Assembly: GCA_963666315.2 (NCBI GenBank)
Contig: CAXXHG010000007.1
Location: 32,001-96,000, forward strand
DNA length: 64,000 bases
Direction: 5' to 3'
DNA from: Candidatus Binatia bacterium
Lineage (GTDB): Bacteria > Desulfobacterota > Binatia > Bin18
Shown one piece after another: positions 1 to 64,000 of this stretch (position 1 is the first letter of the stretch; every line of letters begins with the position of its first letter). The notes below the pieces were generated by a model. The model was not told the DNA's origin and made no database searches. It saw nothing but the letters and a program-made list of their open reading frames with translations. The translations under genes were made by a program, and so were the position numbers.

Positions 1-971
1 GCCAGCCGATGCGGGGCACCGTGCGCGGCTTGGAGGACGGTGCAGGCGGTGTCTAGGTCCAGACCAGTCTCTACTGCTGCAGCAATCGTGGCAAGCGCGG
101 CCAGAACGAAATGACTACCGATGAGTCTCAGCTGTACAGGTCGAGGCTGACCACAAGTACAGAGTTGGAAACTCGTCCCTTGCCGTGTAACCTGAATATT
201 TGACGCCCGGAAATGATTGTTCGCGTTTTCACCAAAGGTAACGATCCGACTGTGGGTTCGGCGGCGGACGGCTGTCAGCAAGGCCGGATCGTCTCCATTG
301 ACTATGGCAATCCCAACTGCCGGGAGTGCGGCGATCAATTCGGTTTCTGCCGCCAAAACACCGTCGAGATCTTTCAGTGTCTCCGTATGCTCTTCTGCAA
401 TAGTGGTAATGACGCCGATATGCGGCTGGGCAAAGCGACACAGGGTGGCGAGTTCCCCGGGTCTACTCGTTCCCATCTCCAAGATCAGGAAAACATCTTC
501 CGGGCTGGCACGCAGGACGGTGAGCGGCAGTCCGATATGATTATTCAGATTGCCCTGGGTGGCCAAGGTTGGGCGCTGGTCGGTGAAGACCTGCGCCATG
601 AACTCTTTGGTGGTTGTTTTGCCGTTGCTACCGGCAATGCCGATCACTGTGGCTGGCAGCTGTTGGCGGTACCAAGTCGCCAAGTCTTGGAGCGCAGTCA
701 GGGGATCGTCGACGCTAATACCGACTGCCCCGTTGGGCGGCGCGATGCGCAAGTTCTTTGAAAACAAGAATCCCGCCGCACCGTGCTCAATGGCGGCTGA
801 GATATGGGCATGTCCGTTGGTTCGTACGCCTGGAAGTGGGACGAACAGCGTATGTGGAGTGACCTGCCGAGAATCAATACAGACGGAGGTAAAGACCGTA
901 TCCGGGCGACCCCACGTCAGGGTGCCCTTGGTTGCGGTGCAGATGTCCTGCGCACTTAGTTGAACTCCCAC
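1..971 (-). CDS. murF: UDP-N-acetylmuramoyl-tripeptide--D-Ala-D-Ala ligase (3' end runs off the window)
   Basis: Not in the ORF track; manual minus-strand translation from GTG at 971 gives IDSRQV, LFVPLPG, GIAGSNGKTTTKE, GNLNNHIGLPLT, ILEMGTSRPGE (Mur ligase motifs). Confidence 0.9.
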   Translation of the reverse strand, partial: MGVQLSAQDICTATKGTLTWGRPDTVFTSVCIDSRQVTPHTLFVPLPGVRTNGHAHISAAIEHGAAGFLFSKNLRIAPPNGAVGISVDDPLTALQDLATWYRQQLPATVIGIAGSNGKTTTKEFMAQVFTDQRPTLATQGNLNNHIGLPLTVLRASPEDVFLILEMGTSRPGELATLCRFAQPHIGVITTIAEEHTETLKDLDGVLAAETELIAALPAVGIAIVNGDDPALLTAVRRRTHSRIVTFGENANNHFRASNIQVTRQGTSFQLCTCGQPRPVQLRLIGSHFVLAALATIAAAVETGLDLDTACTVLQAAHGAPHRL

Positions 972-1061
972 GGTCCCAACTCTATCGAGGCTCTAGGCTG
1001 GTCGCAAGCGCTCACGCTACGCTCCATTGCTCCGCCCCGCGCTGCGTGTCACCATAACAAT

Positions 1062-2444
1062 GTGACCCAGAAAGAGCGACACGCCAGGACGATTATTCAG
1101 ACTTTGCGTCAACGTGGCTACACCGCGTATTTGGCTGGTGGCTGTGTGCGTGATCGGCTGCTCGGGATAGAGGCCCGGGATTTTGATGTTGCGACCAATG
1201 CCCGCAGCATGGATGTCCAAGCCCTCTTTCCTCATACCATTCCAATCGGAATCCAGTTTGGTGTCGTCGTTGTCTTGCTTGACGGCATTCCATACGAGGT
1301 GGCGACGTTTCGGGCCGATGGGACGTATCATGATGGTCGTCATCCGGTTGCCGTCCGCTTTAGTGACGCACGTGAAGATGCTCTGCGGCGTGATTTTACT
1401 ATTAATGGCATGTTCCTTGATCCTCTAACGGACGAGATCATTGACTATGTTGGCGGGCAGCAGGATCTCAAAAATCGAACGATCCGTGCTATTGGTGACC
1501 CTACGGCGCGGTTTCGGGAAGATCGCTTACGCATGATCCGCGCTGTACGCTTTGCTGCTCGGCTTGATTTTCAGATCGCTCCGGAGACTTTCTCCGCAAT
1601 TCAGCATTTCGCTCCGTCTATCTGCGATATTGCCTGGGAGCGCATTGGGGATGAGGTTGTCAAAATTCTTACTGAAGGCGGGGCTCGTCGGGCCTTTGGA
1701 CTGCTTGCCGAATCTGGATTGTTACAGATTATCTTGCCTGAGATTGCGGCTATGCGGGGAGTGCAGCAATCGCCCGATTTTCACCCTGAAGGTGATGTGT
1801 TCGTGCATACCTTGTTGCTCCTCAGTCAGTTGGACGAACATGATCCGCCCAGTGAGACATTAGCTCTCGGGGCATTACTCCATGATGTGGCAAAGCCACT
1901 GAGTCAGGGCCGTAAGGGAGAACGCATTACGTTTTACGGCCATTGTGAGCGAGGCGCTGATATGGCGGTCGAGATCTGCCAACGTTTGAAACGCTCTCGT
2001 GCAACCTGGGAGCGTGTGGCTTTTTTGGTGAAAAACCATTTGCGCCTCCTGGATGCGCCCCGTATGCGCACGGCTACGCTCAAACGCTTTCTACGACTTG
2101 ATGGAATTGAAGAACTCTTGGCGTTAGCCCGACTAGACGCATTGGCTTCAAACGGCGATCTGAGTCCGTATGAGTTCTGCCGGAAAAAACTCAAAGAGCT
2201 GGGGCCGGAGGGGATAGCTCCAGCCTGCCTACTGAGCGGACGAGATCTCATCCAACTTGGTTTTCAACCCAGCCCGCAGTTTACCGTCATCCTTGACGCC
2301 GTTGAAGAGGCACAGCTTGAGGGGCAGGTCCGAACGTATGAAGACGCCGTCTCCTGGGTCGGACAGCATTGGCAGCCAGAAACGCAGGACGCGGTCGAGA
2401 CTAAGGCGTACCTGCCGAGAGCGAGGAATCGGTCGGATGGGTAG
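1062..2444 (+). CDS. cca: CCA tRNA nucleotidyltransferase with HD domain
   Basis: GGCVRDRLLG, DFDVAT, RRDFTING, EDRLRMIRAVRF, HPEGDVFVHT, LLHDVAK; lacks the GRRF poly(A) polymerase signature; start moved to GTG 1062. Confidence 0.85.
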   Translation: MTQKERHARTIIQTLRQRGYTAYLAGGCVRDRLLGIEARDFDVATNARSMDVQALFPHTIPIGIQFGVVVVLLDGIPYEVATFRADGTYHDGRHPVAVRFSDAREDALRRDFTINGMFLDPLTDEIIDYVGGQQDLKNRTIRAIGDPTARFREDRLRMIRAVRFAARLDFQIAPETFSAIQHFAPSICDIAWERIGDEVVKILTEGGARRAFGLLAESGLLQIILPEIAAMRGVQQSPDFHPEGDVFVHTLLLLSQLDEHDPPSETLALGALLHDVAKPLSQGRKGERITFYGHCERGADMAVEICQRLKRSRATWERVAFLVKNHLRLLDAPRMRTATLKRFLRLDGIEELLALARLDALASNGDLSPYEFCRKKLKELGPEGIAPACLLSGRDLIQLGFQPSPQFTVILDAVEEAQLEGQVRTYEDAVSWVGQHWQPETQDAVETKAYLPRARNRSDG

Positions 2445-4002
2445 GCTGACGTGGATTGGCCATATGGGCTTGATGAGGCATAGGCGTTGGGGACGTGAGG
2501 GGCAGCGTGACACGTACGGTTGTGCCGTGGTCGAGTCGGCTTTCGATCTGCAGCGAACCGCCATGCGCGAGGACGATGTGCTTCACAATAGCCAAGCCCA
2601 GCCCTGTTCCCCCCAGTTCGCGAGAACGGGCTTTATCCACCCGGTAAAAGCGCTGCGTTAGGCGTGGAATGTCCGTCTCTGGAATCCCGCAGCCCGTGTC
2701 TGAGACTGCGATTTCGAGCCAGCCTGGCTGTGCGGTCGTCTCAGTACTGGCCTGGCCCGTAGAGCTGGATGTTTCTCCCAATTCTCTTAATTCGTTCCGT
2801 CCATCCTGTCCGTCCTGTCCCGCGTGTTGAGGCAGGACCTGAACGGACACTGTCACCTGCCCCTGAGCGGGCGTATATTTGACCGCGTTATCAATAAGAT
2901 TAATCAGCACTTGGTGGAGGCGATCACGATCGCCGTTCATCATTGGTAGAGAAGGCGGGAGATGCCGGGAGAGTCTGACTGTCCCCCGCTGGGCTTTCTC
3001 CCGCACAACGTCAAAGGCTGCATCGACCAGTTCGGAGAGATATAACTCCTCGCGTTGCAGTTCCGTCCGCCCCAGTTCCAAGTTGGACAAGGTGAGCAAG
3101 TCGTCAATGAGGCGACTCAGGCGTTCAGAGTGACGGTCAATAATCGTCAAAAACCGTGTCGAATGTTCAGGATCCTTGGCCGCGCCGTTTAAGAGAGTTT
3201 CTGCATAGCCTTTGATCGCCGTCAGCGGTGTACGGAGTTCATGTGAGACATTGGCCACAAAGTCTGCCCGAATGGATTCGAGCTGTTTCATTGGCGTAAG
3301 GTCATGACAGTCCAACACGTAGCCACTGGCTGGGGCGCCCCGTGTTCCGCTTTGCGACAGGCGCATAACGCTGACGGCAAGCTGGCGCGTTTCTTTCCCT
3401 TCAATCTCAATTTCTTGGGTTATAGCCTCGGCTGAGGTCGGTGATTCAGCACCAAGCCCTTGCTCAGATAACAACTGGTGTAGGACGGGATGGCGAGAAA
3501 ACTCGTGAAACGGTCTGCCCAGCCAATCTTTAGCCGGGTCGAGACCAAACAGGTGTAAGGCTGCAGGATTACAGCGTACGATATTCCCGTCCAGATCGAT
3601 CACGACAATGCCCTCGGTCATGCTCTGTAAGATGGCTTCGAGTTCTTTGTTTTCGTCCTGGAGCTGTTGGAGCTGCTGGGCTCGAAAAGCGACAAATCGG
3701 TGCAGATAGTGCTCCACCGTTCCCAGCTCGTCGTCTTTTCTGACCGGGAGGGTGGGGAGGGTATCTCGGTCCGGGGCAGTAGCCAGAAAGGCGCCGAGTT
3801 CTTGCAAGCGACGTTGGAGTCGAGCATTCTGGCGGAGCGCACTGCCGATAGCGGCAATGCCACACCCAAGAGCGATAAACCAGACCCAGACGGGACGCGC
3901 GGAGGCGGGGAAGAGAAAGAAGAGCTGGAGGCTCAGCAGCGCCAGGATGGCAAGGCCGACTGGAAAGAGTATGGAAAAAGCGATGCTGCTCTTCGCGTGC
4001 AT
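2401..4002 (-). CDS. phoR: Phosphate regulon sensor histidine kinase
   Basis: Two TM segments, PAS region, DFVANVSHELRTPLT H-box, NLIDNAVKY, RFYRVDKARSRELGGTGLGLAIVKH; next to phoB/phoU/pst. Confidence 0.93.
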   Translation of the reverse strand: MHAKSSIAFSILFPVGLAILALLSLQLFFLFPASARPVWVWFIALGCGIAAIGSALRQNARLQRRLQELGAFLATAPDRDTLPTLPVRKDDELGTVEHYLHRFVAFRAQQLQQLQDENKELEAILQSMTEGIVVIDLDGNIVRCNPAALHLFGLDPAKDWLGRPFHEFSRHPVLHQLLSEQGLGAESPTSAEAITQEIEIEGKETRQLAVSVMRLSQSGTRGAPASGYVLDCHDLTPMKQLESIRADFVANVSHELRTPLTAIKGYAETLLNGAAKDPEHSTRFLTIIDRHSERLSRLIDDLLTLSNLELGRTELQREELYLSELVDAAFDVVREKAQRGTVRLSRHLPPSLPMMNGDRDRLHQVLINLIDNAVKYTPAQGQVTVSVQVLPQHAGQDGQDGRNELRELGETSSSTGQASTETTAQPGWLEIAVSDTGCGIPETDIPRLTQRFYRVDKARSRELGGTGLGLAIVKHIVLAHGGSLQIESRLDHGTTVRVTLPLTSPTPMPHQAHMANPRQPTHPTDSSLSAGTP

Positions 4003-4008
4003 GCGATA

Positions 4009-4764
4009 CTACTCTTCGAGTGCGTCGGGGTTGAATTTATAGCCTACACCCCGGACAGTGAGGAGCAGGGTCGGGTTCGCGTCGTCTTGCTCAATACGCT
4101 GGCGCAAACGGCGAATATGGACGTCAACAGTACGGGGCTCAACGTAGACATTATGCCCCCACACCAGATCGAGGATTTGCGTCCGGCTAAAGACGCGGTT
4201 CGGGGACTGGACAAAAAATTTGAGCAGCTCAAACTCGCGCAGACCAAGCGCAGTGGGTTTCCCGTCAAGGACTACTTCATAGGTGTCGTAATCAATCCGC
4301 AGCCGACCCCGCCCATACATGTGATGCGGCCGGTCCAAGGGTGGTCCAGCGGTGCGACGCAAGACGGCTTTCACCCGGGCCACCAGCTCGCGCGGGCTGA
4401 ACGGCTTGGTGACGTAATCGTCTGCGCCCATCTCGAGTCCTAACACTTTGTCGACCTCTGATGCGCGTGCGGTCAGGATCAGAATGGGCAGACTGCGAGT
4501 TTCGTCTCTAGCCCGTAGCAGCCGGCACACTTCAAGACCGGACAGGCCGGGCAACATGAGGTCAAGAATGACGAGGGCGGGCTGTTCTGCAGAAGCCAGC
4601 TTCAGGCTGACTTCACCATCATCTGCTTCGAGAACGATAAAGCCTTCGGTCTCCAGGTTGTAGCGCAGCAGGTCTCGAATATCTTTTTCATCTTCGACGA
4701 TCAGGATTTTGCGTTTGGGCTCCACCGCAACCGCAGGGGCATGTTGGGCATATTGGGCCGCCAT
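4009..4764 (-). CDS. phoB: Phosphate regulon response regulator (OmpR family)
   Basis: ILIVEDE, LDLMLPG, GADDYVTKPFSPREL, RTVDVHIRRLR; ATG 4764 chosen as start. Confidence 0.92.
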   Translation of the reverse strand: MAAQYAQHAPAVAVEPKRKILIVEDEKDIRDLLRYNLETEGFIVLEADDGEVSLKLASAEQPALVILDLMLPGLSGLEVCRLLRARDETRSLPILILTARASEVDKVLGLEMGADDYVTKPFSPRELVARVKAVLRRTAGPPLDRPHHMYGRGRLRIDYDTYEVVLDGKPTALGLREFELLKFFVQSPNRVFSRTQILDLVWGHNVYVEPRTVDVHIRRLRQRIEQDDANPTLLLTVRGVGYKFNPDALEE

Positions 4765-4777
4765 AACATCCTGGTCC

Positions 4778-5461
4778 TCAGACCGAAGTAGGCAGGGGCG
4801 ACATATGCCGGATGCTTTTCCCCTTCGCCATATAAATAACCATCTCAGCAATATTTGTGGCGTGGTCGGCGACCCGCTCAAGATATTTTGCAACAAACAG
4901 GGTACGGGTTGCGCGGCTGGCATACTCCGGTTCGTGTTGCATTCGAGACAGCAGGTCATCAAAGATTTTGGCGGTCAGGGCATCAATCCGGTCATCGCGC
5001 TGGCAGACACTCAGCGCGAGATCGGGATCCGCACGCACAAAGGCATCTAGGCTATCACGGACCATAGACCGTGCGCCCTCGGCCATTTCCGGTAGTTCAT
5101 GTTGCGATTTGAGCGGCGTTTCTTGGTTCAGTTCGATAGCACGCTCGCAGATGTTTTCAGCGATATCGCCCAGGCGCTCCAGGTCAGTCGAAATACGTAG
5201 ACTGGTAGTAATAAAACGGAGATCTTTTGCCGCTGGTTGGTGCAGGGCGAGTAGTCGAATGCACGCCTCATCAATCGTTACGTCGAGATAATTGACCATA
5301 TGGTCTTGTTTAATGACTTTTTGAGCCAGGGTTGAATTACGCTCAATGAGTGAGGCCACCGCATCCCCGATTTGTTTTTCGACAAGGCCGCCCATTTCCA
5401 ACACCTTGGCGCGCAGCTGTTGGAGTTCTTCCTCATATTGTCGATCAGTGTGTAGCGGCAT
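4778..5461 (-). CDS. phoU: Phosphate signalling protein PhoU
   Basis: HQPAAKDLR, DLERLGDIAENI, YLERVADHATNIAE repeats. Confidence 0.95.
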   Translation of the reverse strand: MPLHTDRQYEEELQQLRAKVLEMGGLVEKQIGDAVASLIERNSTLAQKVIKQDHMVNYLDVTIDEACIRLLALHQPAAKDLRFITTSLRISTDLERLGDIAENICERAIELNQETPLKSQHELPEMAEGARSMVRDSLDAFVRADPDLALSVCQRDDRIDALTAKIFDDLLSRMQHEPEYASRATRTLFVAKYLERVADHATNIAEMVIYMAKGKSIRHMSPLPTSV

Positions 5462-5493
5462 GGCGTCCCCCGTTTTCAGCCGATTCGGCCGAT

Positions 5494-6357
5494 TTAGCCG
5501 AATCGGCCCGTAATATAGTCCTCTGTACCTTGTTTGTCGGGTGCTGTGAACACTTTTTCGGTCCGCCCGAATTCTATCAACTCACCCAAATATAAAAAAG
5601 CCGTATAGTCTGATACACGTGCGGCTTGTTGCATATTGTGGGTCACGATGACAATGGTGTACTGCTCTTTGAGTTCATGAATGAGTTCTTCGATCTTTGC
5701 CGTCGCAATGGGGTCGAGGGCCGAGCACGGTTCGTCCATCAGCACAACTTCGGGTTCTACTGCAATGGTCCGCGCAATACAGACGCGCTGATGCTGCCCA
5801 CCGGACAGCGCGAGGGCACTGTCGTGCAGGCGGTCTTTGACCTCATCCCACAAGGCTGCCGCCCTCAGGCTGCTCTCGACAAGTTCATCCAAGCGAACCC
5901 GGTTCTTAATGCCGAGTACGCGCGGGCCGTAGGCAACATTCTCATAGATTGATTTGGGAAACGGATTGGGTTTTTGAAACACCATGCCGACCCGTTTGCG
6001 CAGGGCCGTGACATCAAGGGTGGGATCGAGAATTTCTACACCGCCCATGGTGATACTGCCACTTGTAGTGCAGTTATCGATCAAATCATTGAGCCGATTT
6101 AAACAGCGCAACAAGGTCGATTTACCGCAGCCTGATGGACCAATAAAGGCGGTCGCCTGGCTGCGAGGAATGTCCATAGTGATGTGCTTGAGCGCAGGGG
6201 CGTTGCCATAGCTGAGGCACAAATCTGTAATTCTGACCTCCGGCGTCTGGTTTGATGCCGATACAGGCGAGACGCGGCTGTTGCCGGTCTCCGGACGGCG
6301 GGGGAACGTCACGGCATGGCCGGATGAAGCAGCGGTCGATTTTTCTCGATCTTCCAT
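5494..6357 (-). CDS. pstB: Phosphate ABC transporter ATPase
   Basis: [50 protein letters not shown]-terminus. Confidence 0.96.
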
Positions 6358-6367
6358 ACCAGGCTCT

Positions 6368-7999
6368 CTAAAACACACCAAAGCGCAACCGGCTGCGTAG
6401 CCGGTTGCGTATGGCAATGGCCACAAGATTCAATGCTATCACTATCACAATTAACAACAAAGCGGTCATAAATACCATGGGTTTTGCCGCTTCAACGTTG
6501 GGCGACTGAAAACCGACATCGTAAATATGAAACCCGAGATGCATGAATTTACGCTCCAAATGGAAAAACGGCCAGTGACCGTCGATGGGCAGCGTTGGAG
6601 CAAGTTTTACGACTCCGGTGATCATAAGCGGGGCCACTTCTCCGGCTCCGCGCGCCATAGCTAGAATAGTACCGGTGAGAATGCCTGGCAATGCGCCCGG
6701 AATAACAATTTTCCGCAGGGTCTCCCATTTGGTCGCCCCGAGTGCTAACGACCCCTCGCGCCACTCTCTGGGAATGGAGGAGAGTGCTTCTTCGGTTGCC
6801 ACAATGACAACCGGTACAGTCAGGAGAGCAAGGGTGAGCGAGGCCCACAGGATCCCGCCGGTGCCATAGGTCGGCGTTGGCAATACATCTTGATAGAAAA
6901 GCTGATCAAGCGTCCCGCCCACACCATAGACAAAAAATCCTAAGCCAAAGATGCCGAAGACGATAGCAGGTACCCCAGCCAAATTGTTCACCGCAATCCG
7001 TACCGCTCGGACGAGTGGCCCTTGCTTGGCATAGTCGCCCAGATATAGGGCCGCGACCACGCCGAAGGGTACGACCACAATACTCATGATGATCACCATC
7101 AAGACCGTCCCGAAAATGGCAGGAAAAACCCCGCCCTCGGTATTCGCCTCACGCGGATCTTCCCAGAAAAATTCCCAGAATCGAGTAATATACAAAGCAA
7201 AGCGCTCAAGTCGGCTCATAGTATTAGGCAAGTAGGCACGCACAACGCCGGCGATAGCAAGCTCTTTTTGCTTGCCGTTGATATCCTGCACGACGATGTG
7301 ATAGCGCGCGTTTTCTTTGTATAAAGCGGCCAGCTCTTGGGCTTTTGTCTCATAGGTTTGTTGCCAAGAGGCTATTTTTTTCTCTAATGCAGTAATTTCT
7401 TCAGCTGCCCGGATTGGATCGGTCTCTTTGCGTTGGGTACTCTTTACTGCGATGCGGAGCTGCTCGAGTTCATAGTTGATACTGCCGATATCCTTCTTTT
7501 CGATGGCGTGAATTTTGTCCAGGGTTGCCTGGGTACGGGTGTGGAGCTCCTGAAATTTCGGCCAGGCCTGCACAAATCCCTGGGCGACGCTTTGGCCATC
7601 TTGCCGAACTGTGGTGAGGAAACCAAAGAACGGTCCCCACTCCAAACGCTCAAAGTAGACGACATCTTCTGGAAAGACATGAGCTGTCATGCGGCGGTCA
7701 TCTACCCAGCGAAAATCCGAGCCATACAAATCGCGGTTCGCAACCTGGAACTGGGTCCGGTACTGCGCAGGCGCGTCCGATCCGTCTTGCTGAGGGATTG
7801 CTTCTGTCGCGCGGACTATACCCAGGAGCTTTTGCCCATCCTGTAAATCAACGGCTCTGAGTTGATCAGGCCAGAAGAAGCCAAGCGCGTTTGCCGCAAC
7901 GATCCAGATAAGAGCCGCGATCATAAGCAGGCTAAAGGCCAGCGCCCCGCCGGTTAGCCAGATGAATGGATCGCCACTGTGCAAAAGCCTTTTGAGCAT
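6368..7999 (-). CDS. pstA: Phosphate ABC transporter permease PstA (long form with large periplasmic domain)
   Basis: [42 protein letters not shown]. Confidence 0.95.
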
Positions 8000-8039
8000 G
8001 CTGCCTCCCGATTGGCACGGTGTTGAAAGTTGTGACGAT

Positions 8040-10340
8040 CTAGATGCAGCCATAGCGTTTACTCAGGCGTTGGCGCACAACCTCAGCGGCCGTATTGACT
8101 AGGAAGGTCAAAACAAAAAGCAGAAGTGCAGCCAAGAACAGGATCCGGTAGAGTGTTCCGCCGTGAGGAGCCTCAGGGATTTCCACGGCAATATTGGCTG
8201 AGAGCGCGCGAAAGCCTGTAAATGGATCAAAGTCCATGATTGGCGTGTTGCCGGTCGCCATCAGCACGATCATGGTCTCACCCACCGCCCGCCCGAACCC
8301 AATCATAATCGCAGAAAAAACACCTGGACTTGCGGTTGGTATCACCACCCGTAGAGCGGTTTGCCAGCGTGTCGCACCCAGGGCTAAGGAACCAGAGATG
8401 AGATGTTGTGGTACGTTGGAGAAGGCATCTTCACATATGGTATAGATAATGGGGATAACGGCAAACCCCATAGCAAAACCCACAATAAGGGAGTTGCGTG
8501 GGTCATAGCGTACGCGGGTTGTGTCAAACAACCATTGCGGAAAATCGCCGCCAAAAAAAGCGGCTTCGATTGGGCCGTTCAGGACAATACAACCGTAGAC
8601 GGTAAACATGATGACCGGCGTCAAAAACAGTAGCTCTACGCCCGGTTTGAGATGGCTGCGGACTGCAACAGGAATCCCCTGCCAAGCCACGGATGCAATC
8701 AGAGTCACAAGCGGTAGGGCGATACACATCAGGACCAGAGCCGGGACCATGTCGGCCACGAGTGGGGCGAGCCACAGAGCAGCAAAAAACCCCAACACCA
8801 CGCTCGGCAGTGCTGCCATCACCTCGACCGACGGCTTGACGATATTGCGCAAGCGTGGATGCATGAATTGCGAAGTATATAGTGCAGCGCATAGACTCAG
8901 CGGGATGGCGAACAGCAGGGCGTAAAATGTGCCCTTCAAGGTGCCGTAGGCAAGCGGCATGAGACTGAATTTCGGCTCGAAATCGTCGGTTCCACTACTG
9001 GACTGCCAGGTGTAATCTGGCGCGCTATAACCTTCGTACCAGATCTTTCCGAACAGGGCTGAGAAGGTGATTTCGGGGTGCGGGTTTTCGACTGCCCAGT
9101 TATACATCCGACCGTGTTGGTTAAGGGCAAGAATGCCGTTTGCGCGCGGCGCATAGGTGATGAATGTAATCGGGCTCTGAGCGCTATCGAGCGTGAGCAG
9201 GGTTGTCTCGGTCGTGGCATACTGCAGGCGAACAGCACCCGTGGCATCCGCGCTGACAAAACCTTTATTTCGAGGCGAGGCAGAAATAGCTGTCACCGCT
9301 GCTTGGTGCGATTGCAGGACGTGGATTTTGCGAAAAGGTAACTCAGCTGGATTGTCTTGGTCTCGCACTTGGAACCAGACACTCACGCCGCCCGCGTCGT
9401 CACCCATAACCAAAGAGCGGTCGCCAATCAGCCAGGCCATTACGCGAATGGGCGTGTTCTCTTGACTACTGCCGAGAAAACGACGTGCGACCTGAGGCTC
9501 CTCCCCGTCACTAATGTCCCAATGGATGACTTCGCCCGTTTCGAGTGCGGCAAATAAATTTCTTTGTTCAGCGTCCAGTGCAAGCGCTGTTACCTCGGCG
9601 GTGAGAGCCGTAGAGAGATCAATCGTATATTCTTCGACTTCCGCCTCACCCAGAAAAGATTCTCGTGCGCGTTGGGTCAGAAAGATAAGCGTGCGAGGGC
9701 CGACGAGAGCAGCCAGCGACATTATTTCTTCCTCTTCGTCCGTATACTGATACACGAGTGCGCTAATCGCCCGGCCTTCCCGGTCGAGGGAAATGGGCTC
9801 TCCTTCGGTAACTCGTGGCGTAGTAATACGCTGCTTGCCTTCAAATGAAATAGGGAAAGAGATGACGAGCGGAATAACAACACCGTCGGCCGTCCCTATT
9901 GCAGCCGTGTGGGTGAGGTTGTGAAAATACACCGCAGTTGGCCGGCGTCCCTGAAGAGCCTGGATCTCGTGGCGCTGCAGCAGCTGATTATTTGTTAAGG
10001 AAATAAAGTCTACTGTTCCCGCCTGTGTAATCGTGTATGCAATCTCCCGATACTCATCGATGCCAAGAGCCAAGGGTGAGGGCGAGCCTTCAATCGAAAC
10101 AAGATCGGTGAGCGGAGTCACAGGAGTCTCAAGTTCCGCACTCGGTGCGCTCCAGAGAGGGAGGGTCTCCGCCACGATAACAAAGAGCAGGGCTGTAATG
10201 CTGAGAATAACTGCAAAGCCACCAAAAGTGATGATTATCGTCGCAGCCTTGTCGGCCAACTTCTTGCGCTTAGCGCGGCGTTTGTCTTCAAGTGTAGAGA
10301 GGCGGCCGTTAACGGGCTGTGAGGCCGGGGGTTGGGTCAT
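8040..10340 (-). CDS. pstC: Phosphate ABC transporter permease PstC (long form with beta-propeller-like periplasmic domain)
   Basis: WQSSSGTDDFEPKFSL, SLALGATRWQT, GRAVGETMIVLMATGN. Confidence 0.95.
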   Translation of the reverse strand: MTQPPASQPVNGRLSTLEDKRRAKRKKLADKAATIIITFGGFAVILSITALLFVIVAETLPLWSAPSAELETPVTPLTDLVSIEGSPSPLALGIDEYREIAYTITQAGTVDFISLTNNQLLQRHEIQALQGRRPTAVYFHNLTHTAAIGTADGVVIPLVISFPISFEGKQRITTPRVTEGEPISLDREGRAISALVYQYTDEEEEIMSLAALVGPRTLIFLTQRARESFLGEAEVEEYTIDLSTALTAEVTALALDAEQRNLFAALETGEVIHWDISDGEEPQVARRFLGSSQENTPIRVMAWLIGDRSLVMGDDAGGVSVWFQVRDQDNPAELPFRKIHVLQSHQAAVTAISASPRNKGFVSADATGAVRLQYATTETTLLTLDSAQSPITFITYAPRANGILALNQHGRMYNWAVENPHPEITFSALFGKIWYEGYSAPDYTWQSSSGTDDFEPKFSLMPLAYGTLKGTFYALLFAIPLSLCAALYTSQFMHPRLRNIVKPSVEVMAALPSVVLGFFAALWLAPLVADMVPALVLMCIALPLVTLIASVAWQGIPVAVRSHLKPGVELLFLTPVIMFTVYGCIVLNGPIEAAFFGGDFPQWLFDTTRVRYDPRNSLIVGFAMGFAVIPIIYTICEDAFSNVPQHLISGSLALGATRWQTALRVVIPTASPGVFSAIMIGFGRAVGETMIVLMATGNTPIMDFDPFTGFRALSANIAVEIPEAPHGGTLYRILFLAALLLFVLTFLVNTAAEVVRQRLSKRYGCI

Positions 10341-10374
10341 TATTTGTGGTGTCTCTCGTCTTTCCGAATAGGTC

Positions 10375-11343
10375 CTATTCTAATTGAGTTCGATCAGCTG
10401 CGACCAGCGTGGCCGACATTGGATAGTAGCCGTCTTTGACCACAATCTCTTGGCCTTCTTTACTCAAGACAAACTTGAGGAATTCCCGGACCAATGGATC
10501 AAGGGGCTTATTGGGTTCCTTATTGACGTAGACGTACAGGAAACGGGCGAGAGGATATTTGCCGCCCAGTACGTTTTCGTAGGTTGGCTCAACATAGCGC
10601 ATGCCTCTTTTAGCTAAGGGAACCGTCCGAACGCCAGAAGTTGTGTAGCCGATACCACTATAGCCAACGCCATTCTTGTCTTCGCTAATGCCCTGTACGA
10701 CCGAAGCTGATCCAGGTTGCTCCTTGACGGTGTCTTTGTAGTCGCCTCTGCACAGCGCCTTCTTCTTAAAGAAACCATACGTGCCCGAGGCCGAGTTGCG
10801 ACCATACAGACTGATAGGCGAAGAAGCCCAGGCTCCATCTAGGCCTAGGTCGCCCCACGTAGCTGCGTCAGCTATCGCACCACAGCTGCGGTTCTTTGAG
10901 AAAAGGGCATCCACTTGCTGGACGTTCAGGCCCTGAATCGGATTATCTTTGTCGACAAAGACCGCCAAGGCATCGAGTGCAGTAGGGATCGGCGTGGACT
11001 TGTAGCCGAACTTGCTCTCAAAGGCATCTTGTTCTTTATTCTTCATTTTGCGCGACATGGGGCCGAGCTGGGCAGTCGCTTCGATCAACGCGGGTGGGGC
11101 CGTGCTCGAGCCTTTGCCTTCAATCTGAATATTCACGTTTGGATATATTTTCTTAAATCCCTCCGCCCACAGGGTCATCAGGTTGTTCAAGGTGTCAGAG
11201 CCAATACTATTGAGATTACCGGAGATGCCGCTGACCTTTTCGTACGCGGGGAGATTGGCATCAACTGGGATGGTTTGGGCGGTAGCCAGAGAAGCACTCA
11301 GCACTACTGCCCCGCATGTTGCCAAATTTTTTTTTATTTGCAT
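10375..11343 (-). CDS. pstS: Phosphate-binding protein
   Basis: Signal peptide, [43 protein letters not shown]. Confidence 0.96.
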
Positions 11344-11458
11344 AGTGTTTCCTTTGGGCCGCATTGTAGACGCTGCGAGCGCTTTTTGTGCCAAAAACTG
11401 CTCTGGATGTAATATTTTCCAAACTCCTGGTTCGATGGGCTCGGGATTGCACAGGCCG

Positions 11459-12844
11459 TTAGTAGAAGACCATGAACCTGCTCTGGAGGATGTTCGCTGC
11501 TCCGGAATCCTTGAGATCTGCATGGATATAATTAAACGCAACGCGCATATTGGGATTCAAATACCAGTTGATGCCAAAGGTAAGATTCCCTAACTCGCCT
11601 CCCTGAATATTATTATCGCTAAGATCGAGGGTGGAGTACCGACCCGCTAGTTGCCAGGCGCCCCAGCCGCCATTCCAGTCGAGGTTTCTTAACGGGGTAA
11701 TTTTATCAAATGAGCCAACTGTTGGTCTGTATGAACGATGCTCACCGGTGAGGAAGTAGGTGCCAAGAACATAGAAACCGTGAAAGTGGGCATCAGTCTG
11801 CTCGGGACGGTTAACGAAGGCGCTTATCCATTCAAATTGCATCGAGGCGGGCCCGTATTGGAAGCCGAGCTCTGGATTGAAGATATTGACACCTTCCGCA
11901 GCAAATGTGTCGGTGTCAACAAAACGAGGGCTGAGGTGGGCTTCGGGCCGGGCACGGTAGCGTATGCCCCGTCCATCGCGAAATTGATGACTGTACGACA
12001 AACCAAGGTGCAGGAGCTTCCGGCCTTTTTCTTCATACCACGGCACGCCGGAAAAACGAGCCGTGATGTTGTAATTGCTGTCCGGACCGAAGGAGTTGCC
12101 AGAATCGTCAGCGTCGCGAAAGACGCCGACGCCCCATAAGGCGCGTTTGTCGAAAGCTGTGTTGTGGAGCATGAAACCCGTATTCCGTTCGGGGGAAAAC
12201 GTATTTGGCAGACCTCGCTCCATAAACGTAAAATGTGTCCGGCTATTGGCCTGTTCGAGCGAGAACGGCTCTTTGTAATGGCCGACCCGCAGATTGCCAA
12301 AGTAGGGGATCTTGGTGATTTCTATATACACATCTTTAAAATCGGTGTCCGTGCCCTCAAAATCGAGCTGAGATTTATACTTCATATTATTGTAGACTAA
12401 TCCGGAGATCATGATTCGGGCCTGTCGAAATTCGGTCCCGTCGCCAATCGCTCTGCCGCCGTTCACATCGCGATCGGTGTCAAAGAGTGCCCAATCACTC
12501 AAGATCCGGCCCCCAATTTTGAGCTTAAAGTTCCCGTCAAGCGAATCGAGTCGCAAACCACCTTTCCAGTATGGCATCAGATAATTTTTGGGTCGGTCGT
12601 TGACGTTCTCCTCCAGGTGGGAAACGGTATCCCGGAGGTCCGATACTGCTTGCGATTGTTCTTCCTCGGCTCGAGCCTTATTTAGTAAGTCTTTATACTG
12701 CTGGTCACTGATCTGGCCGCTGGCTTGAAGAATGTCGAGAATATCTTCCGCTACACTCTTCCTGGCCTGTGCCGTCGTGATGCTCCACGGTCCAGCCAGT
12801 AATAGCCCTATACACAGGGCCGTCCCTAGTACCTTCATGTACAT
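11459..12844 (-). CDS. Phosphate-selective porin, OprO/OprP family
   Basis: Signal peptide, [30 protein letters not shown], terminal aromatic residue; upstream of pstS behind a Pho box. Confidence 0.9.
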
Positions 12845-12893
12845 CCTTTCCTTCCTCCTATGGGATTTCTCCGATCGAAGGTAAGTCGAGGAT

Positions 12894-12933
12894 GTTACAA
12901 GAAGATGACAAAGCAATGATATATCGATGACAG
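12894..12933 (-). promoter_or_regulatory. Pho box array (four units, 11-bp period)
   Basis: Minus strand reads CTGTCAT-cgat-ATATCAT-tgct-TTGTCAT-cttc-TTGTAAC, matching the CTGTCAT-N4 PhoB consensus, 50 bp upstream of the porin-pst operon. Confidence 0.88.
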
Positions 12934-12936
12934 ATG

Positions 12937-12967
12937 GCGCCCCTGCCTATGCCGAGGCAGGGGGCGT
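12937..12967. terminator. GC-rich stem-loop between the two porin genes
   Basis: GCGCCCCTGCCT-atgccg-AGGCAGGGGGCGT; no clear U-tract on the minus strand. Confidence 0.5.
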
Positions 12968-12997
12968 AGTTTTCATTCGGATGTGTTCAGTCGCTTT

Positions 12998-14323
12998 TTA
13001 AAACACTAGCTGCAGCTGAATACGCGCTTCGAGTTCATCTCTGGCTCGTCGTTTCTTGCGGGCAGTGCTGATCGTGCCAATATCCGTCTGTAATTTGATA
13101 TTCTGACCGTAGAAGTAGTAGTTCAGCGCACCACGAATTTCATCTCGTAACGTAAAATCAAGGGCGTTGTTGTTTGGATTAACAAAGGAGTACCGAAATG
13201 CGGCTTCCAGGTGGTGGGGAATGAGGAAGTAGCCGGCTTGACCATACCAACCGTGAGCATCAAACGTGCGATTTGGGCTGCCGCTGCCGAAGTCGAAGGC
13301 CCGATCCACCGTAATTTTACCGAAGTAATATTCACTGACAAGACTAAAGCCGCGCCATTTAAAGGCCGCATCCGCCGTGGATGTCCAAATATCGATATTA
13401 TCACCGCTGAACCCTGGACGAATGATAATGTTTTCTAACGCATCGTTGTCGGCGTTGAGGCGGGGGATGTCTTTTTTACCCACTTTGTTGAACTGACTTG
13501 ATAGGCCGAACGACACGCGTGGATGTTGAAGATCGTGGATCTCTGGCTCCCCGGCTGGAAAACGGCCGAGCGGGTCAAATTGGAGGCGTCCCGTATATAA
13601 ATAATCGGTCGAGCGCTGACGCTGGTTCAGGCCATTCCCGTTAAAGATACCAAACCGATAGTGCAGCCGCTTTTCCCACAGGCTACCCATCAGCTCCGCC
13701 CCGGTATCGCGGCCGACATTGAAGAAGTCATTGGCAATGGACCGTTCGGTGAACTGTAAAACGCCTATCGGTGTGATCTCCTGGCGCGACTGACCGGGCC
13801 AAAACTGGCCAAGGCGGAGCCCCAGCCAGGGCTGATATTGATAATGGAATATATAATCGATCAGCCTGACATCACCATTGAGCATCTCGGTTTGGAAAAA
13901 GTACCGCAGCTTTGGGGAGAAGGCTTGCCCTTGCCACCACAGTCGAGCCGCCGCGATCCGAAACCCACTTTCGTCTGACTGGCCAGTCGCACTCCCATCG
14001 CGGTTGGTATACCCCCACCGCGCGAGTACGCGCCCGCCAATAGCCAGTGAGTGGTTGCCATCTGCCGATTCAAACTGAAACCCTCGGCCAGGTTTGTAGC
14101 CGACCTTGGCGCGAGCCGGCGAGGTCGGCGAAGCCTGAGAAGAGTCGGAGGTGTCAGCTTTCCCTTGCAGCTCTTGATATTGCTGTTCAGTAATCTGCCC
14201 ATTGATTCGTAAGACCTTTAACAGCTCTTCGACCGTGGGATTGTCGTGGGCCAGCCCAGATGCGTGCCACGCACTGCACAGAGTCAACACAATCAGAACA
14301 ATGAGTTGTTTTTGCCACTTCAT
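12998..14323 (-). CDS. Second anion-selective porin (OprO/OprP-like)
   Basis: Signal peptide, LQFTERSIAN, GRDTG, GIFNGNG, C-terminal RIQLQLVF; N-terminal helical segment similar to that of the first porin. Confidence 0.8.
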   Translation of the reverse strand: MKWQKQLIVLIVLTLCSAWHASGLAHDNPTVEELLKVLRINGQITEQQYQELQGKADTSDSSQASPTSPARAKVGYKPGRGFQFESADGNHSLAIGGRVLARWGYTNRDGSATGQSDESGFRIAAARLWWQGQAFSPKLRYFFQTEMLNGDVRLIDYIFHYQYQPWLGLRLGQFWPGQSRQEITPIGVLQFTERSIANDFFNVGRDTGAELMGSLWEKRLHYRFGIFNGNGLNQRQRSTDYLYTGRLQFDPLGRFPAGEPEIHDLQHPRVSFGLSSQFNKVGKKDIPRLNADNDALENIIIRPGFSGDNIDIWTSTADAAFKWRGFSLVSEYYFGKITVDRAFDFGSGSPNRTFDAHGWYGQAGYFLIPHHLEAAFRYSFVNPNNNALDFTLRDEIRGALNYYFYGQNIKLQTDIGTISTARKKRRARDELEARIQLQLVF

Positions 14324-14514
14324 TCTTCACCCTTCTCCTCATTAGAAACTCGCTCATTATGCCTTAAAGTCATCGCCCGACAAACTCTTTTGAAAATAGA
14401 CAGGGCATACATTGACTTTTAGCTGGACAAGTGGCGAATCCGTTTGACACTGCTGCTAAAATGTCATAGTAGTTCGCAAGCCATCCAGATCCAATTATCG
14501 TTTTATAGGTGTTA

Positions 14515-14865
14515 ATGACACTCAAAGCACGATCAACAACATGGCTGACTTTCTCACGATTCGTATGTGTGTCGATCTGCCTTTGTGTCTTCGCCGTCCT
14601 ATCAGCTCCTCAGCTTGCAGTGCTGACATACGCAGCGCCGGCTGAGGCGGAACCTCCCAGACACGAGGGCTCAGAGAGCTCTAAGGAAGAATCGGTGGTT
14701 CACGTTGCGGCGCGTCGCAACGTGAACCACCGATTCGGCAGTCATCTCAGTCGGTCTTATGATACCTGCGACCTGCTCCGCCAAGTCGCGTCGTACGCCG
14801 GTCATTTCCCAGCGATCGTTGGCCATCAGCTTCCCAAGGGCTTCCACGCGCCTTTGCTGATTTAA
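14515..14865 (+). CDS. Hypothetical exported protein / possible leader peptide upstream of sulP
   Basis: N-terminal hydrophobic segment, acidic linker, C-terminal GHQLPKGFHAPLLI; AGGT before ATG 14515. Confidence 0.55.
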   Translation: MTLKARSTTWLTFSRFVCVSICLCVFAVLSAPQLAVLTYAAPAEAEPPRHEGSESSKEESVVHVAARRNVNHRFGSHLSRSYDTCDLLRQVASYAGHFPAIVGHQLPKGFHAPLLI

Positions 14866-15025
14866 GCGTCGCGCACTCTCTGGGCGTCGTGTCTCTAGGG
14901 ATTCTTTGCAGAATTCTAATCAGAATATTGCGGCCGAACTAGCCAAGAAACTTGTGGCTGGACTGACTGTTACTTTCGTGGCGATCAGTCAGTTCGTGGT
15001 ACAGGATGGATGAGGGTCCACATCA

Positions 15026-16654
15026 ATGACTCAAGAAGCAAACCAGGTGCCGAGAGGGACACTCGAAGGACTTCGTGACGTTTGGAAGTTCGACATCCTT
15101 TCGGGTTTTCTTGTCTTTCTGATTGCGCTGCCCCTTTGTCTTGGAATCGCCCTGGCGTGCGGATACCCGGCTATTGCTGGTATCTTCACTGCGATTATAG
15201 GTGGAATGCTGGCGACCTTTTTCAGTAATTCAGAACTCACTATCAAGGGGCCGGCAGCGGGCCTTATTGTTATAGCGATTGGCTGTGTCACTGAATTTGG
15301 TTTTACCGGGGGGACGGATCCGGTTGCCGACATGCAAGCCTATCGACTCGCCCTTGGAGTCGGTGTAGCCGCCGGTATTCTTCAAATTCTCATTGGCGTG
15401 TTTCGAGCTGGGATCCTTGGCGAGTTCTTCCCTACTTCGGCAATTCACGGGTTGCTTGCCTCAATTGGCGTGATCATCATGGCTAAGCAATTCCCGGTTA
15501 CCTTGGGCTTGGGACCGGAAGGCGCGCCGTTGGAACTGCTTGCAAGGATCCCACAATTCATCATGGATATGAACCCCATTGTAGCGCTCATTGGGATCAT
15601 CAGCCTGGTCATTATGTTCGGCTGGGAACATATTAGGATTCCGCGTCTTCAGGTGATTCCTGCCCCTGTGGTGGTCCTTCTTATTGCCGTCCCGATCGGA
15701 TTATATTTCGATCTTGGTCAAGAGCACACCTATTCGTTCGGCGGCCGCGAGTATCCTCTTGGAGGAAAATTTCTCGTCAATGTCCCCGACAATATAGTCA
15801 GCGCCATCGCATTTCCAGACTTTTCTGGCGTGGCCACTACCACAGGGCTGAAGTACATATTGATGTTTGCGTTGATTGGGAGTTTGGAATCTCTGCTGAG
15901 TGCGAAAGCAATCGACGAGATTGATCCATGGCGCAGAAAAACCAACCAGGACCGTGATCTGTTTGCCGTCGGGGTGGGGAATACCGTCTCCGCTCTCGTT
16001 GGTGGGTTGCCAATGATCTCGGAAATCGTGCGGAGCAAAGCCAATATCGATAACGGGGCGAGGACGCGATTCGCCAACGTGTTCCATGGGCTCTTTTTGC
16101 TCATCTTTGTCGCGCTCTTGCCGGGATTGATCAATCAAATTCCACTTGCTGCATTGGGCGCGATGTTGGTCCGCGTTGGTTTTCGTTTAGCGGCACCGCA
16201 AGAATTTCTCCATATGTACAAAGTCGGGCGCGAACAGTTGGTCATCTTTGTCTCAACGATTATCGGTGTCTTGGCAACGGATTTGCTCAGCGGGATTGCC
16301 ATTGGCATAGGCGTCAAGGCAGCCTTCCACATTTTTAATGGCGCGCCCTGGATTTCTCTTTTTCGACTAAGAGTCAACGTCGAGCGGGGAGAGAATGACG
16401 GGGTAACGGTTGCCGTGAAAGACTCTGCAATATTCAGCACGTGGATCGGATTAAAGAAAAGATTGGAGCACTTGAAGGGGGAGCCCAAGGTGGTTCTCGA
16501 CTTATCGGAGACCTCCTTTGTTGACCACACCGTGATGGAACGGCTGAAGGAGATGCAAAATGAATTCAAGGAGAATGACTCTATATTGATCATAACCGGA
16601 TTAGACCAACACCGAAAGCTCTCGGATTATCCCACTGCCGCCCGGAAAATGTAA
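15026..16654 (+). CDS. sulP: SulP/SLC26 anion permease (probably bicarbonate) with STAS domain
   Basis: GFLVFLIALPLCLGIALA, IKGPAAGL, SLESLLSAKAID, GGLPMISEIVRSKAN, C-terminal STAS (VLDLSETSFVDHT). Confidence 0.92.
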   Translation: MTQEANQVPRGTLEGLRDVWKFDILSGFLVFLIALPLCLGIALACGYPAIAGIFTAIIGGMLATFFSNSELTIKGPAAGLIVIAIGCVTEFGFTGGTDPVADMQAYRLALGVGVAAGILQILIGVFRAGILGEFFPTSAIHGLLASIGVIIMAKQFPVTLGLGPEGAPLELLARIPQFIMDMNPIVALIGIISLVIMFGWEHIRIPRLQVIPAPVVVLLIAVPIGLYFDLGQEHTYSFGGREYPLGGKFLVNVPDNIVSAIAFPDFSGVATTTGLKYILMFALIGSLESLLSAKAIDEIDPWRRKTNQDRDLFAVGVGNTVSALVGGLPMISEIVRSKANIDNGARTRFANVFHGLFLLIFVALLPGLINQIPLAALGAMLVRVGFRLAAPQEFLHMYKVGREQLVIFVSTIIGVLATDLLSGIAIGIGVKAAFHIFNGAPWISLFRLRVNVERGENDGVTVAVKDSAIFSTWIGLKKRLEHLKGEPKVVLDLSETSFVDHTVMERLKEMQNEFKENDSILIITGLDQHRKLSDYPTAARKM

Positions 16655-16662
16655 GGAAGGTC

Positions 16663-19659
16663 TTGACACAAGTAATAGAGTCGGAACGGATTTCATTTGA
16701 ACCGACTTCAAAGCGGTTTCGATCGCTTTCCTCGGGAGAGCGAGGGCGAGTGCGCGATGCGGTCGCTGAGGCGTGTAAGCCGATTGCCCAGTCATGGCCG
16801 ATGAAGACGTTTGCTTATCGCAATCCTCTTCGCGGCTGGGAACACTTGCCGTTTGACGAGGCCATTCGCGAAGCCAAATATCTGCTGGGAGGAAACGGTT
16901 ACATCCCGAACGACGACTACCGTCAACTGTATCGGGAAGGACGTGTTACGGAGGATGCCGTCAAGCAGGCTCTGCAGGTGGTCGCCTCAAGCGTCGGTGT
17001 GCAGACTGTCACCGTAGGCCATCGTCAAGTCGTGACATCGGAAGTGTTGCGCCTGCATCTTGTGTTCGGATTCGATTCGCTGGACCCGACCCTGTTAACC
17101 TGGCAGTTTGGCGGCGGATGCGCAACAGAGCAGTTTCGAGATGATCTGCCGCCGGAGTCTAGGAAGCCACAAAACGGCGACGCGTCTTATTTGTCGAAAC
17201 TGTGGAAGAGCACGTTATCCGCGCTCGGCCTTTCTGTTGGGACCGACGATCCGCGGGCACAGGTCAGCGAGGAAGGAACGAGTCCCAGCGTTGATTTGCC
17301 TTCCGGAAGAACGCTCAGTGATTGGCTGGGATTACTGGCCGGAGCTTCTTTGGTCGATGAGATCAACGATCAGATGATAAAGTGGACCGGAGCCTTTCTT
17401 GATGAAGGAATGGCCGATTGGGAGATGCCCGGCCGGAAGGCTGGGTTTTATCGCGCGTGGCGAACGCTCGCGGCAAGGGACTTTTCTGGACGTTTCCTTG
17501 GCATCAAACAGTTCGCGACGAAGGTCCGCGATTTGCCGGACTCACCGGAAGATGCAATCGCTCGCAGCCTCCAGGGGCTTGGGATTCCCGAACAGGGATG
17601 GGCGGATTACCTGTCACGCCAGTTAGCCCAGTTGCCGGGTTGGGCCGGATTCATTCGCTGGCTGGGCGAAAACCCTGGTTATGCTGCTCAAAAACAGCAT
17701 CCGATCGACCCGCTTCAATATCTGGCAGTTCGCCTCTTCTATGAAGTCGAACTCGTCGATACGTGCTGCCGCCAAGAGTGGGGTATTGACGGGACGCTGC
17801 CGGCCCTCGTCTCCTCTTGGGAGGGGCGCAGGGATGAGTACCAGAAGCTCGGAGGGCGTGATTCGCGTGCGACCGGCCGCTATGTTCAATCCGTGTGTGA
17901 CGATGCGTGGCGCCTCTTTCATCTGGCGCAGTTTCTGCAACTGTCTCCCGACGATGTGGACACGCTTTCCCCCGCCGATGCGCGGACTCTGCTGTCTTGG
18001 TTGGACGCACTTCCCAGCGATGAGCACGGTCGGGTGTGGTTAGATGCGCTGGAGTCGAGCTATCGCAAGCAACTGATCGAGCGGCTCGCCAACCATAATG
18101 CCGAGCCAGGCACCAATGAAGACCGGACCGAAAACCGTCCGCGGGCCCAGCTTGTCTTGTGTATCGACGTGCGCTCGGAGTCGTTCCGCCGTCACATTGA
18201 GGCCCAAGGGCTCTATGTGACATTCGGCTATGCGGGCTTCTTCGGCATTCCCATCAGCTTTCAAGCGTTCGACAGCTCGGCACGGGCCGCTTTGTGTCCG
18301 GTCATCGTGCCGCCGGGGTTCAACGTCGATGAGGTTCCGCGTGGCGGCGAAGAAGGGCCACTCAACCATTACGCGGTGGGATCGAGGTGGAACCAACTCG
18401 GCGAGCACCTGTTTCATGCCTTAAAGAGCAATCCAGTCTCGTCGTTGATGTTGATAGACGTGCTGGGCCTGTTTTTTAGCGCGCGGCTGTTCGGAAAAAC
18501 GTTTTTGCGCATGCCGTACGAAGCGATCAAGGCGCGTGTACATGACTGGTTTATTGGTTCGGTGGCGACCCAGATCCCCGTCGATCGCACGGAAGATGGA
18601 CAAGACGGACACGCTGAACCGCCCGCCGGACCGCCGCACGGTTTCACACCAGAGGAACAGGCGACGTTTGTTGAAAAAGGACTGCGGGCGATTGGACTGA
18701 CACGGAACTTCGGCCGGTTCATCGTGCTGTGCGGCCACGGTAGCACGTCAGACAATAATCCCTTTTTCGCCGCGTATAACTGCGGCGCGTGTGGCGGCGG
18801 TCATGGCGATCCGAATGCGCGGGTGTTCGCGGCGATGGGGAATCGGGGGCACGTCCGGCGCGCTCTTAAAGAGCATGGACTGGATATTCCGGACGACACA
18901 CGGTTCCTTGCCGCCAAACATAACACAGCGACCGACCGAGTCTCGTTTTATGACGTACAAGATGTGCCGACGAGCCACGCCGACGACCTCCGTCGGCTCA
19001 CCGAGGACTTGGAAGAGGCCGGCCGCCATCAGGCGCTCGAACGATGCCATCGCATACCGCAAGCGCCCACGGACATTTCGCCGCAAGCCGCCACGGACCA
19101 CATGCTGTCGCGTACGGTCGACTGGACGAATGTTCGGCCCGAATGGGGCTTGTCCAGCAACGCTGCTTTCATTCTAGGACGCCGTTCGCTCACCAAAGAC
19201 CTTGATTTGGGTGGGCGGGTCTTTCTGCACTCCTACGATCCGGACGCTGATACTGAGGGGGCTATCCTCGAAGCGCTCATGAATGCACCAGTGGTCGTTG
19301 CGCAGTGGATTAGCATGGAATACTACTTCTCGGCCGTTGATCCGGTCGTCTACGGAAGCGGCAGCAAAGTGACGCACAATGTGGTCGTTGGTGTCGGTGT
19401 GATGCACGGCAGCCACGGTGACTTACAATCGGGCTTGCCGTTGCAGAGCGTCAACAACGGCCCGCGGCACTATCACGAACCGGTCCGTCTGTTGGTCATC
19501 GTCGATGCACCCAGGAGCCGTATTGCCGCTGTCATCGCCAAGCACACTCAGTTACAACACTTGTTCCAAAACCAATGGATCGGCCTGGTGGCGATGGATC
19601 CGGTGACTCGAGATTTTCACCGATTTCGCCCAGACGCGACGTGGGAGGTGTGCCAGTGA
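16663..19659 (+). CDS. dabA: DUF2309 / DabA (MpsB-like) beta-carbonic-anhydrase-fold subunit of an inorganic carbon pump
   Basis: WPMKTFAYRNPL, LPGWAGFIRW, Zn ligands CIDVRSE, GHGS and NCGACGG, RPEWGL, FLHSYD, YGSGSKVTHNV, HEPVRL. Confidence 0.93.
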   Translation: MTQVIESERISFEPTSKRFRSLSSGERGRVRDAVAEACKPIAQSWPMKTFAYRNPLRGWEHLPFDEAIREAKYLLGGNGYIPNDDYRQLYREGRVTEDAVKQALQVVASSVGVQTVTVGHRQVVTSEVLRLHLVFGFDSLDPTLLTWQFGGGCATEQFRDDLPPESRKPQNGDASYLSKLWKSTLSALGLSVGTDDPRAQVSEEGTSPSVDLPSGRTLSDWLGLLAGASLVDEINDQMIKWTGAFLDEGMADWEMPGRKAGFYRAWRTLAARDFSGRFLGIKQFATKVRDLPDSPEDAIARSLQGLGIPEQGWADYLSRQLAQLPGWAGFIRWLGENPGYAAQKQHPIDPLQYLAVRLFYEVELVDTCCRQEWGIDGTLPALVSSWEGRRDEYQKLGGRDSRATGRYVQSVCDDAWRLFHLAQFLQLSPDDVDTLSPADARTLLSWLDALPSDEHGRVWLDALESSYRKQLIERLANHNAEPGTNEDRTENRPRAQLVLCIDVRSESFRRHIEAQGLYVTFGYAGFFGIPISFQAFDSSARAALCPVIVPPGFNVDEVPRGGEEGPLNHYAVGSRWNQLGEHLFHALKSNPVSSLMLIDVLGLFFSARLFGKTFLRMPYEAIKARVHDWFIGSVATQIPVDRTEDGQDGHAEPPAGPPHGFTPEEQATFVEKGLRAIGLTRNFGRFIVLCGHGSTSDNNPFFAAYNCGACGGGHGDPNARVFAAMGNRGHVRRALKEHGLDIPDDTRFLAAKHNTATDRVSFYDVQDVPTSHADDLRRLTEDLEEAGRHQALERCHRIPQAPTDISPQAATDHMLSRTVDWTNVRPEWGLSSNAAFILGRRSLTKDLDLGGRVFLHSYDPDADTEGAILEALMNAPVVVAQWISMEYYFSAVDPVVYGSGSKVTHNVVVGVGVMHGSHGDLQSGLPLQSVNNGPRHYHEPVRLLVIVDAPRSRIAAVIAKHTQLQHLFQNQWIGLVAMDPVTRDFHRFRPDATWEVCQ

Positions 19660-20144
19660 AATCGAGCCGCAACTCTACGCTGACGATCAAGACCTGTACC
19701 TTTTTCCTCATCTGGCTGCTCTTGTCTGAGAGCTTTGCCGGACTGCATGTAGTATTGGGGGTCGTCGTGGCCTTCGGTGTCGCCTGGTTGAACACCGACC
19801 GCTCCTCAACTTGCTCGTCTATCCGCGGCTGGCGCATGTTGTGGTACTTCCCCTGGTTGGTGGGCCGCATTCTGCAGAGTGGTTGCCATCTTTCTATGCT
19901 CATTCTGAATCCGGCTCTCCCCATCGACCCGAAGATGATTCGTCACCGGACCGAGTTGCAAGACGACGATCACATTGTGCTGCTCGGCAATTCCATCACG
20001 TTGACACCTGGCACGATCACCGTCGAGGTCGATTCTCAGGATTTGGTCATCCACGCCATGGACGACAGTTCCGCCGCCGACGTTACGAGCCGGCGAATCG
20101 AGCAGCGGATTGACAGCGTATTTATCGCGAGAGGTACAAAATGA
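19656..20144 (+). CDS. mrpE: Mrp/Mnh antiporter subunit E
   Basis: LGNSITLTPGTITV, IHAM; GTGA overlap with the dabA stop. Confidence 0.9.
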   Translation: MKSSRNSTLTIKTCTFFLIWLLLSESFAGLHVVLGVVVAFGVAWLNTDRSSTCSSIRGWRMLWYFPWLVGRILQSGCHLSMLILNPALPIDPKMIRHRTELQDDDHIVLLGNSITLTPGTITVEVDSQDLVIHAMDDSSAADVTSRRIEQRIDSVFIARGTK

Positions 20145-20410
20145 ACGCTTTTTTCCTGTTCGTGCTGATGACCATCACCCTTCTGATTGCCATCTACTTA
20201 TACCGCGTTCTTCGTGGACCGACGGTGTTTGACCGGGTGTTGGGTCTGAACGGAATCTCGACCAAGGCGATCATCCTGCTGGTCGTGATCGGCACCTTCT
20301 ACGAACGCGTCGACATGTTTGTGGATATTTCAACCGGCTATGCTTTGTTGAACTTGGTTGGCTCGCTAGCCATCGTCAAGTATCTGGAAGAACGGAAGGA
20401 GATCTTTTAA
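20141..20410 (+). CDS. mrpF: Mrp/Mnh antiporter subunit F
   Basis: RVLRGPTVFDRV, YALLNLVG; three TM segments. Confidence 0.9.
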   Translation: MNAFFLFVLMTITLLIAIYLYRVLRGPTVFDRVLGLNGISTKAIILLVVIGTFYERVDMFVDISTGYALLNLVGSLAIVKYLEERKEIF

Positions 20411-20748
20411 TGTCTCTGAATAAACTATCTGAAGCAGCACAATGGGTCATCACGCCGGTGTCGATCGGCTTGATTCTGGTTGGCTTGTTCTTTCTGTTCG
20501 TGGCGGCAATCGGAGTACTGCGCTTTCCGGACGTCTATACGCGGTCGCACGCCGTCTCGCTGACCGATTCATTGGGTGCGTTTTTTCTGCTGGGCGGATT
20601 GGCACTGTATGAAGGTTTGAGTACCAACCTGGTCAAGATCCTGGTCGTACTCGTCCTGTTGTACTTGCTGAATCCGGTTATCACCCACGCCACGGTTCGA
20701 TCGGCGTATCGTTGCGGCCTTCAACCTTGGAGCAAAGACGACGCATGA
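20410..20748 (+). CDS. mrpG: Mrp/Mnh antiporter subunit G
   Basis: GVLRFPDVYTRSHA, LNPVITHA. Confidence 0.92.
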   Translation: MSLNKLSEAAQWVITPVSIGLILVGLFFLFVAAIGVLRFPDVYTRSHAVSLTDSLGAFFLLGGLALYEGLSTNLVKILVVLVLLYLLNPVITHATVRSAYRCGLQPWSKDDA

Positions 20749-21275
20749 TCTATTCGATCGAGATCCCGCTCTTGATTCTGCTGCTTATGACCGCTGCAGG
20801 TGCGATCATTGTAAAGGACTTGATCAGCTCGGTTTTTATTTTGGGGACATATAGCTTTCTGCTCGCCCTTGTGTGGGCGTGGCTGGGGGCGGTGGATGTG
20901 GCTTTTGTTGAAGCCGTGGTGGGAGCTGGTTTGGCGACGGTGTTCTTTTTATTGACGCTTTTCGGAACGGCGCCGAAAGACATACGCATTCGGCGATCCG
21001 CACCGCCGCTAACTGCCTTTGTCGGGCTGCCTGTGCTCGGACTGTTGTTGTTATACGCGGCGGAAGATCTTCCTAAATTCGCGGACCCGCATTCGCCGGC
21101 CAGCCTCCATGTGTCCCCTGCGTACCTTACAAACAGCCTGAAAGAGATGGACACACCAAACGTCGTGACGGCGGTGCTGATGGATTATCGGGCGTTCGAC
21201 ACGCTGATTGAAACCGCAGTGATCTTTATCGCCGGCCTCGCCTGCGCTTTGCTGTTGCGGAGGAATCAAGAATGA
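20745..21275 (+). CDS. MrpB-related subunit (DUF4040 plus MnhB N-terminal part, MbhD/E-like)
   Basis: AVDVAFVEAVVGAG, TPNVVTAVLMDYRAFDTLIE. Confidence 0.85.
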   Translation: MIYSIEIPLLILLLMTAAGAIIVKDLISSVFILGTYSFLLALVWAWLGAVDVAFVEAVVGAGLATVFFLLTLFGTAPKDIRIRRSAPPLTAFVGLPVLGLLLLYAAEDLPKFADPHSPASLHVSPAYLTNSLKEMDTPNVVTAVLMDYRAFDTLIETAVIFIAGLACALLLRRNQE

Positions 21276-21721
21276 TCCACGCACACGACAGCATCATAGT
21301 CCGGACGACGAGCCGGATACTGATTCCGTTGATCCAGTTGTTTGGGCTGTACGTCCTGTTCTTTGGCCAATTGGGACCGGGTGGCGGGTTCGCCGGCGGA
21401 GTCATACTGGGCACGAGCCTCATTTTGGGGATCCTCGTATTTGGTCCGGATGCTCCCGTGTGTCGCTTGGCGAGCAAGGTCATTCATGGTGAGGGGGTTG
21501 GACTGATGATCTTTGTCGGCGTCGGAGGATTGTGCTTGATCGGAGGTGGCGAATTTTTGAACTACGGGAACCTGGACATCCCTTGGATCGATTCCGCCGC
21601 GCGGCGACGTTCCCTGGGTATTGTGTTGACCCAAATTGGGGTCGCCGTAGATATCGCCGTCACGGCAATCTCGATTGTTATAAGTTTGTCGCTCATTAAC
21701 AGCGAGGAATCTCATGATTGA
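21272..21721 (+). CDS. mrpB: Mrp/Mnh antiporter subunit B
   Basis: GQLGPGGGFAGGVI motif. Confidence 0.87.
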   Translation: MIHAHDSIIVRTTSRILIPLIQLFGLYVLFFGQLGPGGGFAGGVILGTSLILGILVFGPDAPVCRLASKVIHGEGVGLMIFVGVGGLCLIGGGEFLNYGNLDIPWIDSAARRRSLGIVLTQIGVAVDIAVTAISIVISLSLINSEESHD

Positions 21722-22109
21722 GTTTATCGAAGCGGCCCTGCAAAGACCCAACTTCATCGCCTTTGTGGTGCTGTTTCTTTGGGGTCTTTTCATCATGAAC
21801 ACCCATCCAAACCTGGTGAAGAAACTGATCGGCATGTACATTGTCCAGACAAGCATCCTGCTTTTGATCGTCACAATTGGTGTCAAGCAGGAGGCAACCG
21901 TTCCCATCCTGCAGGGAAGCGACGCGGTGCTGTCCACAGCGGACCAGATGTCCCCGCCCAATTACACCAATCCCTTGCCACACGTTTTGACCTTAACGGC
22001 AATCGTGGTGCAAGTCGCGACCTTGGGCGTCTCGCTGGCTTTGGTCACCGCACTCTACCGGAAATACGGCAGCCTGGATGAAGACGAGATTCTGCAGAAG
22101 ATTGAATGA
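21714..22109 (+). CDS. mrpC: Mrp/Mnh antiporter subunit C
   Basis: NLVKKLIG, NPLPHVLTLTAIVV, YGSLDEDE. Confidence 0.92.
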   Translation: MIEFIEAALQRPNFIAFVVLFLWGLFIMNTHPNLVKKLIGMYIVQTSILLLIVTIGVKQEATVPILQGSDAVLSTADQMSPPNYTNPLPHVLTLTAIVVQVATLGVSLALVTALYRKYGSLDEDEILQKIE

Positions 22110-23602
22110 GCGACCATCTTCCTGTGATCCTGTTTTTGCTGCCCTTTGCGACGGCCATCTGCCTGCCGATGGTTGGTGCGAGACGGTCCGCTTGGTGTCG
22201 TCCAATGGCGTTGACGGCCTTGCTTGCCATGTGCGTCGTGGCAGTGATCAATGTTTGGATCGTTGTCGAGCATGGGGATACGCGGTACGCATTTGGCGGC
22301 TGGCCCATCAGTACAAGTCTGCCAGATCACCCGCTTGGCATCGAATGGGTCAACGATGGTTTGGCGAGTGCGATGCTCGTCGTGCTCAGCTTCCTGGCCT
22401 GGTTGTGTTTGTTCTATAGCGGACCTCTCACGCCACGGTCACTGGGTGCGCGCGAGGTCCTGTACTACGCCTTGCTGCTGCTCTTGATTTCTGGTTTGAC
22501 CGGGATTGTGCTGGCTGGGGATATCTTTAATGTCTTCGTGTTTCTGGAAGTTGCGGCACTGTCTGCCTATGGGCTGGTCGGGATTCCCGGCGGTCGAGCG
22601 CTGATTGTTGCGTTTCGATATCTCATCCTGGGAACGCTCGGTGCTTCGTTTTACCTGCTGGGGGTCGTTTTCTTTTATGCATCAACAGGCACCTTGAATA
22701 TGGCGGATCTCGCGCAGCAAATGGCCGCCAAGCCGGAATTGATGGCCTCGAAAGCGGTCATCGGCGGGACCACGTTTATGCTCATCGGTCTCGGAATCAA
22801 GATGGCGCTGTTTCCACTTCATGGTTGGCTACCCGGCGCCTATACCCGCGCTCCAGACTCGATTTCGCCGCTGCTCGCTTCCCTGATGACAAAAGTTGCC
22901 CTGTATGGATGGGTCCGCATCATGTTTTGGGTGCTTGGCGCTCGTGCGGAAATTGGGCAAGTCCACTTGCTGACATTACTAAGCGGACTGGGTTCCCTGG
23001 CGGCCGTGGCTGGTGCCCTGTTGGCATTACGCCAACAGGACGTGAAGCGGATGTTTGCGTATGGCGGCATTTCCCACGTCGGCTTGATCCTGATTGGAGT
23101 GAGTCAGGGGAACCAAACCGGCTTTGCGGGGAGCATGTTCTACCTGATCAACGACGCCGTCATGCAAGCTGGACTGTTCTTCATCGCAGGGGCGGCAATT
23201 CACCAGTATGGAGCGCGAACGGTGGAAGACCTGTCGCGTTTGCGGCGATCACCCTGGATGATCGGTGCGATCATTGTATTGGCAATGTCCATGATTGGCA
23301 TTCCACCAACCGGCGGGTTCTTTGGGAAATGGTACATTATCCTGGGTGCCATCGAAGCGGGCAACTATCTGGCTGTTGCAGCCGTCGTTGTCGCTACGTT
23401 GTTGACGATGGCGTATTTTCAACGCGTGTTCGTCCGCATTTTTGACGACACTCAAGAGTCGTCAACCACGGACGATGCTGACATGCATCCGGCCCTGAAA
23501 CTGAGTATGGGACTGACCGCGGGAGCGGTCATTGCCTTGGGGTTCTGGAGCGACCCCATAATCAGGTTTTTCCGGGAAGTGGCTGCAACCGCTGGCCTGT
23601 GA
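22106..23602 (+). CDS. mrpD: Mrp subunit D (antiporter-like proton-conducting subunit)
   Basis: DIFNVFVFLEV, IKMALFPLHGWLPGAY, KRMFAY, GIPPTGGFFGKW. Confidence 0.9.
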   Translation: MSDHLPVILFLLPFATAICLPMVGARRSAWCRPMALTALLAMCVVAVINVWIVVEHGDTRYAFGGWPISTSLPDHPLGIEWVNDGLASAMLVVLSFLAWLCLFYSGPLTPRSLGAREVLYYALLLLLISGLTGIVLAGDIFNVFVFLEVAALSAYGLVGIPGGRALIVAFRYLILGTLGASFYLLGVVFFYASTGTLNMADLAQQMAAKPELMASKAVIGGTTFMLIGLGIKMALFPLHGWLPGAYTRAPDSISPLLASLMTKVALYGWVRIMFWVLGARAEIGQVHLLTLLSGLGSLAAVAGALLALRQQDVKRMFAYGGISHVGLILIGVSQGNQTGFAGSMFYLINDAVMQAGLFFIAGAAIHQYGARTVEDLSRLRRSPWMIGAIIVLAMSMIGIPPTGGFFGKWYIILGAIEAGNYLAVAAVVVATLLTMAYFQRVFVRIFDDTQESSTTDDADMHPALKLSMGLTAGAVIALGFWSDPIIRFFREVAATAGL

Positions 23603-23641
23603 CAAATTTTTATATCGAATTATATTAATGGAACAATTTTA

Positions 23642-25861
23642 ATGTCGGTTGTGTATGTCCTGATACCCCTTTTACCCTTGCTTGCCAGCATCATTATCGC
23701 GTTCGCCGGGCGGCGCTTGGGGCAAGACAGTGGTAAGCTCGGTGTGCTCGCGATCGGCATCTCATTTGCTTTGTCGGTCGCAGCCTTCGTTCAGGTCGTC
23801 CTCCAAAGTGACCCAATTGTCATCAGTCTGTACGAACTGCTTCGGTCTGGAAATCTGAGTGTCGAACTGGGCTTGTATGTTGACCAACTTGCTGTATTGC
23901 TGCTGCTGTTAGTGACCGGCGTGAGCCTTGTGGTTCACGTGTACTCCTCCCGCTACATGATCGGGGACGCGCGCTACAGCCGGTTCTTCGCTGTGATGGC
24001 CCTGTTTACTTTTGGCATGCTGACGCTAGTCATGAGTAGCAACCTGCTCATGATGTTCATGTGCTGGGAAGTCATGGGCATCTGCTCCTATCTGCTGATC
24101 TCCCACCAATCCGATCGAAAGGCGGCTTGCAACGCGGCGACAAAGGCCTTTCTCGTCAACGCCGTGGCCGACATTGGTCTGTTGTTCGGCATCATTCTGA
24201 CCTTTGCCACGTTCGAGACGCTGGATGTCCGGCAGATCCTCAGTCAGTCCGCGAGCGTCAGCGGACAGACCATCAACCTGCTGGCATGGGTTGGCTTTGA
24301 ATGGCACGTTCGTACGGTCACGTTGATCACGCTCTTGCTGTTTATGGGATGCTTGGGTAAATCGGCTCAGGTTCCATTCCATGTGTGGTTGCCTAACGCA
24401 ATGGAGGCCCCAACCCCCGTCTCGGCACTGATTCACGCTGCCACGATGGTCAATGCCGGGCCTTATTTGTTGGTTCGATTCAGCGACTTGGTACTACTGT
24501 CGCCTGCGGCGATGATGGTGATCGCCATTATCGGTGCAACGACCGCGCTGTTCGCCGCGATGGTCGCTCTGACGCAGAGCGATATCAAGAAGATCCTCGC
24601 CTATTCCACGATCAGCCAAATCGGTTTCATGATCATGACATGTGGCCTGGGGGCGTTTATGGTGGCTATCTTTCATATGTTGGCTCACGGATTCTTGAAG
24701 GGCTTCCTGTTTTTATCGACAGGCAACGAGCTCGCATCAGCCGGCTCGCACGCACACCACGTACCCACACGACCGAAACTGTTGTCGCCGGTATCCCTCG
24801 GGGCGTTGATCCTGGCCTGTGCTCCGCCCGCGCTGATCTTCTCGGGTCCATATGGGGCACTGTGGACGGTCCACAATTCGAGCGCCGCTCAGATCGCTTT
24901 CTGGGTGATCGGCTTGCTGACCGTCTTCTTCACGGCCATGTATCTTTTTCGCGGACTTACCTCGTTGTTTCAGCCAGCCACATCCGCGCTCGTTCAGCCG
25001 CGGTTCTTTTCCCCTTTGCATCTCGTGGCTATCATCGTCGGATCGCTCGGGTTGATCAGCACTTTGTTGGCGCTCTGGGTGTGGTTTGTACCGTTCCTGG
25101 CACCGGCAATAGCGACGCCATATCCACTCGTCGAGGGCTTCTGGCAGACGAGTCACGTGCCGTTGCTCGTATTGGCCCTGGTGGCGGCGCTGGCTGGCTG
25201 GGGCTTGGCGGCGCTGCTTCAGGCAAGACCCATGCTGTCCGCCGTTCCTCGCTTGCACTTCGCACAAACGATGTACGTGCTGTTTCTCAACAAATTCTAT
25301 TTCGATGAGGCGTATAGCCTGTACATCGTTCAGCCCATGGTCCGAATGGTCAAGTGGCTGTGGCGTGAGATCGACGTTGGCGTCATCAACGGTCTGATCC
25401 ATGGGATGGCTGCGAGGTTGGTTCGCTTTGGCCAGTGGCTGTGGGAGACAGTCGACGTTCGCGGTATTGATGACGTGGTTCGTCGTCTTGCAAGGAATAC
25501 TGTCCTTTTTGGCCGGTGGCTGTGGGAGACAGTCGACGTTCGCGGTATTGATGACGTGGTTCGTCGTCTTGCAAGGAATACTGTCCTTTTTGGCCGGTGG
25601 CTGTGGGAGACAGTCGACGTTCGCGGTATTGATCGCATGGTCGTCGAAGGTGGTCAACAGAGTGCGGGGCTATCCCAGTGGCTGTGGGAGGCAGTCGACG
25701 TTCGCCGAATCGAGAAAGGCGCGGACCAAGTAGATCGTGCAGCCGAAGCCAGCGGGAAGAAACTGAACGAAGTCGAACCACGGCCGATTCAAGACCACTT
25801 GGGTGTGTTGATCGCATGGTTAGTCGCGGTCATCCTGTTTTTCTATTGGCTCGTATTATAA
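23642..25861 (+). CDS. NuoL/DabB-like antiporter-like subunit with repeat-extended C-terminal lateral helix
   Basis: WEVMGICSYLLI, GKSAQVPFHVWLPNAMEAPTPVSALIHAATMVNAG, DIKKILAYSTISQIG, KFYFDEAY followed by WLW..D repeats and one final TM. Confidence 0.9.
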   Translation: MSVVYVLIPLLPLLASIIIAFAGRRLGQDSGKLGVLAIGISFALSVAAFVQVVLQSDPIVISLYELLRSGNLSVELGLYVDQLAVLLLLLVTGVSLVVHVYSSRYMIGDARYSRFFAVMALFTFGMLTLVMSSNLLMMFMCWEVMGICSYLLISHQSDRKAACNAATKAFLVNAVADIGLLFGIILTFATFETLDVRQILSQSASVSGQTINLLAWVGFEWHVRTVTLITLLLFMGCLGKSAQVPFHVWLPNAMEAPTPVSALIHAATMVNAGPYLLVRFSDLVLLSPAAMMVIAIIGATTALFAAMVALTQSDIKKILAYSTISQIGFMIMTCGLGAFMVAIFHMLAHGFLKGFLFLSTGNELASAGSHAHHVPTRPKLLSPVSLGALILACAPPALIFSGPYGALWTVHNSSAAQIAFWVIGLLTVFFTAMYLFRGLTSLFQPATSALVQPRFFSPLHLVAIIVGSLGLISTLLALWVWFVPFLAPAIATPYPLVEGFWQTSHVPLLVLALVAALAGWGLAALLQARPMLSAVPRLHFAQTMYVLFLNKFYFDEAYSLYIVQPMVRMVKWLWREIDVGVINGLIHGMAARLVRFGQWLWETVDVRGIDDVVRRLARNTVLFGRWLWETVDVRGIDDVVRRLARNTVLFGRWLWETVDVRGIDRMVVEGGQQSAGLSQWLWEAVDVRRIEKGADQVDRAAEASGKKLNEVEPRPIQDHLGVLIAWLVAVILFFYWLVL
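25354..25758 (+). repeat. Intragenic 81-bp (27-aa) tandem repeat, five units
   Basis: Units start at 25354, 25435, 25516, 25597 and 25678 (each GTGGCTGTGG); units 2 and 3 are identical in DNA; protein unit WLWETVDVRGIDDVVRRLARNTVLFGR. Confidence 0.95.
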
Positions 25862-25896
25862 CAATTTATAACAAGGCGCCCTGAAGAGTTGATGCT

Positions 25897-27387
25897 ATGA
25901 ATGAACACCTGCTGTCTTTGATTATTTCCGTTCCTTTTGTTGGCATTGTGGTCCTGGCATTCGCGCCAAGCGAGCCGTGGATGCGGCGAATTGCGCTTGG
26001 CTGCACGCTGCTGGCCTTCGGGCTCTTCCTGATTCTCTGGTCCGGGTTCGACCCCAATGAGCAGGGCATGCAGTTTGTGGAGCGTATGCAGTGGATGCCG
26101 ACATTCAACATTCAATATGCGGTTGGCGTAGATGGCATCAGCATCCTCTTGGTGTTGCTCACAACACTGCTGTCCCCTCTGTGCGTGTTGTGTTCGTGGA
26201 CTTCGATCACCTCGCACGTGCGGGCCTTCATGATGCTGATTCTCCTGGTCGAAGGCGCCATGCTGGTGGTTTTTACGGCCCTGGACCTGTTCCTGTTCTT
26301 TATGATGTGGGAAGTCACGATGATTCCTATGTACTTTATGATCATCCTCTGGGGCGGACCCGGACGGATTGCCGCGGGGTTGAAGTTCATCCTGTATAGT
26401 TTGACGGGAAGCCTACTGCTGCTCGTGGGGATTCTGGGACTTTACGTCCAAGGCGGACATACTTTTGACATGATTGCCCTGGCGGAGCAGACCTATTCTT
26501 CCACATCCCAGTTTTGGATGTTTCTAGCTTTCATGTTGGCCTTTGCCATCAAGCTTCCGATGTTTCCGTTTCACACCTGGCTGCCTGACGCCCACGCTGA
26601 GGCGCCCACGGCCGGCAGTGTCATTTTGGCCGGCGTGCTTTTGAAAATGGGCGGATATGGATTCTTGCGGATTTGTCTGCCGATCCTTCCCGATGCGTCA
26701 GCGAGCTTTGCTCCCTTTATGCTCTGGTTGTCGGTTGTGGCGATTCTGTACGGCGGGTTTATGGCCCTCGCCCAGGACGACATCAAAAAGCTTGTCGCCT
26801 ATTCGTCGATCTCTCACATGGGGTTCGTTACGCTGGGTATCTTCGTTTTCAATAGCCAGGGGATCCAAGGCGCGATTCTCCAAATGTTCAACCACGGGAT
26901 CGTCACCGGGGCGATGTTCCTTGCGGTCGGCGTGTTATACGACCGCACGCACAGCCGACTGATCGGGGACTACGGCGGGCTGCACAAACAGATGCCACGG
27001 TTTGTCGCCCTGTTTTGTGTTTTCTCGGTGGCATCTTTCGGGCTGCCGGGGACGTGCGGTTTTATTGGCGAGGTCCTGGTATTGCTTGGCACCTCAGAGG
27101 AGAGTTTCGTTCTGGTCTTACTCGCCATGGGAGGCATCGTACTGGCGGCGTCTTACATTCTATGGATGTTCCAACGAGTGGCGTTGGGACAGGCTGGCAC
27201 GCAAGTCGCCTCGCAGCTTTCTGACATCACCGTCCGTGAAACGGTAACTCTCGCGCCGCTCGCCCTGGTGGTGTTTGCTGTCGGCGTCTATCCACGCCCA
27301 CTTATGGAATTGATCGACGCCGGCGTCACCAAACTCGTGGAACTGACTCGTCAGGGACTGCCGCCCGAGATAACGGGCCTTTTCTAG
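25897..27387 (+). CDS. NuoM-like antiporter-like subunit
   Basis: GVDGIS, WEVTMIPMYFMI, KLPMFPFHTWLPDAHAEAPTAGSVILAGVLLKMGGYG, KKLVAYSSISHMG. Confidence 0.92.
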   Translation: MNEHLLSLIISVPFVGIVVLAFAPSEPWMRRIALGCTLLAFGLFLILWSGFDPNEQGMQFVERMQWMPTFNIQYAVGVDGISILLVLLTTLLSPLCVLCSWTSITSHVRAFMMLILLVEGAMLVVFTALDLFLFFMMWEVTMIPMYFMIILWGGPGRIAAGLKFILYSLTGSLLLLVGILGLYVQGGHTFDMIALAEQTYSSTSQFWMFLAFMLAFAIKLPMFPFHTWLPDAHAEAPTAGSVILAGVLLKMGGYGFLRICLPILPDASASFAPFMLWLSVVAILYGGFMALAQDDIKKLVAYSSISHMGFVTLGIFVFNSQGIQGAILQMFNHGIVTGAMFLAVGVLYDRTHSRLIGDYGGLHKQMPRFVALFCVFSVASFGLPGTCGFIGEVLVLLGTSEESFVLVLLAMGGIVLAASYILWMFQRVALGQAGTQVASQLSDITVRETVTLAPLALVVFAVGVYPRPLMELIDAGVTKLVELTRQGLPPEITGLF

Positions 27388-27399
27388 TTGGCCAGCTCA

Positions 27400-27513
27400 C
27401 TCGTCAACAAAGACCAACTACACGGTGAAGCCATGCAGCGGAGAGATTGGGAGCGGCTGTGTGAACTGAACGCGGTCCAACAGGTTAACGAGGATCTTTC
27501 ATATCCTGTCTGA
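27400..27513 (+). pseudogene. Possible remnant of a beta-carbonic anhydrase (Can-like)
   Basis: Translates LVNKDQLHGEAMQRRDWERLCELNAVQQVN, resembling the Can helix LCELNVxEQV; no intact gene. Confidence 0.45.
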
Positions 27514-27745
27514 ATGGGCCCCCTGAATCCGCCCAGAGCAGGAGTGCGAGAGAATCTGTCAAGTGTCACGCGTAAATCACATGCCTGTCAGTTCCCCCGC
27601 AACATTGTGTTCTATGTCCTTGCTGCCAGGCGGCTTGACATGGTCTGATTAGCCGCTCTTCTGCGTGAATCTCAACAGCTATTAGCAAGGGTATGGGTCA
27701 CTCTCCCCGCAGGCAGGTAAGACAGCGTTGAGATAAAACAGCCCT

Positions 27746-27774
27746 GTTACAAGACAATGGCAGTATTATGATGT
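27746..27774 (-). promoter_or_regulatory. Pho-box-like array (three units)
   Basis: Minus strand ACATCAT-N4-CTGCCAT-N4-TTGTAAC with 11-bp period. Confidence 0.55.
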
Positions 27775-27924
27775 ATGTGAAAATCCCGGGCTGGATTTCT
27801 ATTCAAATCCGAGGATGCAGCCCGGTAGGGAGCTCTAGCCTGTTGCCTGAAGAGCCTCAGCGGCAGGAGGGAAGAAGGCTTGCTGCACGAGCAGTAACAG
27901 TTCCGCAACGGAAAAAATTTTGCT

Positions 27925-28235
27925 TAGTCAGTGCTAGACGGGAGGTGTTTGAGTTCCTGTTGCTGCTTTTGCGAAGCCAAGACACCGACAACAATGATTG
28001 GGACATCACGGATACGGGCATTTTGATGGGTACGGATCTATTCGAATATCTTCTAGCCGCTTTTGAGGGGCAGCCGTGGTTCGAGGGTCGCCAGGTCGGG
28101 CACAAATGATTCGATGAGCAAGCAGGCCTGTCCCCCGTCTCCGGCCGCTTTAAAACAATAGCCGGCTTGCTCAAAGTTGTAGGTGATCAGGCTGGCAATA
28201 CTTACCTCATTCTCCATCACAAGAATCTTCTTCAA
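27925..28235 (-). pseudogene. Decayed response-regulator receiver domain
   Basis: KKILVMENEVSIASLITYNFEQAGY...PDLATLEPRLP; similarity continues past in-frame stops (RDVPIIVV); the phospho-Asp position reads E. Confidence 0.7.
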
Positions 28236-28306
28236 TGGTGCGATCCCTTCTAATGTGATCCAAAAACAAAAAGATCAATTCGAGACCGCCAAAAGATTTC
28301 ATTGAG

Positions 28307-28377
28307 GTGACGGGTCTATGAAGAAATTATGACCATGGCTTGTCGGCTGTTTCACAAGACCGTCATACTCTTTTCAT
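28307..28377. promoter_or_regulatory. Back-to-back divergent Pho-box-like arrays
   Basis: Minus 28307-28335: TGGTCAT/TCTTCAT/CCGTCAC; plus 28349-28377: GTTTCAC/CCGTCAT/TTTTCAT; both with 11-bp period. Confidence 0.65.
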
Positions 28378-28431
28378 CTATGTGAAGGAGTCAAGGCATA
28401 TAGTTCCAAGAAAAATGTATAGAGGAGAATA

Positions 28432-28638
28432 TGCGCAACAGGACCGTTTACCCTGCGGGCGGTGTTCTTGAGTCCTGAGTGGCATGAGCGTGTGCAACGT
28501 GTTGCTGGAGCCCGTGGTCCCCCACCCCATGAATTTATGCGTGAGGCCATTGAGCCTGAGATCGTCAGACGTGAGATCCTGATCGGCAAACAGAAGACCG
28601 GGAAAGCTAAAGAATCGCTGCCGATCATTCTTCACTAA
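28432..28638 (+). CDS. Small ribbon-helix-helix (CopG-like) protein; start uncertain or frameshifted
   Basis: Frame reads TLRAVFLSPEWHERVQRVAGARGPPPHEFMREAIEPEIVRRE; RBS GAGGAG with ATG 28431 is one base out of frame; in-frame GTG at 28462. Confidence 0.5.
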   Translation, partial: CATGPFTLRAVFLSPEWHERVQRVAGARGPPPHEFMREAIEPEIVRREILIGKQKTGKAKESLPIILH

Positions 28639-28689
28639 AGAAGTTGAAGGCTCCACTAGCATAGCCTGGACAACAACTCTTTCCTTCCT

Positions 28690-29052
28690 TCACCTGAGGC
28701 TCGACGAGGTGTACGCACATTTCGCACCTCGAACAGTAGAGGGCGGTTCATTGAAAATGACTTCTTGAACAAGCCCTGCAAGGTTTTCACGAGTTGCGGG
28801 GAGGCTTTCTTTCCCGCAACTCGTCAGTTCACAATAACGTCTAATCCGGCCACGGATGATCGTGGCCGGACTTCTCAATAATGTTGCCTGCTCTAACGAG
28901 TGGAGCAGAGGATACAGGCTGCCTGGGCTAATACGGTAGCCCAACCGGTCAAGGGTTTTGCTGAGCAGTCCACCATATGTCTCGCCCGGGCCCGCTTTGT
29001 AAAGGACGAATACCTTGACCATGCCCGAGTGTAGATATACAGCACGACCCAC
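28690..29052 (-). CDS. PadR-family transcriptional regulator
   Basis: TYGGLLSKTLDRLGYRISPGSLYPLLHSLE, RIRRYCELTSCG. Confidence 0.8.
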   Translation of the reverse strand: MGRAVYLHSGMVKVFVLYKAGPGETYGGLLSKTLDRLGYRISPGSLYPLLHSLEQATLLRSPATIIRGRIRRYCELTSCGKESLPATRENLAGLVQEVIFNEPPSTVRGAKCAYTSSSLR

Positions 29053-29080
29053 ATTTTGATGAAGGAAAAATCAATTCTGT

Positions 29081-29098
29081 GTGACAGTTGTGTTACGG
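29081..29098 (-). promoter_or_regulatory. Pho box upstream of the PadR gene
   Basis: Minus strand CCGTAAC-acaa-CTGTCAC. Confidence 0.6.
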
Positions 29099-29134
29099 AG
29101 AGCTTGTATGATGGGAAGGAAACGCCCATCAGTG

Positions 29135-29305
29135 CTAGCAGCTACTGGCCAGCGGCTTGGTCTTCTTGCGCGGCGCCTCCAAGAGCGGAGGAATGCGCGC
29201 AAATTCCTCGCGCGTGAGTTCACTCGGGTACTGATGCTTCACGCTTCCCTCCTCTTCAATCCGGAAGGACTACCACATCACCCAAAATTCATCTTGAACA
29301 GGTTC
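29135..29305 (-). mobile_element. IS5-family left-end remnant (terminal repeat plus 35-codon transposase stub)
   Basis: RBS GAGGAGG then GTG 29242, MKHQYPSELTREEFARIPPLLEAPRKKTKP (YPSD-type N-terminus); putative end GAACCTGTTCA at 29305 preceded by TAA. Confidence 0.7.
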
Positions 29306-29347
29306 TTAGATATCGGTGAAAAATTTATAGAAAAGGGATGGGCTGGA

Positions 29348-29584
29348 TTATTGAGCCGTTGTGACCGTTGCCTGCTGTTCGAGATGTTGAAGTGCCTTTT
29401 GCACATCTTCCGCCGATGCCTGAAAGCGTATCATGAGGGTACGGACATCGATCAAGTCATGCGGCTGGTGGCTAAGGTGTTGGATGAGACGTTGCGTCGG
29501 TTCGGAAGGACTATCAGAGCATACGGTCTGTTTCGGATCTTTATGTGGCATGTGTTTCAGGGCTCTCCTGTCTATTTTATCCAT
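29348..29584 (-). CDS. Small hypothetical protein, possibly HTH-like
   Basis: ORF with AGGAG RBS before MPHKDP; helical pattern LIDVRTLMIRFQASAEDVQKALQHLE; directly downstream of a four-unit Pho box. Confidence 0.6.
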   Translation of the reverse strand: MDKIDRRALKHMPHKDPKQTVCSDSPSEPTQRLIQHLSHQPHDLIDVRTLMIRFQASAEDVQKALQHLEQQATVTTAQ

Positions 29585-29621
29585 TCTATCTGAAATAGTT
29601 GTGGCGGAGAATAAGCGGCTT

Positions 29622-29661
29622 GTTACAAGAGTGTTACAAGATGGTGAAATCTATGTGACGT
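29622..29661 (-). promoter_or_regulatory. Pho box array (four units)
   Basis: Minus strand ACGTCAC-N4-ATTTCAC-N4-TTGTAAC-N4-TTGTAAC with exact 11-bp period. Confidence 0.75.
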
Positions 29662-29671
29662 AGAAAGATCG

Positions 29672-29721
29672 CAAATAAAAGAAAGGCCCGTGGGGTAAAG
29701 GAGGGGAAACCCACGGGCCTT
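29672..29721 (-). terminator. Rho-independent terminator downstream of mgtE
   Basis: AAGGCCCGTGGG...CCCACGGGCCTT stem followed by TCTTTTATTT on the minus strand. Confidence 0.75.
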
Positions 29722-29895
29722 GATACACGCTGAGTCGGGGAGACTCAACCGTGTAAACGTTCATGACAAGATTCTTATAGCATGTGAATATGATGTATGG
29801 AAGATAAGTCATACTAAATTATTTATTTTTTTATTATTAGATATATTTATAGTTCGAGCAGTCCGTACTACGAGGAATCTTTGTATCATCGCGAT

Positions 29896-31272
29896 TCACA
29901 CAAAACGCAAGAAGAGAGTCAAAATTCCCAGAAAGGACAGAAAGCCGCAGATATCGGTACAGGCCGTCACAAACACGTTTGATGCCACGGCTGGATCAAT
30001 TCCCACGCGTCGCAGGGTGAGAGGGACGATACTGCCGACGAACGCGGCGACTATTAAGTTGACCATCAATGCCAGGGCCAAGACTATGCCGAGCGTTGGA
30101 TTGCCCTTCCACAAATAGGCTACGAATCCTGCAGCACAGCCGAGGGCCAGCCCGTTGCCCAGCGCAATCGTCAATTCTTTGACTAACACCCGTTTGGTCT
30201 GGGTCAGGGGCACTTCGCCTAACGCAATACCGCGCACAATGATGGTCAGCGTTTGAACCCCGGCATTACCGCCCTGGGCGGCAACAATTGTCATAAAGGC
30301 GGCGGCAATAGCGACTTGCTGAATCGTGCCTTCAAAAAAGGAAATGACTACAGCGCTCAGCGTGGTTGTGACCAGATTCAGGGCAAGCCACGGGAGGCGT
30401 AGGCGGATGGACTGCCAGGCCGAGTCAAGAACCTCTTCTTCTTCGTCAAGACCTGCCAGCTTGAAAATATCTTCGGTTGCTTCTTCTTCGAGTACATCAA
30501 CCACATCGTCAACGGTAATGCGTCCCAGCAGCAGGCCTTCGACGTCGACCACGGGCAGAGAAATAAGGTCGTATTTTTTGAACATGAGCGCGACCTGTTC
30601 CTGGTCGAGATCAGCACGGACCGAAATGACCTGTTGGTCCATGACGCTTTCAACCACATCACTCGGACGGGCGAGGATGAATTTACGCAGGGGCAGAACG
30701 CCGACAAGATGACGGGTTTGATTCACAATAAAAACGATATTGATGTCAGGGATGTCGTCGATACGACTGCGGATCATTTCAATGGCCTGGTCTATGCGGG
30801 TGCCTTGCGGCACGGCCATATACTCGACCTGCATAATCCCGCCTGCCGTATCGGGTGGATACTGCAAGAGCTGGGAGACTTCCTCAGACAGGTCCTGGGG
30901 CACCTCATCGAGGACGGCCTTGGCTCGTCGGGCAGAGAGTGAGGCGAGTAGATCTGCCGCGTCGTCGGAGTCAAGATATTCGACTAAATCGCCCAGTATG
31001 TCGTCAGACAGTCGCTCAACCAGCGTGTTTTTGGTGTGGGGGGAAACCAGGCTGAGGGCTGCTGCCGCATGGCGTAACTCCAGAAAAGCAAAGACTTTGT
31101 GTTTGACTTCGGGCTCTTCCAGAACGTTCAGCAGCTCCGCCGTATCCGCCGGATGCAGGCTCGCGACTCCGGTCCGCACGATCTCGTCTTGACCCAGCTC
31201 GGCTTGGATAACGAGGTGTTCCAAGGACGTGGGACGATCCGGAATTGGTGAGGAGGTCACTTGAATCGCCAT
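29896..31272 (-). CDS. mgtE: Magnesium transporter MgtE
   Basis: HPADTAE, YPPDTAGGIM, CBS pair, GRITVDDV, RLPWL, GGNAGVQT, DPAVAS..TACTD. Confidence 0.95.
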   Translation of the reverse strand: MAIQVTSSPIPDRPTSLEHLVIQAELGQDEIVRTGVASLHPADTAELLNVLEEPEVKHKVFAFLELRHAAAALSLVSPHTKNTLVERLSDDILGDLVEYLDSDDAADLLASLSARRAKAVLDEVPQDLSEEVSQLLQYPPDTAGGIMQVEYMAVPQGTRIDQAIEMIRSRIDDIPDINIVFIVNQTRHLVGVLPLRKFILARPSDVVESVMDQQVISVRADLDQEQVALMFKKYDLISLPVVDVEGLLLGRITVDDVVDVLEEEATEDIFKLAGLDEEEEVLDSAWQSIRLRLPWLALNLVTTTLSAVVISFFEGTIQQVAIAAAFMTIVAAQGGNAGVQTLTIIVRGIALGEVPLTQTKRVLVKELTIALGNGLALGCAAGFVAYLWKGNPTLGIVLALALMVNLIVAAFVGSIVPLTLRRVGIDPAVASNVFVTACTDICGFLSFLGILTLFLRFV

Positions 31273-31381
31273 AGCTATGTTCTCGTATAGGAATCGATCC
31301 GATGAGACGAGAGCGTACGTTCTTTTCTGCCGTCTTTGATGCGGGCGTGCAGTTCATACGGGGGTGCAGTGAAAAGAGTGC

Positions 31382-33004
31382 TCACGGCGGAGACAGGTCT
31401 AATACGGACCCCTTTGTATTTGTCCGTTCTCCGCTCTGACATCGGCAACCAAATGCACCGTTCCATCCGCGTGCGGTTGGGTGCGGACAAAGCCGAAATT
31501 GAACAGGTCGCCCTGTGCGTATAGTAGTGTTGGGTTGAGGGTTGGATCAAGTTGGGTTTGGGTCACGGCTGGAGCCATGCCGGCATTCAGTGGTCCAGTG
31601 ATCAGTTCATGAAAAATGAGCAGATCGCCGTCTCCGTCGGCATCAAGTGCGTATCGAATCTGGGCTGCAAAATGAACGTCGGTGGTGATAAAGACAATAT
31701 TGTTCACATTGGCTTCATCTAGGAAGTGTAGGAGATCTAGGAGTTCTCGCTCAAATCCAGTCTGACCCGTCTGGGCAGAAAAGTCCGGACTGTTTCCATT
31801 CGCCCAGCCATCTCGACCCAATATGTGGGCTAGGCTTCCGGTCGGAACAGACAGGGGGACATCGCTACTGACGATTTTCCAGGTCGCTTGTGAATCCTGA
31901 AGTTGCTGTTTCAGCCAAGCGAGTTGCGCCGAACCGAGTAGTGCCTTCTGGTGTGTTTGCGTATCGGCCAGATCGTTCCGGCCTCGATATGAGCGTGCAT
32001 CCAGGAGAAAAAGGTCGAGGTGCTGCCCCCACTGGAAGGCGCGATATATCCGCTGGGACCCGTCTGGATGTCGAGCGATGGGCGAGTACAGAAAAAATGT
32101 TTCCCGGCCAATAGTGACAAGGTTGGGATAGCCTATTCGTTCTCCTGTCGTTTGCGCCCAGTATGTCCAGCGCGCCCCAAAGTCGTTCAGTACTTCATGA
32201 TCGTCCCACTGGGCATACATGGGCACGTGCTGGAAGAAGTGCTGCACGGCAGGATCCGCGCGATTGTATTGCCAATGCAGGCGATAGACTCGCCGCAGCT
32301 GGCTGAGATCGGTCCAATCCACTGTCGGCGAGAGTACGCCGGGAAACCGGCCTGGAATATTCTTCCAGACCGGAGGAGGTGAGCTGTGTGGTTCGTTTGC
32401 TCCAGCTCCAAGTGGTCCAAGCAGCCGTTCAGGGGGACAACCATCATCCGCATAAATCATATCGCCATTGGCAACAAAGAAGTCGGGCTGTAACGCGGCC
32501 ATCCGGGTAAAGATGGCATAGCCTGTCTGTTTTTGGCGACACAGACCTTGTCCGCCCAAATCTCCGCCAAAGACAAAGGTAACAGGCTTGGGAGATTCAC
32601 CATCTGGAGCGGTTGTCAAGCGGCCTTGCGTAGTCGCTGACTGCTCACGCTGATTTCCTGCCGGCTCGGCTGTGAGCCAGACGCGGTAATAGTAGTGCGT
32701 GCTGGGCTGCAGCCCGGTCGGTGCGACCTGGCCGGTGTAGTCCGACTCTTGGGTGACGAAGATTAGGTTGTGCAGTCTGAGGATGAGAGAAGTCCGGACT
32801 CCTGTCGTATGCGACACGGAGATAGACCTCGTGATTGGCTCGGGACCAGATAACGACACTGTGTGATGTTACATCACCACGCGCAATACCGTGGGTGAGC
32901 GTCGCCACGTCTGCGATTTGGGCAGACTGGCCACCGGGGAGGGCATACAGTAACAAGAACATGCTGATTAAGAGCAGACGGACACCCATTCGCAGCCGAG
33001 GCAT
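31382..33004 (-). pseudogene. phoD: PhoD-family alkaline phosphatase with two frameshifts
   Basis: Signal peptide and THGIARGDVT in one frame; NGDMIYAD, QWDDHEV, LDARSYR, TTDVH in a second (shift near 32760); natural C-terminus GSVLDLSPP in a third (shift near 31410). Confidence 0.85.
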
Positions 33005-33048
33005 AGTTTTTCCTCTCGTTCTTTGCACTGGCTTACAGCATACACAAA

Positions 33049-33080
33049 CAAATAAGCAAATAGGCAAATAAGCAAATAAG
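33049..33080. repeat. 8-bp tandem repeat x4 in the divergent phoD/phoX promoter region
   Basis: CAAATAAG CAAATAGG CAAATAAG CAAATAAG. Confidence 0.85.
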
Positions 33081-33173
33081 CCCGGAGAGGGGCAGCGCCC
33101 CCTCGGGGCAATGCCCCTTCCTTGTCAGGTCTGCCGACTGCTATCGTGTATCAGTTTCATATTGCTAGCTCGC

Positions 33174-35360
33174 ATGCGACGATTCAGTGTCATCTTTTTT
33201 GTGATTACAGCCTTTCTCGTCTTAACCGTCGCTATAGTTTTGCAGAGCCGGGGGCAAATTGATGCACCCGCCCCGCTGTCTTCGGTTGTGGCGATCACGC
33301 ACCCCGAAGGAAAGAATATTGCTGAATTCGTCAAAGCACAGGTCGCCCAGGTTTCCAATGTTGCTAGTGGCAAGGCCCCCGCTCGTTCATTCCCGCTTGC
33401 CCCTGCTACATCCGATACGGTCCGTGTACTGGACGGCCTACACAGTCACGTGGTGGTGAAGTGGCTTGATGCGTTAACAACACAGCCGTCATCTGTACCC
33501 CGCTTTGGGGCGAATAATGATTATCTTGCCTATTTTGGTGATGACTGGGATGCCGACTGGCAGGGCGATGTGCCGGGCAGCGCGCCGCAGTTTAACGGCA
33601 GCGGGCAGTCGGGCTGGCTGTGGGTGAATCATGAGTATGTATCAAACTTTTCACCGACCCTGACTACTGCGCCGACCGGCCAGCACCTGATTTTTGCAAA
33701 ATTTCTGAAAGCCCAGGACATCTTGCAAAACAATGTGGACGCGCCACTCTGGCCGCAGACTGCGCTGGACATCTATATTCGGTACCACAAGCAGCAACTT
33801 GGCGGCTCATGGCTGCGGATTGTCCGTAACGCCCAAACCGGTCGCTGGAGTGTGGATCGTTCAGCCCAGGCGGTCCGATTTAATGCGACCAGCCAGACGC
33901 TCGTCACAGTGACGGGCCAGACATTGCGCTCCCGTGACCATGATGACACTGGGCAGCCTCTCCCGGCTGGTGTGGTCGTTGGCATCTTGGCGGATTGTTC
34001 GGGCGGGCAAACACCGTGGGGAACAATTATAACCGCAGAAGAAAACCAGCGGTGGTTTTACGGAGACCTAGAGATTTGCTGGGATCAAAACCAAAAATTC
34101 ATAACAGAAAAAGGGTGTGATCCTGGGGCGCCCATCGCCGTACCGACTGACCCGAGTCCTGCCTCTATATTTGGCCAGACTTCACATTGGCAGGAGCGTC
34201 ATAGCCGCGAAGGCTACGGCTATCTTGTGGAAATAGATATCCGGAGTGCCCCCAATATTTTCTATACAAGTGTAGCTGATGGAGGCAGCGGGCGGGGGCA
34301 TCGCAAGATTGGCAGTATGGGTCGCGCGCGCTGGGAGAATGTGGCCATCGTGGTGGACCGGAATTGGCAGCTTCAGTCCGGCAAACGAATCGTGCTCTAC
34401 GCCGGCAACGACCGGCGCAGTGGCCGTATCTATAAATGGGTCAGCAAAGAACCCTACTCTGCAGGCATGACGCGAGCCCGGATTCGGTCATTACTCGATC
34501 AGGGCACGCTCTTTGTGGCCCACTTTGCCGGGCTCGATAACATGACTGGAAAGACACTTCTGGGTGGGACGGTGCCGACGGAGCAGCAGCCTGGCTCCGG
34601 ACGGTGGATACATCTCAGTATTGATAGTCTCGATATTGCTCCGAACGCTGAAGCTCTGGGTGATGCAAAAAAGACCGTGGGCGCCGCGCTTCAGGATATG
34701 GGCTGGAACAAGATGGGCGGCTTTCAGACTGATCACGACGTCAGACGCACGCTGTTCACTGCTGTGGCAAAGGTCGGTGTGATGGAGCTGAATCGACCGG
34801 AAGACCTGGAATGGAATCCTAAAGATCCGAGCGGAACGCCCCGCTTATATGTCGCCTTTACCAATCATTTCCAGGGAACCCAGCTTGATCAGCACGGGGT
34901 GATATTAGATCCGTCTATTGTCACGGTTCGCAACGATGAAGATGGGGCCATTTTCGTTATCCAGGAAGTGGACGTTCAGAGCCCAGCTCAATCAAAGACG
35001 TTTTCCTATTTCTCTGTATGGCGGGGTTCTGTGGACCCGGCTGATGCGTCCGCTGCCGCCAACCCTGATAACCTCATGATCGACCGTGAAGGCGGCGTAT
35101 GGTTTGGAACGGACAGAAATTTTATACGCACTAGAGGCAGGGCCGCTGACGGTCTGTACTATCTTGATCTTGATCCCAGCCATCAAGCGGGAAAGCCTGG
35201 TATTACCGACCCCAGCTTTGGCAAAGCCTTTCGTATTGCCACCGTCCCGAGTGACGCCGAAGCCACCGGGCCTGCGTTTAACTCGGATATGACGACCATC
35301 TTTCTGAGTGTGCAGCATCCGGGCGAACGCTTCCCCAGCACCTGGCCGCAGGCGCGCTGA
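33174..35360 (+). CDS. phoX: PhoX-family alkaline phosphatase (DUF839)
   Basis: WVNHEY, CSGGQTPWGTIITAEEN, GRARWEN, RPED, NPDNL, EATGPAF, SVQHPGE. Confidence 0.9.
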   Translation: MRRFSVIFFVITAFLVLTVAIVLQSRGQIDAPAPLSSVVAITHPEGKNIAEFVKAQVAQVSNVASGKAPARSFPLAPATSDTVRVLDGLHSHVVVKWLDALTTQPSSVPRFGANNDYLAYFGDDWDADWQGDVPGSAPQFNGSGQSGWLWVNHEYVSNFSPTLTTAPTGQHLIFAKFLKAQDILQNNVDAPLWPQTALDIYIRYHKQQLGGSWLRIVRNAQTGRWSVDRSAQAVRFNATSQTLVTVTGQTLRSRDHDDTGQPLPAGVVVGILADCSGGQTPWGTIITAEENQRWFYGDLEICWDQNQKFITEKGCDPGAPIAVPTDPSPASIFGQTSHWQERHSREGYGYLVEIDIRSAPNIFYTSVADGGSGRGHRKIGSMGRARWENVAIVVDRNWQLQSGKRIVLYAGNDRRSGRIYKWVSKEPYSAGMTRARIRSLLDQGTLFVAHFAGLDNMTGKTLLGGTVPTEQQPGSGRWIHLSIDSLDIAPNAEALGDAKKTVGAALQDMGWNKMGGFQTDHDVRRTLFTAVAKVGVMELNRPEDLEWNPKDPSGTPRLYVAFTNHFQGTQLDQHGVILDPSIVTVRNDEDGAIFVIQEVDVQSPAQSKTFSYFSVWRGSVDPADASAAANPDNLMIDREGGVWFGTDRNFIRTRGRAADGLYYLDLDPSHQAGKPGITDPSFGKAFRIATVPSDAEATGPAFNSDMTTIFLSVQHPGERFPSTWPQAR

Positions 35361-35518
35361 TAACCGCGTTCTTGCTGAGACCAGCGAGCTGAGTTTTTTA
35401 CTGATGCGCTAATCCGAACAGAATAAACTTGGACTCATGCCAGGTCTCATATTTCCCGCGCTGTAAGTCTGAAAATCCTTTATATAGCTACGAGCTTCTC
35501 CTCCTCCGGGGTCAGGGT

Positions 35519-36325
35519 CTAGCCTTCACAAAACCGCTCAAACACCCCTGCATCAATCTTCTTCTTTTTTCCTTCAAAGAAATTTCGCTCGGTCCATTGG
35601 GCCAGAAAGCAGAGCTCGACAAAGGGCAAATACCGCTGAAAGTCAGGAGCGCCTTGTGCGGCAAGGTGTTCGTAGAAGAGCGGTTGGAATTCTCCAAGCC
35701 AGCGTACACAGGCTTTGATTGTCCCCATGCCGATGAGCTGATCATCGGCTATGCTTTCCACATCGATGGTGTAGAGTTTGCCGCCTTCCTGGCTGACCAC
35801 AAAATTCTTGAGCACCGGGTCGGTGTAATCAAAACCAAGCCAGACCTGCTGCGGAGTGAGGGGTTCGATGGCTGTGCAAAGCCGCTCGTAGAGTGAATCG
35901 GAAAGGATGCCCACTTGGTTCAAGAAACGGAGATCTTGCGCAAGGCGAGCGGGAAATAGTGTGTCGGCTGTATCCACCAGTTCTGAACGTTTTGCATAGA
36001 TTGTGGCATAAAAGTCTGCGACCTGACGGACGACCTGTTCCGTAACAACTCGGGGACGATCACCGGCTCTGAAGTCCACCCAGATCTCGTGTTCGTAGCG
36101 GGTGACGAGACGCGGGAAGATGTCATCAGCGTGGAAGACTTCGAGATTATGCTCTATATCCGCAGCGATAGCCGAATCGGCCAGCTGTACCCGCTTGAAG
36201 CGCTGTCCGTTTATGGTTACAAAATGCAGGCTTTTTGCTTTTCGTAACCGCAGGCCGAAAAGACTTGGGAAACGCGTTTGGATACGGCTGAGCCAAAGGG
36301 GCCTGGAGAAACTTTGCTTCACCAT
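35519..36325 (-). CDS. Hypothetical protein, protein-kinase-like (APH/LPS kinase) fold
   Basis: DYTDPVLKNFVV and YTIDVES resemble catalytic-loop and DFE motifs. Confidence 0.55.
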   Translation of the reverse strand: MVKQSFSRPLWLSRIQTRFPSLFGLRLRKAKSLHFVTINGQRFKRVQLADSAIAADIEHNLEVFHADDIFPRLVTRYEHEIWVDFRAGDRPRVVTEQVVRQVADFYATIYAKRSELVDTADTLFPARLAQDLRFLNQVGILSDSLYERLCTAIEPLTPQQVWLGFDYTDPVLKNFVVSQEGGKLYTIDVESIADDQLIGMGTIKACVRWLGEFQPLFYEHLAAQGAPDFQRYLPFVELCFLAQWTERNFFEGKKKKIDAGVFERFCEG

Positions 36326-36408
36326 CAGCTCCTCTTGTTACAGTCTCAGAGACGCGTGTTGTATATCCACACCGGGCGGCAAAAAGCAAGACAGGAGTAC
36401 TCCGGGCT

Positions 36409-37440
36409 ATGACAATCACCGATCCGCCCATAGTGACTGTCTTTATCCCGGTCTATAACCGAGAGCATTATATCGGCGAGGCGATTGAGAGCATCTTGTC
36501 TCAGAGCTTTCCCAATTTCGAACTCCTGCTGATTGACGACGGCTCAACCGACCGCAGCGTTGAAGTCATGCGTTCGTACGGCGATGCTCGCATTCGGGTG
36601 GTGTGCAATGAACACAATCTCGGCATCCCCAAAACGCGCAATCGCGGCTTAGAGCTGGCGCGAGGTGCGTACATCGCCTTACTCGACAGTGACGATCAAG
36701 CCTGTCCAGACCGGCTGATCAAGCAAATGACCTTTTTGGACCAACATCCGGACTATGTCCAAGTCGGCGGCCGGATAAAATTTATGGACGAGCACGGGCA
36801 GCCGCTGAAAAAGAGAAAACGCCAGCCTCGCATGTTCCAGGATATCCAGGCTCAGCTCTTATTTCGCTGTTGTTTGACCAATACAACCATCATGGCCCGA
36901 ACCGCTATTCTACAGGAGTATAGATATCGTGAGAGCTTTCCGCGCTGTCAGGACTATGACCTGCATGTGCGTCTCGCGAAGCGCTATAAAATGGCCAATT
37001 TCTCCGACGCGCTGACCCGTGTTCGCATTCACCCTGCTCAAATCACAGCGCTGACCCCAGAACTCGGTGATACCAAAAAAGGAGAAATTGTGAGTGGCCA
37101 GCTTGCAGACTTAGGGGTGGCGTTTCGCCAAGAAGACCTTCTGTCGCACCTCACGCTGTCTCGCATGCGCAAGTTCCGCTTTACTCCGGATCACGCCTAT
37201 CTGGACTGGGCGGATGTCTGGTTGCAGGGCTTGCTAGCAGCAAACCGGAAAACCCAGCGCTATCCGGCCTCCGTCTTTCAGCGCACAGTGAGTGCAAAGT
37301 GGGCCAAAGCCTGTCAGGCCGCAGTAAACGGAATGGGCGGAATGGGCTGGATCGCGTGGAAAAGATTTCTACGCTCACCACTGCGGAAAGGGATTACCTC
37401 CCATATTCTCCGAGAACTCCGGGCACTCTCTCGTTGCTAA
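36409..37440 (+). CDS. Glycosyltransferase family 2
   Basis: IPVYNRE, IDDGSTD, LDSDD, QDYDL. Confidence 0.92.
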   Translation: MTITDPPIVTVFIPVYNREHYIGEAIESILSQSFPNFELLLIDDGSTDRSVEVMRSYGDARIRVVCNEHNLGIPKTRNRGLELARGAYIALLDSDDQACPDRLIKQMTFLDQHPDYVQVGGRIKFMDEHGQPLKKRKRQPRMFQDIQAQLLFRCCLTNTTIMARTAILQEYRYRESFPRCQDYDLHVRLAKRYKMANFSDALTRVRIHPAQITALTPELGDTKKGEIVSGQLADLGVAFRQEDLLSHLTLSRMRKFRFTPDHAYLDWADVWLQGLLAANRKTQRYPASVFQRTVSAKWAKACQAAVNGMGGMGWIAWKRFLRSPLRKGITSHILRELRALSRC

Positions 37441-37515
37441 AGACACCCAGCCAGTGGTATGCGTTATGCGCATCAAGCCATCATGCAGAAACCATTGGGG
37501 AGAGAGGCAAACGCC

Positions 37516-38529
37516 TTACGTGTCCCAGGGATGTTTTCCACCCTGCTGATAGTAGTCAAATAGCTCAAGCCAGAGCTGTGCTTTGTCACTGTCTAAACCT
37601 ACCATCATCGACTTGAGATAGGCTCTATAGACAAAATGCAGACGGAATAGGGGAGCGATAATACCGGTATCATACCCCAGCTCTTGGCAGTACTTCTCCA
37701 CCGCTTGCTTCGCATAGCCGATGCCCGCTGCGTTAGATGTAGAGCTGGATGCATAGAAGGTTTTGATAGCCTGGGCCTTCTTCTGCCACGGCACCAAGCC
37801 GCCAATATACGCGTAGCGGGTGATGAAATAGAACAGATCAATAAGGGGCAGCCCGTTGAGATTGGCAGTCTCCCAATCGATGAGTCCACACGCGTCATCG
37901 GGTTGCATGATCAGGTTTCCAGGCGAGAGATCGCCATGCACGACAATACTCTCGAAAGATCCCCGAAAGCCCGTTTGCAGGCTATCGAATAATGGATCAA
38001 GCTCTGCAGGGCTTCGACCGACTTGCGTGAGAAAGACGCGTAGCGGCCTCAGCTCTTCAGCCAAGAATTCCTCTGTGCTGATAGCGGTTCGTGTCCCGCG
38101 TGCAAGCGTAACAAGCAAGTCAGTCGTGCGGCTGAGGTGGCGGGGAAAGCATTGACCCACATGCCAAAAGCGACGCGGGATTTCTTCCAGCATCTTCGTG
38201 CCGCGTACTGCCCGTTCAATACTATATTTCTGCTTGTGCAGTTCGCCCAGAAGACAGGGCTGGGGAAGATGAGTGGCCAGACCCGGTTGGGACACAAGCG
38301 AGACCAGCAGGTCATACTCCTGCTCCAGCGGTGTATTTTGCTGTGGATCGCGCACGACTTTGACAAAAAAGAGGGGCTGTCCGGTGGGATCTATGACGGC
38401 AAAGTGAACCCGGCTGGCCTTCCAGTCCGTCCCCCGGATCTGGAGAAGGGACAACTGTTCGGGCGCACGCGTCTGACCCGTGAGGCTACTCCAGTTTTTT
38501 TGGAGTTCCTTTTCAAGCACGTGTCTCAT
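37516..38529 (-). CDS. Aminoglycoside-phosphotransferase-like kinase
   Basis: FFVKV, VHGDLSPGNL, IDWETA, DLFYF; ATG 38529 chosen as start. Confidence 0.8.
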   Translation of the reverse strand: MRHVLEKELQKNWSSLTGQTRAPEQLSLLQIRGTDWKASRVHFAVIDPTGQPLFFVKVVRDPQQNTPLEQEYDLLVSLVSQPGLATHLPQPCLLGELHKQKYSIERAVRGTKMLEEIPRRFWHVGQCFPRHLSRTTDLLVTLARGTRTAISTEEFLAEELRPLRVFLTQVGRSPAELDPLFDSLQTGFRGSFESIVVHGDLSPGNLIMQPDDACGLIDWETANLNGLPLIDLFYFITRYAYIGGLVPWQKKAQAIKTFYASSSTSNAAGIGYAKQAVEKYCQELGYDTGIIAPLFRLHFVYRAYLKSMMVGLDSDKAQLWLELFDYYQQGGKHPWDT

Positions 38530-38545
38530 CGTTTTTGGGCCAGCA

Positions 38546-39592
38546 TTATTTTTGAGCCAGAATGATAAAGCTGGGGCTGAAGAGCCAGTCCAAACCGAGG
38601 CGAGCAAGGCCCGAGCAGAATACATATTCATCAAAACGCTGCGCCCTGAGCACCGTCTTGCGGAAGTAGCGCGCAGCGGCAGCATCTCCCCAGCGCGAGA
38701 TGTAGCGGGGATCTTGGTAACGCGGCCAGGGGCAATAGAATTCCAAACGCGAGTAGCCCGCCTGCCTAAAGAGACGCTGATAGCCACGCCGAGTATAGGT
38801 ATAGGTACGATAACTCTTGTGCTTCAAGAGCCGGGTCACGGCCGAAGCCAGCTTGCGTGGCAGCAGGCTCGTAAAATAGAGCTTGCTGTGAGGGTCACGG
38901 CTGCGGTACAAAAACTCGAACCCGATGCGGTTCTCGATGGCGACAAAGAGGGTGCCGCTCGGCTTGAGCAACTCCCGACAGCGTTCGAGAGCTTTGCGCT
39001 GCACCTCGCGTGGACTGCGGTCAGCGAGCCACTCGCCAACCCATTCCAAAACACCATTCATGACAATGCAGTCGAAGCTGGACTTGCCAAAAGGTAGGTC
39101 CCACACACTTGCGTGGATCGGAATAATGTTTGCCAAGTCTTCACACTCGACGCGCCGGGCCAAAAAATGCACCCGCTCAAAGGTGGCGTCCACGGCAAAC
39201 ACCTCCTTGCACACTTTGGCGATGGGAATGGCTAAGGTGCCAAAACCACAACCCAGGTCGAGCACCACACTTGTCGGATCAAGCGGCAGGAGAAAGCGTC
39301 CGTCGGCATGATTTGCACGAAAACTGTTCAGCAAGACGCCCCGACCACGGAGCTTGTGTGTATTCAGATACGCTGTGAGCCCAGCAACTCCTTTGTTTTG
39401 GTATAAATCAAGCAATACCGGCATCTCTTGTTGAGGCAGCTTTCCGTAGTAGTAGTCATGCTCTACAAACGAGAACACACCATCCTTTTTTGGGAATTGT
39501 CGCGGGCACGAGTCACACACATAGGTCTTACCGGCGAGTCGAAGTGGGGAGAGGCACTGGGGACAATGGAGTTGCAAAACGGAGCCACCCAC
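38546..39592 (-). CDS. Class I SAM-dependent methyltransferase with N-terminal zinc ribbon
   Basis: CPQC..CDSC, VLDLGCGFG, FDCIVMNGVLEW, IENRIG. Confidence 0.88.
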   Translation of the reverse strand: MGGSVLQLHCPQCLSPLRLAGKTYVCDSCPRQFPKKDGVFSFVEHDYYYGKLPQQEMPVLLDLYQNKGVAGLTAYLNTHKLRGRGVLLNSFRANHADGRFLLPLDPTSVVLDLGCGFGTLAIPIAKVCKEVFAVDATFERVHFLARRVECEDLANIIPIHASVWDLPFGKSSFDCIVMNGVLEWVGEWLADRSPREVQRKALERCRELLKPSGTLFVAIENRIGFEFLYRSRDPHSKLYFTSLLPRKLASAVTRLLKHKSYRTYTYTRRGYQRLFRQAGYSRLEFYCPWPRYQDPRYISRWGDAAAARYFRKTVLRAQRFDEYVFCSGLARLGLDWLFSPSFIILAQK

Positions 39593-39632
39593 CGGAGCAA
39601 AGGGAGACCGATTACGGCTGAGACTGCTCTTG

Positions 39633-40430
39633 TTATGCTTCGCCGACTGGTAACGGCGTCTCGTCTAACGACGCGGTCTCATAAGAGCTGAGCGTAGACT
39701 GGTGGGGTCCAAAATGGGCGCGTACTTGTGCAAGGTCTTCTGGAGTATCGATTTCGGCCCACCACAAGCCCTCGATTGAGGCCACCTCGACAAGGGAGAA
39801 GTCAGCCAGCGTATCAATAACCGACAAATACCAGCGCTGCAGGGAGGCAGGCTTACGCATGGCCGTCTCAAGGGCAGTACGAAACGCCTCAGCCCCGCTG
39901 GCACGGAAACGCATCAGGCCGATGGACTCTCCATGCACCTGCGAAGGAGGGAGTCTTTTCCCCACTGCGGTCAGGCTGCGTTCATCTCGCATGGAGACTT
40001 TCATATCATCTGCGTCATAGACAGCTTTACGGTCGATAGCGAGCACAATGGGTGCCGAGGGGGCCCTGAGCAAACGCTGCAAGACGGCAGGTTCAAACAA
40101 GGTGTCGCCGTTCAGTAGTAGAAAGTTCGCATGCATTTCCGGAATAGCCGTCCAACACGTTGCCAGGTTATTTGAGACGGCGAAGAAGGGGTTATAGCGG
40201 ATCGTTATGTCTATTCCACGTACGGGGCACGTTGCCAGAAAAGACTCCACCTTTTCCGCCCCAAATCCGACCATGATCGTAGCCTGTTGGATGCCGCACT
40301 CAGCCAGGGCATGGAGTTGGATTTCTAGGGCAGGCCTGTCCGCATCGACCGACAACAGGCATTTCGGCGTGGTTTCGGTCAAAGGCAGTAGCCGTTTGCC
40401 CTGGCCTGCACTTAAAATAATGGCTTTCAT
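39633..40430 (-). CDS. NTP transferase, phosphocholine cytidylyltransferase (LicC-like) family
   Basis: ILSAGQGKRLLPLT..PKCLL, LLNGDTLF, DDMKV, GESIG, WAEIDTPEDL. Confidence 0.85.
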   Translation of the reverse strand: MKAIILSAGQGKRLLPLTETTPKCLLSVDADRPALEIQLHALAECGIQQATIMVGFGAEKVESFLATCPVRGIDITIRYNPFFAVSNNLATCWTAIPEMHANFLLLNGDTLFEPAVLQRLLRAPSAPIVLAIDRKAVYDADDMKVSMRDERSLTAVGKRLPPSQVHGESIGLMRFRASGAEAFRTALETAMRKPASLQRWYLSVIDTLADFSLVEVASIEGLWWAEIDTPEDLAQVRAHFGPHQSTLSSYETASLDETPLPVGEA

Positions 40431-40506
40431 ATGCTTTTGCTTGGGAGATAAGGGACTGTATTCAATTTATCCTGCCCGGTATAAGAGAAAACCACCAATG
40501 AATCAA

Positions 40507-40551
40507 GCAGGATGAGCAGAATGAGTGGAATGAGTGAAATGAACAGAGTGA
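40507..40551. repeat. Degenerate 9-bp tandem repeat x5 in a divergent intergenic region
   Basis: GCAGGATGA GCAGAATGA GTGGAATGA GTGAAATGA ACAGAGTGA. Confidence 0.65.
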
Positions 40552-40589
40552 GATCATCCAGGGTCAGGACCGGCCGGCGATAGGCGGTA

Positions 40590-42869
40590 ATGCTGGCTCT
40601 CCCCTCTCTTTTTCGGCGACGGCTGGGAAAAACACTCAGTTTCTATCTTGCCACAGAATTCATCACCCCAACCTTGTTCTCTTTGTTTGGGTTGACCACG
40701 CTGGTGTTGACCAAGGATTTACTGGGATTCTCAGACTTGGTTATTAATCGCGGACTAGGGCTTGCCGCAGTTGGTTGGATTGCCTTTTACGAGATTGTTC
40801 CGCTTCTCTCGCAGACGCTGCCCTTCGCCGTTCTGGTTGGGACGTTGGTTGGACTCGGTCGTCTCAGGGCAGACCGTGAACTCCTAGCGATTGAAGCTGC
40901 AGGCGTGGCGCGTCAACGCTGTGTTCTGCCAGTACTCGGTTTTGCCCTCATCATGTCCGCCACAGGTCTCGGCTTTTCTCTGTATTCCGCTCCTGCGGCG
41001 ATCCGCACGCTGGATGTCACTTTGCGGGACATGATCCAGGAGAATCCCGGCATCTCCCTGCGCCCCGGGACAGTGCATCAGTTTGGCGGATCGCGCATGG
41101 TTGCACGGGAAATTTCTGCTCGCGGGGACCGACTGCGCGGCGTCCTCCTATGGATTTCAGATACTGCTCAAGAATACTTTGCCGGACAAACCTTGTTTGC
41201 GGAACGTGGAACCCTAGAGCCACTTGCTACGGGCACTGCTCGTCTGGTTCTGTACGACGGCGTTATTCTCCTCTCGCCCCAAGAGGGCGGAGGGGAGACT
41301 CGATTCCAAACCTTTGAAACCATCCTCCAGGAATCGCAAAAGACCCTGGCTCGGAGTCCGCGGTCACTGGCCGGCCTTTCCCTGCCTGACTTAGTGACAC
41401 GGGTGCAGGAAACGCCTCAAACGCCTCTGGGTGCCACACAAGCCCGTCGCGCCCGGACAGAGCTGAATCGGCGTTTTGCTGCCCCGCTGGCAAGCGTTGT
41501 CTTTGGCCTTTTGGCAATACCCCTGGCATTCATGGGACAACGCTTCTCGCGCGCCGCAGGCGGAGTGTTGGGTTTAGTGCTGACTGTTGTCTATTATGGT
41601 CTCATCCAGCTCGGGGATGGACTGGCTCAGGCGGAAGTGGTCACTGTTGGGCTCGGAGTGTGGCTACCAAATATCGCGGTTGGTCTGCTGGCTCTCAGCT
41701 TACTCTGGTTTCAGGGACGTACACGTTTTCGGTGGTGGGCACTCGCACACCCGCAGGCTACGGACCCTACGCGAGCGGAGACGGACGCCTTTTCTCCACG
41801 GACACGGCGCGCCCTACTGCAGCGTTATGTTGTCCAACACTATACGCTGATGGTGCTGCTCGCTTTCGGCATTTTGTTCGTGGGTTATCTTCTGGTCGAT
41901 ATCCTCGAACGGCTCGAATGGTTTGCCCGCCACAATGCAACGCCAACCGAGGCACTCAGGTTCTACGCTGCCCGTATCCCACTGCTGGCATCGCGCATCG
42001 TGCCTATGTCACTGCTGCTTGCCACCGCCCTGACGGTCAGCGTGTTGTCTTTCCACCGAGAGCTCATCGGCATGCGCGCCAGTGGTATTTCGGCAACCCG
42101 TACGCTGTCGTGTATTCTCATTATTGCCAGTCTGATCGCTCCGCTCTCCTTTGTGTTGAATGAATATATCGTGCCCCGCACGAACGCTTTAGCCGATCGA
42201 CTCAAAGAAACAGAAATCAAAGATCGTTCAGAGACCGGTGTGCTCCAAAAAGTGGTTTGGTATCGAGCCGGGAGCCATGTCTCTCAGGCAACACAGCTCG
42301 ACCCGACACTGGGGGAAGCCACGGATATCTCTATCTACGAGCTCGGAGAGATGGGCCTGCCACGCAGCCGGACTGATGCCCGACGTGCTACATACGTGGG
42401 TGATGGGATGTGGGAGCTAGTTGATCCAGTCCGTATTACGATCTCTGAAAACGGGCTTCGGCGTGAGCCAGCAGAACGGCTCATGCAATTAGGCCAGGCT
42501 CCGGACACGAATATCGACACCATGCACCTGGGCGTCTGGCAGTTAGCTCAGACCATCGGTGACACACAAACGGCGGGCTATGATGTCACTACCTACCGCG
42601 TTGATCTGCACGTCAAGCTGGCAACCCCGCTGGCCTGCATCCTGCTGCCTGCGATTGCCCTGTTCTTTGCCCTGAATGGACCGCCTTTCCCTGGCCCTGC
42701 TGTTACCCTGCTCATGAGTAGCCTCCTCGGGGTGAGCTATATTCTTTTCACCGGTGTGTGTGCATCCCTCGGCTACGGCGGGACCCTCTCTCCGCCACTT
42801 GCGGGCTGGGGACCAGCCATGAGTGCTACTCTCTTGGCTGGAGTCTTTGCGTGGCAAAACCAGGGCTAG
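40590..42869 (+). CDS. Fused LptF-LptG LPS export permease
   Basis: Two YjgP/YjgQ halves: RLRADRELLAIEAAG and HRELIGMRASGIS. Confidence 0.88.
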   Translation: MLALPSLFRRRLGKTLSFYLATEFITPTLFSLFGLTTLVLTKDLLGFSDLVINRGLGLAAVGWIAFYEIVPLLSQTLPFAVLVGTLVGLGRLRADRELLAIEAAGVARQRCVLPVLGFALIMSATGLGFSLYSAPAAIRTLDVTLRDMIQENPGISLRPGTVHQFGGSRMVAREISARGDRLRGVLLWISDTAQEYFAGQTLFAERGTLEPLATGTARLVLYDGVILLSPQEGGGETRFQTFETILQESQKTLARSPRSLAGLSLPDLVTRVQETPQTPLGATQARRARTELNRRFAAPLASVVFGLLAIPLAFMGQRFSRAAGGVLGLVLTVVYYGLIQLGDGLAQAEVVTVGLGVWLPNIAVGLLALSLLWFQGRTRFRWWALAHPQATDPTRAETDAFSPRTRRALLQRYVVQHYTLMVLLAFGILFVGYLLVDILERLEWFARHNATPTEALRFYAARIPLLASRIVPMSLLLATALTVSVLSFHRELIGMRASGISATRTLSCILIIASLIAPLSFVLNEYIVPRTNALADRLKETEIKDRSETGVLQKVVWYRAGSHVSQATQLDPTLGEATDISIYELGEMGLPRSRTDARRATYVGDGMWELVDPVRITISENGLRREPAERLMQLGQAPDTNIDTMHLGVWQLAQTIGDTQTAGYDVTTYRVDLHVKLATPLACILLPAIALFFALNGPPFPGPAVTLLMSSLLGVSYILFTGVCASLGYGGTLSPPLAGWGPAMSATLLAGVFAWQNQG

Positions 42870-42911
42870 GCAGCGCCTCATCTCTGAGTTCAGCTGTGGA
42901 GTCTGTTGGAC

Positions 42912-43754
42912 TTACCACTCAGTCTCGTGCATGCCCAGGAGTTCTAAGAACACGTCCCCAGGTAGCCGCGACACGAGCGTACAAAAATGGTCGGAGAATT
43001 GGGAGACCAGTACCGCGTACCCATCTTGGTCATATAGATACACATCTGCGCTTACCCGTCTTGCCCCGAAACCAGGCGACGGCATGCTTCCTCGTTGTCG
43101 GAGACAGACAATGGGTTGGGTATCGGACTCCAATCCAGCATAATATGCCACAGCCATAGGATGCCCCTGGACAGCGGCGACAGTTCCGCCCTGGAGTTGA
43201 TAGCCCGCCTGCTGCAAATCCGGCACATGCGTCGAAAAATCGAGCTGACCGGACTGATTAAACGATTCCTGTAATTGCTGAACTGCATGGGTCGTATACG
43301 TGAGGGCCACGCGGCCCTCCGTTACTGCGGAGTAATAGGACGTTGCAGTTGTCAGGAGACGTGAGGAAGGGCGCAGGCCAAAAAGCTGAAAGAGCGCGAT
43401 CAACACCAGACAGGAGGCCAAGGCGGTTCCCCAAGCCAGCCGTGGCAGACGAGATCGGACTGGAGCGTATGCAAGCCTGGCTCGCATACGCTCCCAAAAG
43501 GCCAGCGGTGATGCGGTTTCGGCACTCAGAGCGTTCCGTAGCTGCCGCTCGACCGCCTCGGGAACAGGGACAATAAGTGTATGCACGGTAACCATGCGCG
43601 CAGCAAAGGCGGACTGGAATTGCTGTGCGTAGGAAAGCAACTGGCTGCACGTCGTACACGACGCGAGATGACGATCCGCTTCGTTGCGTTCATCAGACGT
43701 TAGACACCCATCAACATGGGCAGCGACCAGCTCTTGATAGGTCTCGCAGTTCAT
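42912..43754 (-). CDS. Membrane anti-sigma factor with zf-HC2 zinc finger
   Basis: MNCE...HLASCTTC, a single TM, periplasmic domain (PDLQQAGYQLQGG). Confidence 0.8.
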   Translation of the reverse strand: MNCETYQELVAAHVDGCLTSDERNEADRHLASCTTCSQLLSYAQQFQSAFAARMVTVHTLIVPVPEAVERQLRNALSAETASPLAFWERMRARLAYAPVRSRLPRLAWGTALASCLVLIALFQLFGLRPSSRLLTTATSYYSAVTEGRVALTYTTHAVQQLQESFNQSGQLDFSTHVPDLQQAGYQLQGGTVAAVQGHPMAVAYYAGLESDTQPIVCLRQRGSMPSPGFGARRVSADVYLYDQDGYAVLVSQFSDHFCTLVSRLPGDVFLELLGMHETEW

Positions 43755-43885
43755 AATCACCGCAGTGGTAGTGTTATTCTTTTTCGCATGCAGCTGCAGA
43801 TATCGTGATTATACAGTGATATGCACGGCTACGCGTGTACTGCTATGAATACTCAACAGCTCTAGGCAGTGAGAAAGTTCCTCAT

Positions 43886-44632
43886 ATGGTCGGCAGGCTC
43901 AGAAAATCAGTGAGATTTGGCCTCTCCGCGCACCTCCTTCTTATCATGCTGCTGACACACACCGGCTGCGTGCCAGGCGGACATACCGGCCAAGAAGACA
44001 CAGGCTACACGTCCGCTCGGCACGCAATGGTGACACAGCAGATCAAAAAGCGGGGTATTCAGGATGAACGGGTCTTACACGCGCTCATCCACGTTCCTCG
44101 TCATCTGTTCGTTCCCCCTGTGTACAGGGACCGAGCTTACCAGGATGAGCCGCTGCCGATTGGGCAGGGCCAAACTATCTCCCAGCCGTATATTGTCGCC
44201 TTGATGAGTGAGCGTTTACTCTTGACCGGAACAGAAAAGGTGCTGGAAATCGGCACGGGATCAGGCTATCAGGCGGCGGTTCTCAGTCATCTAGCCAAGC
44301 AGGTCTACTCGATTGAGATTCTGCCTCAGCTTACGGACACGGCTCGCCAGCGGCTTCAACAATTAGGCTATACCAACGTCACGGTTATTCAGGCAGACGG
44401 AAATCTCGGCTGGGAACAAGAGAGCCCGTATGACGCCATCATCGTCACCGCCGCCGCCCGGCATATCCCGCCTGCACTCATACAACAATTGGCGGAAGGT
44501 GGACGCATGGTTCTCCCCGTTGAGCGCAACGAACAGCAACATCTGCTCAGACTGCATAGGCGGGACGGACAAATTATTGAGGAAGACCTGGGACTCGTCC
44601 GGTTTGTGCCCCTGGTGGGGGGAGATTCGTAG
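43886..44632 (+). CDS. pcm: Protein-L-isoaspartate O-methyltransferase
   Basis: VPRHLFV, GQTISQPYIVA, VLEIGTGSGYQAA, PYDAIIVTAA, VRFVPL. Confidence 0.95.
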   Translation: MVGRLRKSVRFGLSAHLLLIMLLTHTGCVPGGHTGQEDTGYTSARHAMVTQQIKKRGIQDERVLHALIHVPRHLFVPPVYRDRAYQDEPLPIGQGQTISQPYIVALMSERLLLTGTEKVLEIGTGSGYQAAVLSHLAKQVYSIEILPQLTDTARQRLQQLGYTNVTVIQADGNLGWEQESPYDAIIVTAAARHIPPALIQQLAEGGRMVLPVERNEQQHLLRLHRRDGQIIEEDLGLVRFVPLVGGDS

Positions 44633-44682
44633 AGAAGGCGCCCCGCACTCTGGAGCGCGGGGCGCACGTAAGTAGCCGCTCG

Positions 44683-45195
44683 CTATTTCCGCCCTCCACG
44701 GCGCACGAGCAACTGGGCATGCACATGGGCTGGATGAAGCTGGCACTTCACCTCAAACAAGCCTGCTTTGTCAGCGGTGAACTCGACCGTCTTGGACTCC
44801 CCACTATTGACCACTTCTTCGATGCTAAAGGCTGGAATAGAAAAACCATGGTTAGGTGGGTCGCCGGGAATCTTATTAATGATCTTGATCTGGACTTTCT
44901 CACCTTTCTCGACAATCAGCACTGAAGGTACAAACAATTTTGAGCCTTCATACAGCACGTTCACCACGGTGAACTTTCGAACCGCTGGCTCCCCAACTGC
45001 TGCGGATTGTAGTACGTCTGCCACTGCTTTCGTCGCCGATTCCGTCATCTGGTTAGCCGCCGTCTTGGTGGCTGAATCCTTCACTGCATCCGGCATAGAT
45101 CCGACCTGTGCTTCGACCTGTCCCGCAAAACCACTGGCACTCAAAACCGTCGCAACAATCATACTTCCCGTTGTCTTCCAGCATTTCTGGATCAT
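44683..45195 (-). CDS. Exported cupredoxin, nitrosocyanin-like
   Basis: Signal peptide; NHGFSIPAF, FTADKAGLFEVKCQLHPAH; RBS AAGGAGG. Confidence 0.8.
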   Translation of the reverse strand: MIQKCWKTTGSMIVATVLSASGFAGQVEAQVGSMPDAVKDSATKTAANQMTESATKAVADVLQSAAVGEPAVRKFTVVNVLYEGSKLFVPSVLIVEKGEKVQIKIINKIPGDPPNHGFSIPAFSIEEVVNSGESKTVEFTADKAGLFEVKCQLHPAHVHAQLLVRRGGRK

Positions 45196-45401
45196 GCCAT
45201 CCTCCTTCACCGAGATAAGATAATTTTAGTGAGCCACAACCACCAACGGATTGCAACTTTTGGGTCATTTGACATGTTTGTCGCCATTGTTGGACGAGGG
45301 TCGGGAGCCGCCGTAGCGGGCGGGCGACACACAAACGCGCCCCATCTCACAGGGAAAGATGTGAGCGAATTAGAGCAAGCCATCGAAGAAGCGCCCAAAC
45401 C

Positions 45402-45530
45402 CTATTGATTTGACCCCGTCCCAATCTCGGTACTGCAGCCCCGATCCAGCGCCCGGTACTGGACAGCCTGAGCAATATGCGCACTGGTGCGGGCGCTGAG
45501 GCCGAGGCGTTGCATGGCCTGCTCTAACAG
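45402..45530 (-). pseudogene. comM: 3' remnant of ComM/YifB (Mg-chelatase-like ATPase) with an internal deletion
   Basis: LLEQAMQRLGLSAR joined directly to SAHIAQAVQYRALDR; the intervening ARTIADL segment is missing. Confidence 0.7.
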
Positions 45531-45905
45531 TTATCCAGTCCGACACAGCCAGCGACTAAAAAACTGCCGATTCCGCGCCACCAGCCAATAGCCACCCTCG
45601 ATACACCAAATCAGCAAAGGCAGGCTTCCGAGTCGAGCCAGGCGGGAATACCCAACTTTCTCCAGAACATACAAACAGGCTCGCCCTGCCGAAAGCATAT
45701 TCCCTTCTGGCGTCAAGACATGCACGGCACGTTCACACCGCTGGGCAAGCGTGTCTGTCATGGGCGGCCGAGGGGCGTCTTGATACGGCACGGCCTGAAT
45801 CTGATCAGTCGAATCACGCTGCTTGACCCAGGCAATCGCCTGCTGGCAAAAGCCGCATTCTCCGTCCCAGAAAAGCCAGATGGGTTGGGCCACAGAAGAT
45901 TCCAT
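45531..45905 (-). CDS. DCC1-like thiol-disulfide oxidoreductase (DUF393)
   Basis: WDGECGFC, YWLVARNR. Confidence 0.88.
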   Translation of the reverse strand: MESSVAQPIWLFWDGECGFCQQAIAWVKQRDSTDQIQAVPYQDAPRPPMTDTLAQRCERAVHVLTPEGNMLSAGRACLYVLEKVGYSRLARLGSLPLLIWCIEGGYWLVARNRQFFSRWLCRTG

Positions 45906-45909
45906 CTTT

Positions 45910-46485
45910 CTATTGCTCTTCAGCTGAAGCGGGTTCTTCAGCTGAAGAGTCCGCTTGAAGAATGCCCAACTGTCGCAGCTCCTCTAATACCCGTTCTCGG
46001 TGGGTTGCTCCCCAATACACCCGATGACATTTTTTGCAGCAAAGGAAGGTGGAGTGTGTTTGCCACACATATTCCGGTACGCGCTGCTGGACATGCGCCC
46101 GCTCTACGGCTGCTAATTCCTGGTTACACACACTACAGCGAGTGAGCAGATATGTTGAGACATCAAGCTGCAAGTCTGTACACACCTGCTTGAGCTGATC
46201 GCGGAAACGATCACTTTGAATGAAAACGAACGGTGGAACGTCTTTCTGGTTCAGAAAACATGTACTCCGCGTCAGCAGAAGGCGGCCCTGACGGCGGGCT
46301 TCACGTTTCACACCTTCAGGTGAAAGCTGCGGCAGATAGACGGTGTCATACCCAATAATACGGAGCCATTTCGCTAATTTGCCGACCATACGATCCGCCA
46401 AAAAACGGGGAGGTATAGCGGCAGACGTGTCTGGGCTTGGCCCGGACGTAGCTGAGCCAGGCTCAGGATTCTGGTCAGAAATCAT
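45910..46485 (-). CDS. Mut7-C RNase domain protein
   Basis: FLADRMVGKLAKWLRIIGYDT, RCSVCN, CKKCHRVYWGATH. Confidence 0.92.
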   Translation of the reverse strand: MISDQNPEPGSATSGPSPDTSAAIPPRFLADRMVGKLAKWLRIIGYDTVYLPQLSPEGVKREARRQGRLLLTRSTCFLNQKDVPPFVFIQSDRFRDQLKQVCTDLQLDVSTYLLTRCSVCNQELAAVERAHVQQRVPEYVWQTHSTFLCCKKCHRVYWGATHRERVLEELRQLGILQADSSAEEPASAEEQ

Positions 46486-46568
46486 GATGAGAAGACCTCA
46501 AGGATTTGTTCCGCGACCCGATTTCACCGTAGAGTAAGAAAATAGGCAAGACAAGGGTTCCAGACTGT

Positions 46569-48112
46569 ATGAAACGTGTCATTAGTATCAGTATTGTATT
46601 GTTCTGGCTGGTCATGATCGGCTTACTGGTTCAACGCACCCAGGGTACCCTGGGCACCGTGCGCAGCCTGCCGACAACTGGGCGTGTTCAGGCAAAACTG
46701 CTGTCCCAGGTAGTCGAGCCTATACTACAGCCGCAAGAAAAATGGATGGGCATCTACCATCAGGGCCGCAAAATTGGCTACCTGCACCGCCGGCTGACAC
46801 CCGCGGCCTCCGGTTATCAATGGACCGAGCAGTGGCGGATGAAACTCCAGGTCCTGGGCACGCCACAAACGATACAAACTGACGTGCAGGCCAATACCGA
46901 CCAGCACTATGCGCTGAACGATTTCTCCTTTCGCTTGCGAAGCGCTGGAACCGAGTTTCATGTTGCAGGACAGGTTACTCTGACACAGGCTAGCCTCACA
47001 GAAGAAAGCAAGACCACAGCACCCTCCACCTCTCGCTCCCTGCAGGGCACGCTGACAGCCGGGGGCGAGCCGCCCCATTTTCTTTCGTACTGCACGAGCC
47101 CCTCTATTCGCCTTCTTTAACCCAGATGGCTCTGCAAAATGTAAAACTCGAGCCTGGAGATGTGCATGAGTTTTCAGTTTTCAATCCGCTCTCCAGCCGG
47201 CCCGACACTATCGCCCTGACAACGGTCGGACCGGAGATACTGGCCCTCAATGGCGCGCCCCAAGAAGTCACAATAATTGCCACCCAGTATGCAAGCATGA
47301 CCGCTCACGCCTGGCTCGACCAGGCCGGGAACGTGGTCAAGGAAGAAGCGGCGTTCGGCCTCGTGCTCCTGCAGGAAAATCAGCAGACTGCCTTAGCCCA
47401 GGGCTGGCAGGATAACACGCCGCTGGATCTGGTTGTTTCGACCGCAATTCCTGTTCACACGGCTCTGCCGTATCCGCGGCAACTGACCCAGTTGCGTTTT
47501 ACAGTGAATGGCCTAGACGAAGACCGAGCCTTTGTCTTCCCGCCCCGCCAGCGATATCAGGATGCAGTCTTGACGGTCACACAAGAGGACGTGGCTCGTT
47601 TCTCCACCTATCCATTGCCCGCCACTGATCCCGCGTTTCGCGCTGAGCTGGAGCCCACGCCGTTTCTGCAGAGCAGACATCCAAAAATCATGGCCCAAGC
47701 CCAGCGTATTGTGAGAGCGGAAGACGACGTACGGCAGGCTGTTCAACTCTTACTTGACTGGACGCATCAGGCGTTAGAACAAGTGCCGACGGTGAGCGTC
47801 CCGACCGCGCTTGCCGTGCTGGAAACGCGCACGGGCGACTGTAACGAACACGCTGTCCTCTTTACCACACTGGCCCGCGCGGTCGGCATTCCTCCGCGTG
47901 TTGTCGTCGGCGTCGTCTATCTTGAGCGTACATTTTACTATCACGCCTGGTCTGAGGTGTGGCTGGGCCAGTGGGTGGCCGGTGATCCCATATTCTATCA
48001 GTTTCCAGCGGATGCCGCCCACATCAAATTTTTAGCAGGCGGTCCGGAAAAGCACCTCGCGCTGCTCAAAATTATCGGCCGAATAGGAATAGACATCGTC
48101 GACTATCAGTAG
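46569..48112 (+). pseudogene. Membrane-anchored transglutaminase-like protein, frameshifted near 47070
   Basis: N-terminal TM and WMGIY..KIGY in ORF 46569; GDCNEHA, YHAW and DP triad motifs in ORF 47126; bridging frame PFSFVLHEPLYSPSLTQM. Confidence 0.8.
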
Positions 48113-48176
48113 ACTATCAATAGTCTGGACTATCAGTAGTCGGACAGACAGATTTCACAGGAAGGCTCTCTCTCAC

Positions 48177-48550
48177 ATGATACACATCGACCATCTAACC
48201 AAGTGGATCGGTTCCTTCACCGCCGTCGACGAGCTGTGCCTCGACATTCGTGAAAGCGAGATTTTCGGCTTCCTCGGCCCGAACGGCGCGGGCAAGACCA
48301 CCACCATCCGCATGATGATGGGTCTCCTCAAGCCGACTGCCGGGCGGATTGTATTAGGCGACTACGATTTGGCTATTGACCCGATTGCGGCGAAAGCGCA
48401 GACCGGATTTGTTCCGGACCAACCGCATGTCTACGACAAAATCACCGGTCGAGAGTTTCTCCATTTTGTGGGTGGTCTCTACCAGATGCCCGCTTCCAGC
48501 CTGCATCAAAAGACTGAGGAGTCGCTCAGCACTTTTAGCCTCTTAGAGTG
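48177..48550 (+). pseudogene. ABC transporter ATPase truncated before the signature and Walker B motifs
   Basis: GPNGAGKTT and GFVPDQP present; similarity ends at FSLLEW. Confidence 0.8.
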
Positions 48551-48934
48551 GGGCCGGAATGGGCTCCGGCGTCGAGACCGAGCCGGGCGCCGCAAGGCAG
48601 TGATCTTGAGTTCTGTGAAGAGCAGCGATTACAGCCGTTCAAAGGCATTGTTAAAGTACGCGGCAAATTGCTGCGGTTTCCTGATGACATGGAACGGGAC
48701 GATATTACTCGGTCAATCGAGCATGAATTTTTGCCGATGATCGAAAAGGAAAAGACGGACGTACCGCCGCCATCGGAAGGGATGATGCTGGGTGCATCTT
48801 TTGGGACACAACCTTTGGCGCCGGGAGAATATGTGATCGAGTTGGACACGCCCGGCACGATTATCAGCGGTGACTATGACAATGCGCCGTGACTGACGCA
48901 AGTAATCGTAGTTTCTGGGTCTCAAAAAAAGGAC

Positions 48935-49117
48935 ATGGTTCTGGCTGAGAGCAATCTGATTCGATTGAGTGGCCTATGGGCGCATGAGCAGGACGATGAT
49001 TCCATGGTGTTAACCGGCAACCTGGGTGGTGGTGCTCGGGTCGTCGTATTGCCCATACGGGACAAGGGTTCGTCTAAGGAACCGGCAGGTTGGGTATCGA
49101 TCCGAAGCTTCAGATAA
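48935..49117 (+). CDS. Small phage-like hypothetical protein, possibly truncated
   Basis: AAGGAC RBS; LSGLW...LTGNLGGGARVVVLP beta-rich pattern like small phage proteins. Confidence 0.4.
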   Translation: MVLAESNLIRLSGLWAHEQDDDSMVLTGNLGGGARVVVLPIRDKGSSKEPAGWVSIRSFR

Positions 49118-49286
49118 ACCCTACACCCGCCTGAGGACCTATCTGGGAAGTAGTTTGGATATAGACCTGCCCGAGATCGTGCCATAGAGGGCGAATATGG
49201 GCGTCTGGGATGGGCTGGAGGGCGTGTGCCTCGATCGGCATGAGCGCTGTATCCATATTTTGTCCTCTTCTCACTGAACGCAACAA

Positions 49287-49340
49287 AAAGGATATTTTGG
49301 GAACGTCGTCCATCGTGTGCCGGTAATGATTACGGCATGA
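49287..49340 (+). pseudogene. C-terminal stub of a sulfite-oxidase-family molybdoenzyme (SorA/SorT-like)
   Basis: KGYFGNVVHRVPVMITA*, overlapping (ATGA) the cytochrome c start. Confidence 0.5.
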
Positions 49341-49684
49341 ATGCCTGTCGCTGGTTGTCTTATCTTGTCCTGCTTATTGGTACGTTGTGATCCTCTTCGC
49401 TCTTTATAGCGGCGAGCGAGGAAAAGCAGCACGCGCAGGAAGCAGACTCGGCCCTTGTCCAGAAACCGGAGATCGCTGACGAAAACCCTGGTCCCGATGT
49501 CCTGACTCACGAATATTGCTCTGCCTGCCATAGCTTTCGACTGGTCGAGGCGCAACGACTGAATCGGGCCACCTGGGCGTGGGTGATGGAGGATATGGTC
49601 GAGAAGTTTGGCGCAGGTTGGATTACGCTGGATGAGCAAAAGATCATTATTGATTATCTTGTGGAACAGTACGGACCGGAGTAA
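49337..49684 (+). pseudogene. Monoheme cytochrome c (SorB/SorU-like) with in-frame TGA in the signal peptide
   Basis: Not in the ORF track; MNACRWLSYLVLLIGTL*...YCSACHSFRLV...WAWVMEDM...IIDYLVEQYGPE; TGA at 49388. Confidence 0.8.
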
Positions 49685-49721
49685 TAGAGACTGGCAGTTT
49701 GTTAGAGCTCAAATGAGGGGT

Positions 49722-49815
49722 CTGTCATTCTGAACCGAAGCAGCGCGAAGGTGAAGAATCTCTCAGGCGTACAGGACGAAGAGATTCTTCGTCGCGAGGC
49801 TCCTCAGAATGACAG
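49722..49815. repeat. REP/MITE-like palindromic element
   Basis: CTGTCATTCTGA...TCAGAATGACAG terminal inverted repeats; inner GAAGAATCTCT...AGAGATTCTTC. Confidence 0.85.
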
Positions 49816-49876
49816 GCATAGAATCGGTACTGAAAAAGTACGAGAGCAACAGCAAGGATCTGAAAAGGGGGGCAGT

Positions 49877-50638
49877 ATGGTAGGACAGTTAGACGGGAAA
49901 GTTGCCCTGATTACGGGCGCAAGTTCTGGCATTGGCCGGGCGTCAGCCCTGGCCTTTGCGCGTGAGGGAGCGAAGGTTGTGGTTGCGGATGTCGACGTTG
50001 CTGGCGGAGAAGAAACCGTTCAAATGGTCAAGCAGGCAGCGGGCGAGGCACTTTTTGTGAAAACCGATGTCTCACAGGCAGCTGAAGTTGAAGCCCTTGT
50101 GAATACGACAGTTAATATGTATGGCCGGTTGGACTATGCGCACAATAATGCCGGCATTGAGGGCATGGTCCTGACGCCGACCGCCGATTGGACTGAAGAA
50201 GCCTGGAACCAGATCATTAGTATTAATCTTAAAGGTGTGTGGTTAGGCATGAAATATCAGATCCCTCAGATGCTCAAGCAGGGTGGGGGGGCTATCGTAA
50301 ATACGGCATCAATAGCTGGATTGGTGGGAAGTCGTTCGGCTGGCTATGGGGCGAGTAAACACGGCATTGTCGGGCTCACGAAAACAGCGGCGCTAGAATA
50401 TGCAAAGTCCGGCGTTCGAGTGAATGCGGTCTGTCCAGGTGTGATCCGAACGCCGATGGTTCAGCGAAGTTTAGATCGTATGCCCGAGCTTGAAGAGCGA
50501 TTTGTTGAAGTGGAACCCATAGGACGCATTGGCCGACCCGAGGAGGTTGCAGAAGCTGCAGTCTGGTTGTGCTCGGACGCGGCGTCGTTCGTCACCGGAC
50601 ACGCTATGACCGTAGACGGAGGATATGTGGCTCAGTAG
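49877..50638 (+). CDS. Short-chain dehydrogenase/reductase
   Basis: TGASSGIG, NNAGI, YGASK, NAVCPG; ATG 49877. Confidence 0.95.
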   Translation: MVGQLDGKVALITGASSGIGRASALAFAREGAKVVVADVDVAGGEETVQMVKQAAGEALFVKTDVSQAAEVEALVNTTVNMYGRLDYAHNNAGIEGMVLTPTADWTEEAWNQIISINLKGVWLGMKYQIPQMLKQGGGAIVNTASIAGLVGSRSAGYGASKHGIVGLTKTAALEYAKSGVRVNAVCPGVIRTPMVQRSLDRMPELEERFVEVEPIGRIGRPEEVAEAAVWLCSDAASFVTGHAMTVDGGYVAQ

Positions 50639-50639
50639 T

Positions 50640-50830
50640 ACCGCGTCAATATAAACCTGCGCGTTATGGGATGCATTCTGACGGAACCCGTTCGGTCTGA
50701 GCGTAGTGTGAGCGAAGTCGAAGACCCGAGCCCGTGCGGAGGACGCCCTTTGACTTTGCCGCCGGCGCGGCGACGCTCAGGACGAATGTTGAGACCACAC
50801 CGTACAGCTTTAGATTGGACATGCTGGCAG
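50640..50830. repeat. REP/MITE-like element between convergent genes
   Basis: Core CGTTCGGTCTGAGCG...GTCGAAG...CTTTGAC...CGCTCAGGACGAATG (50688-50788) within imperfect outer inverted repeats GTCAATATAAACCTG / CAGCTTTAGATTGGAC. Confidence 0.65.
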
Positions 50831-50844
50831 CACCCTTTTTAGTA

Positions 50845-51729
50845 CTACCGAAATTGACGAATCAGCTCAGCGCCCTTTTCTAATATGGGCCATTGGATCT
50901 CTGGAGTGGCTGGCTCAATCAGAAAAACAATCCGCGTAAAGCCCAGATCAATGAGTTCGTGGAGCCGCTTAATGGCATTCGGTGCGGCCTGCGCGTACGC
51001 GGTTAAGACCCAGGTGATCACCGTCAAGTCAAATTCATCCATTGTCCGTCCGACTCTGATCGCTTCTGTTCTGATGGTGTTGAGACCATTCGACAGTTCA
51101 TCCAGTCCTTCGACCAAACCATCTACCGGAAACCAGCCATCGCAGTATTCGACTATGCGCTTGGGTGACCACTTAGAACTGGCTCCCAGGAGTATTGGTG
51201 GCCCTCCGGCTTGAAGGGGCTTCGGCCAGCACCACATAGGATCAAAGTTCAAGAACTGTCCGTGGAACTCTGCAACCTCTTTGGTCCAGATTTCGCGCAT
51301 AGCAAGGACATTTTCGCGAGTGACCTTCCATCGATCTTTGAATGCTACTCCGTGGTCGGCCATCTCTTCTGCGTTCCAGCCTGCTCCGATGCCAAACAAG
51401 AAGCGCCCGTTGGAAACGTGGTCTAGACAGGCGACTTCTTTGGCCAGGGTAATCGGATGATGTTCCGGGACTAGACAGACTGAGGTACCAACCCTGAGCT
51501 TCTGCGTTACTGCCGCTGCGGCAGTCAAGCCGATAAAGGGATCAAAAAACTCACTATAGTAGCTTGGGAGGTTGCCGCCGCCGGGAAACGGACTGATGCG
51601 GCTGGTCGGAATATGAGTATGTTCTCCAAAGAAAAGAGATTCAAAACCATGCTCTTCCAGCCAGCGTGCGAGATCTATGGGTTGGATCGTATAATGAGTC
51701 GGTATGGTCACAATTCCAAAATCTGCCAT
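50845..51729 (-). CDS. LLM-class F420-dependent oxidoreductase (Rv2161c-like)
   Basis: GEHTHIPTSR, DPFIGL, GIGAGWNAEEMADHG, WPKPLQ. Confidence 0.9.
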   Translation of the reverse strand: MADFGIVTIPTHYTIQPIDLARWLEEHGFESLFFGEHTHIPTSRISPFPGGGNLPSYYSEFFDPFIGLTAAAAVTQKLRVGTSVCLVPEHHPITLAKEVACLDHVSNGRFLFGIGAGWNAEEMADHGVAFKDRWKVTRENVLAMREIWTKEVAEFHGQFLNFDPMWCWPKPLQAGGPPILLGASSKWSPKRIVEYCDGWFPVDGLVEGLDELSNGLNTIRTEAIRVGRTMDEFDLTVITWVLTAYAQAAPNAIKRLHELIDLGFTRIVFLIEPATPEIQWPILEKGAELIRQFR

Positions 51730-51768
51730 CTCCGTCCCTCCTTTTATGTCGACATGGCTGGCTGATCT

Positions 51769-51806
51769 TTGGCGATGCGATCACGCGAGGGTGATCGCGT
51801 CGCCAA
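51769..51806. repeat. 16-bp inverted repeat in the divergent LLM promoter region
   Basis: TTGGCGATGCGATCAC-gcgagg-GTGATCGCGTCGCCAA. Confidence 0.75.
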
Positions 51807-51919
51807 TCTTGTCAATCTGCAATTTAGCTGAAATGATACAAAATGTATTGCCTACGGGGGCGATCATTATCTAACTAGTCCCGCAGCGGTAGAGCGTGGG
51901 AAGCAAGAAAGGAACGACT

Positions 51920-53044
51920 ATGCGGCTTGGAATGTCGATGGTGTTTCAGAACCATAAGCAATACGACGACCGGGAAATGTACAAACAAGAGACTCGCTTG
52001 GCAATCAAAGCCGAGGAATTGGGTTTTGATATCATATGGCCGGTCGAGCATCATTTCTTTGATTACGCGATGTGTCCTGACAACATGCAATTCCTGAGCT
52101 ATCTTGCTGCGCGAACCGAACGCATCCAACTCGCAACTGGCGTAATTATTCTGCCCTGGAATGATCCTTTGCGGGTTGTTGAAAAGATGGTCCTGTTGGA
52201 TCATCTATCGGACGGACGGGCAGTCCTTGGCCTGGGTCGTGGGCTCGCCCAGCGCGAGTACCGTGGCTTTGGCGTAGATATGGCCGAAGCGCGTGACCGA
52301 TTCAACCAAGCGGCTGAGATTATTCTCACTGGTCTGGAAGAAGGCGTTGTTGAAGCGGACACCACCTATTATAAGCAGGCTCGCGTTGAGGTGCGTCCCC
52401 GTCCGCTTCAAAGTTTCAAAGGCCGTCGGTATATGGTCTGTATGTCTCCGGAGTCGTTCGAGGTAGCGGGTCGGTTGGGCTTAGGCGCAATGATGTTCTC
52501 CCAAGCCTCGTGGGATCAGGTTGCTGACAATATCTGGAACTACCGTGAGCTGTATCGGAAGCACAATAATGGGGAAGAAGCGCCTCCCGTGACTTGTGGC
52601 GATTTTGTTGCGTGTTATGAGGACAAGAAGAAAGCTGAGGAAGTTGCCCGTAAACATATCGTGGGCTACTACTGGGCCGTGATGGAGCACTACGAAATGC
52701 TGAGTGATCACTTTGCGAAAGCTGGCAAGTCCTATCAACACTATGCACAGGCAGCAGAGATGCTGAAGCAGCTTGACTCGGACGTGGTTGTTGAGGGCTT
52801 TTTGAATGCCAACTTATGGGGTAGCCCAGACATGCTGCTGAAGAAGCTCGAACAGCGCCGTGAGATTATTGGTGACTTTGAGGTTATCGGCTGTTTTAGT
52901 TATCAGAGTCAGCCGTATGATCAGGTTGAGCGTTGCATGCAGTTGTTCGCCAAAGAGGTCGGCCCAGAGCTTAAGAGTTGGACTCCTCAGACTAGCTCAG
53001 CGCCGGTCAATGTTAATGCTGTAACAACTAGTGTCGGTAGGTAA
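51920..53044 (+). CDS. LLM-class flavin-dependent oxidoreductase
   Basis: VEHHF, ILPWNDPLRV, LDHLSDGR..LGLGRG. Confidence 0.9.
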   Translation: MRLGMSMVFQNHKQYDDREMYKQETRLAIKAEELGFDIIWPVEHHFFDYAMCPDNMQFLSYLAARTERIQLATGVIILPWNDPLRVVEKMVLLDHLSDGRAVLGLGRGLAQREYRGFGVDMAEARDRFNQAAEIILTGLEEGVVEADTTYYKQARVEVRPRPLQSFKGRRYMVCMSPESFEVAGRLGLGAMMFSQASWDQVADNIWNYRELYRKHNNGEEAPPVTCGDFVACYEDKKKAEEVARKHIVGYYWAVMEHYEMLSDHFAKAGKSYQHYAQAAEMLKQLDSDVVVEGFLNANLWGSPDMLLKKLEQRREIIGDFEVIGCFSYQSQPYDQVERCMQLFAKEVGPELKSWTPQTSSAPVNVNAVTTSVGR

Positions 53045-53089
53045 TGCAAGAATCAATACTGCGATAAAGGAAGAGAAGGAGGCCATAAA

Positions 53090-53252
53090 ATGGCGGGACA
53101 GTTGGATTGAAAAGTTGCGTTCGTCACGGGTGCGGGGTCAGGCATTGGACGGGCGTGGCGTCGCACAGGATAATAGCCAAGCTATCTTCTGGTACCGTAA
53201 GGCGGCAGCCCAGGCCCATGCGGCAGTACGGAAAAACCTAGGGTGGAGGTAG
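53090..53252 (+). pseudogene. SDR N-terminal stub fused to a Sel1-repeat fragment
   Basis: RBS AAGGAGG then MAGQLD*KVAFVTGAGSGIGRA (53090-53155); then, in another frame, GRGVAQDNSQAIFWYRKAAAQ..NLG. Confidence 0.75.
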
Positions 53253-53437
53253 TACTTTGGACATGACCCTTGGATGAACGCCTAATGCCGAAGACGCAAT
53301 GGAACCTTGGGTAATGTATGACTTCGGTGCGCTGTTCCTCGATGCCCCGGAGCCGTTCTCGTCCTCAGCACCCTTTGATGTCGTGCCATAACGGGTAGTA
53401 AGCATTTTACTGCGCTGGTACACGCTAAGGTGTCCCA

Positions 53438-53854
53438 GCTTTCGCTTGCGCTGATGGAGCCGTGGTGGGAAACGTGGCCGTGCAGGGGCTGCAGACCAAC
53501 ACGGCAGATGGTTTTGTGTGCGTGGATGGTATCGCGGGCAACACGGCGACATGTACGTTTCAGGGGAACATCGACACGTCCGCCAATTCGCTGCTTTCCA
53601 GTATCGCCACGGCAGATGATGTGAGTACGGTAACGCGTCCGGTTACGGCTGCGTTAGTGAAGCGTCTGAATGCGCAAATCGCCCGCCTACAAGAGCAAGA
53701 GCAGGCGCTTCGCGTCCGAGCAGAGAGCATAGACAATGAGCAGTTGCAGTAGCAGCTCCACCAGCTCTGTGACAAACTCAGCGCCTTGCAAGTGAGGCTG
53801 GCAGCACGCCGGGATGGGCGGTCACCGTGGGAAGAATACGTCAGTATTGATTAG
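53438..53854 (+). pseudogene. Decayed hypothetical gene with C-terminal coiled coil
   Basis: ORF 53462-53752; the coiled-coil pattern continues past the TAG (QLHQLCDKLSALQVRLAARR). Confidence 0.4.
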
Positions 53855-53972
53855 GCGGGCTCCTAAAAAGTCAGGGAAGCTGCGCCAAATAAAATGATTA
53901 CGCGGCTTCTCCCACTTCTCATTCCAACAGTTGATTCATCGCCCTAGAGCAGGCCCTTCCAAGTGCGCCCGT

Positions 53973-54125
53973 CTAATCCAGCGCCTTGACCATCTCAACC
54001 CTTTCTTCGAGGGTGCGGTGGATATAGCGTCGAGTCGTATCATAGCGCGCATGGCCGAGTTCACTTTGGAGGGCATCCACGTCTTGGAATTTCTTCTAAT
54101 GCCGGGTCGCAAACCCATGCCGGAA
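53973..54125 (-). pseudogene. Tyrosine recombinase C-terminal fragment (left copy, with nonsense codon)
   Basis: FRHGFATRH*KKFQDVDALQSELGHARYDTTRRYIH: RH, LGH and catalytic Y motifs. Confidence 0.85.
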
Positions 54126-54198
54126 ACCCTGGCTAATTGTCAATGATGTCCAGCTCTTCCGGTGCGGACATGTAAGGACAGCGCCATGCATGCCGTTG

Positions 54199-54663
54199 TT
54201 AGGCCGCCTCTTCGCTCCCGCGAACTGTCCCACCAACAACAAGGGCAGCAGATATGATCATCAGGTTCTTGATGATGTACTGACCCTCCATCGTCGGCCC
54301 ATATGGCAGGTGGCCTGCCTGGAACGTGACTGCAGGAAGGAGGATCAAGGGCATGAATGTCCCGACCATCTGTAGGGCTAGTAACGCGATGGCGACTCGG
54401 ATTGTCCTGCGAAAGAGAAACGCTATTCCGATCGCAACTTCCCACCAACCTATGATGACCACCCACAACCCCCCATCGAATAACGGCAGCCAACGCACCG
54501 TTGCGATGATGAGAGGTTCCGCCGCTGACAGGCCAAGCGGTTTGAGAACGCCGAACCAGATAAAGATGATTCCAAACGAAAGGCGCAAGGCGAGAATTCC
54601 CCAACGACACATGAAGGTGGATATCGAACGGTCAATCTCATCGAAGTTCATATGAGCCTGCAT
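54199..54663 (-). CDS. DoxX-like membrane protein
   Basis: LRLSFGIIFIWFGVLK, GWWEVAIG, EGQYIIKN. Confidence 0.85.
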   Translation of the reverse strand: MQAHMNFDEIDRSISTFMCRWGILALRLSFGIIFIWFGVLKPLGLSAAEPLIIATVRWLPLFDGGLWVVIIGWWEVAIGIAFLFRRTIRVAIALLALQMVGTFMPLILLPAVTFQAGHLPYGPTMEGQYIIKNLMIISAALVVGGTVRGSEEAA

Positions 54664-54675
54664 CGCGTACGTCAG

Positions 54676-55377
54676 TTATGCAGCCTGATACAGCGGGTTC
54701 TCCAGCAGGTAATTCACGGTGGACGCGTACCAACGGCCGCCCTTCTTAGTTTCGACCTCCCGTTGATTCAGTTGTGCCGCAATCCAACGTAGCGACCTCC
54801 CGGCCTTCCGCTTCCTGCGTATCCATTTCACGCGCTTGAGTTCTGCATCTACAGGGGTGAGCGTGTCGCCGGTCCTGGCATACCCGAATGGCGTAGTGGG
54901 ATACACTTCTCGCCGGCGCTTCTTGTACTGCAGGGCAGCAGCCGTTCGCTCGGCAATCAGATTCCGCTCCAGCTCGGCAAAACCTGCCGACATGGTCAAA
55001 AACATCCGGCCCATAGCCGACGCCGTATTGATGCTTTGCCCGCCCATATCGAGCAGATGCAGACCAATACCGGCCTTGTCCCATACCTTCGTCTGCGTGA
55101 GACAATCGGACGCGTCTCTAAACAGCCGGTCAAGCTTCAGCACAATGGCATGCTTGACGGCTTTGCCTTTTCCTAGCGCCTGCAACAGTTCCGCCCCGCC
55201 TGGCCGGTCCGCTAGGGGAACCGTGCCGCTGATACCTTCCTCGCGGATAATGTTCGTAACCTTGATATTCTGCGCAGTCGCATAGGCGCTGAGCCGTTCG
55301 GCCTGCGCGTCCAGCGAAACGCCTTCTATGGCCTGTTCTGCCGTACTAACCCGCGTGTATGCAATACCTTGCTGCAT
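54676..55377 (-). CDS. Serine recombinase (resolvase domain plus short recombinase domain)
   Basis: AYTRVSTAEQ, SG...DRPG, KLDRLFR, FAELERNLIAERT, PFGY, SLRWIAAQLN, GRWYASTV. Confidence 0.92.
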   Translation of the reverse strand: MQQGIAYTRVSTAEQAIEGVSLDAQAERLSAYATAQNIKVTNIIREEGISGTVPLADRPGGAELLQALGKGKAVKHAIVLKLDRLFRDASDCLTQTKVWDKAGIGLHLLDMGGQSINTASAMGRMFLTMSAGFAELERNLIAERTAAALQYKKRRREVYPTTPFGYARTGDTLTPVDAELKRVKWIRRKRKAGRSLRWIAAQLNQREVETKKGGRWYASTVNYLLENPLYQAA

Positions 55378-55516
55378 TTTTGTCCTTCTCTCCCGTACGA
55401 AGACGCTCCTCTTTGTACAAAATATACACTCGTCTGAAGATGATTTCAAGTTTTAAAGCGTAATTTCCTATCTTTATATATTGTTTTGCGTTAGTATGAA
55501 GGGAACGGAGGTCGCT

Positions 55517-55759
55517 ATGTCCATCGAAAAAAGAATTAGCCCCGAGTCATTAGCCGAACAGTGGGACGTCAAAGTTACGACGATTCGCAAATATATCCGC
55601 GACGGCAAGCTGCGAGCCGCGAAGTTCGGCCGCGGGTATCGCATCGCAGAAAGTGACGCCGAAGCCTTCGCAGCAGCGAACACGGCGAATATCCAAACGA
55701 CCGTTTATGACCCGGCAGCCGGCGGTGACGGCACGAACATCAAGGTGACGAAACCATAG
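55517..55759 (+). CDS. Excisionase-like HTH DNA-binding protein
   Basis: SPESLAEQWDVKVTTIRKYIRDGKLRAAKFGRGYRI; GGAGG RBS. Confidence 0.85.
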   Translation: MSIEKRISPESLAEQWDVKVTTIRKYIRDGKLRAAKFGRGYRIAESDAEAFAAANTANIQTTVYDPAAGGDGTNIKVTKP

Positions 55760-55768
55760 CGCAGAGGT

Positions 55769-58297
55769 ATGACAGCTACCGCACTGATAGCGACGCTGGA
55801 ATCATCGCATCACACTAGTAGTGATACCGGGCAGATTCGTGTCGATGTGCTCAGACCTGCGCAAAGCCGATACGAAAGCGTACCCGACGAACTCAAAGGA
55901 TTAAAACAATGGGTGGCCTGGAAACGTGAGCCCGACCCGAAACATCCGGGAAAGCCGCGCAAGGTGCCATACAATGCGCATACGGGACGACGCGCTTCTA
56001 GTACTGACCCTGCCACTTGGACAACGTTCGACCACATGATGACCGTCAAGGGCTATGACGGCATCGGCTTTGTTCTGGCAGAAGACGATCCGTACACCTT
56101 TATCGACCTCGACCACTGTCAAAACGCCGATACGGCTAAGCCTGATCCGTGGGCGAATGATATCGTTGGCCAGTCTGCTAATTTTTACTGGGAAGTGAGC
56201 CCGTCGGGTACAGGACTGCATGGCCTGGGCAAAGGGTCGTGGCCGACCAGGGGCAATAAAAAAGGCAACGTCGAAGTCTACGTGGCCAGTCGGTATGCGA
56301 CCGTAACGGTTCGTTATCACGCTGGGGAGCAGTTCGAGCTCGGCGACCATACAGAAGCGCTCGAGGAGCTGCATAAACAATACTTCAACGACCCCAAGCC
56401 CGCGCCCAAGATATCTAATGTCAAAGGGTCGGCCGGGGGCGGATTCGCGGGTACCGATGCTGACCTGATTGTCAAAGCTCAGCACGCGAAGAATGGGGCG
56501 AAATTTTCCAGTCTTTGGACGGGCAATACTGATGGTTATCCGTCGCAGTCTGAAGCAGATCAGGCCCTAGTCAACATGCTTGTTTTTTGGTGCGCGGCGG
56601 ATCCTGAGCGCATTGACCGGCTTTTTCGCGCGTCTGGCCTGTATCGGGGAAAATGGGACGAAAAACATGGTGACGATACGTATGGCGCATTGACGATCGC
56701 AAAGTCTTTGAGCGGCCAGCGTGAATATTACCGGCCGTCTTGGTCGGCCGGCAGGGTGAAGGCGGTCGACACACCTGCGGACGATTTGGAGTCCATCGTG
56801 ATAACGGCCCGACCGTTGCGGGATATATCAGACGATGCCCTCAACGCTTTAGGCAAGCGCAATATCCCGCCGGCACTCTTTGTTCGTTCGAACAGACTCG
56901 TACGCTGCATAATGAATGAATACGACACGCCCCTCATCGACATGCTCTCAGAACACGCCGTGCGCGGCAGGCTTGCCCGAGTGGCCGACTTCCTCAGAGT
57001 TAAATCGGGAAGGACAGAAGATGACCCGCCGACCCACATTCAATGTTCGCCACCACTGGATGTAACTCGAGATATTCTCGCTCTGGGGGACTGGCCATTC
57101 CCTGTTCTCGAAGGCGTCACGTCATGCCCCATCCTGCGGCCGACGGGGGAGTTGATGCGATCACCCGGGTATAATCCCGAGACACGCTTGTTCTACTGGC
57201 CGCCCAAGAATTTCAAACTCGGGACAATTCCCGACGCGCCCGCACAAGAAGACGCGCGTGCGGCCCGGGATTATATATGTGACGAGATACTCAGCGATTT
57301 CCCATTTAGCCAAGCCGCCGATTTGGCGAACATGATCGCCACGCTGCTGACCCCGGTCACGCGGTCCGCCATTCTCGGCAATGTCCCACTGTGCCTTATC
57401 GACAAGCCCACCCCGGGGAGCGGCGCAACACTCTTAACCGACGTGGTCGCCCTTATCGCCACCGGGACGACCGCGCCCAAAATGCTCATACCGGAAGGAA
57501 GAGGCTCAGACGATGAATGGCGCAAACGCATTACCTCAACGCTTATGGACGGATACACGATTACGGTTTTTGACAATGTTGATGCGTCTCTTTCTTCCAA
57601 TACGTTGGCCATGGTGTTGACGACGGAATTTTGGCGGGATCGTATCTTAGGTCGAAGTGAAAATATCACGCTACCCGTGCATAAAACGTGGATTGCCACA
57701 GGGAATAATGTGCGCATTCGTGGTGATCTTGCGCGGCGATCCTATCGGATTCGCATCGACACTCAGCAAGAACGTCCCTGGGAACGGCACGAATTTCGGC
57801 ACCTCGAGTTGTTGAAATGGGTAGAGGAGCACCGCGGAGTCATTCTCGCGAAACTGTACACCATGATCTTGGCATATTTTCAGGCCGGCTGTCCGCCTCA
57901 GAAAACACCGCCCATGGGTGGGTTTGAATCGTGGGTCCAATTGGTTGGCGGGATCCTCGCCTATGCAGGCGTTGTCGGATTCTCAGAGAAACGCATGGAC
58001 CTCTACGAACTCGTTGACGACGAAGGACCACAATGGGCCGCATTTCTTTTGGCGTGGTCTGAACAATTCGGGACTCAGACCCGCACAGTTTCTGAGTTTT
58101 TCGTGCTGGCCTCTTCTGATCTGCGCGCTGCTATTCCCGAGTGTTTAGCGATCGACCTAGATCGTTTGGATTCAGCAAAGAAGAAGCTAGGCAGAGCATT
58201 AGCGAAACGGGTCGACCGCATTTATGGCGAATATCGCATTACCAGATCGAAAGACGAGCACAGTAAAATATGGCGATGGACAGTCAGCGAAGCCTAA
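55769..58297 (+). CDS. NrS-1-type primase-polymerase fused to a helicase-like domain
   Basis: QWVAWK, KVPYN, DPATW, GIGFVL, IDLDHC, EVSPSGTGLH, VEVY; SEADQAL..IDRLFRASGL; C-terminal PGSGAT, FDNV, RILG, TGNN, GDLARR. Confidence 0.85.
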   Translation: MTATALIATLESSHHTSSDTGQIRVDVLRPAQSRYESVPDELKGLKQWVAWKREPDPKHPGKPRKVPYNAHTGRRASSTDPATWTTFDHMMTVKGYDGIGFVLAEDDPYTFIDLDHCQNADTAKPDPWANDIVGQSANFYWEVSPSGTGLHGLGKGSWPTRGNKKGNVEVYVASRYATVTVRYHAGEQFELGDHTEALEELHKQYFNDPKPAPKISNVKGSAGGGFAGTDADLIVKAQHAKNGAKFSSLWTGNTDGYPSQSEADQALVNMLVFWCAADPERIDRLFRASGLYRGKWDEKHGDDTYGALTIAKSLSGQREYYRPSWSAGRVKAVDTPADDLESIVITARPLRDISDDALNALGKRNIPPALFVRSNRLVRCIMNEYDTPLIDMLSEHAVRGRLARVADFLRVKSGRTEDDPPTHIQCSPPLDVTRDILALGDWPFPVLEGVTSCPILRPTGELMRSPGYNPETRLFYWPPKNFKLGTIPDAPAQEDARAARDYICDEILSDFPFSQAADLANMIATLLTPVTRSAILGNVPLCLIDKPTPGSGATLLTDVVALIATGTTAPKMLIPEGRGSDDEWRKRITSTLMDGYTITVFDNVDASLSSNTLAMVLTTEFWRDRILGRSENITLPVHKTWIATGNNVRIRGDLARRSYRIRIDTQQERPWERHEFRHLELLKWVEEHRGVILAKLYTMILAYFQAGCPPQKTPPMGGFESWVQLVGGILAYAGVVGFSEKRMDLYELVDDEGPQWAAFLLAWSEQFGTQTRTVSEFFVLASSDLRAAIPECLAIDLDRLDSAKKKLGRALAKRVDRIYGEYRITRSKDEHSKIWRWTVSEA

Positions 58298-58302
58298 TTG
58301 AG

Positions 58303-58464
58303 TTGCGGAGTTTTTGTCAATGCTAACATGTATCAGTTTTCTCTTTTATCCAGGTGAATTGATATAGAGGAGGGCCGACCCGATACCCCGCAAAACCCCG
58401 CAAGAATTCTAAGTGCTTGATTTTCCTAGACCTGCTGCGGGGCTTGTAAATGGGAAACCCCGCA
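58303..58464. repeat. Iteron-like direct and inverted ACCCCGCA repeats (putative origin)
   Basis: ACCCCGCA at 58385, 58395 and 58457; inverted TGCGGGGC at 58436 and TGCGGAGT at 58304. Confidence 0.6.
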
Positions 58465-58477
58465 TGAGGAGCACGAA

Positions 58478-58699
58478 ATGGCGACAAATAAAGACGTTCT
58501 TGATGTCTTTCCGGGCGCAAAAGTGGTCGACCCAAAGGACGTGGCCCGGCGCTCGAATATACCGGCCAAGGTGGAACAACCCCAGGAGCAAGAGGTTCGC
58601 ACCGCCAAAGTCGACGCCGAGAGAAAAAGTCGCATTGAACGCGCATTAAAAGCCGGTGCCCGGCGACAACAAGGCCGGCAGGGCCGACTGTTTGAGTGA
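58478..58699 (+). CDS. Small hypothetical protein
   Basis: GAGGAG RBS, 73-aa ORF, VLDVFPGAKVV. Confidence 0.55.
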   Translation: MATNKDVLDVFPGAKVVDPKDVARRSNIPAKVEQPQEQEVRTAKVDAERKSRIERALKAGARRQQGRQGRLFE

Positions 58700-58969
58700 G
58701 GAATCATATGTTTAAGTATTGGTCTTAACAATAAACACGATGCTCAAGACCGAGAATGCCCGGCATGCGAGTGCCGGCTGTGGTGGGTGGATGGCCTTGG
58801 TCATGCGCATTGCGCGGAATGCACCCCGCCTGCTGACCGCGCACTGGTCATACGATGGCTTCGACCGACCACACCGAGCTACGACCGCCACTGGTTGCAG
58901 GATGCCGCATAAGGGTGAGGTTGAGTATCCGATTCGACATCCCAGATCCTGGTCTTCACTTTGGGTCCA

Positions 58970-59461
58970 TCATTCACCGAGATGCAACCGGAGGCTCTCG
59001 ATCTGAATCGGCGCATCCTCTTTGTCATCCAAACCCAGCTCACTCCGACTGGGGCTGTGCAAGATCAACACCTTCTGCTCGATGCTGACGTTGGCCTCAG
59101 GGCTGAACATGCCCAGATGCTTGCCGAGCAGCTCAGCCGATCTGTTTGCTCCAGCGGCATCGAAACGCCAAACGCCAGTCGTCCGGCCTTCGCTATCCAT
59201 GACCGGAGTGCCCTGTAGCCATCGGTCGTTGATCTCGAGCAGACGTTTCAAGACCTCATCCACCGTAATCTGTGTCCGAACAGAGGCCGCTTTCTGCGCT
59301 TCCTCGATCGCAGCCTGAATGTCTGGTTTCGAGAGGTTCTCCGATCCGATCTTCCGTGCTGTTTTTTCACCATATCCCGCCCGGATCGCGGCTTTGGTCG
59401 CGCAGAGATCGATTAGATACTCGTCAACAAACTTCGCCTGCTTAGGCGTCAATGTCGCCAT
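58970..59461 (-). CDS. terS: Terminase small subunit
   Basis: LTPKQAKFVDEYLIDLCATKAAIRAGY..TARKIGSENLSKP, ELLGKHLGMF; GAGGA RBS. Confidence 0.93.
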   Translation of the reverse strand: MATLTPKQAKFVDEYLIDLCATKAAIRAGYGEKTARKIGSENLSKPDIQAAIEEAQKAASVRTQITVDEVLKRLLEINDRWLQGTPVMDSEGRTTGVWRFDAAGANRSAELLGKHLGMFSPEANVSIEQKVLILHSPSRSELGLDDKEDAPIQIESLRLHLGE

Positions 59462-59873
59462 CAGTGTCCTCGCTGTCCCGCTCAACCCACCGGGCAATTC
59501 TGCGCGATCAACATCACGCGCCGGACGGTTCGAAAGTCGGCCGACGTAAACTCCCATTGCGCTTTGCCCACAAATCCGGGTTGGAAGAGCCTGAGCAAAA
59601 AGTCGCTGCGGTGGATCTCGTCGCCGGTGAGTGCGTCGGTCAATTCATCCAATGTCGTCGGCTGTAATGGCAAGCGCGCTTTTCGAGGGGCGTGGTCAAT
59701 GCTGCGCATACAGTCGTTGTTCACGGTGCGAACATACGCCGGCTGACACGTATTTCTAAAATAATGTCGTCGGGGCTCACGGTAAGACCATTTCGCTCGA
59801 AGATGCCAGGATAGACAAGACTCTGTTTTCGTGTCAGTAGCGAGACAACAAACTAACCTTTAAAGAGTCAGTC

Positions 59874-60005
59874 ATGTTGATTACAGCTGTATTGTTCTTA
59901 CTTGTAGCCTCCCCTGTCTTTGCGCAGCTCGATCTTGATAATGCGGGCAACGTCGGGATTGGGACGACGAGCCCATCGCCAATTGTTGAAATTGCCACTG
60001 CAATC
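59874..60005 (+). pseudogene. N-terminal stub of an exported GNVGIGT-repeat (tail-fibre/adhesin-like) protein
   Basis: Signal peptide ..SPVFA followed by AGNVGIGTTSP, then an abrupt switch to integrase DNA. Confidence 0.55.
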
Positions 60006-60241
60006 AGCTTGATCGGTTTTATATCCACAGAATGCTGCAGCGAGTGGCTGAGAAGGCCGGGGTGGAAGATCACGTCCATTCCCATCTCTTTCGACACGGC
60101 TTTGCTACCCGGCATTGGAAGAAATTCCAAGATGTGGATGCCCCACAAAGTGAACTCGGTCACTCGCGGTATGATACGACCAGACGATATATTCACAGGA
60201 CTTTGGTAGAACGGGTTCAAATGGTCAAGGCAGTGGATTAA
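60005..60241 (+). pseudogene. Tyrosine recombinase C-terminal fragment (right copy)
   Basis: IHRMLQRVAEKAGVEDHVHSHLFRHGFATRHW...LGHSRYDTTRRYIH. Confidence 0.87.
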
Positions 60242-60356
60242 GCGGGCTCACGTGACATTCGCCTTTGGTATGCGAGATCCTTTGCCGTCGAAGAGATTAC
60301 CAATAATTGTCCTCGGTGTCATCCGGTCGGGACATTTCCGTTTCTAGTGTGTGTGT

Positions 60357-62736
60357 ATGCGAATCCGCACTTTCATCATCGGTTTGATATTGTTAGCCCT
60401 GTCGTCAACTTCGGGTGTGTCGGGTCCGAATCCCAGGTCGCAGGTCCTACGGATTCCTGATAAGTCACAAGCCCATTTAACGCCAGCCCAGCATAAGATC
60501 AGTCCGCATCTGCGCCACACCTGCTCGGAGCTGGAGGAGGCCGGGGCTACCGCCTACAACGCAAAGACTTTGCGTATAGCCGAGCGCTTCTCATCCCCAT
60601 TGGTCAAAGTCGACGACGCAGCGCGGGTGCAGGTGTATCTCAAAGTTGACTCCGTTGACGGCGACATCCAGGAAATTCTTAAATCGGTTGGTGTCGAGAT
60701 TGAGATCGCGAATGAAGAGTGGAATCTCATTCAGGCTTGGATACCTTACGACTACATTGAAATCATTGCGGATTTTGAGTTTATTCACCATGTCCGCCCA
60801 CCTGATTATGGAACATTCAACTCCAGTCTTCTGAACGCCGACGGCGGTGACGAACTGAGTCTGCCACCTACAGGTGGGGAATTCGATATCGATGGCTCTG
60901 GCGTTCGGGTTGGTGTGATATCAGGCGGCGTGAAGAGCTTGACGGATACGGTTGAGCGAGGTGATTTGCCGACTGGGATTCTGGAGATGGGATCCTGCGC
61001 CACTCCGGGCTGTGATGAAGGGACGCTGATGATGGATGTCCTGTACGCCACCGCTCCAGGGGTAACGGCGGGTTTCTGTGCACCGGGTCCGACCCTGACA
61101 ACGCTCTCCTTCATCTATTGTGTGACGTGGCTCACGCATACGTTTGAAGCGGCCGTGATCGTGGATGATGTGGTCTTCGTCGCGCCGCCCTATTTCGAAG
61201 ATGGCATGGTTGCGCAGACCGTGGCGCAGACCGTCGTTTCAGGTGTGACCTATGTCTCGACGGCGGGGAACTTCGCGCAGTGGCATTACGAGGCGGACTT
61301 CGTTGAGAATGTCGACTTCACGGGAATACCCGTCCATGATTTTGGTGTCGCGGCTGGGGGGGGCGGGCGATGTCTTCGACACGGTAGGGAACGCCACAAA
61401 CGGATGGATGGTGTCTCCTGGTGAATGTGTCACCGCCGATCTGCAATGGAGCGATCCCTGGGGCGCCTCAGGCAATGATTACGACGTACTCATTTTCGAC
61501 TTCGAGCAGAATCTGCTCAATGCACCGGGCGCCGGACAGGCCGTTCAGGATGGCGATGATAACCCCCAGGAAGCAGCCGAATACTGCAATCAGAGTGCTG
61601 TCCCAGTGAGCGCGAGCATTGTCGTCCAAAAGTTGAGCGGTCAGGATCATCGTATCGAAATGTTCGTGCAGATCACAGATGTTGCCGATTCCATACCCCA
61701 TCACGAGCATACAGTTGTTGCAGGGAGCATCATCGGGCATCAGGCGGTCCAGGGTGTCCTTACGGTAGCAGGGGTGAGAGACAACGAATCTGGACTACCG
61801 GAGGTTCCCTCATCCACCTCACGTGGGCCGTCGGACATCTATCATCCCGCCGTCGAGTCCCGCAGCAAACCAGACTTGGCTGCGCCCGAGTGCGTCCGAT
61901 TGACTCGTACGGGCCGATCGCGCCAGAGCGTCTGCGACGCCTCTGCTGCCGCAGCACACGTAGCGGGGATCGCCGCGCTCCTCCTTGACGCCAATCCTGA
62001 CCTGACGGTGGAGCACGTCTATGACGTTCTGACCTCGACTGCCACCGCCATTGAGGGAACCAGCGTCGACGTGCAGTCTGGATTTGGCTTGGTAGACGTT
62101 GTGGCGGCGCTGAACGCAGCGATCAGCGGGATGAAACTCATCGCTCCGTCTGAGATCAACAGGCTGGAGACGGCTACGGCCCAGGCCGTGATCGAATATA
62201 CAGACAGCTCGCAGGCTCTCATCATAAAATTCGAGGAGCGTTTCGGCGAGATTGGGGATACGGGTCCTGGCCCCTCCGTAGAAGTCTATGGGGACGGCCG
62301 CGTCTCTGTGTATTACCCTCACTATATGAAGCGGGCAGGCACGTACCAGCTGCAGTTGGCTCCGGAGGAGATCGAGCGTCTGCTCCAACTTCTGTCTGCG
62401 CAAAATATTCCGGCTTTCGACAGCGCTGCGGTGAGACAGACCAGAGACCTGGCTGTCGCGGCCGAAGAGGTGGGCTCAGGCATTCTTTTCAGCGTAAGTG
62501 ATCCGTCCACGACGATCCTTGAACTGCACCTGGACCAGTACGCGTCAGCTTCGCCACCGGGCCAAGTGCCGATCGCCGTGCAGCAACGCATCGTCTGGCA
62601 AGGACTGAGAGCCGATGCACGGCGCTTGCCAGACGTTAAGGCCATCCAGAATCTGTTCACCGCGCACCAGGAATTGCGCTCACTCATGGAGCACCCGGCC
62701 TTAGAGCAACTGGACGCACCAGCGGAGACCCAATGA
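60357..62736 (+). pseudogene. Secreted S8 subtilase-like protein frameshifted at a G8 tract, fused to an extra C-terminal domain
   Basis: Signal peptide, prodomain, VRVGVISGG, DEGTLM, STAGN in ORF 60351; LQWSDP, SRGP, KPDLAAP, SAAAAHVAGIAALLL, SGFGLVD in ORF 61252; G8 at 61356-61363. Confidence 0.8.
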
Positions 62737-63947
62737 AGGCTTTTTGTCACGGTATTCTTGTTGTGGTGTTCCTACTCGGCCCAGCGCGGTTGGTGCAGGC
62801 CGGAGCGTTTATCTTTGCCGGTGAGGCAAACGGTGTTAATTTGATTCTCCATCCGGCCGGCTATACGGGCGTAGGCGGCACGCTCACCGTCGGCGTATGT
62901 ATTGACGCCACAAGCGCCAATGCAACCGAAATGATCCAGCCGGTTCAAAACATTGTGGCCACCTTTAATCGACGCCAGGCTGTTGCCCCGAATCTTATCT
63001 TTGGCAGCAATAACGACATCGGCTCTTCTGAGTTTGATTTCGAGTCCGTCGCGTTGCACGAGGTCGGGCACTGTATAGGACTGGGGCACGTAAACGCAGC
63101 GTCGGAATCTGGCCTGTCTGGAGGTAATCTGGACTATACCAAAGCCACGGATGGAGTCGACAATACCTTCAATCTGAACGACGGAGCAGATAACATTATC
63201 GGCTCAGCCGATGATATCCGCGGAGACGACGCCAACCTGCATTGGTTTAGGAAAACGACCAATAATCCGTGTGCTGTCGATAACGCTACTTCCGATGGCA
63301 CAACCTACAGCCGGGACCTGGCCGACCTGCCGGCGGGCGAGACGTTTGCGGCGAACGCCGATCGGGACGTTTGTGCCGATCGGAGCTCCCCCAACACTGA
63401 GGCCGTCATGCAACAAGGTACCGGCTTCGATGAAGACCAGCGCGCCCTGACCCAGGACGGCGTGTCCACGCTCGAACTAGCGATGAGCGGGCTGGATGAA
63501 ACAGCTGGGACTGCGGACGATTATACCTTGAACTTGGTTTCGCATGGGATCGTCAGTAATGCCGCTGCGGATCCCAACTGCGATATCGTTCTTGCTATCA
63601 GCGGTGGCAGCTTCGCATTCTGTAGCCCTCAAGCTGTCTTTATTACATTTCCTACCCACGCCCGCATAACCACGGCCAATATTTTCTTCGGCACCGGCTT
63701 CAACTGGTTCTTCAATACCGGAATCTGTTCTGGTGGGCCGCAGACAACCGGAACCAATCTGAATCTCAGCAATACTTCTATGAGCGATGCCGGGCGCTTC
63801 CGGGCGACGCAGACCATCACCGCTGGTACTGCTTTCGCAGTCACCTCTACAGGCTGCGTGAACTTCTCCGCGGGTCAATCGATCCGTTTAGAGCCCGGTT
63901 TTTCGGTCGCTGCGGGTGGCAGGCTCAGACTCTCGATAGACAACTAG
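62733..63947 (+). CDS. Secreted metzincin (matrixin-like) metalloprotease with C-terminal beta domain
   Basis: Signal peptide, HEVGHCIGLGH, Met-turn EAVMQ, C-terminal AGQSIRLEPGFSV; ATGA overlap with the upstream gene. Confidence 0.88.
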   Translation: MKAFCHGILVVVFLLGPARLVQAGAFIFAGEANGVNLILHPAGYTGVGGTLTVGVCIDATSANATEMIQPVQNIVATFNRRQAVAPNLIFGSNNDIGSSEFDFESVALHEVGHCIGLGHVNAASESGLSGGNLDYTKATDGVDNTFNLNDGADNIIGSADDIRGDDANLHWFRKTTNNPCAVDNATSDGTTYSRDLADLPAGETFAANADRDVCADRSSPNTEAVMQQGTGFDEDQRALTQDGVSTLELAMSGLDETAGTADDYTLNLVSHGIVSNAAADPNCDIVLAISGGSFAFCSPQAVFITFPTHARITTANIFFGTGFNWFFNTGICSGGPQTTGTNLNLSNTSMSDAGRFRATQTITAGTAFAVTSTGCVNFSAGQSIRLEPGFSVAAGGRLRLSIDN

Positions 63948-64000
63948 GCGGGGCCGGCTAGAGGCAGGTTTTTTCGCGCCGGTTGGGGCAACCTTCACAA

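What the first reader, a model, noticed from the sequence alone, without database searches (positions are those of the whole stretch)
15026..27387. Candidate undescribed inorganic-carbon pump: DabA carbonic-anhydrase head on a full Mrp/MBS-style membrane arm, with SulP
Seen: one tightly coupled operon sulP-dabA-mrpE-F-G-B'-B-C-D-nuoL-nuoM; the dabA stop overlaps the mrpE start, and most mrp junctions overlap. DabA keeps its Zn ligands (CIDVRSE, GHGS, CGACGG). Established: characterised DAB/MpsAB pumps pair DUF2309 with a NuoL-like partner and have no Mrp small subunits. The E-F-G-B'-B-C-D order is that of the Pyrococcus MBH/MBS membrane arm, and MBS has three antiporter-like subunits. No hydrogenase, Fe-S or NuoH-type subunit is encoded here. 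Inference: the redox head is replaced by a CO2-hydrating head, so CO2 to bicarbonate conversion is coupled to multi-ion H+/Na+ exchange, with SulP as a parallel bicarbonate route. I cannot confirm from the sequence that this arrangement is unpublished.
Basis: partly seen in the sequence, partly recalled or inferred. Interest (0 to 1): 0.87.

Follow-up and report, generated by a model that had tools for sequence, protein, structure and literature searches.

The report
DabA–Mrp hybrid inorganic-carbon pump operon
A CO2-hydrating DabA enzyme is encoded in one tightly packed, widely conserved operon with a whole Mrp/complex-I-style set of membrane ion-channel subunits, which suggests a larger kind of CO2-capturing pump than the two- or three-protein ones known so far.

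Summary
Window 15026-27387 encodes sulP, dabA, mrpE, F, G, a fused MbhD/MbhE (the MrpA C-terminal domain), mrpB, C, D, a NuoL-like and a NuoM-like gene. Seven junctions overlap by 1-8 nt.

The dabA-mrp linkage holds from both sides:
- From DabA, 32 of 36 assessable genome loci have it (Planctomycetota and Nitrospirota).
- From the MrpD-like protein, 44 of 44 assessable metagenome loci have it.

The NuoL-like protein is the sister of DabB. It has lost the TM12 Lys/Asp, as DabB has, and it is predicted to take up DabA's membrane finger (ipSAE 0.79, best control 0.00).

The cluster looks like a merger. A DabA-NuoM-NuoL system has joined a stand-alone E-F-G-D-E-B-C-D-D'-D'' Mrp type, and both exist separately in the same phylum.

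Best reading (0.6): one complex, with DabA on the distal NuoL-like end of a three-antiporter arm, as an ion-gradient-driven vectorial carbonic anhydrase. Sodium coupling is unproven, because several Na+-path residues of Bacillus-type Mrp are changed. SulP is facultative.

Parts of the arrangement are in print, but I found no paper linking DabA to Mrp small subunits. Verdict: a new variant of a known kind.

The parts
14509..14865 (+). orf118: a small protein with an N-terminal hydrophobic or signal-like segment and no known family. It is a possible accessory gene of the Planctomycetota form of the cluster.
   Evidence: The translation is. Pfam gave no hit at E<=1 for it or for 2 orthologues. 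tblastn found relatives on the same strand upstream of sulP/dabA in 13 loci. The Atlas returned only hypothetical-protein clusters.
15026..16654 (+). SulP-family anion transporter, a candidate bicarbonate transporter. It is only weakly BicA-like.
   Evidence: PF00916, E 5e-57. The NCBIfam BicA model scores 123 bits against a cut-off of 880, and DauA scores 161 against 614. It is present upstream in only part of the related loci.
16663..19659 (+). DabA (DUF2309), a beta-carbonic-anhydrase-like cytoplasmic subunit of 998 aa.
   Evidence: PF10070 full length, E 1e-263. It matches solved DabA2 (9rd0_A) at 388 bits. C500, D502, H692 and C707 are invariant in 23 of 23 sequences.
18160..18180 (+). 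CIDVRSE motif of DabA (residues 500-506), holding the Zn ligands Cys500 and Asp502.
   Evidence: Alignment to DabA2 and alignment A2.
18418..18480 (+). Membrane 'finger' of DabA (residues 586-606) with the conserved acidic residue Asp599. Asp599 aligns with Glu444 of DabA2.
   Evidence: alignment. Asp or Glu occupies this position in 23 of 23 sequences. The role of Glu444 is taken from passages of the DAB2 preprint. These residues form the core of the predicted interface with the NuoL-like subunit.
18736..18798 (+). The stretch from the GHGS His692 to the CGACGG Cys707 (Zn ligands), including NNPFFAAYNCGACGG.
   Evidence: Compared with the DAB1 motif NNPYESALDCGACGG quoted, the Glu is Phe or Tyr in all Mrp-linked DabAs.
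19656..20144 (+). MrpE (MbhA-like). The likely start is GTG 19656, which overlaps the dabA stop by 4 nt. The longest ORF runs from 19575.
   Evidence: PF01899, E 7e-31.
20141..20410 (+). MrpF (MbhB-like).
   Evidence: PF04066. The best PDB hits are MBH and MBS subunit F. The D29 equivalent is kept. The D35 equivalent is Asn (N 68, A 10, S 1 of 79 linked orthologues).
20410..20748 (+). MrpG (MbhC-like).
   Evidence: PF03334, and TIGR01300 above its cut-off.
20745..21275 (+).
   Evidence: PF13244 + PF20501. NF009159 scores 159 bits against a cut-off of 141. It aligns with MrpA residues 652-810 of 6z16_A. The D792 and E796 equivalents are kept. The E706 equivalent is Gly, with a Glu four residues earlier, in 85 of 85 orthologues.
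21272..21721 (+). MrpB (MnhB, MbhF-like).
   Evidence: PF04039, E 1e-22.
21714..22109 (+). MrpC (NuoK-like, MbhG-like).
   Evidence: PF00420. The best PDB hits are MBS and MBH subunit C. The H37 and H40 equivalents are Thr and Leu/Ile, and the neighbouring Gln is invariant in 103 of 103 orthologues.
22106..23602 (+). MrpD-like antiporter-like subunit, 498 aa.
   Evidence: PF00361. The best PDB hits are MbhH 6cfw_H, MrpD 7qru_D and MbsH 6u8y_H. It keeps the TM5 Glu, TM7 Lys, TM8 Lys and TM12 Lys.
23642..25861 (+). NuoL-like subunit of 739 aa. It is the DabB equivalent and also the only MrpA-N-type subunit of the set that carries a lateral helix.
   Evidence: - TIGR01974 NDH_I_L scores 466 bits against a cut-off of 407.
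- PDB scores: complex I NuoL 273 bits, MrpA 142, DabB2 124.
- In the tree it is the sister of all DabB (SH-aLRT 95, quick tree).
- TM5 Glu, TM7 Lys, TM8 His and TM11 Lys are kept, but the TM12 Lys-Asp is lost (FSGPY in place of FSKD), as in DabB.
- It is predicted to bind DabA.
25355..25759 (+). Five tandem 27-codon repeats (WLWxxVDxRGIDxxV...) in the lateral-helix region of the NuoL-like protein, residues 572-706. Two copies are identical.
   Evidence: Alignment A1. TRF finds period 81, 2.6 copies and 99% matches at 25427-25633. By eye, the copy number is 3 to 5 in Mrp-linked orthologues and 1 or 3 in the two DabA-NuoM-NuoL orthologues of that alignment. Contigs of 4 public runs break at the repeat, so the copy number here is not independently checked.
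25897..27387 (+). NuoM-like antiporter-like subunit, 496 aa.
   Evidence: PF00361, E 1e-76. The best PDB hit is complex I NuoM at 431 bits. It falls inside the complex I NuoM clade. It keeps the TM5 Glu, TM7 Lys, TM8 Lys and TM12 Glu.

Best explanation
The operon encodes one membrane complex.

Proposed architecture (inferred):
- The small subunits MrpE, F, G, MrpA-C (the MbhD/E fusion), MrpB and MrpC form one end of a membrane arm.
- Next come three antiporter-like subunits in a row: MrpD-like, NuoM-like and NuoL-like.
- The cytoplasmic enzyme DabA sits on the distal NuoL-like subunit. Its helical finger is inserted where the NuoL-like subunit has lost its own TM12 Lys/Asp, as in solved DAB2.

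Proposed function (inferred from DAB1 and DAB2):
- CO2 that diffuses into the cell is hydrated to bicarbonate at the buried zinc site of DabA.
- The reaction is made one-way by ion movement through the membrane arm.

What is new here:
- The DabB-like channel is not alone. It keeps the TM5 Glu and TM7 Lys coupling residues that stand-alone DabBs have lost.
- It is chained to two further intact antiporter-like subunits and to an Mrp-type small-subunit module.
- The energy input could therefore come from several ions per turnover, or from a second ion. Na+ is possible but unproven.

SulP, where present, is a parallel bicarbonate route and not a part of the complex.

In this RuBisCO-less genome, which also has no alpha- or beta-carbonic anhydrase that I could find, the complex would be the cell's main supplier of bicarbonate.

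My odds for the steps:
- DabA is an active vectorial carbonic anhydrase bound to the NuoL-like protein: about 0.85.
- The Mrp subunits are in the same complex: about 0.6.
- Na+ is a coupling ion: about 0.3.
For: 1. Linkage from both sides.
- From DabA: 40 genome loci were retrieved. mrpE follows dabA in 32. In 4 the contig ends first. The other 4 have another arrangement and are the most distant DabAs. 20 loci carry the whole series through nuoM, and none shows another order.
- From the MrpD-like protein: 80 metagenome loci were retrieved. 44 have dabA upstream of mrpE. 28 do not reach mrpE. 8 have under 600 bp upstream of mrpE. None has 600 bp or more upstream without dabA. All 80 are colinear.

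2. Translational coupling. Seven junctions overlap by 1-8 nt, and the mrp genes lie between dabA and its predicted partner nuoL.

3. Single origin. Mrp-linked DabAs form one clade (20 rows, SH-aLRT 100) with reciprocally monophyletic Planctomycetota and Nitrospirota halves. All genes of the cluster show the same pattern of divergence.

4. The NuoL-like protein is the DabB equivalent.
- It is the sister of 10 DabB-type proteins, to the exclusion of the genome's own complex I NuoL (SH-aLRT 95).
- Its TM12 Lys/Asp is lost, as in DabB.
- DabA keeps the acidic finger residue in 23 of 23 sequences.
- The predicted complex of NuoL-like residues 1-500 with DabA residues 481-980 scored 0.79, 0.79 and 0.78, against 0.00 for the best of 3 controls. 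That mark was reached by 58 of 80 solved complexes and 2 of 110 mismatched pairs. The runs agree in at least 86% of contacts, and the partner's pLDDT is at least 80. The interface is DabA 586-606 with NuoL-like 344-355 and 398-478.

5. The Mrp set has no MrpA-N-type subunit of its own.
- All three stand-alone relatives examined (G105, G197, G078) carry three antiporter-like genes after mrpC, in the order E-F-G-MbhD-MbhE-B-C-D-D'-D'' in G105 and G197. In G105, the one put through Pfam, the last of these is 580 aa and extended at its C-terminus.
- Here those two places are taken by the NuoL-like and NuoM-like genes.

6. All three antiporter-like subunits keep their channel residues. Unlike stand-alone DabBs, the NuoL-like subunit keeps the TM5 Glu that faces a neighbouring subunit.

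7. The lateral-helix region of the NuoL-like protein is lengthened by 27-residue repeats. There are 3-5 copies, against 1 in the genome's second NuoL and 2 in its complex I NuoL.

8. Physiology.
- The window's genome has one DabA, no RuBisCO large subunit, and no PF00484 or PF00194 carbonic anhydrase, at 92% completeness.
- The same-genus genome G110 lacks DabA and has a beta-carbonic anhydrase.
- In G110 the flanks are syntenic, but about 4 kb stands in place of 17.6 kb.
Against: - There are no biochemical data. Genes in one operon need not encode one complex.
- Both modules exist and presumably work apart. DabA-NuoM-NuoL occurs without Mrp in G197 and G227, and NuoL-x-DabA in G192. Stand-alone Mrp clusters of the same order occur without DabA. 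G197 has both, on different contigs.
- I modelled only DabA with the NuoL-like subunit. No contact between the NuoM-like and MrpD-like subunits, or with the small subunits, was tested.
- The complex score may partly reflect likeness to solved DAB2 and DAB1.
- The number of lateral-helix repeats varies (3, 4 or 5) among loci with identical gene content. Two DabA-NuoM-NuoL loci without Mrp also have 3 (L052, L054). The helix is therefore not a simple ruler of subunit number.
- Residues proposed for the Na+ path in Bacillus-type Mrp are changed in all linked clusters. The MrpF D35 equivalent is N, A or S. The MrpC H37/H40 equivalents are T and I/L. The MrpA E706 equivalent is G. Sodium coupling is therefore open.
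- The trees are quick searches with long DabB branches and midpoint roots. The careful search did not finish.
Confidence: 0.6

Rival explanations
1. Two separate machines are co-transcribed.
- One is a three-subunit DAB (DabA + NuoL-like + NuoM-like) that hydrates CO2.
- The other is a reduced Mrp-type cation/proton antiporter (E, F, G, A-C, B, C, D).

The link between them would be physiological and not physical. The antiporter would dispose of the proton released with each bicarbonate. It could also keep up the Na+ gradient for SulP/BicA-type Na+/bicarbonate symport.
For: - DabA-NuoM-NuoL operons exist without Mrp, and Mrp clusters of this order exist without DabA. G197 has both, unlinked.
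- SulP genes accompany many loci.
- The Nitrospira literature reads the mrp + nuoL/nuoM + bicA locus as antiporter-transporter cooperation (passages).
- MBH works with a single antiporter-like subunit. This is recalled, supported by the homology list.
Against: - The Mrp part would have only one antiporter-like subunit and no lateral-helix subunit, whereas the stand-alone relatives examined have three antiporter-like subunits.
- The mrp genes are inserted between dabA and its partner genes, with overlapping stops and starts.
- In all 44 assessable loci found from the MrpD side, dabA is present. A free-standing antiporter would be expected to turn up without it.
- The NuoL-like subunit keeps inter-subunit coupling residues and an extended lateral helix.
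Confidence: 0.27
2. The assembly is primarily a cation/proton antiporter for salt and alkaline pH homeostasis, as the Mrp-plus-nuoL/nuoM loci of Nitrospira have been read. DabA would be an accessory that feeds protons from CO2 hydration to the cytoplasmic side or tunes the antiporter to CO2/bicarbonate. Carbon supply would be a by-product.
For: - Published readings of the Nitrospira loci (passages).
- Many hosts appear to be marine, judged from the record titles and from the seawater run X6 laid.
- The genome has two further canonical Mrp operons, so Mrp biology matters to this organism.
Against: - Those two canonical Mrp operons already cover homeostasis.
- DabA keeps every catalytic and coupling feature of CO2 pumps.
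- DabA presence is complementary to beta-carbonic anhydrase in the 4 genomes checked, which points to bicarbonate supply.
- Residues of the Bacillus-type Na+ path are changed.
Confidence: 0.1
3. The adjacency is a fortuitous or decaying arrangement without a joint function.
For: None beyond the general caution that neighbours need not interact.
Against: - All 11 ORFs are intact.
- The order is kept in two phyla, across DabA identities of 53-94%.
- The small subunits are as conserved as DabA or more so.
Confidence: 0.02

Closest known systems
DAB2 and DAB1 (DabA-DabB, and DabA-DabB-DabC) of Halothiobacillus neapolitanus and Thermocrinis albus, and MpsAB of Staphylococcus aureus
   Same: - DabA of the same family (PF10070, 388 bits to solved DabA2).
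- The same Zn ligands.
- A membrane finger with an acidic residue.
- A PF00361 partner that lacks the TM12 Lys/Asp.
- A predicted interface of the same kind as the solved one (passages).
   Different: - The partner is 739 aa, against about 490-575 aa for the six plasmid DabB ORFs compared.
- It passes the NuoL model cut-off.
- It keeps the TM5 Glu and TM7 Lys.
- It has a long repeated lateral helix.
- It is followed or preceded by eight more membrane subunits.
- The Glu of the DAB1 coupling motif NNPYESALDCGACGG is Phe or Tyr.
- The gene order is dabA first and the partner 4 kb downstream.
The 'clade C' YbcC/COG3002 neighbourhoods of COGNAT (2017): ybcC upstream of a nuoL homologue, with NuoM (COG1008) and SulP (COG0659). 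DabA-NuoM-NuoL in G197 and G227 is of this type.
   Same: The same DabA lineage: it is the sister group in the DabA tree. The same NuoL-like and NuoM-like partners, at 35-52% identity. SulP is often nearby.
   Different: No Mrp E, F, G, A-C, B, C or D genes are mentioned in the COGNAT passages I read, and none is present in the loci I examined.
The 'group 3' Mrp locus with extra nuoM/nuoL-like genes, bicA and nhaB in Ca. Nitrospira alkalitolerans (Daebeler 2020), and the same in lineage IV Nitrospira (2025 comparative study)
   Same: This is very probably the same gene cluster as my Nitrospirota loci: mrp genes followed by nuoL- and nuoM-like genes, with a BicA/SulP gene nearby (passages; loci).
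   Different: Those passages read it as a Na+/H+ antiporter and do not mention DabA or DUF2309. Their Fig. S8 and tables are supplements that I could not see, so the gene may be drawn there unnamed.
Cyanobacterial NDH-1MS/MS' (CupA or CupB on NdhF3/NdhD3 or NdhF4/NdhD4)
   Same: The same logic: a CO2-hydrating protein on the NuoL-type end of a multi-subunit antiporter arm, next to a NuoM-type subunit. The existence of these complexes is stated in the passage. The position of CupA on NdhF3 is recalled.
   Different: The hydratase family differs: no cluster protein hit a Cup family in Pfam. The NuoL-like protein is not of the NdhF3 family (TIGR01960, 180 bits against a cut-off of 589). There is no redox module, and the base of the arm is Mrp-type.
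Mrp antiporters and the Mrp-like membrane modules of Pyrococcus MBH and MBS
   Same: The same small subunits in the MBH gene order (E, F, G, then MbhD/E, B, C, D). The best PDB matches of MrpC, MrpD and MrpF are MBH or MBS chains (homology list).
   Different: - There is no MbhM/NuoH-type or hydrogenase/Fe-S subunit.
- MrpA-N is replaced by a NuoL/DabB-type protein.
- There is an extra complex-I-type NuoM.
- Several Na+-path residues of Bacillus-type Mrp are changed.

Membership tests
DAB / MpsAB vectorial carbonic anhydrase pumps | A full-length DabA (PF10070) protein | tested here: met
   E 1e-263, profile positions 1-747 of 747. 388 bits to DabA2 9rd0_A.
DAB / MpsAB vectorial carbonic anhydrase pumps | Beta-CA-like zinc ligands (Cys, Asp, His, Cys) | tested here: met
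   C500, D502, H692 and C707 are aligned with DabA2 and invariant in 23 of 23 sequences.
DAB / MpsAB vectorial carbonic anhydrase pumps | A transmembrane finger of DabA with a conserved acidic residue (Glu444 in DabA2) | tested here: met
   Asp599 aligns with Glu444. Asp or Glu is present in 23 of 23 sequences.
DAB / MpsAB vectorial carbonic anhydrase pumps | A PF00361 partner of the DabB clade, encoded next to dabA | tested here: inconclusive
   The NuoL-like protein is the sister of the DabB clade and not inside it (SH-aLRT 95, quick tree). It shares the loss of the TM12 Lys/Asp. However, it keeps the TM5 Glu, passes the NuoL model, and lies 4 kb downstream of dabA in the same operon.
DAB / MpsAB vectorial carbonic anhydrase pumps | DabA and DabB form a complex | tested here: inconclusive
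   The prediction supports binding: 0.79 against 0.00 for the best control. It does not show binding, and likeness to solved DAB structures may contribute.
DAB / MpsAB vectorial carbonic anhydrase pumps | Energy-coupled CO2 uptake, shown by rescue of carbonic-anhydrase-free E. coli in air | not testable with these tools
   This needs expression and growth or uptake assays.
Mrp (CPA3) cation/proton antiporter | Subunits B, C, D, E, F, G and the MrpA C-terminal domain | tested here: met
   Pfam hits above cut-off for each.
Mrp (CPA3) cation/proton antiporter | An MrpA N-terminal antiporter-like domain of the MrpA type | tested here: not met
   The only candidate scores 273 bits with complex I NuoL and 142 with MrpA. 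It groups with DabB and not with the genome's MrpAs.
Mrp (CPA3) cation/proton antiporter | Residues proposed for the Na+ path in A. flavithermus Mrp: MrpA E706, D792, E796; MrpC H37, H40; MrpF D35 | tested here: not met
   D792 and E796 are kept in 85 of 85 orthologues. E706 is Gly in 85 of 85, with a Glu four residues earlier. H37 is Thr in 102 of 103. H40 is Ile or Leu in 103 of 103. D35 is Asn, Ala or Ser in 79 of 79 (the residue list comes from passages).
Mrp (CPA3) cation/proton antiporter | Na+(K+)/H+ antiport activity | not testable with these tools
   This needs assays in antiporter-deficient E. coli or in vesicles.
MBH / MBS respiratory complexes | A NuoH-like membrane anchor (MbhM) and NiFe/Fe-S peripheral subunits | tested here: not met
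   No such domain was found in any ORF of the cluster or its flanks.
Respiratory complex I (NDH-1), including cyanobacterial NDH-1MS | NuoH, NuoA, NuoJ and the Q-module, or CupA/CupB | tested here: not met
   These are absent from the cluster. The canonical nuoL-M-N genes lie elsewhere, on contig C10. The NdhF3 model scores far below its cut-off.

The most novel reading that the evidence does not exclude
This is a third kind of machine built on the Mrp/complex-I membrane arm. It is a non-redox complex of about ten subunits. A CO2-hydrating head (DabA) sits on the distal NuoL-type subunit and is driven through a chain of three antiporter-like subunits and an Mrp-type small-subunit module. A lateral helix, whose length changes by whole 27-residue repeats, clamps the arm.

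If so, the two- and three-subunit DAB pumps may be reduced versions of such an arm. DabC of DAB1 is reported to overlay the NuoM helices next to NuoL.

Long-range coupling of the complex I type could then be studied in a system whose 'chemistry end' is a simple hydration reaction.
Probability: 0.45. Interest if true: 0.85.

Novelty: new variant of a known kind. Interest (0 to 1): 0.72.

Why it matters
DAB pumps were only recently solved as two- and three-subunit machines. How ion flow makes a carbonic anhydrase one-way is still being worked out.

A natural DabA joined to a full antiporter arm would do three things:
- It would show that the complex-I/Mrp scaffold can power a non-redox reaction.
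- It would give a tractable model for long-range coupling along antiporter-like subunits.
- It would widen the parts list for engineering CO2 capture into crops and industrial microbes.

It also bears on ecology. The cluster sits in Nitrospira, which are key nitrite oxidisers, and in marine Planctomycetota. In Nitrospira its mrp-nuoL/nuoM part, as far as I read, has been taken for a salt and pH antiporter. In the genome studied here I found no alpha- or beta-class carbonic anhydrase, so it may be the cell's main bicarbonate supply.

Tried and rejected
- Structure of the NuoL-like protein alone, from an 18-row alignment: mean pLDDT 59.6, and the repeat region scored 30-40. It was too poor to use, so no fold search was made.
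- Careful IQ-TREE search of the PF00361 set: it did not finish in 300 s, so the quick tree was used.
- Rfam on the conserved dabA-mrpE spacer of a Nitrospira locus: no match at E<=1. On the region upstream of sulP in the window there were only two chance-level miRNA-family hits.
- Expression: no RNA holder was listed among 24 runs, so co-transcription could not be tested.
- Reads and contigs of 4 runs laid on the repeat: no contig spans 25464-25604, so the copy number was neither confirmed nor refuted.
- Habitat from run listings: not used beyond the one seawater run that I laid.
- orf118: Pfam at E<=1 and the Atlas gave nothing usable.
- Literature: none of the eight searches returned a paper that links DabA/DUF2309 with Mrp small subunits in one operon. 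The library lacks most subscription-journal papers and all supplements, so this is not proof that it is unpublished.
- I considered modelling NuoM-like with MrpD-like instead of DabA with NuoL-like. I rejected it because that textbook interface would probably pass by likeness alone.

Full report
OBSERVATION

The + strand of window 15026-27387 carries eleven intact genes with these Pfam matches:
- SulP: PF00916.
- DabA: PF10070, E 1e-263, full profile.
- MrpE, MrpF and MrpG.
- A fused MbhD+MbhE protein, which is the C-terminal, NuoJ-like domain of MrpA.
- MrpB and MrpC.
- An MrpD-like protein of 498 aa.
- A NuoL-like protein of 739 aa: PF00361 + PF00662.
- A NuoM-like protein of 496 aa.

The junctions are tight. 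sulP>dabA has a gap of 8 nt. dabA>mrpE overlaps by 4 nt (GTG 19656, preceded by GGGAGG). The next six junctions overlap by 1-8 nt. The gaps before nuoL and nuoM are 39 and 35 nt.

They align with the solved DabA2 chain 9rd0_A (388 bits). C500, D502, H692 and C707 are invariant in 23 of 23 aligned DabAs.

No hydrogenase, Fe-S or NuoH-type domain occurs in the cluster or its flanks. The flanks hold two OprO/P porins upstream on the other strand, and PadR and MgtE downstream.

IS THE LINKAGE CONSERVED?

Starting from DabA, a scan of one genome per species returned 40 loci. I ran tblastn with the window's eleven proteins against them.
- mrpE follows dabA directly in 32 loci.
- The complete series through nuoM is present in 20 of those. 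In the other 12 the contig ends inside the series.
- No locus has another order.
- Of the 8 loci without mrpE, 4 end at or just after dabA (L009, L021, L039, L043).
- The other 4 are the most distant DabAs and have other arrangements. Manganitrophaceae L036, L037 and L040 have NuoL(-NuoM)-DabA. L032 has a half-length DabA followed by a NuoL-like gene.
- By record title the hosts are Planctomycetota (DabA 64-94% identical) and Nitrospirota (about 53%).
- The two nearest MAGs are labelled 'uncultured Enterobacteriaceae', which I take for a labelling error.

Starting from the other side, the MrpD-like protein retrieved 80 metagenome loci at 55-92% identity.
- 44 have dabA upstream of mrpE.
- 28 contigs do not reach mrpE.
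- 8 reach mrpE with under 600 bp beyond it.
- None has 600 bp or more upstream of mrpE without dabA.
- The NuoL-like gene follows mrpD in 70, and the other 10 contigs end first.
- All 80 are colinear with the window.

The two sets overlap.

In a DabA tree the Mrp-linked proteins form one clade (20 rows, SH-aLRT 100). It splits into a Planctomycetota half and a Nitrospirota half, each with support of 100 (quick search).

SulP is not obligatory. It lies upstream in 10 of the 32 genome loci, in 7 of them as a close orthologue. Of the 18 metagenome loci with more than 2 kb upstream of dabA, 10 have it.

WHERE DO THE PARTS COME FROM?

I sampled 401 genomes of the window's phylum.
- DabA occurs in only 4.
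- The other three carry DabA-NuoM-NuoL (G197, twice in tandem, and G227) or NuoL-x-DabA (G192), with no Mrp genes.
- DabA-NuoM-NuoL is the 'clade C' neighbourhood that COGNAT described in 2017: ybcC upstream of a nuoL homologue, with NuoM and SulP (passages).

The window's MrpD-like protein finds matches at E<=1e-60 in 118 of the 401 genomes. The best non-self identity is 42%, against 59% to the Nitrospira orthologues.

The three matches I examined are stand-alone clusters without DabA, and each has three antiporter-like genes after mrpC. G105 and G197 show the order MrpE-F-G-MbhD-MbhE-MrpB-C-D-D'-D''. In G078 the MrpB match lies between mrpE and mrpF instead. In G105 all three antiporter-like genes are PF00361 proteins, and the last is 580 aa with a C-terminal extension. 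G197 holds both module types, on different contigs.

The window's cluster therefore looks like a merger. The last two antiporter-like genes of such an Mrp cluster are replaced by the NuoL- and NuoM-like genes of a DabA system, and dabA is placed in front.

In the same-genus genome G110 the flanks are syntenic. About 4 kb stands there in place of the window's 17.6 kb. G110 has no DabA.

WHICH SUBUNIT IS DabA'S PARTNER?

By sequence search against the PDB:
- The NuoL-like protein is closest to complex I NuoL (273 bits), ahead of MrpA (142) and DabB2 (124). It passes the TIGR01974 cut-off.
- The NuoM-like protein is a typical complex I NuoM (431 bits).
- The MrpD-like protein is closest to MbhH, MrpD and MbsH.

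The tree had 34 PF00361 proteins:
- the window's three proteins;
- their orthologues from two loci of each phylum;
- the genome's own NuoL, NuoM and NuoN, a second NuoL/NuoM pair, and two MrpA/MrpD pairs;
- six annotated plasmid DabBs;
- the four DabA-adjacent proteins of L032, L036, L037 and L040.

In it the NuoL-like clade is the sister of all ten DabB-type proteins (SH-aLRT 95), to the exclusion of complex I NuoL. This was the quick search. It has long DabB branches and a midpoint root.

Residue patterns agree with the tree.
- The genome's NuoLs and MrpA have FSKD or FSKE in TM12. The NuoL-like clade has FSGPY, with no Lys/Asp, as in DabB.
- According to the DAB2 preprint, Glu444 of DabA2's finger takes the place of NuoL Lys399/Asp400 (passages).
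- The window's DabA has Asp599 at that position. Asp or Glu is found there in 23 of 23 sequences.
- Unlike the six plasmid DabBs, the NuoL-like clade keeps the TM5 Glu (all six DabBs have lost it), the TM7 Lys and the TM8 His-Ala-Ala-Thr.
- The NuoM-like and MrpD-like proteins keep their full sets of channel residues.

I ran a complex prediction of NuoL-like residues 1-500 with DabA residues 481-980, each supplied as an alignment.
- The three runs scored 0.79, 0.79 and 0.78. The best of 3 controls scored 0.00.
- That mark was reached by 58 of 80 solved complexes and by 2 of 110 mismatched pairs.
- The runs agree in at least 86% of contacts, and the partner's pLDDT is at least 80.
- The confident contacts put DabA 586-606 (the finger) against NuoL-like 344-355 (TM11, with His345, His349 and Lys353) and 398-478.

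This supports binding but does not show it. Likeness to solved DAB structures may contribute to the score.

THE LATERAL HELIX

After TM15 the NuoL-like protein has tandem 27-residue repeats of the form WLWxxVDxRGIDxxV. By eye in alignment A1, the copy numbers are:
- five in the window and in L005;
- three in five other Planctomycetota loci;
- four in most Nitrospirota loci, and five in L031 and L042;
- one in the DabA-NuoM-NuoL gene of L051, and three in L054. L052, which is not in A1, gave three by the regex count.

In the window, two repeats are identical. TRF finds period 81 with 2.6 copies at 99% matches. The genome's second NuoL has one such unit and its complex I NuoL has two.

One repeat as a helix would be about 40 Å long, roughly the width of one antiporter-like subunit (my estimate). 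A longer clamp fits a longer arm. However, the number varies among loci with identical gene content and is also 3 in two loci without Mrp, so it is not a simple ruler.

The copy number in the window is not independently checked, because contigs of four runs break at the repeat. The single-chain model was too poor to help (mean pLDDT 59.6).

WHICH ION?

Steiner and Sazanov (passages) list the following for the Na+ path of A. flavithermus Mrp: MrpA E706, D792 and E796; MrpC H37 and H40; and MrpF D35. Alignments to the solved chains reproduce their numbering.
- D792 and E796 are kept in 85 of 85.
- E706 is Gly in 85 of 85, with an invariant Glu four residues earlier.
- H37 is Thr in 102 of 103.
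- H40 is Ile or Leu in 103 of 103, with an invariant Gln next to position 37.
- D35 is Asn 68, Ala 10 and Ser 1 of 79. D29 is kept in 79 of 79.

For MrpF and MrpC, the stand-alone relatives also lack the Asp and the two His. They were not compared for the MbhD/E positions. The small subunits are strongly conserved and so are functional. MrpF, for example, is about 74% identical between the phyla. Their ion cannot be read from the sequence.

PHYSIOLOGY

At 92% completeness, the window's genome has one DabA, two further canonical Mrp operons, no RuBisCO large subunit, and no beta- or alpha-class carbonic anhydrase that I could find. G197 and G192 have DabA and also lack PF00484. G110 has no DabA but does have a beta-carbonic anhydrase.

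Four genomes are few. The either/or pattern still matches what is written about MpsAB and carbonic anhydrase as the two DIC supply systems (abstract seen in the listing). It points to bicarbonate supply as the role.

INTERPRETATION

The best-supported model (0.6) is a single complex. DabA sits on the distal NuoL-like subunit of an arm made of three antiporter-like subunits and an Mrp-type small-subunit module. The complex works as an ion-gradient-driven vectorial carbonic anhydrase, in the manner proposed for DAB1 and DAB2 (abstract; discussion), but with more channels and possibly a second ion.

Shown:
- gene content;
- strict two-way linkage;
- single origin;
- the DabB-like nature of the NuoL-like protein;
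- intact catalytic and channel residues.

Inferred:
- that the Mrp subunits are physically attached;
- the direction and kind of ion flow.

The main rival (0.27) is co-transcription of a three-subunit DAB and a reduced Mrp antiporter that cooperate only through ion and pH balance. Such cooperation has been suggested for the Nitrospira loci with bicA.

COMPARISON WITH THE LITERATURE

- The Nitrospira papers describe 'group 3' mrp genes followed by nuoM/nuoL-like genes and read them as antiporter genes (passages).
- COGNAT describes ybcC with NuoL, NuoM and SulP.
- The DAB papers describe two- and three-subunit complexes.
- None of the passages I read, and none of the papers returned by eight full-text searches, joins DabA to Mrp small subunits.
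- Supplements were closed, and many subscription-journal papers are not in the library, so I cannot say that it is unpublished.

I rate the finding a new variant of a known kind, with interest 0.72.

Noticed in passing
window 25355-25759; L005-L044 nuoL-like genes: The lateral-helix region of the NuoL-like protein is built of 27-codon tandem repeats whose number differs between orthologues (1, 3, 4 or 5). Two copies in the window are identical. Logan contigs of four runs break exactly at the repeat.
   Followed up: partly
L015-L044 (Nitrospirota loci), between dabA and mrpE, e.g. L023:12980-13388: The Nitrospirota loci have a spacer of 335-573 bp between dabA and mrpE. It reaches 1.8-1.9 kb in metagenome loci L094 and L103. 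Its conserved sequence is read in different frames in different loci, so it looks non-coding. Rfam gave no match. It may be a regulatory RNA or an internal promoter.
   Followed up: partly
window 14509-14865 (+): orf118 is a small protein with a hydrophobic N-terminus and no family. It is conserved on the same strand upstream of sulP/dabA in 13 related loci. The Atlas returned only hypothetical-protein clusters.
   Followed up: partly
window 11459-12916 and 12998-14323 (-): Two tandem OprO/P-type anion-selective porin genes lie divergently upstream of the operon. Close copies accompany the cluster only in the two nearest MAGs (L005, L008), with distant ones in three more loci. An outer-membrane anion route is conceivable but was not tested.
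   Followed up: partly
G000 whole genome; G110, G197, G192: DabA and beta-carbonic anhydrase are complementary in the four genomes checked. The three with DabA lack PF00484. The same-genus genome without DabA has it.
   Followed up: partly
G000:C7:1-3245 (outside the window), C10:164966-170285, C30, C47: The genome has a second NuoL/NuoM pair at the very start of contig C7, a canonical nuoL-M-N on C10, and two canonical Mrp operons. The MrpA of C30 appears as two ORFs (46570-47118 and 47245-49338).
   Followed up: no
L051/L052 (G197:C4:503000-535000): There is a tandem duplication of a whole DabA-NuoM-NuoL unit. The two NuoL copies differ in repeat number (1 and 3).
   Followed up: no
L032: A 514-aa ORF matches only the N-terminal half of DabA (62% identity). 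It is followed at once by a DabB-type gene and the contig end. This may be a split or rearranged DabA, or an assembly artefact.
   Followed up: no
L005, L008 (record titles): The two MAGs nearest to the window (DabA 89-94% identical) are titled 'uncultured Enterobacteriaceae', while all other relatives are Planctomycetota or Nitrospirota. This is probably a taxonomic mislabel.
   Followed up: no
L055:3951-6671: In G105 the stand-alone Mrp-type cluster is preceded by a P-type cation ATPase gene on the same strand.
   Followed up: no
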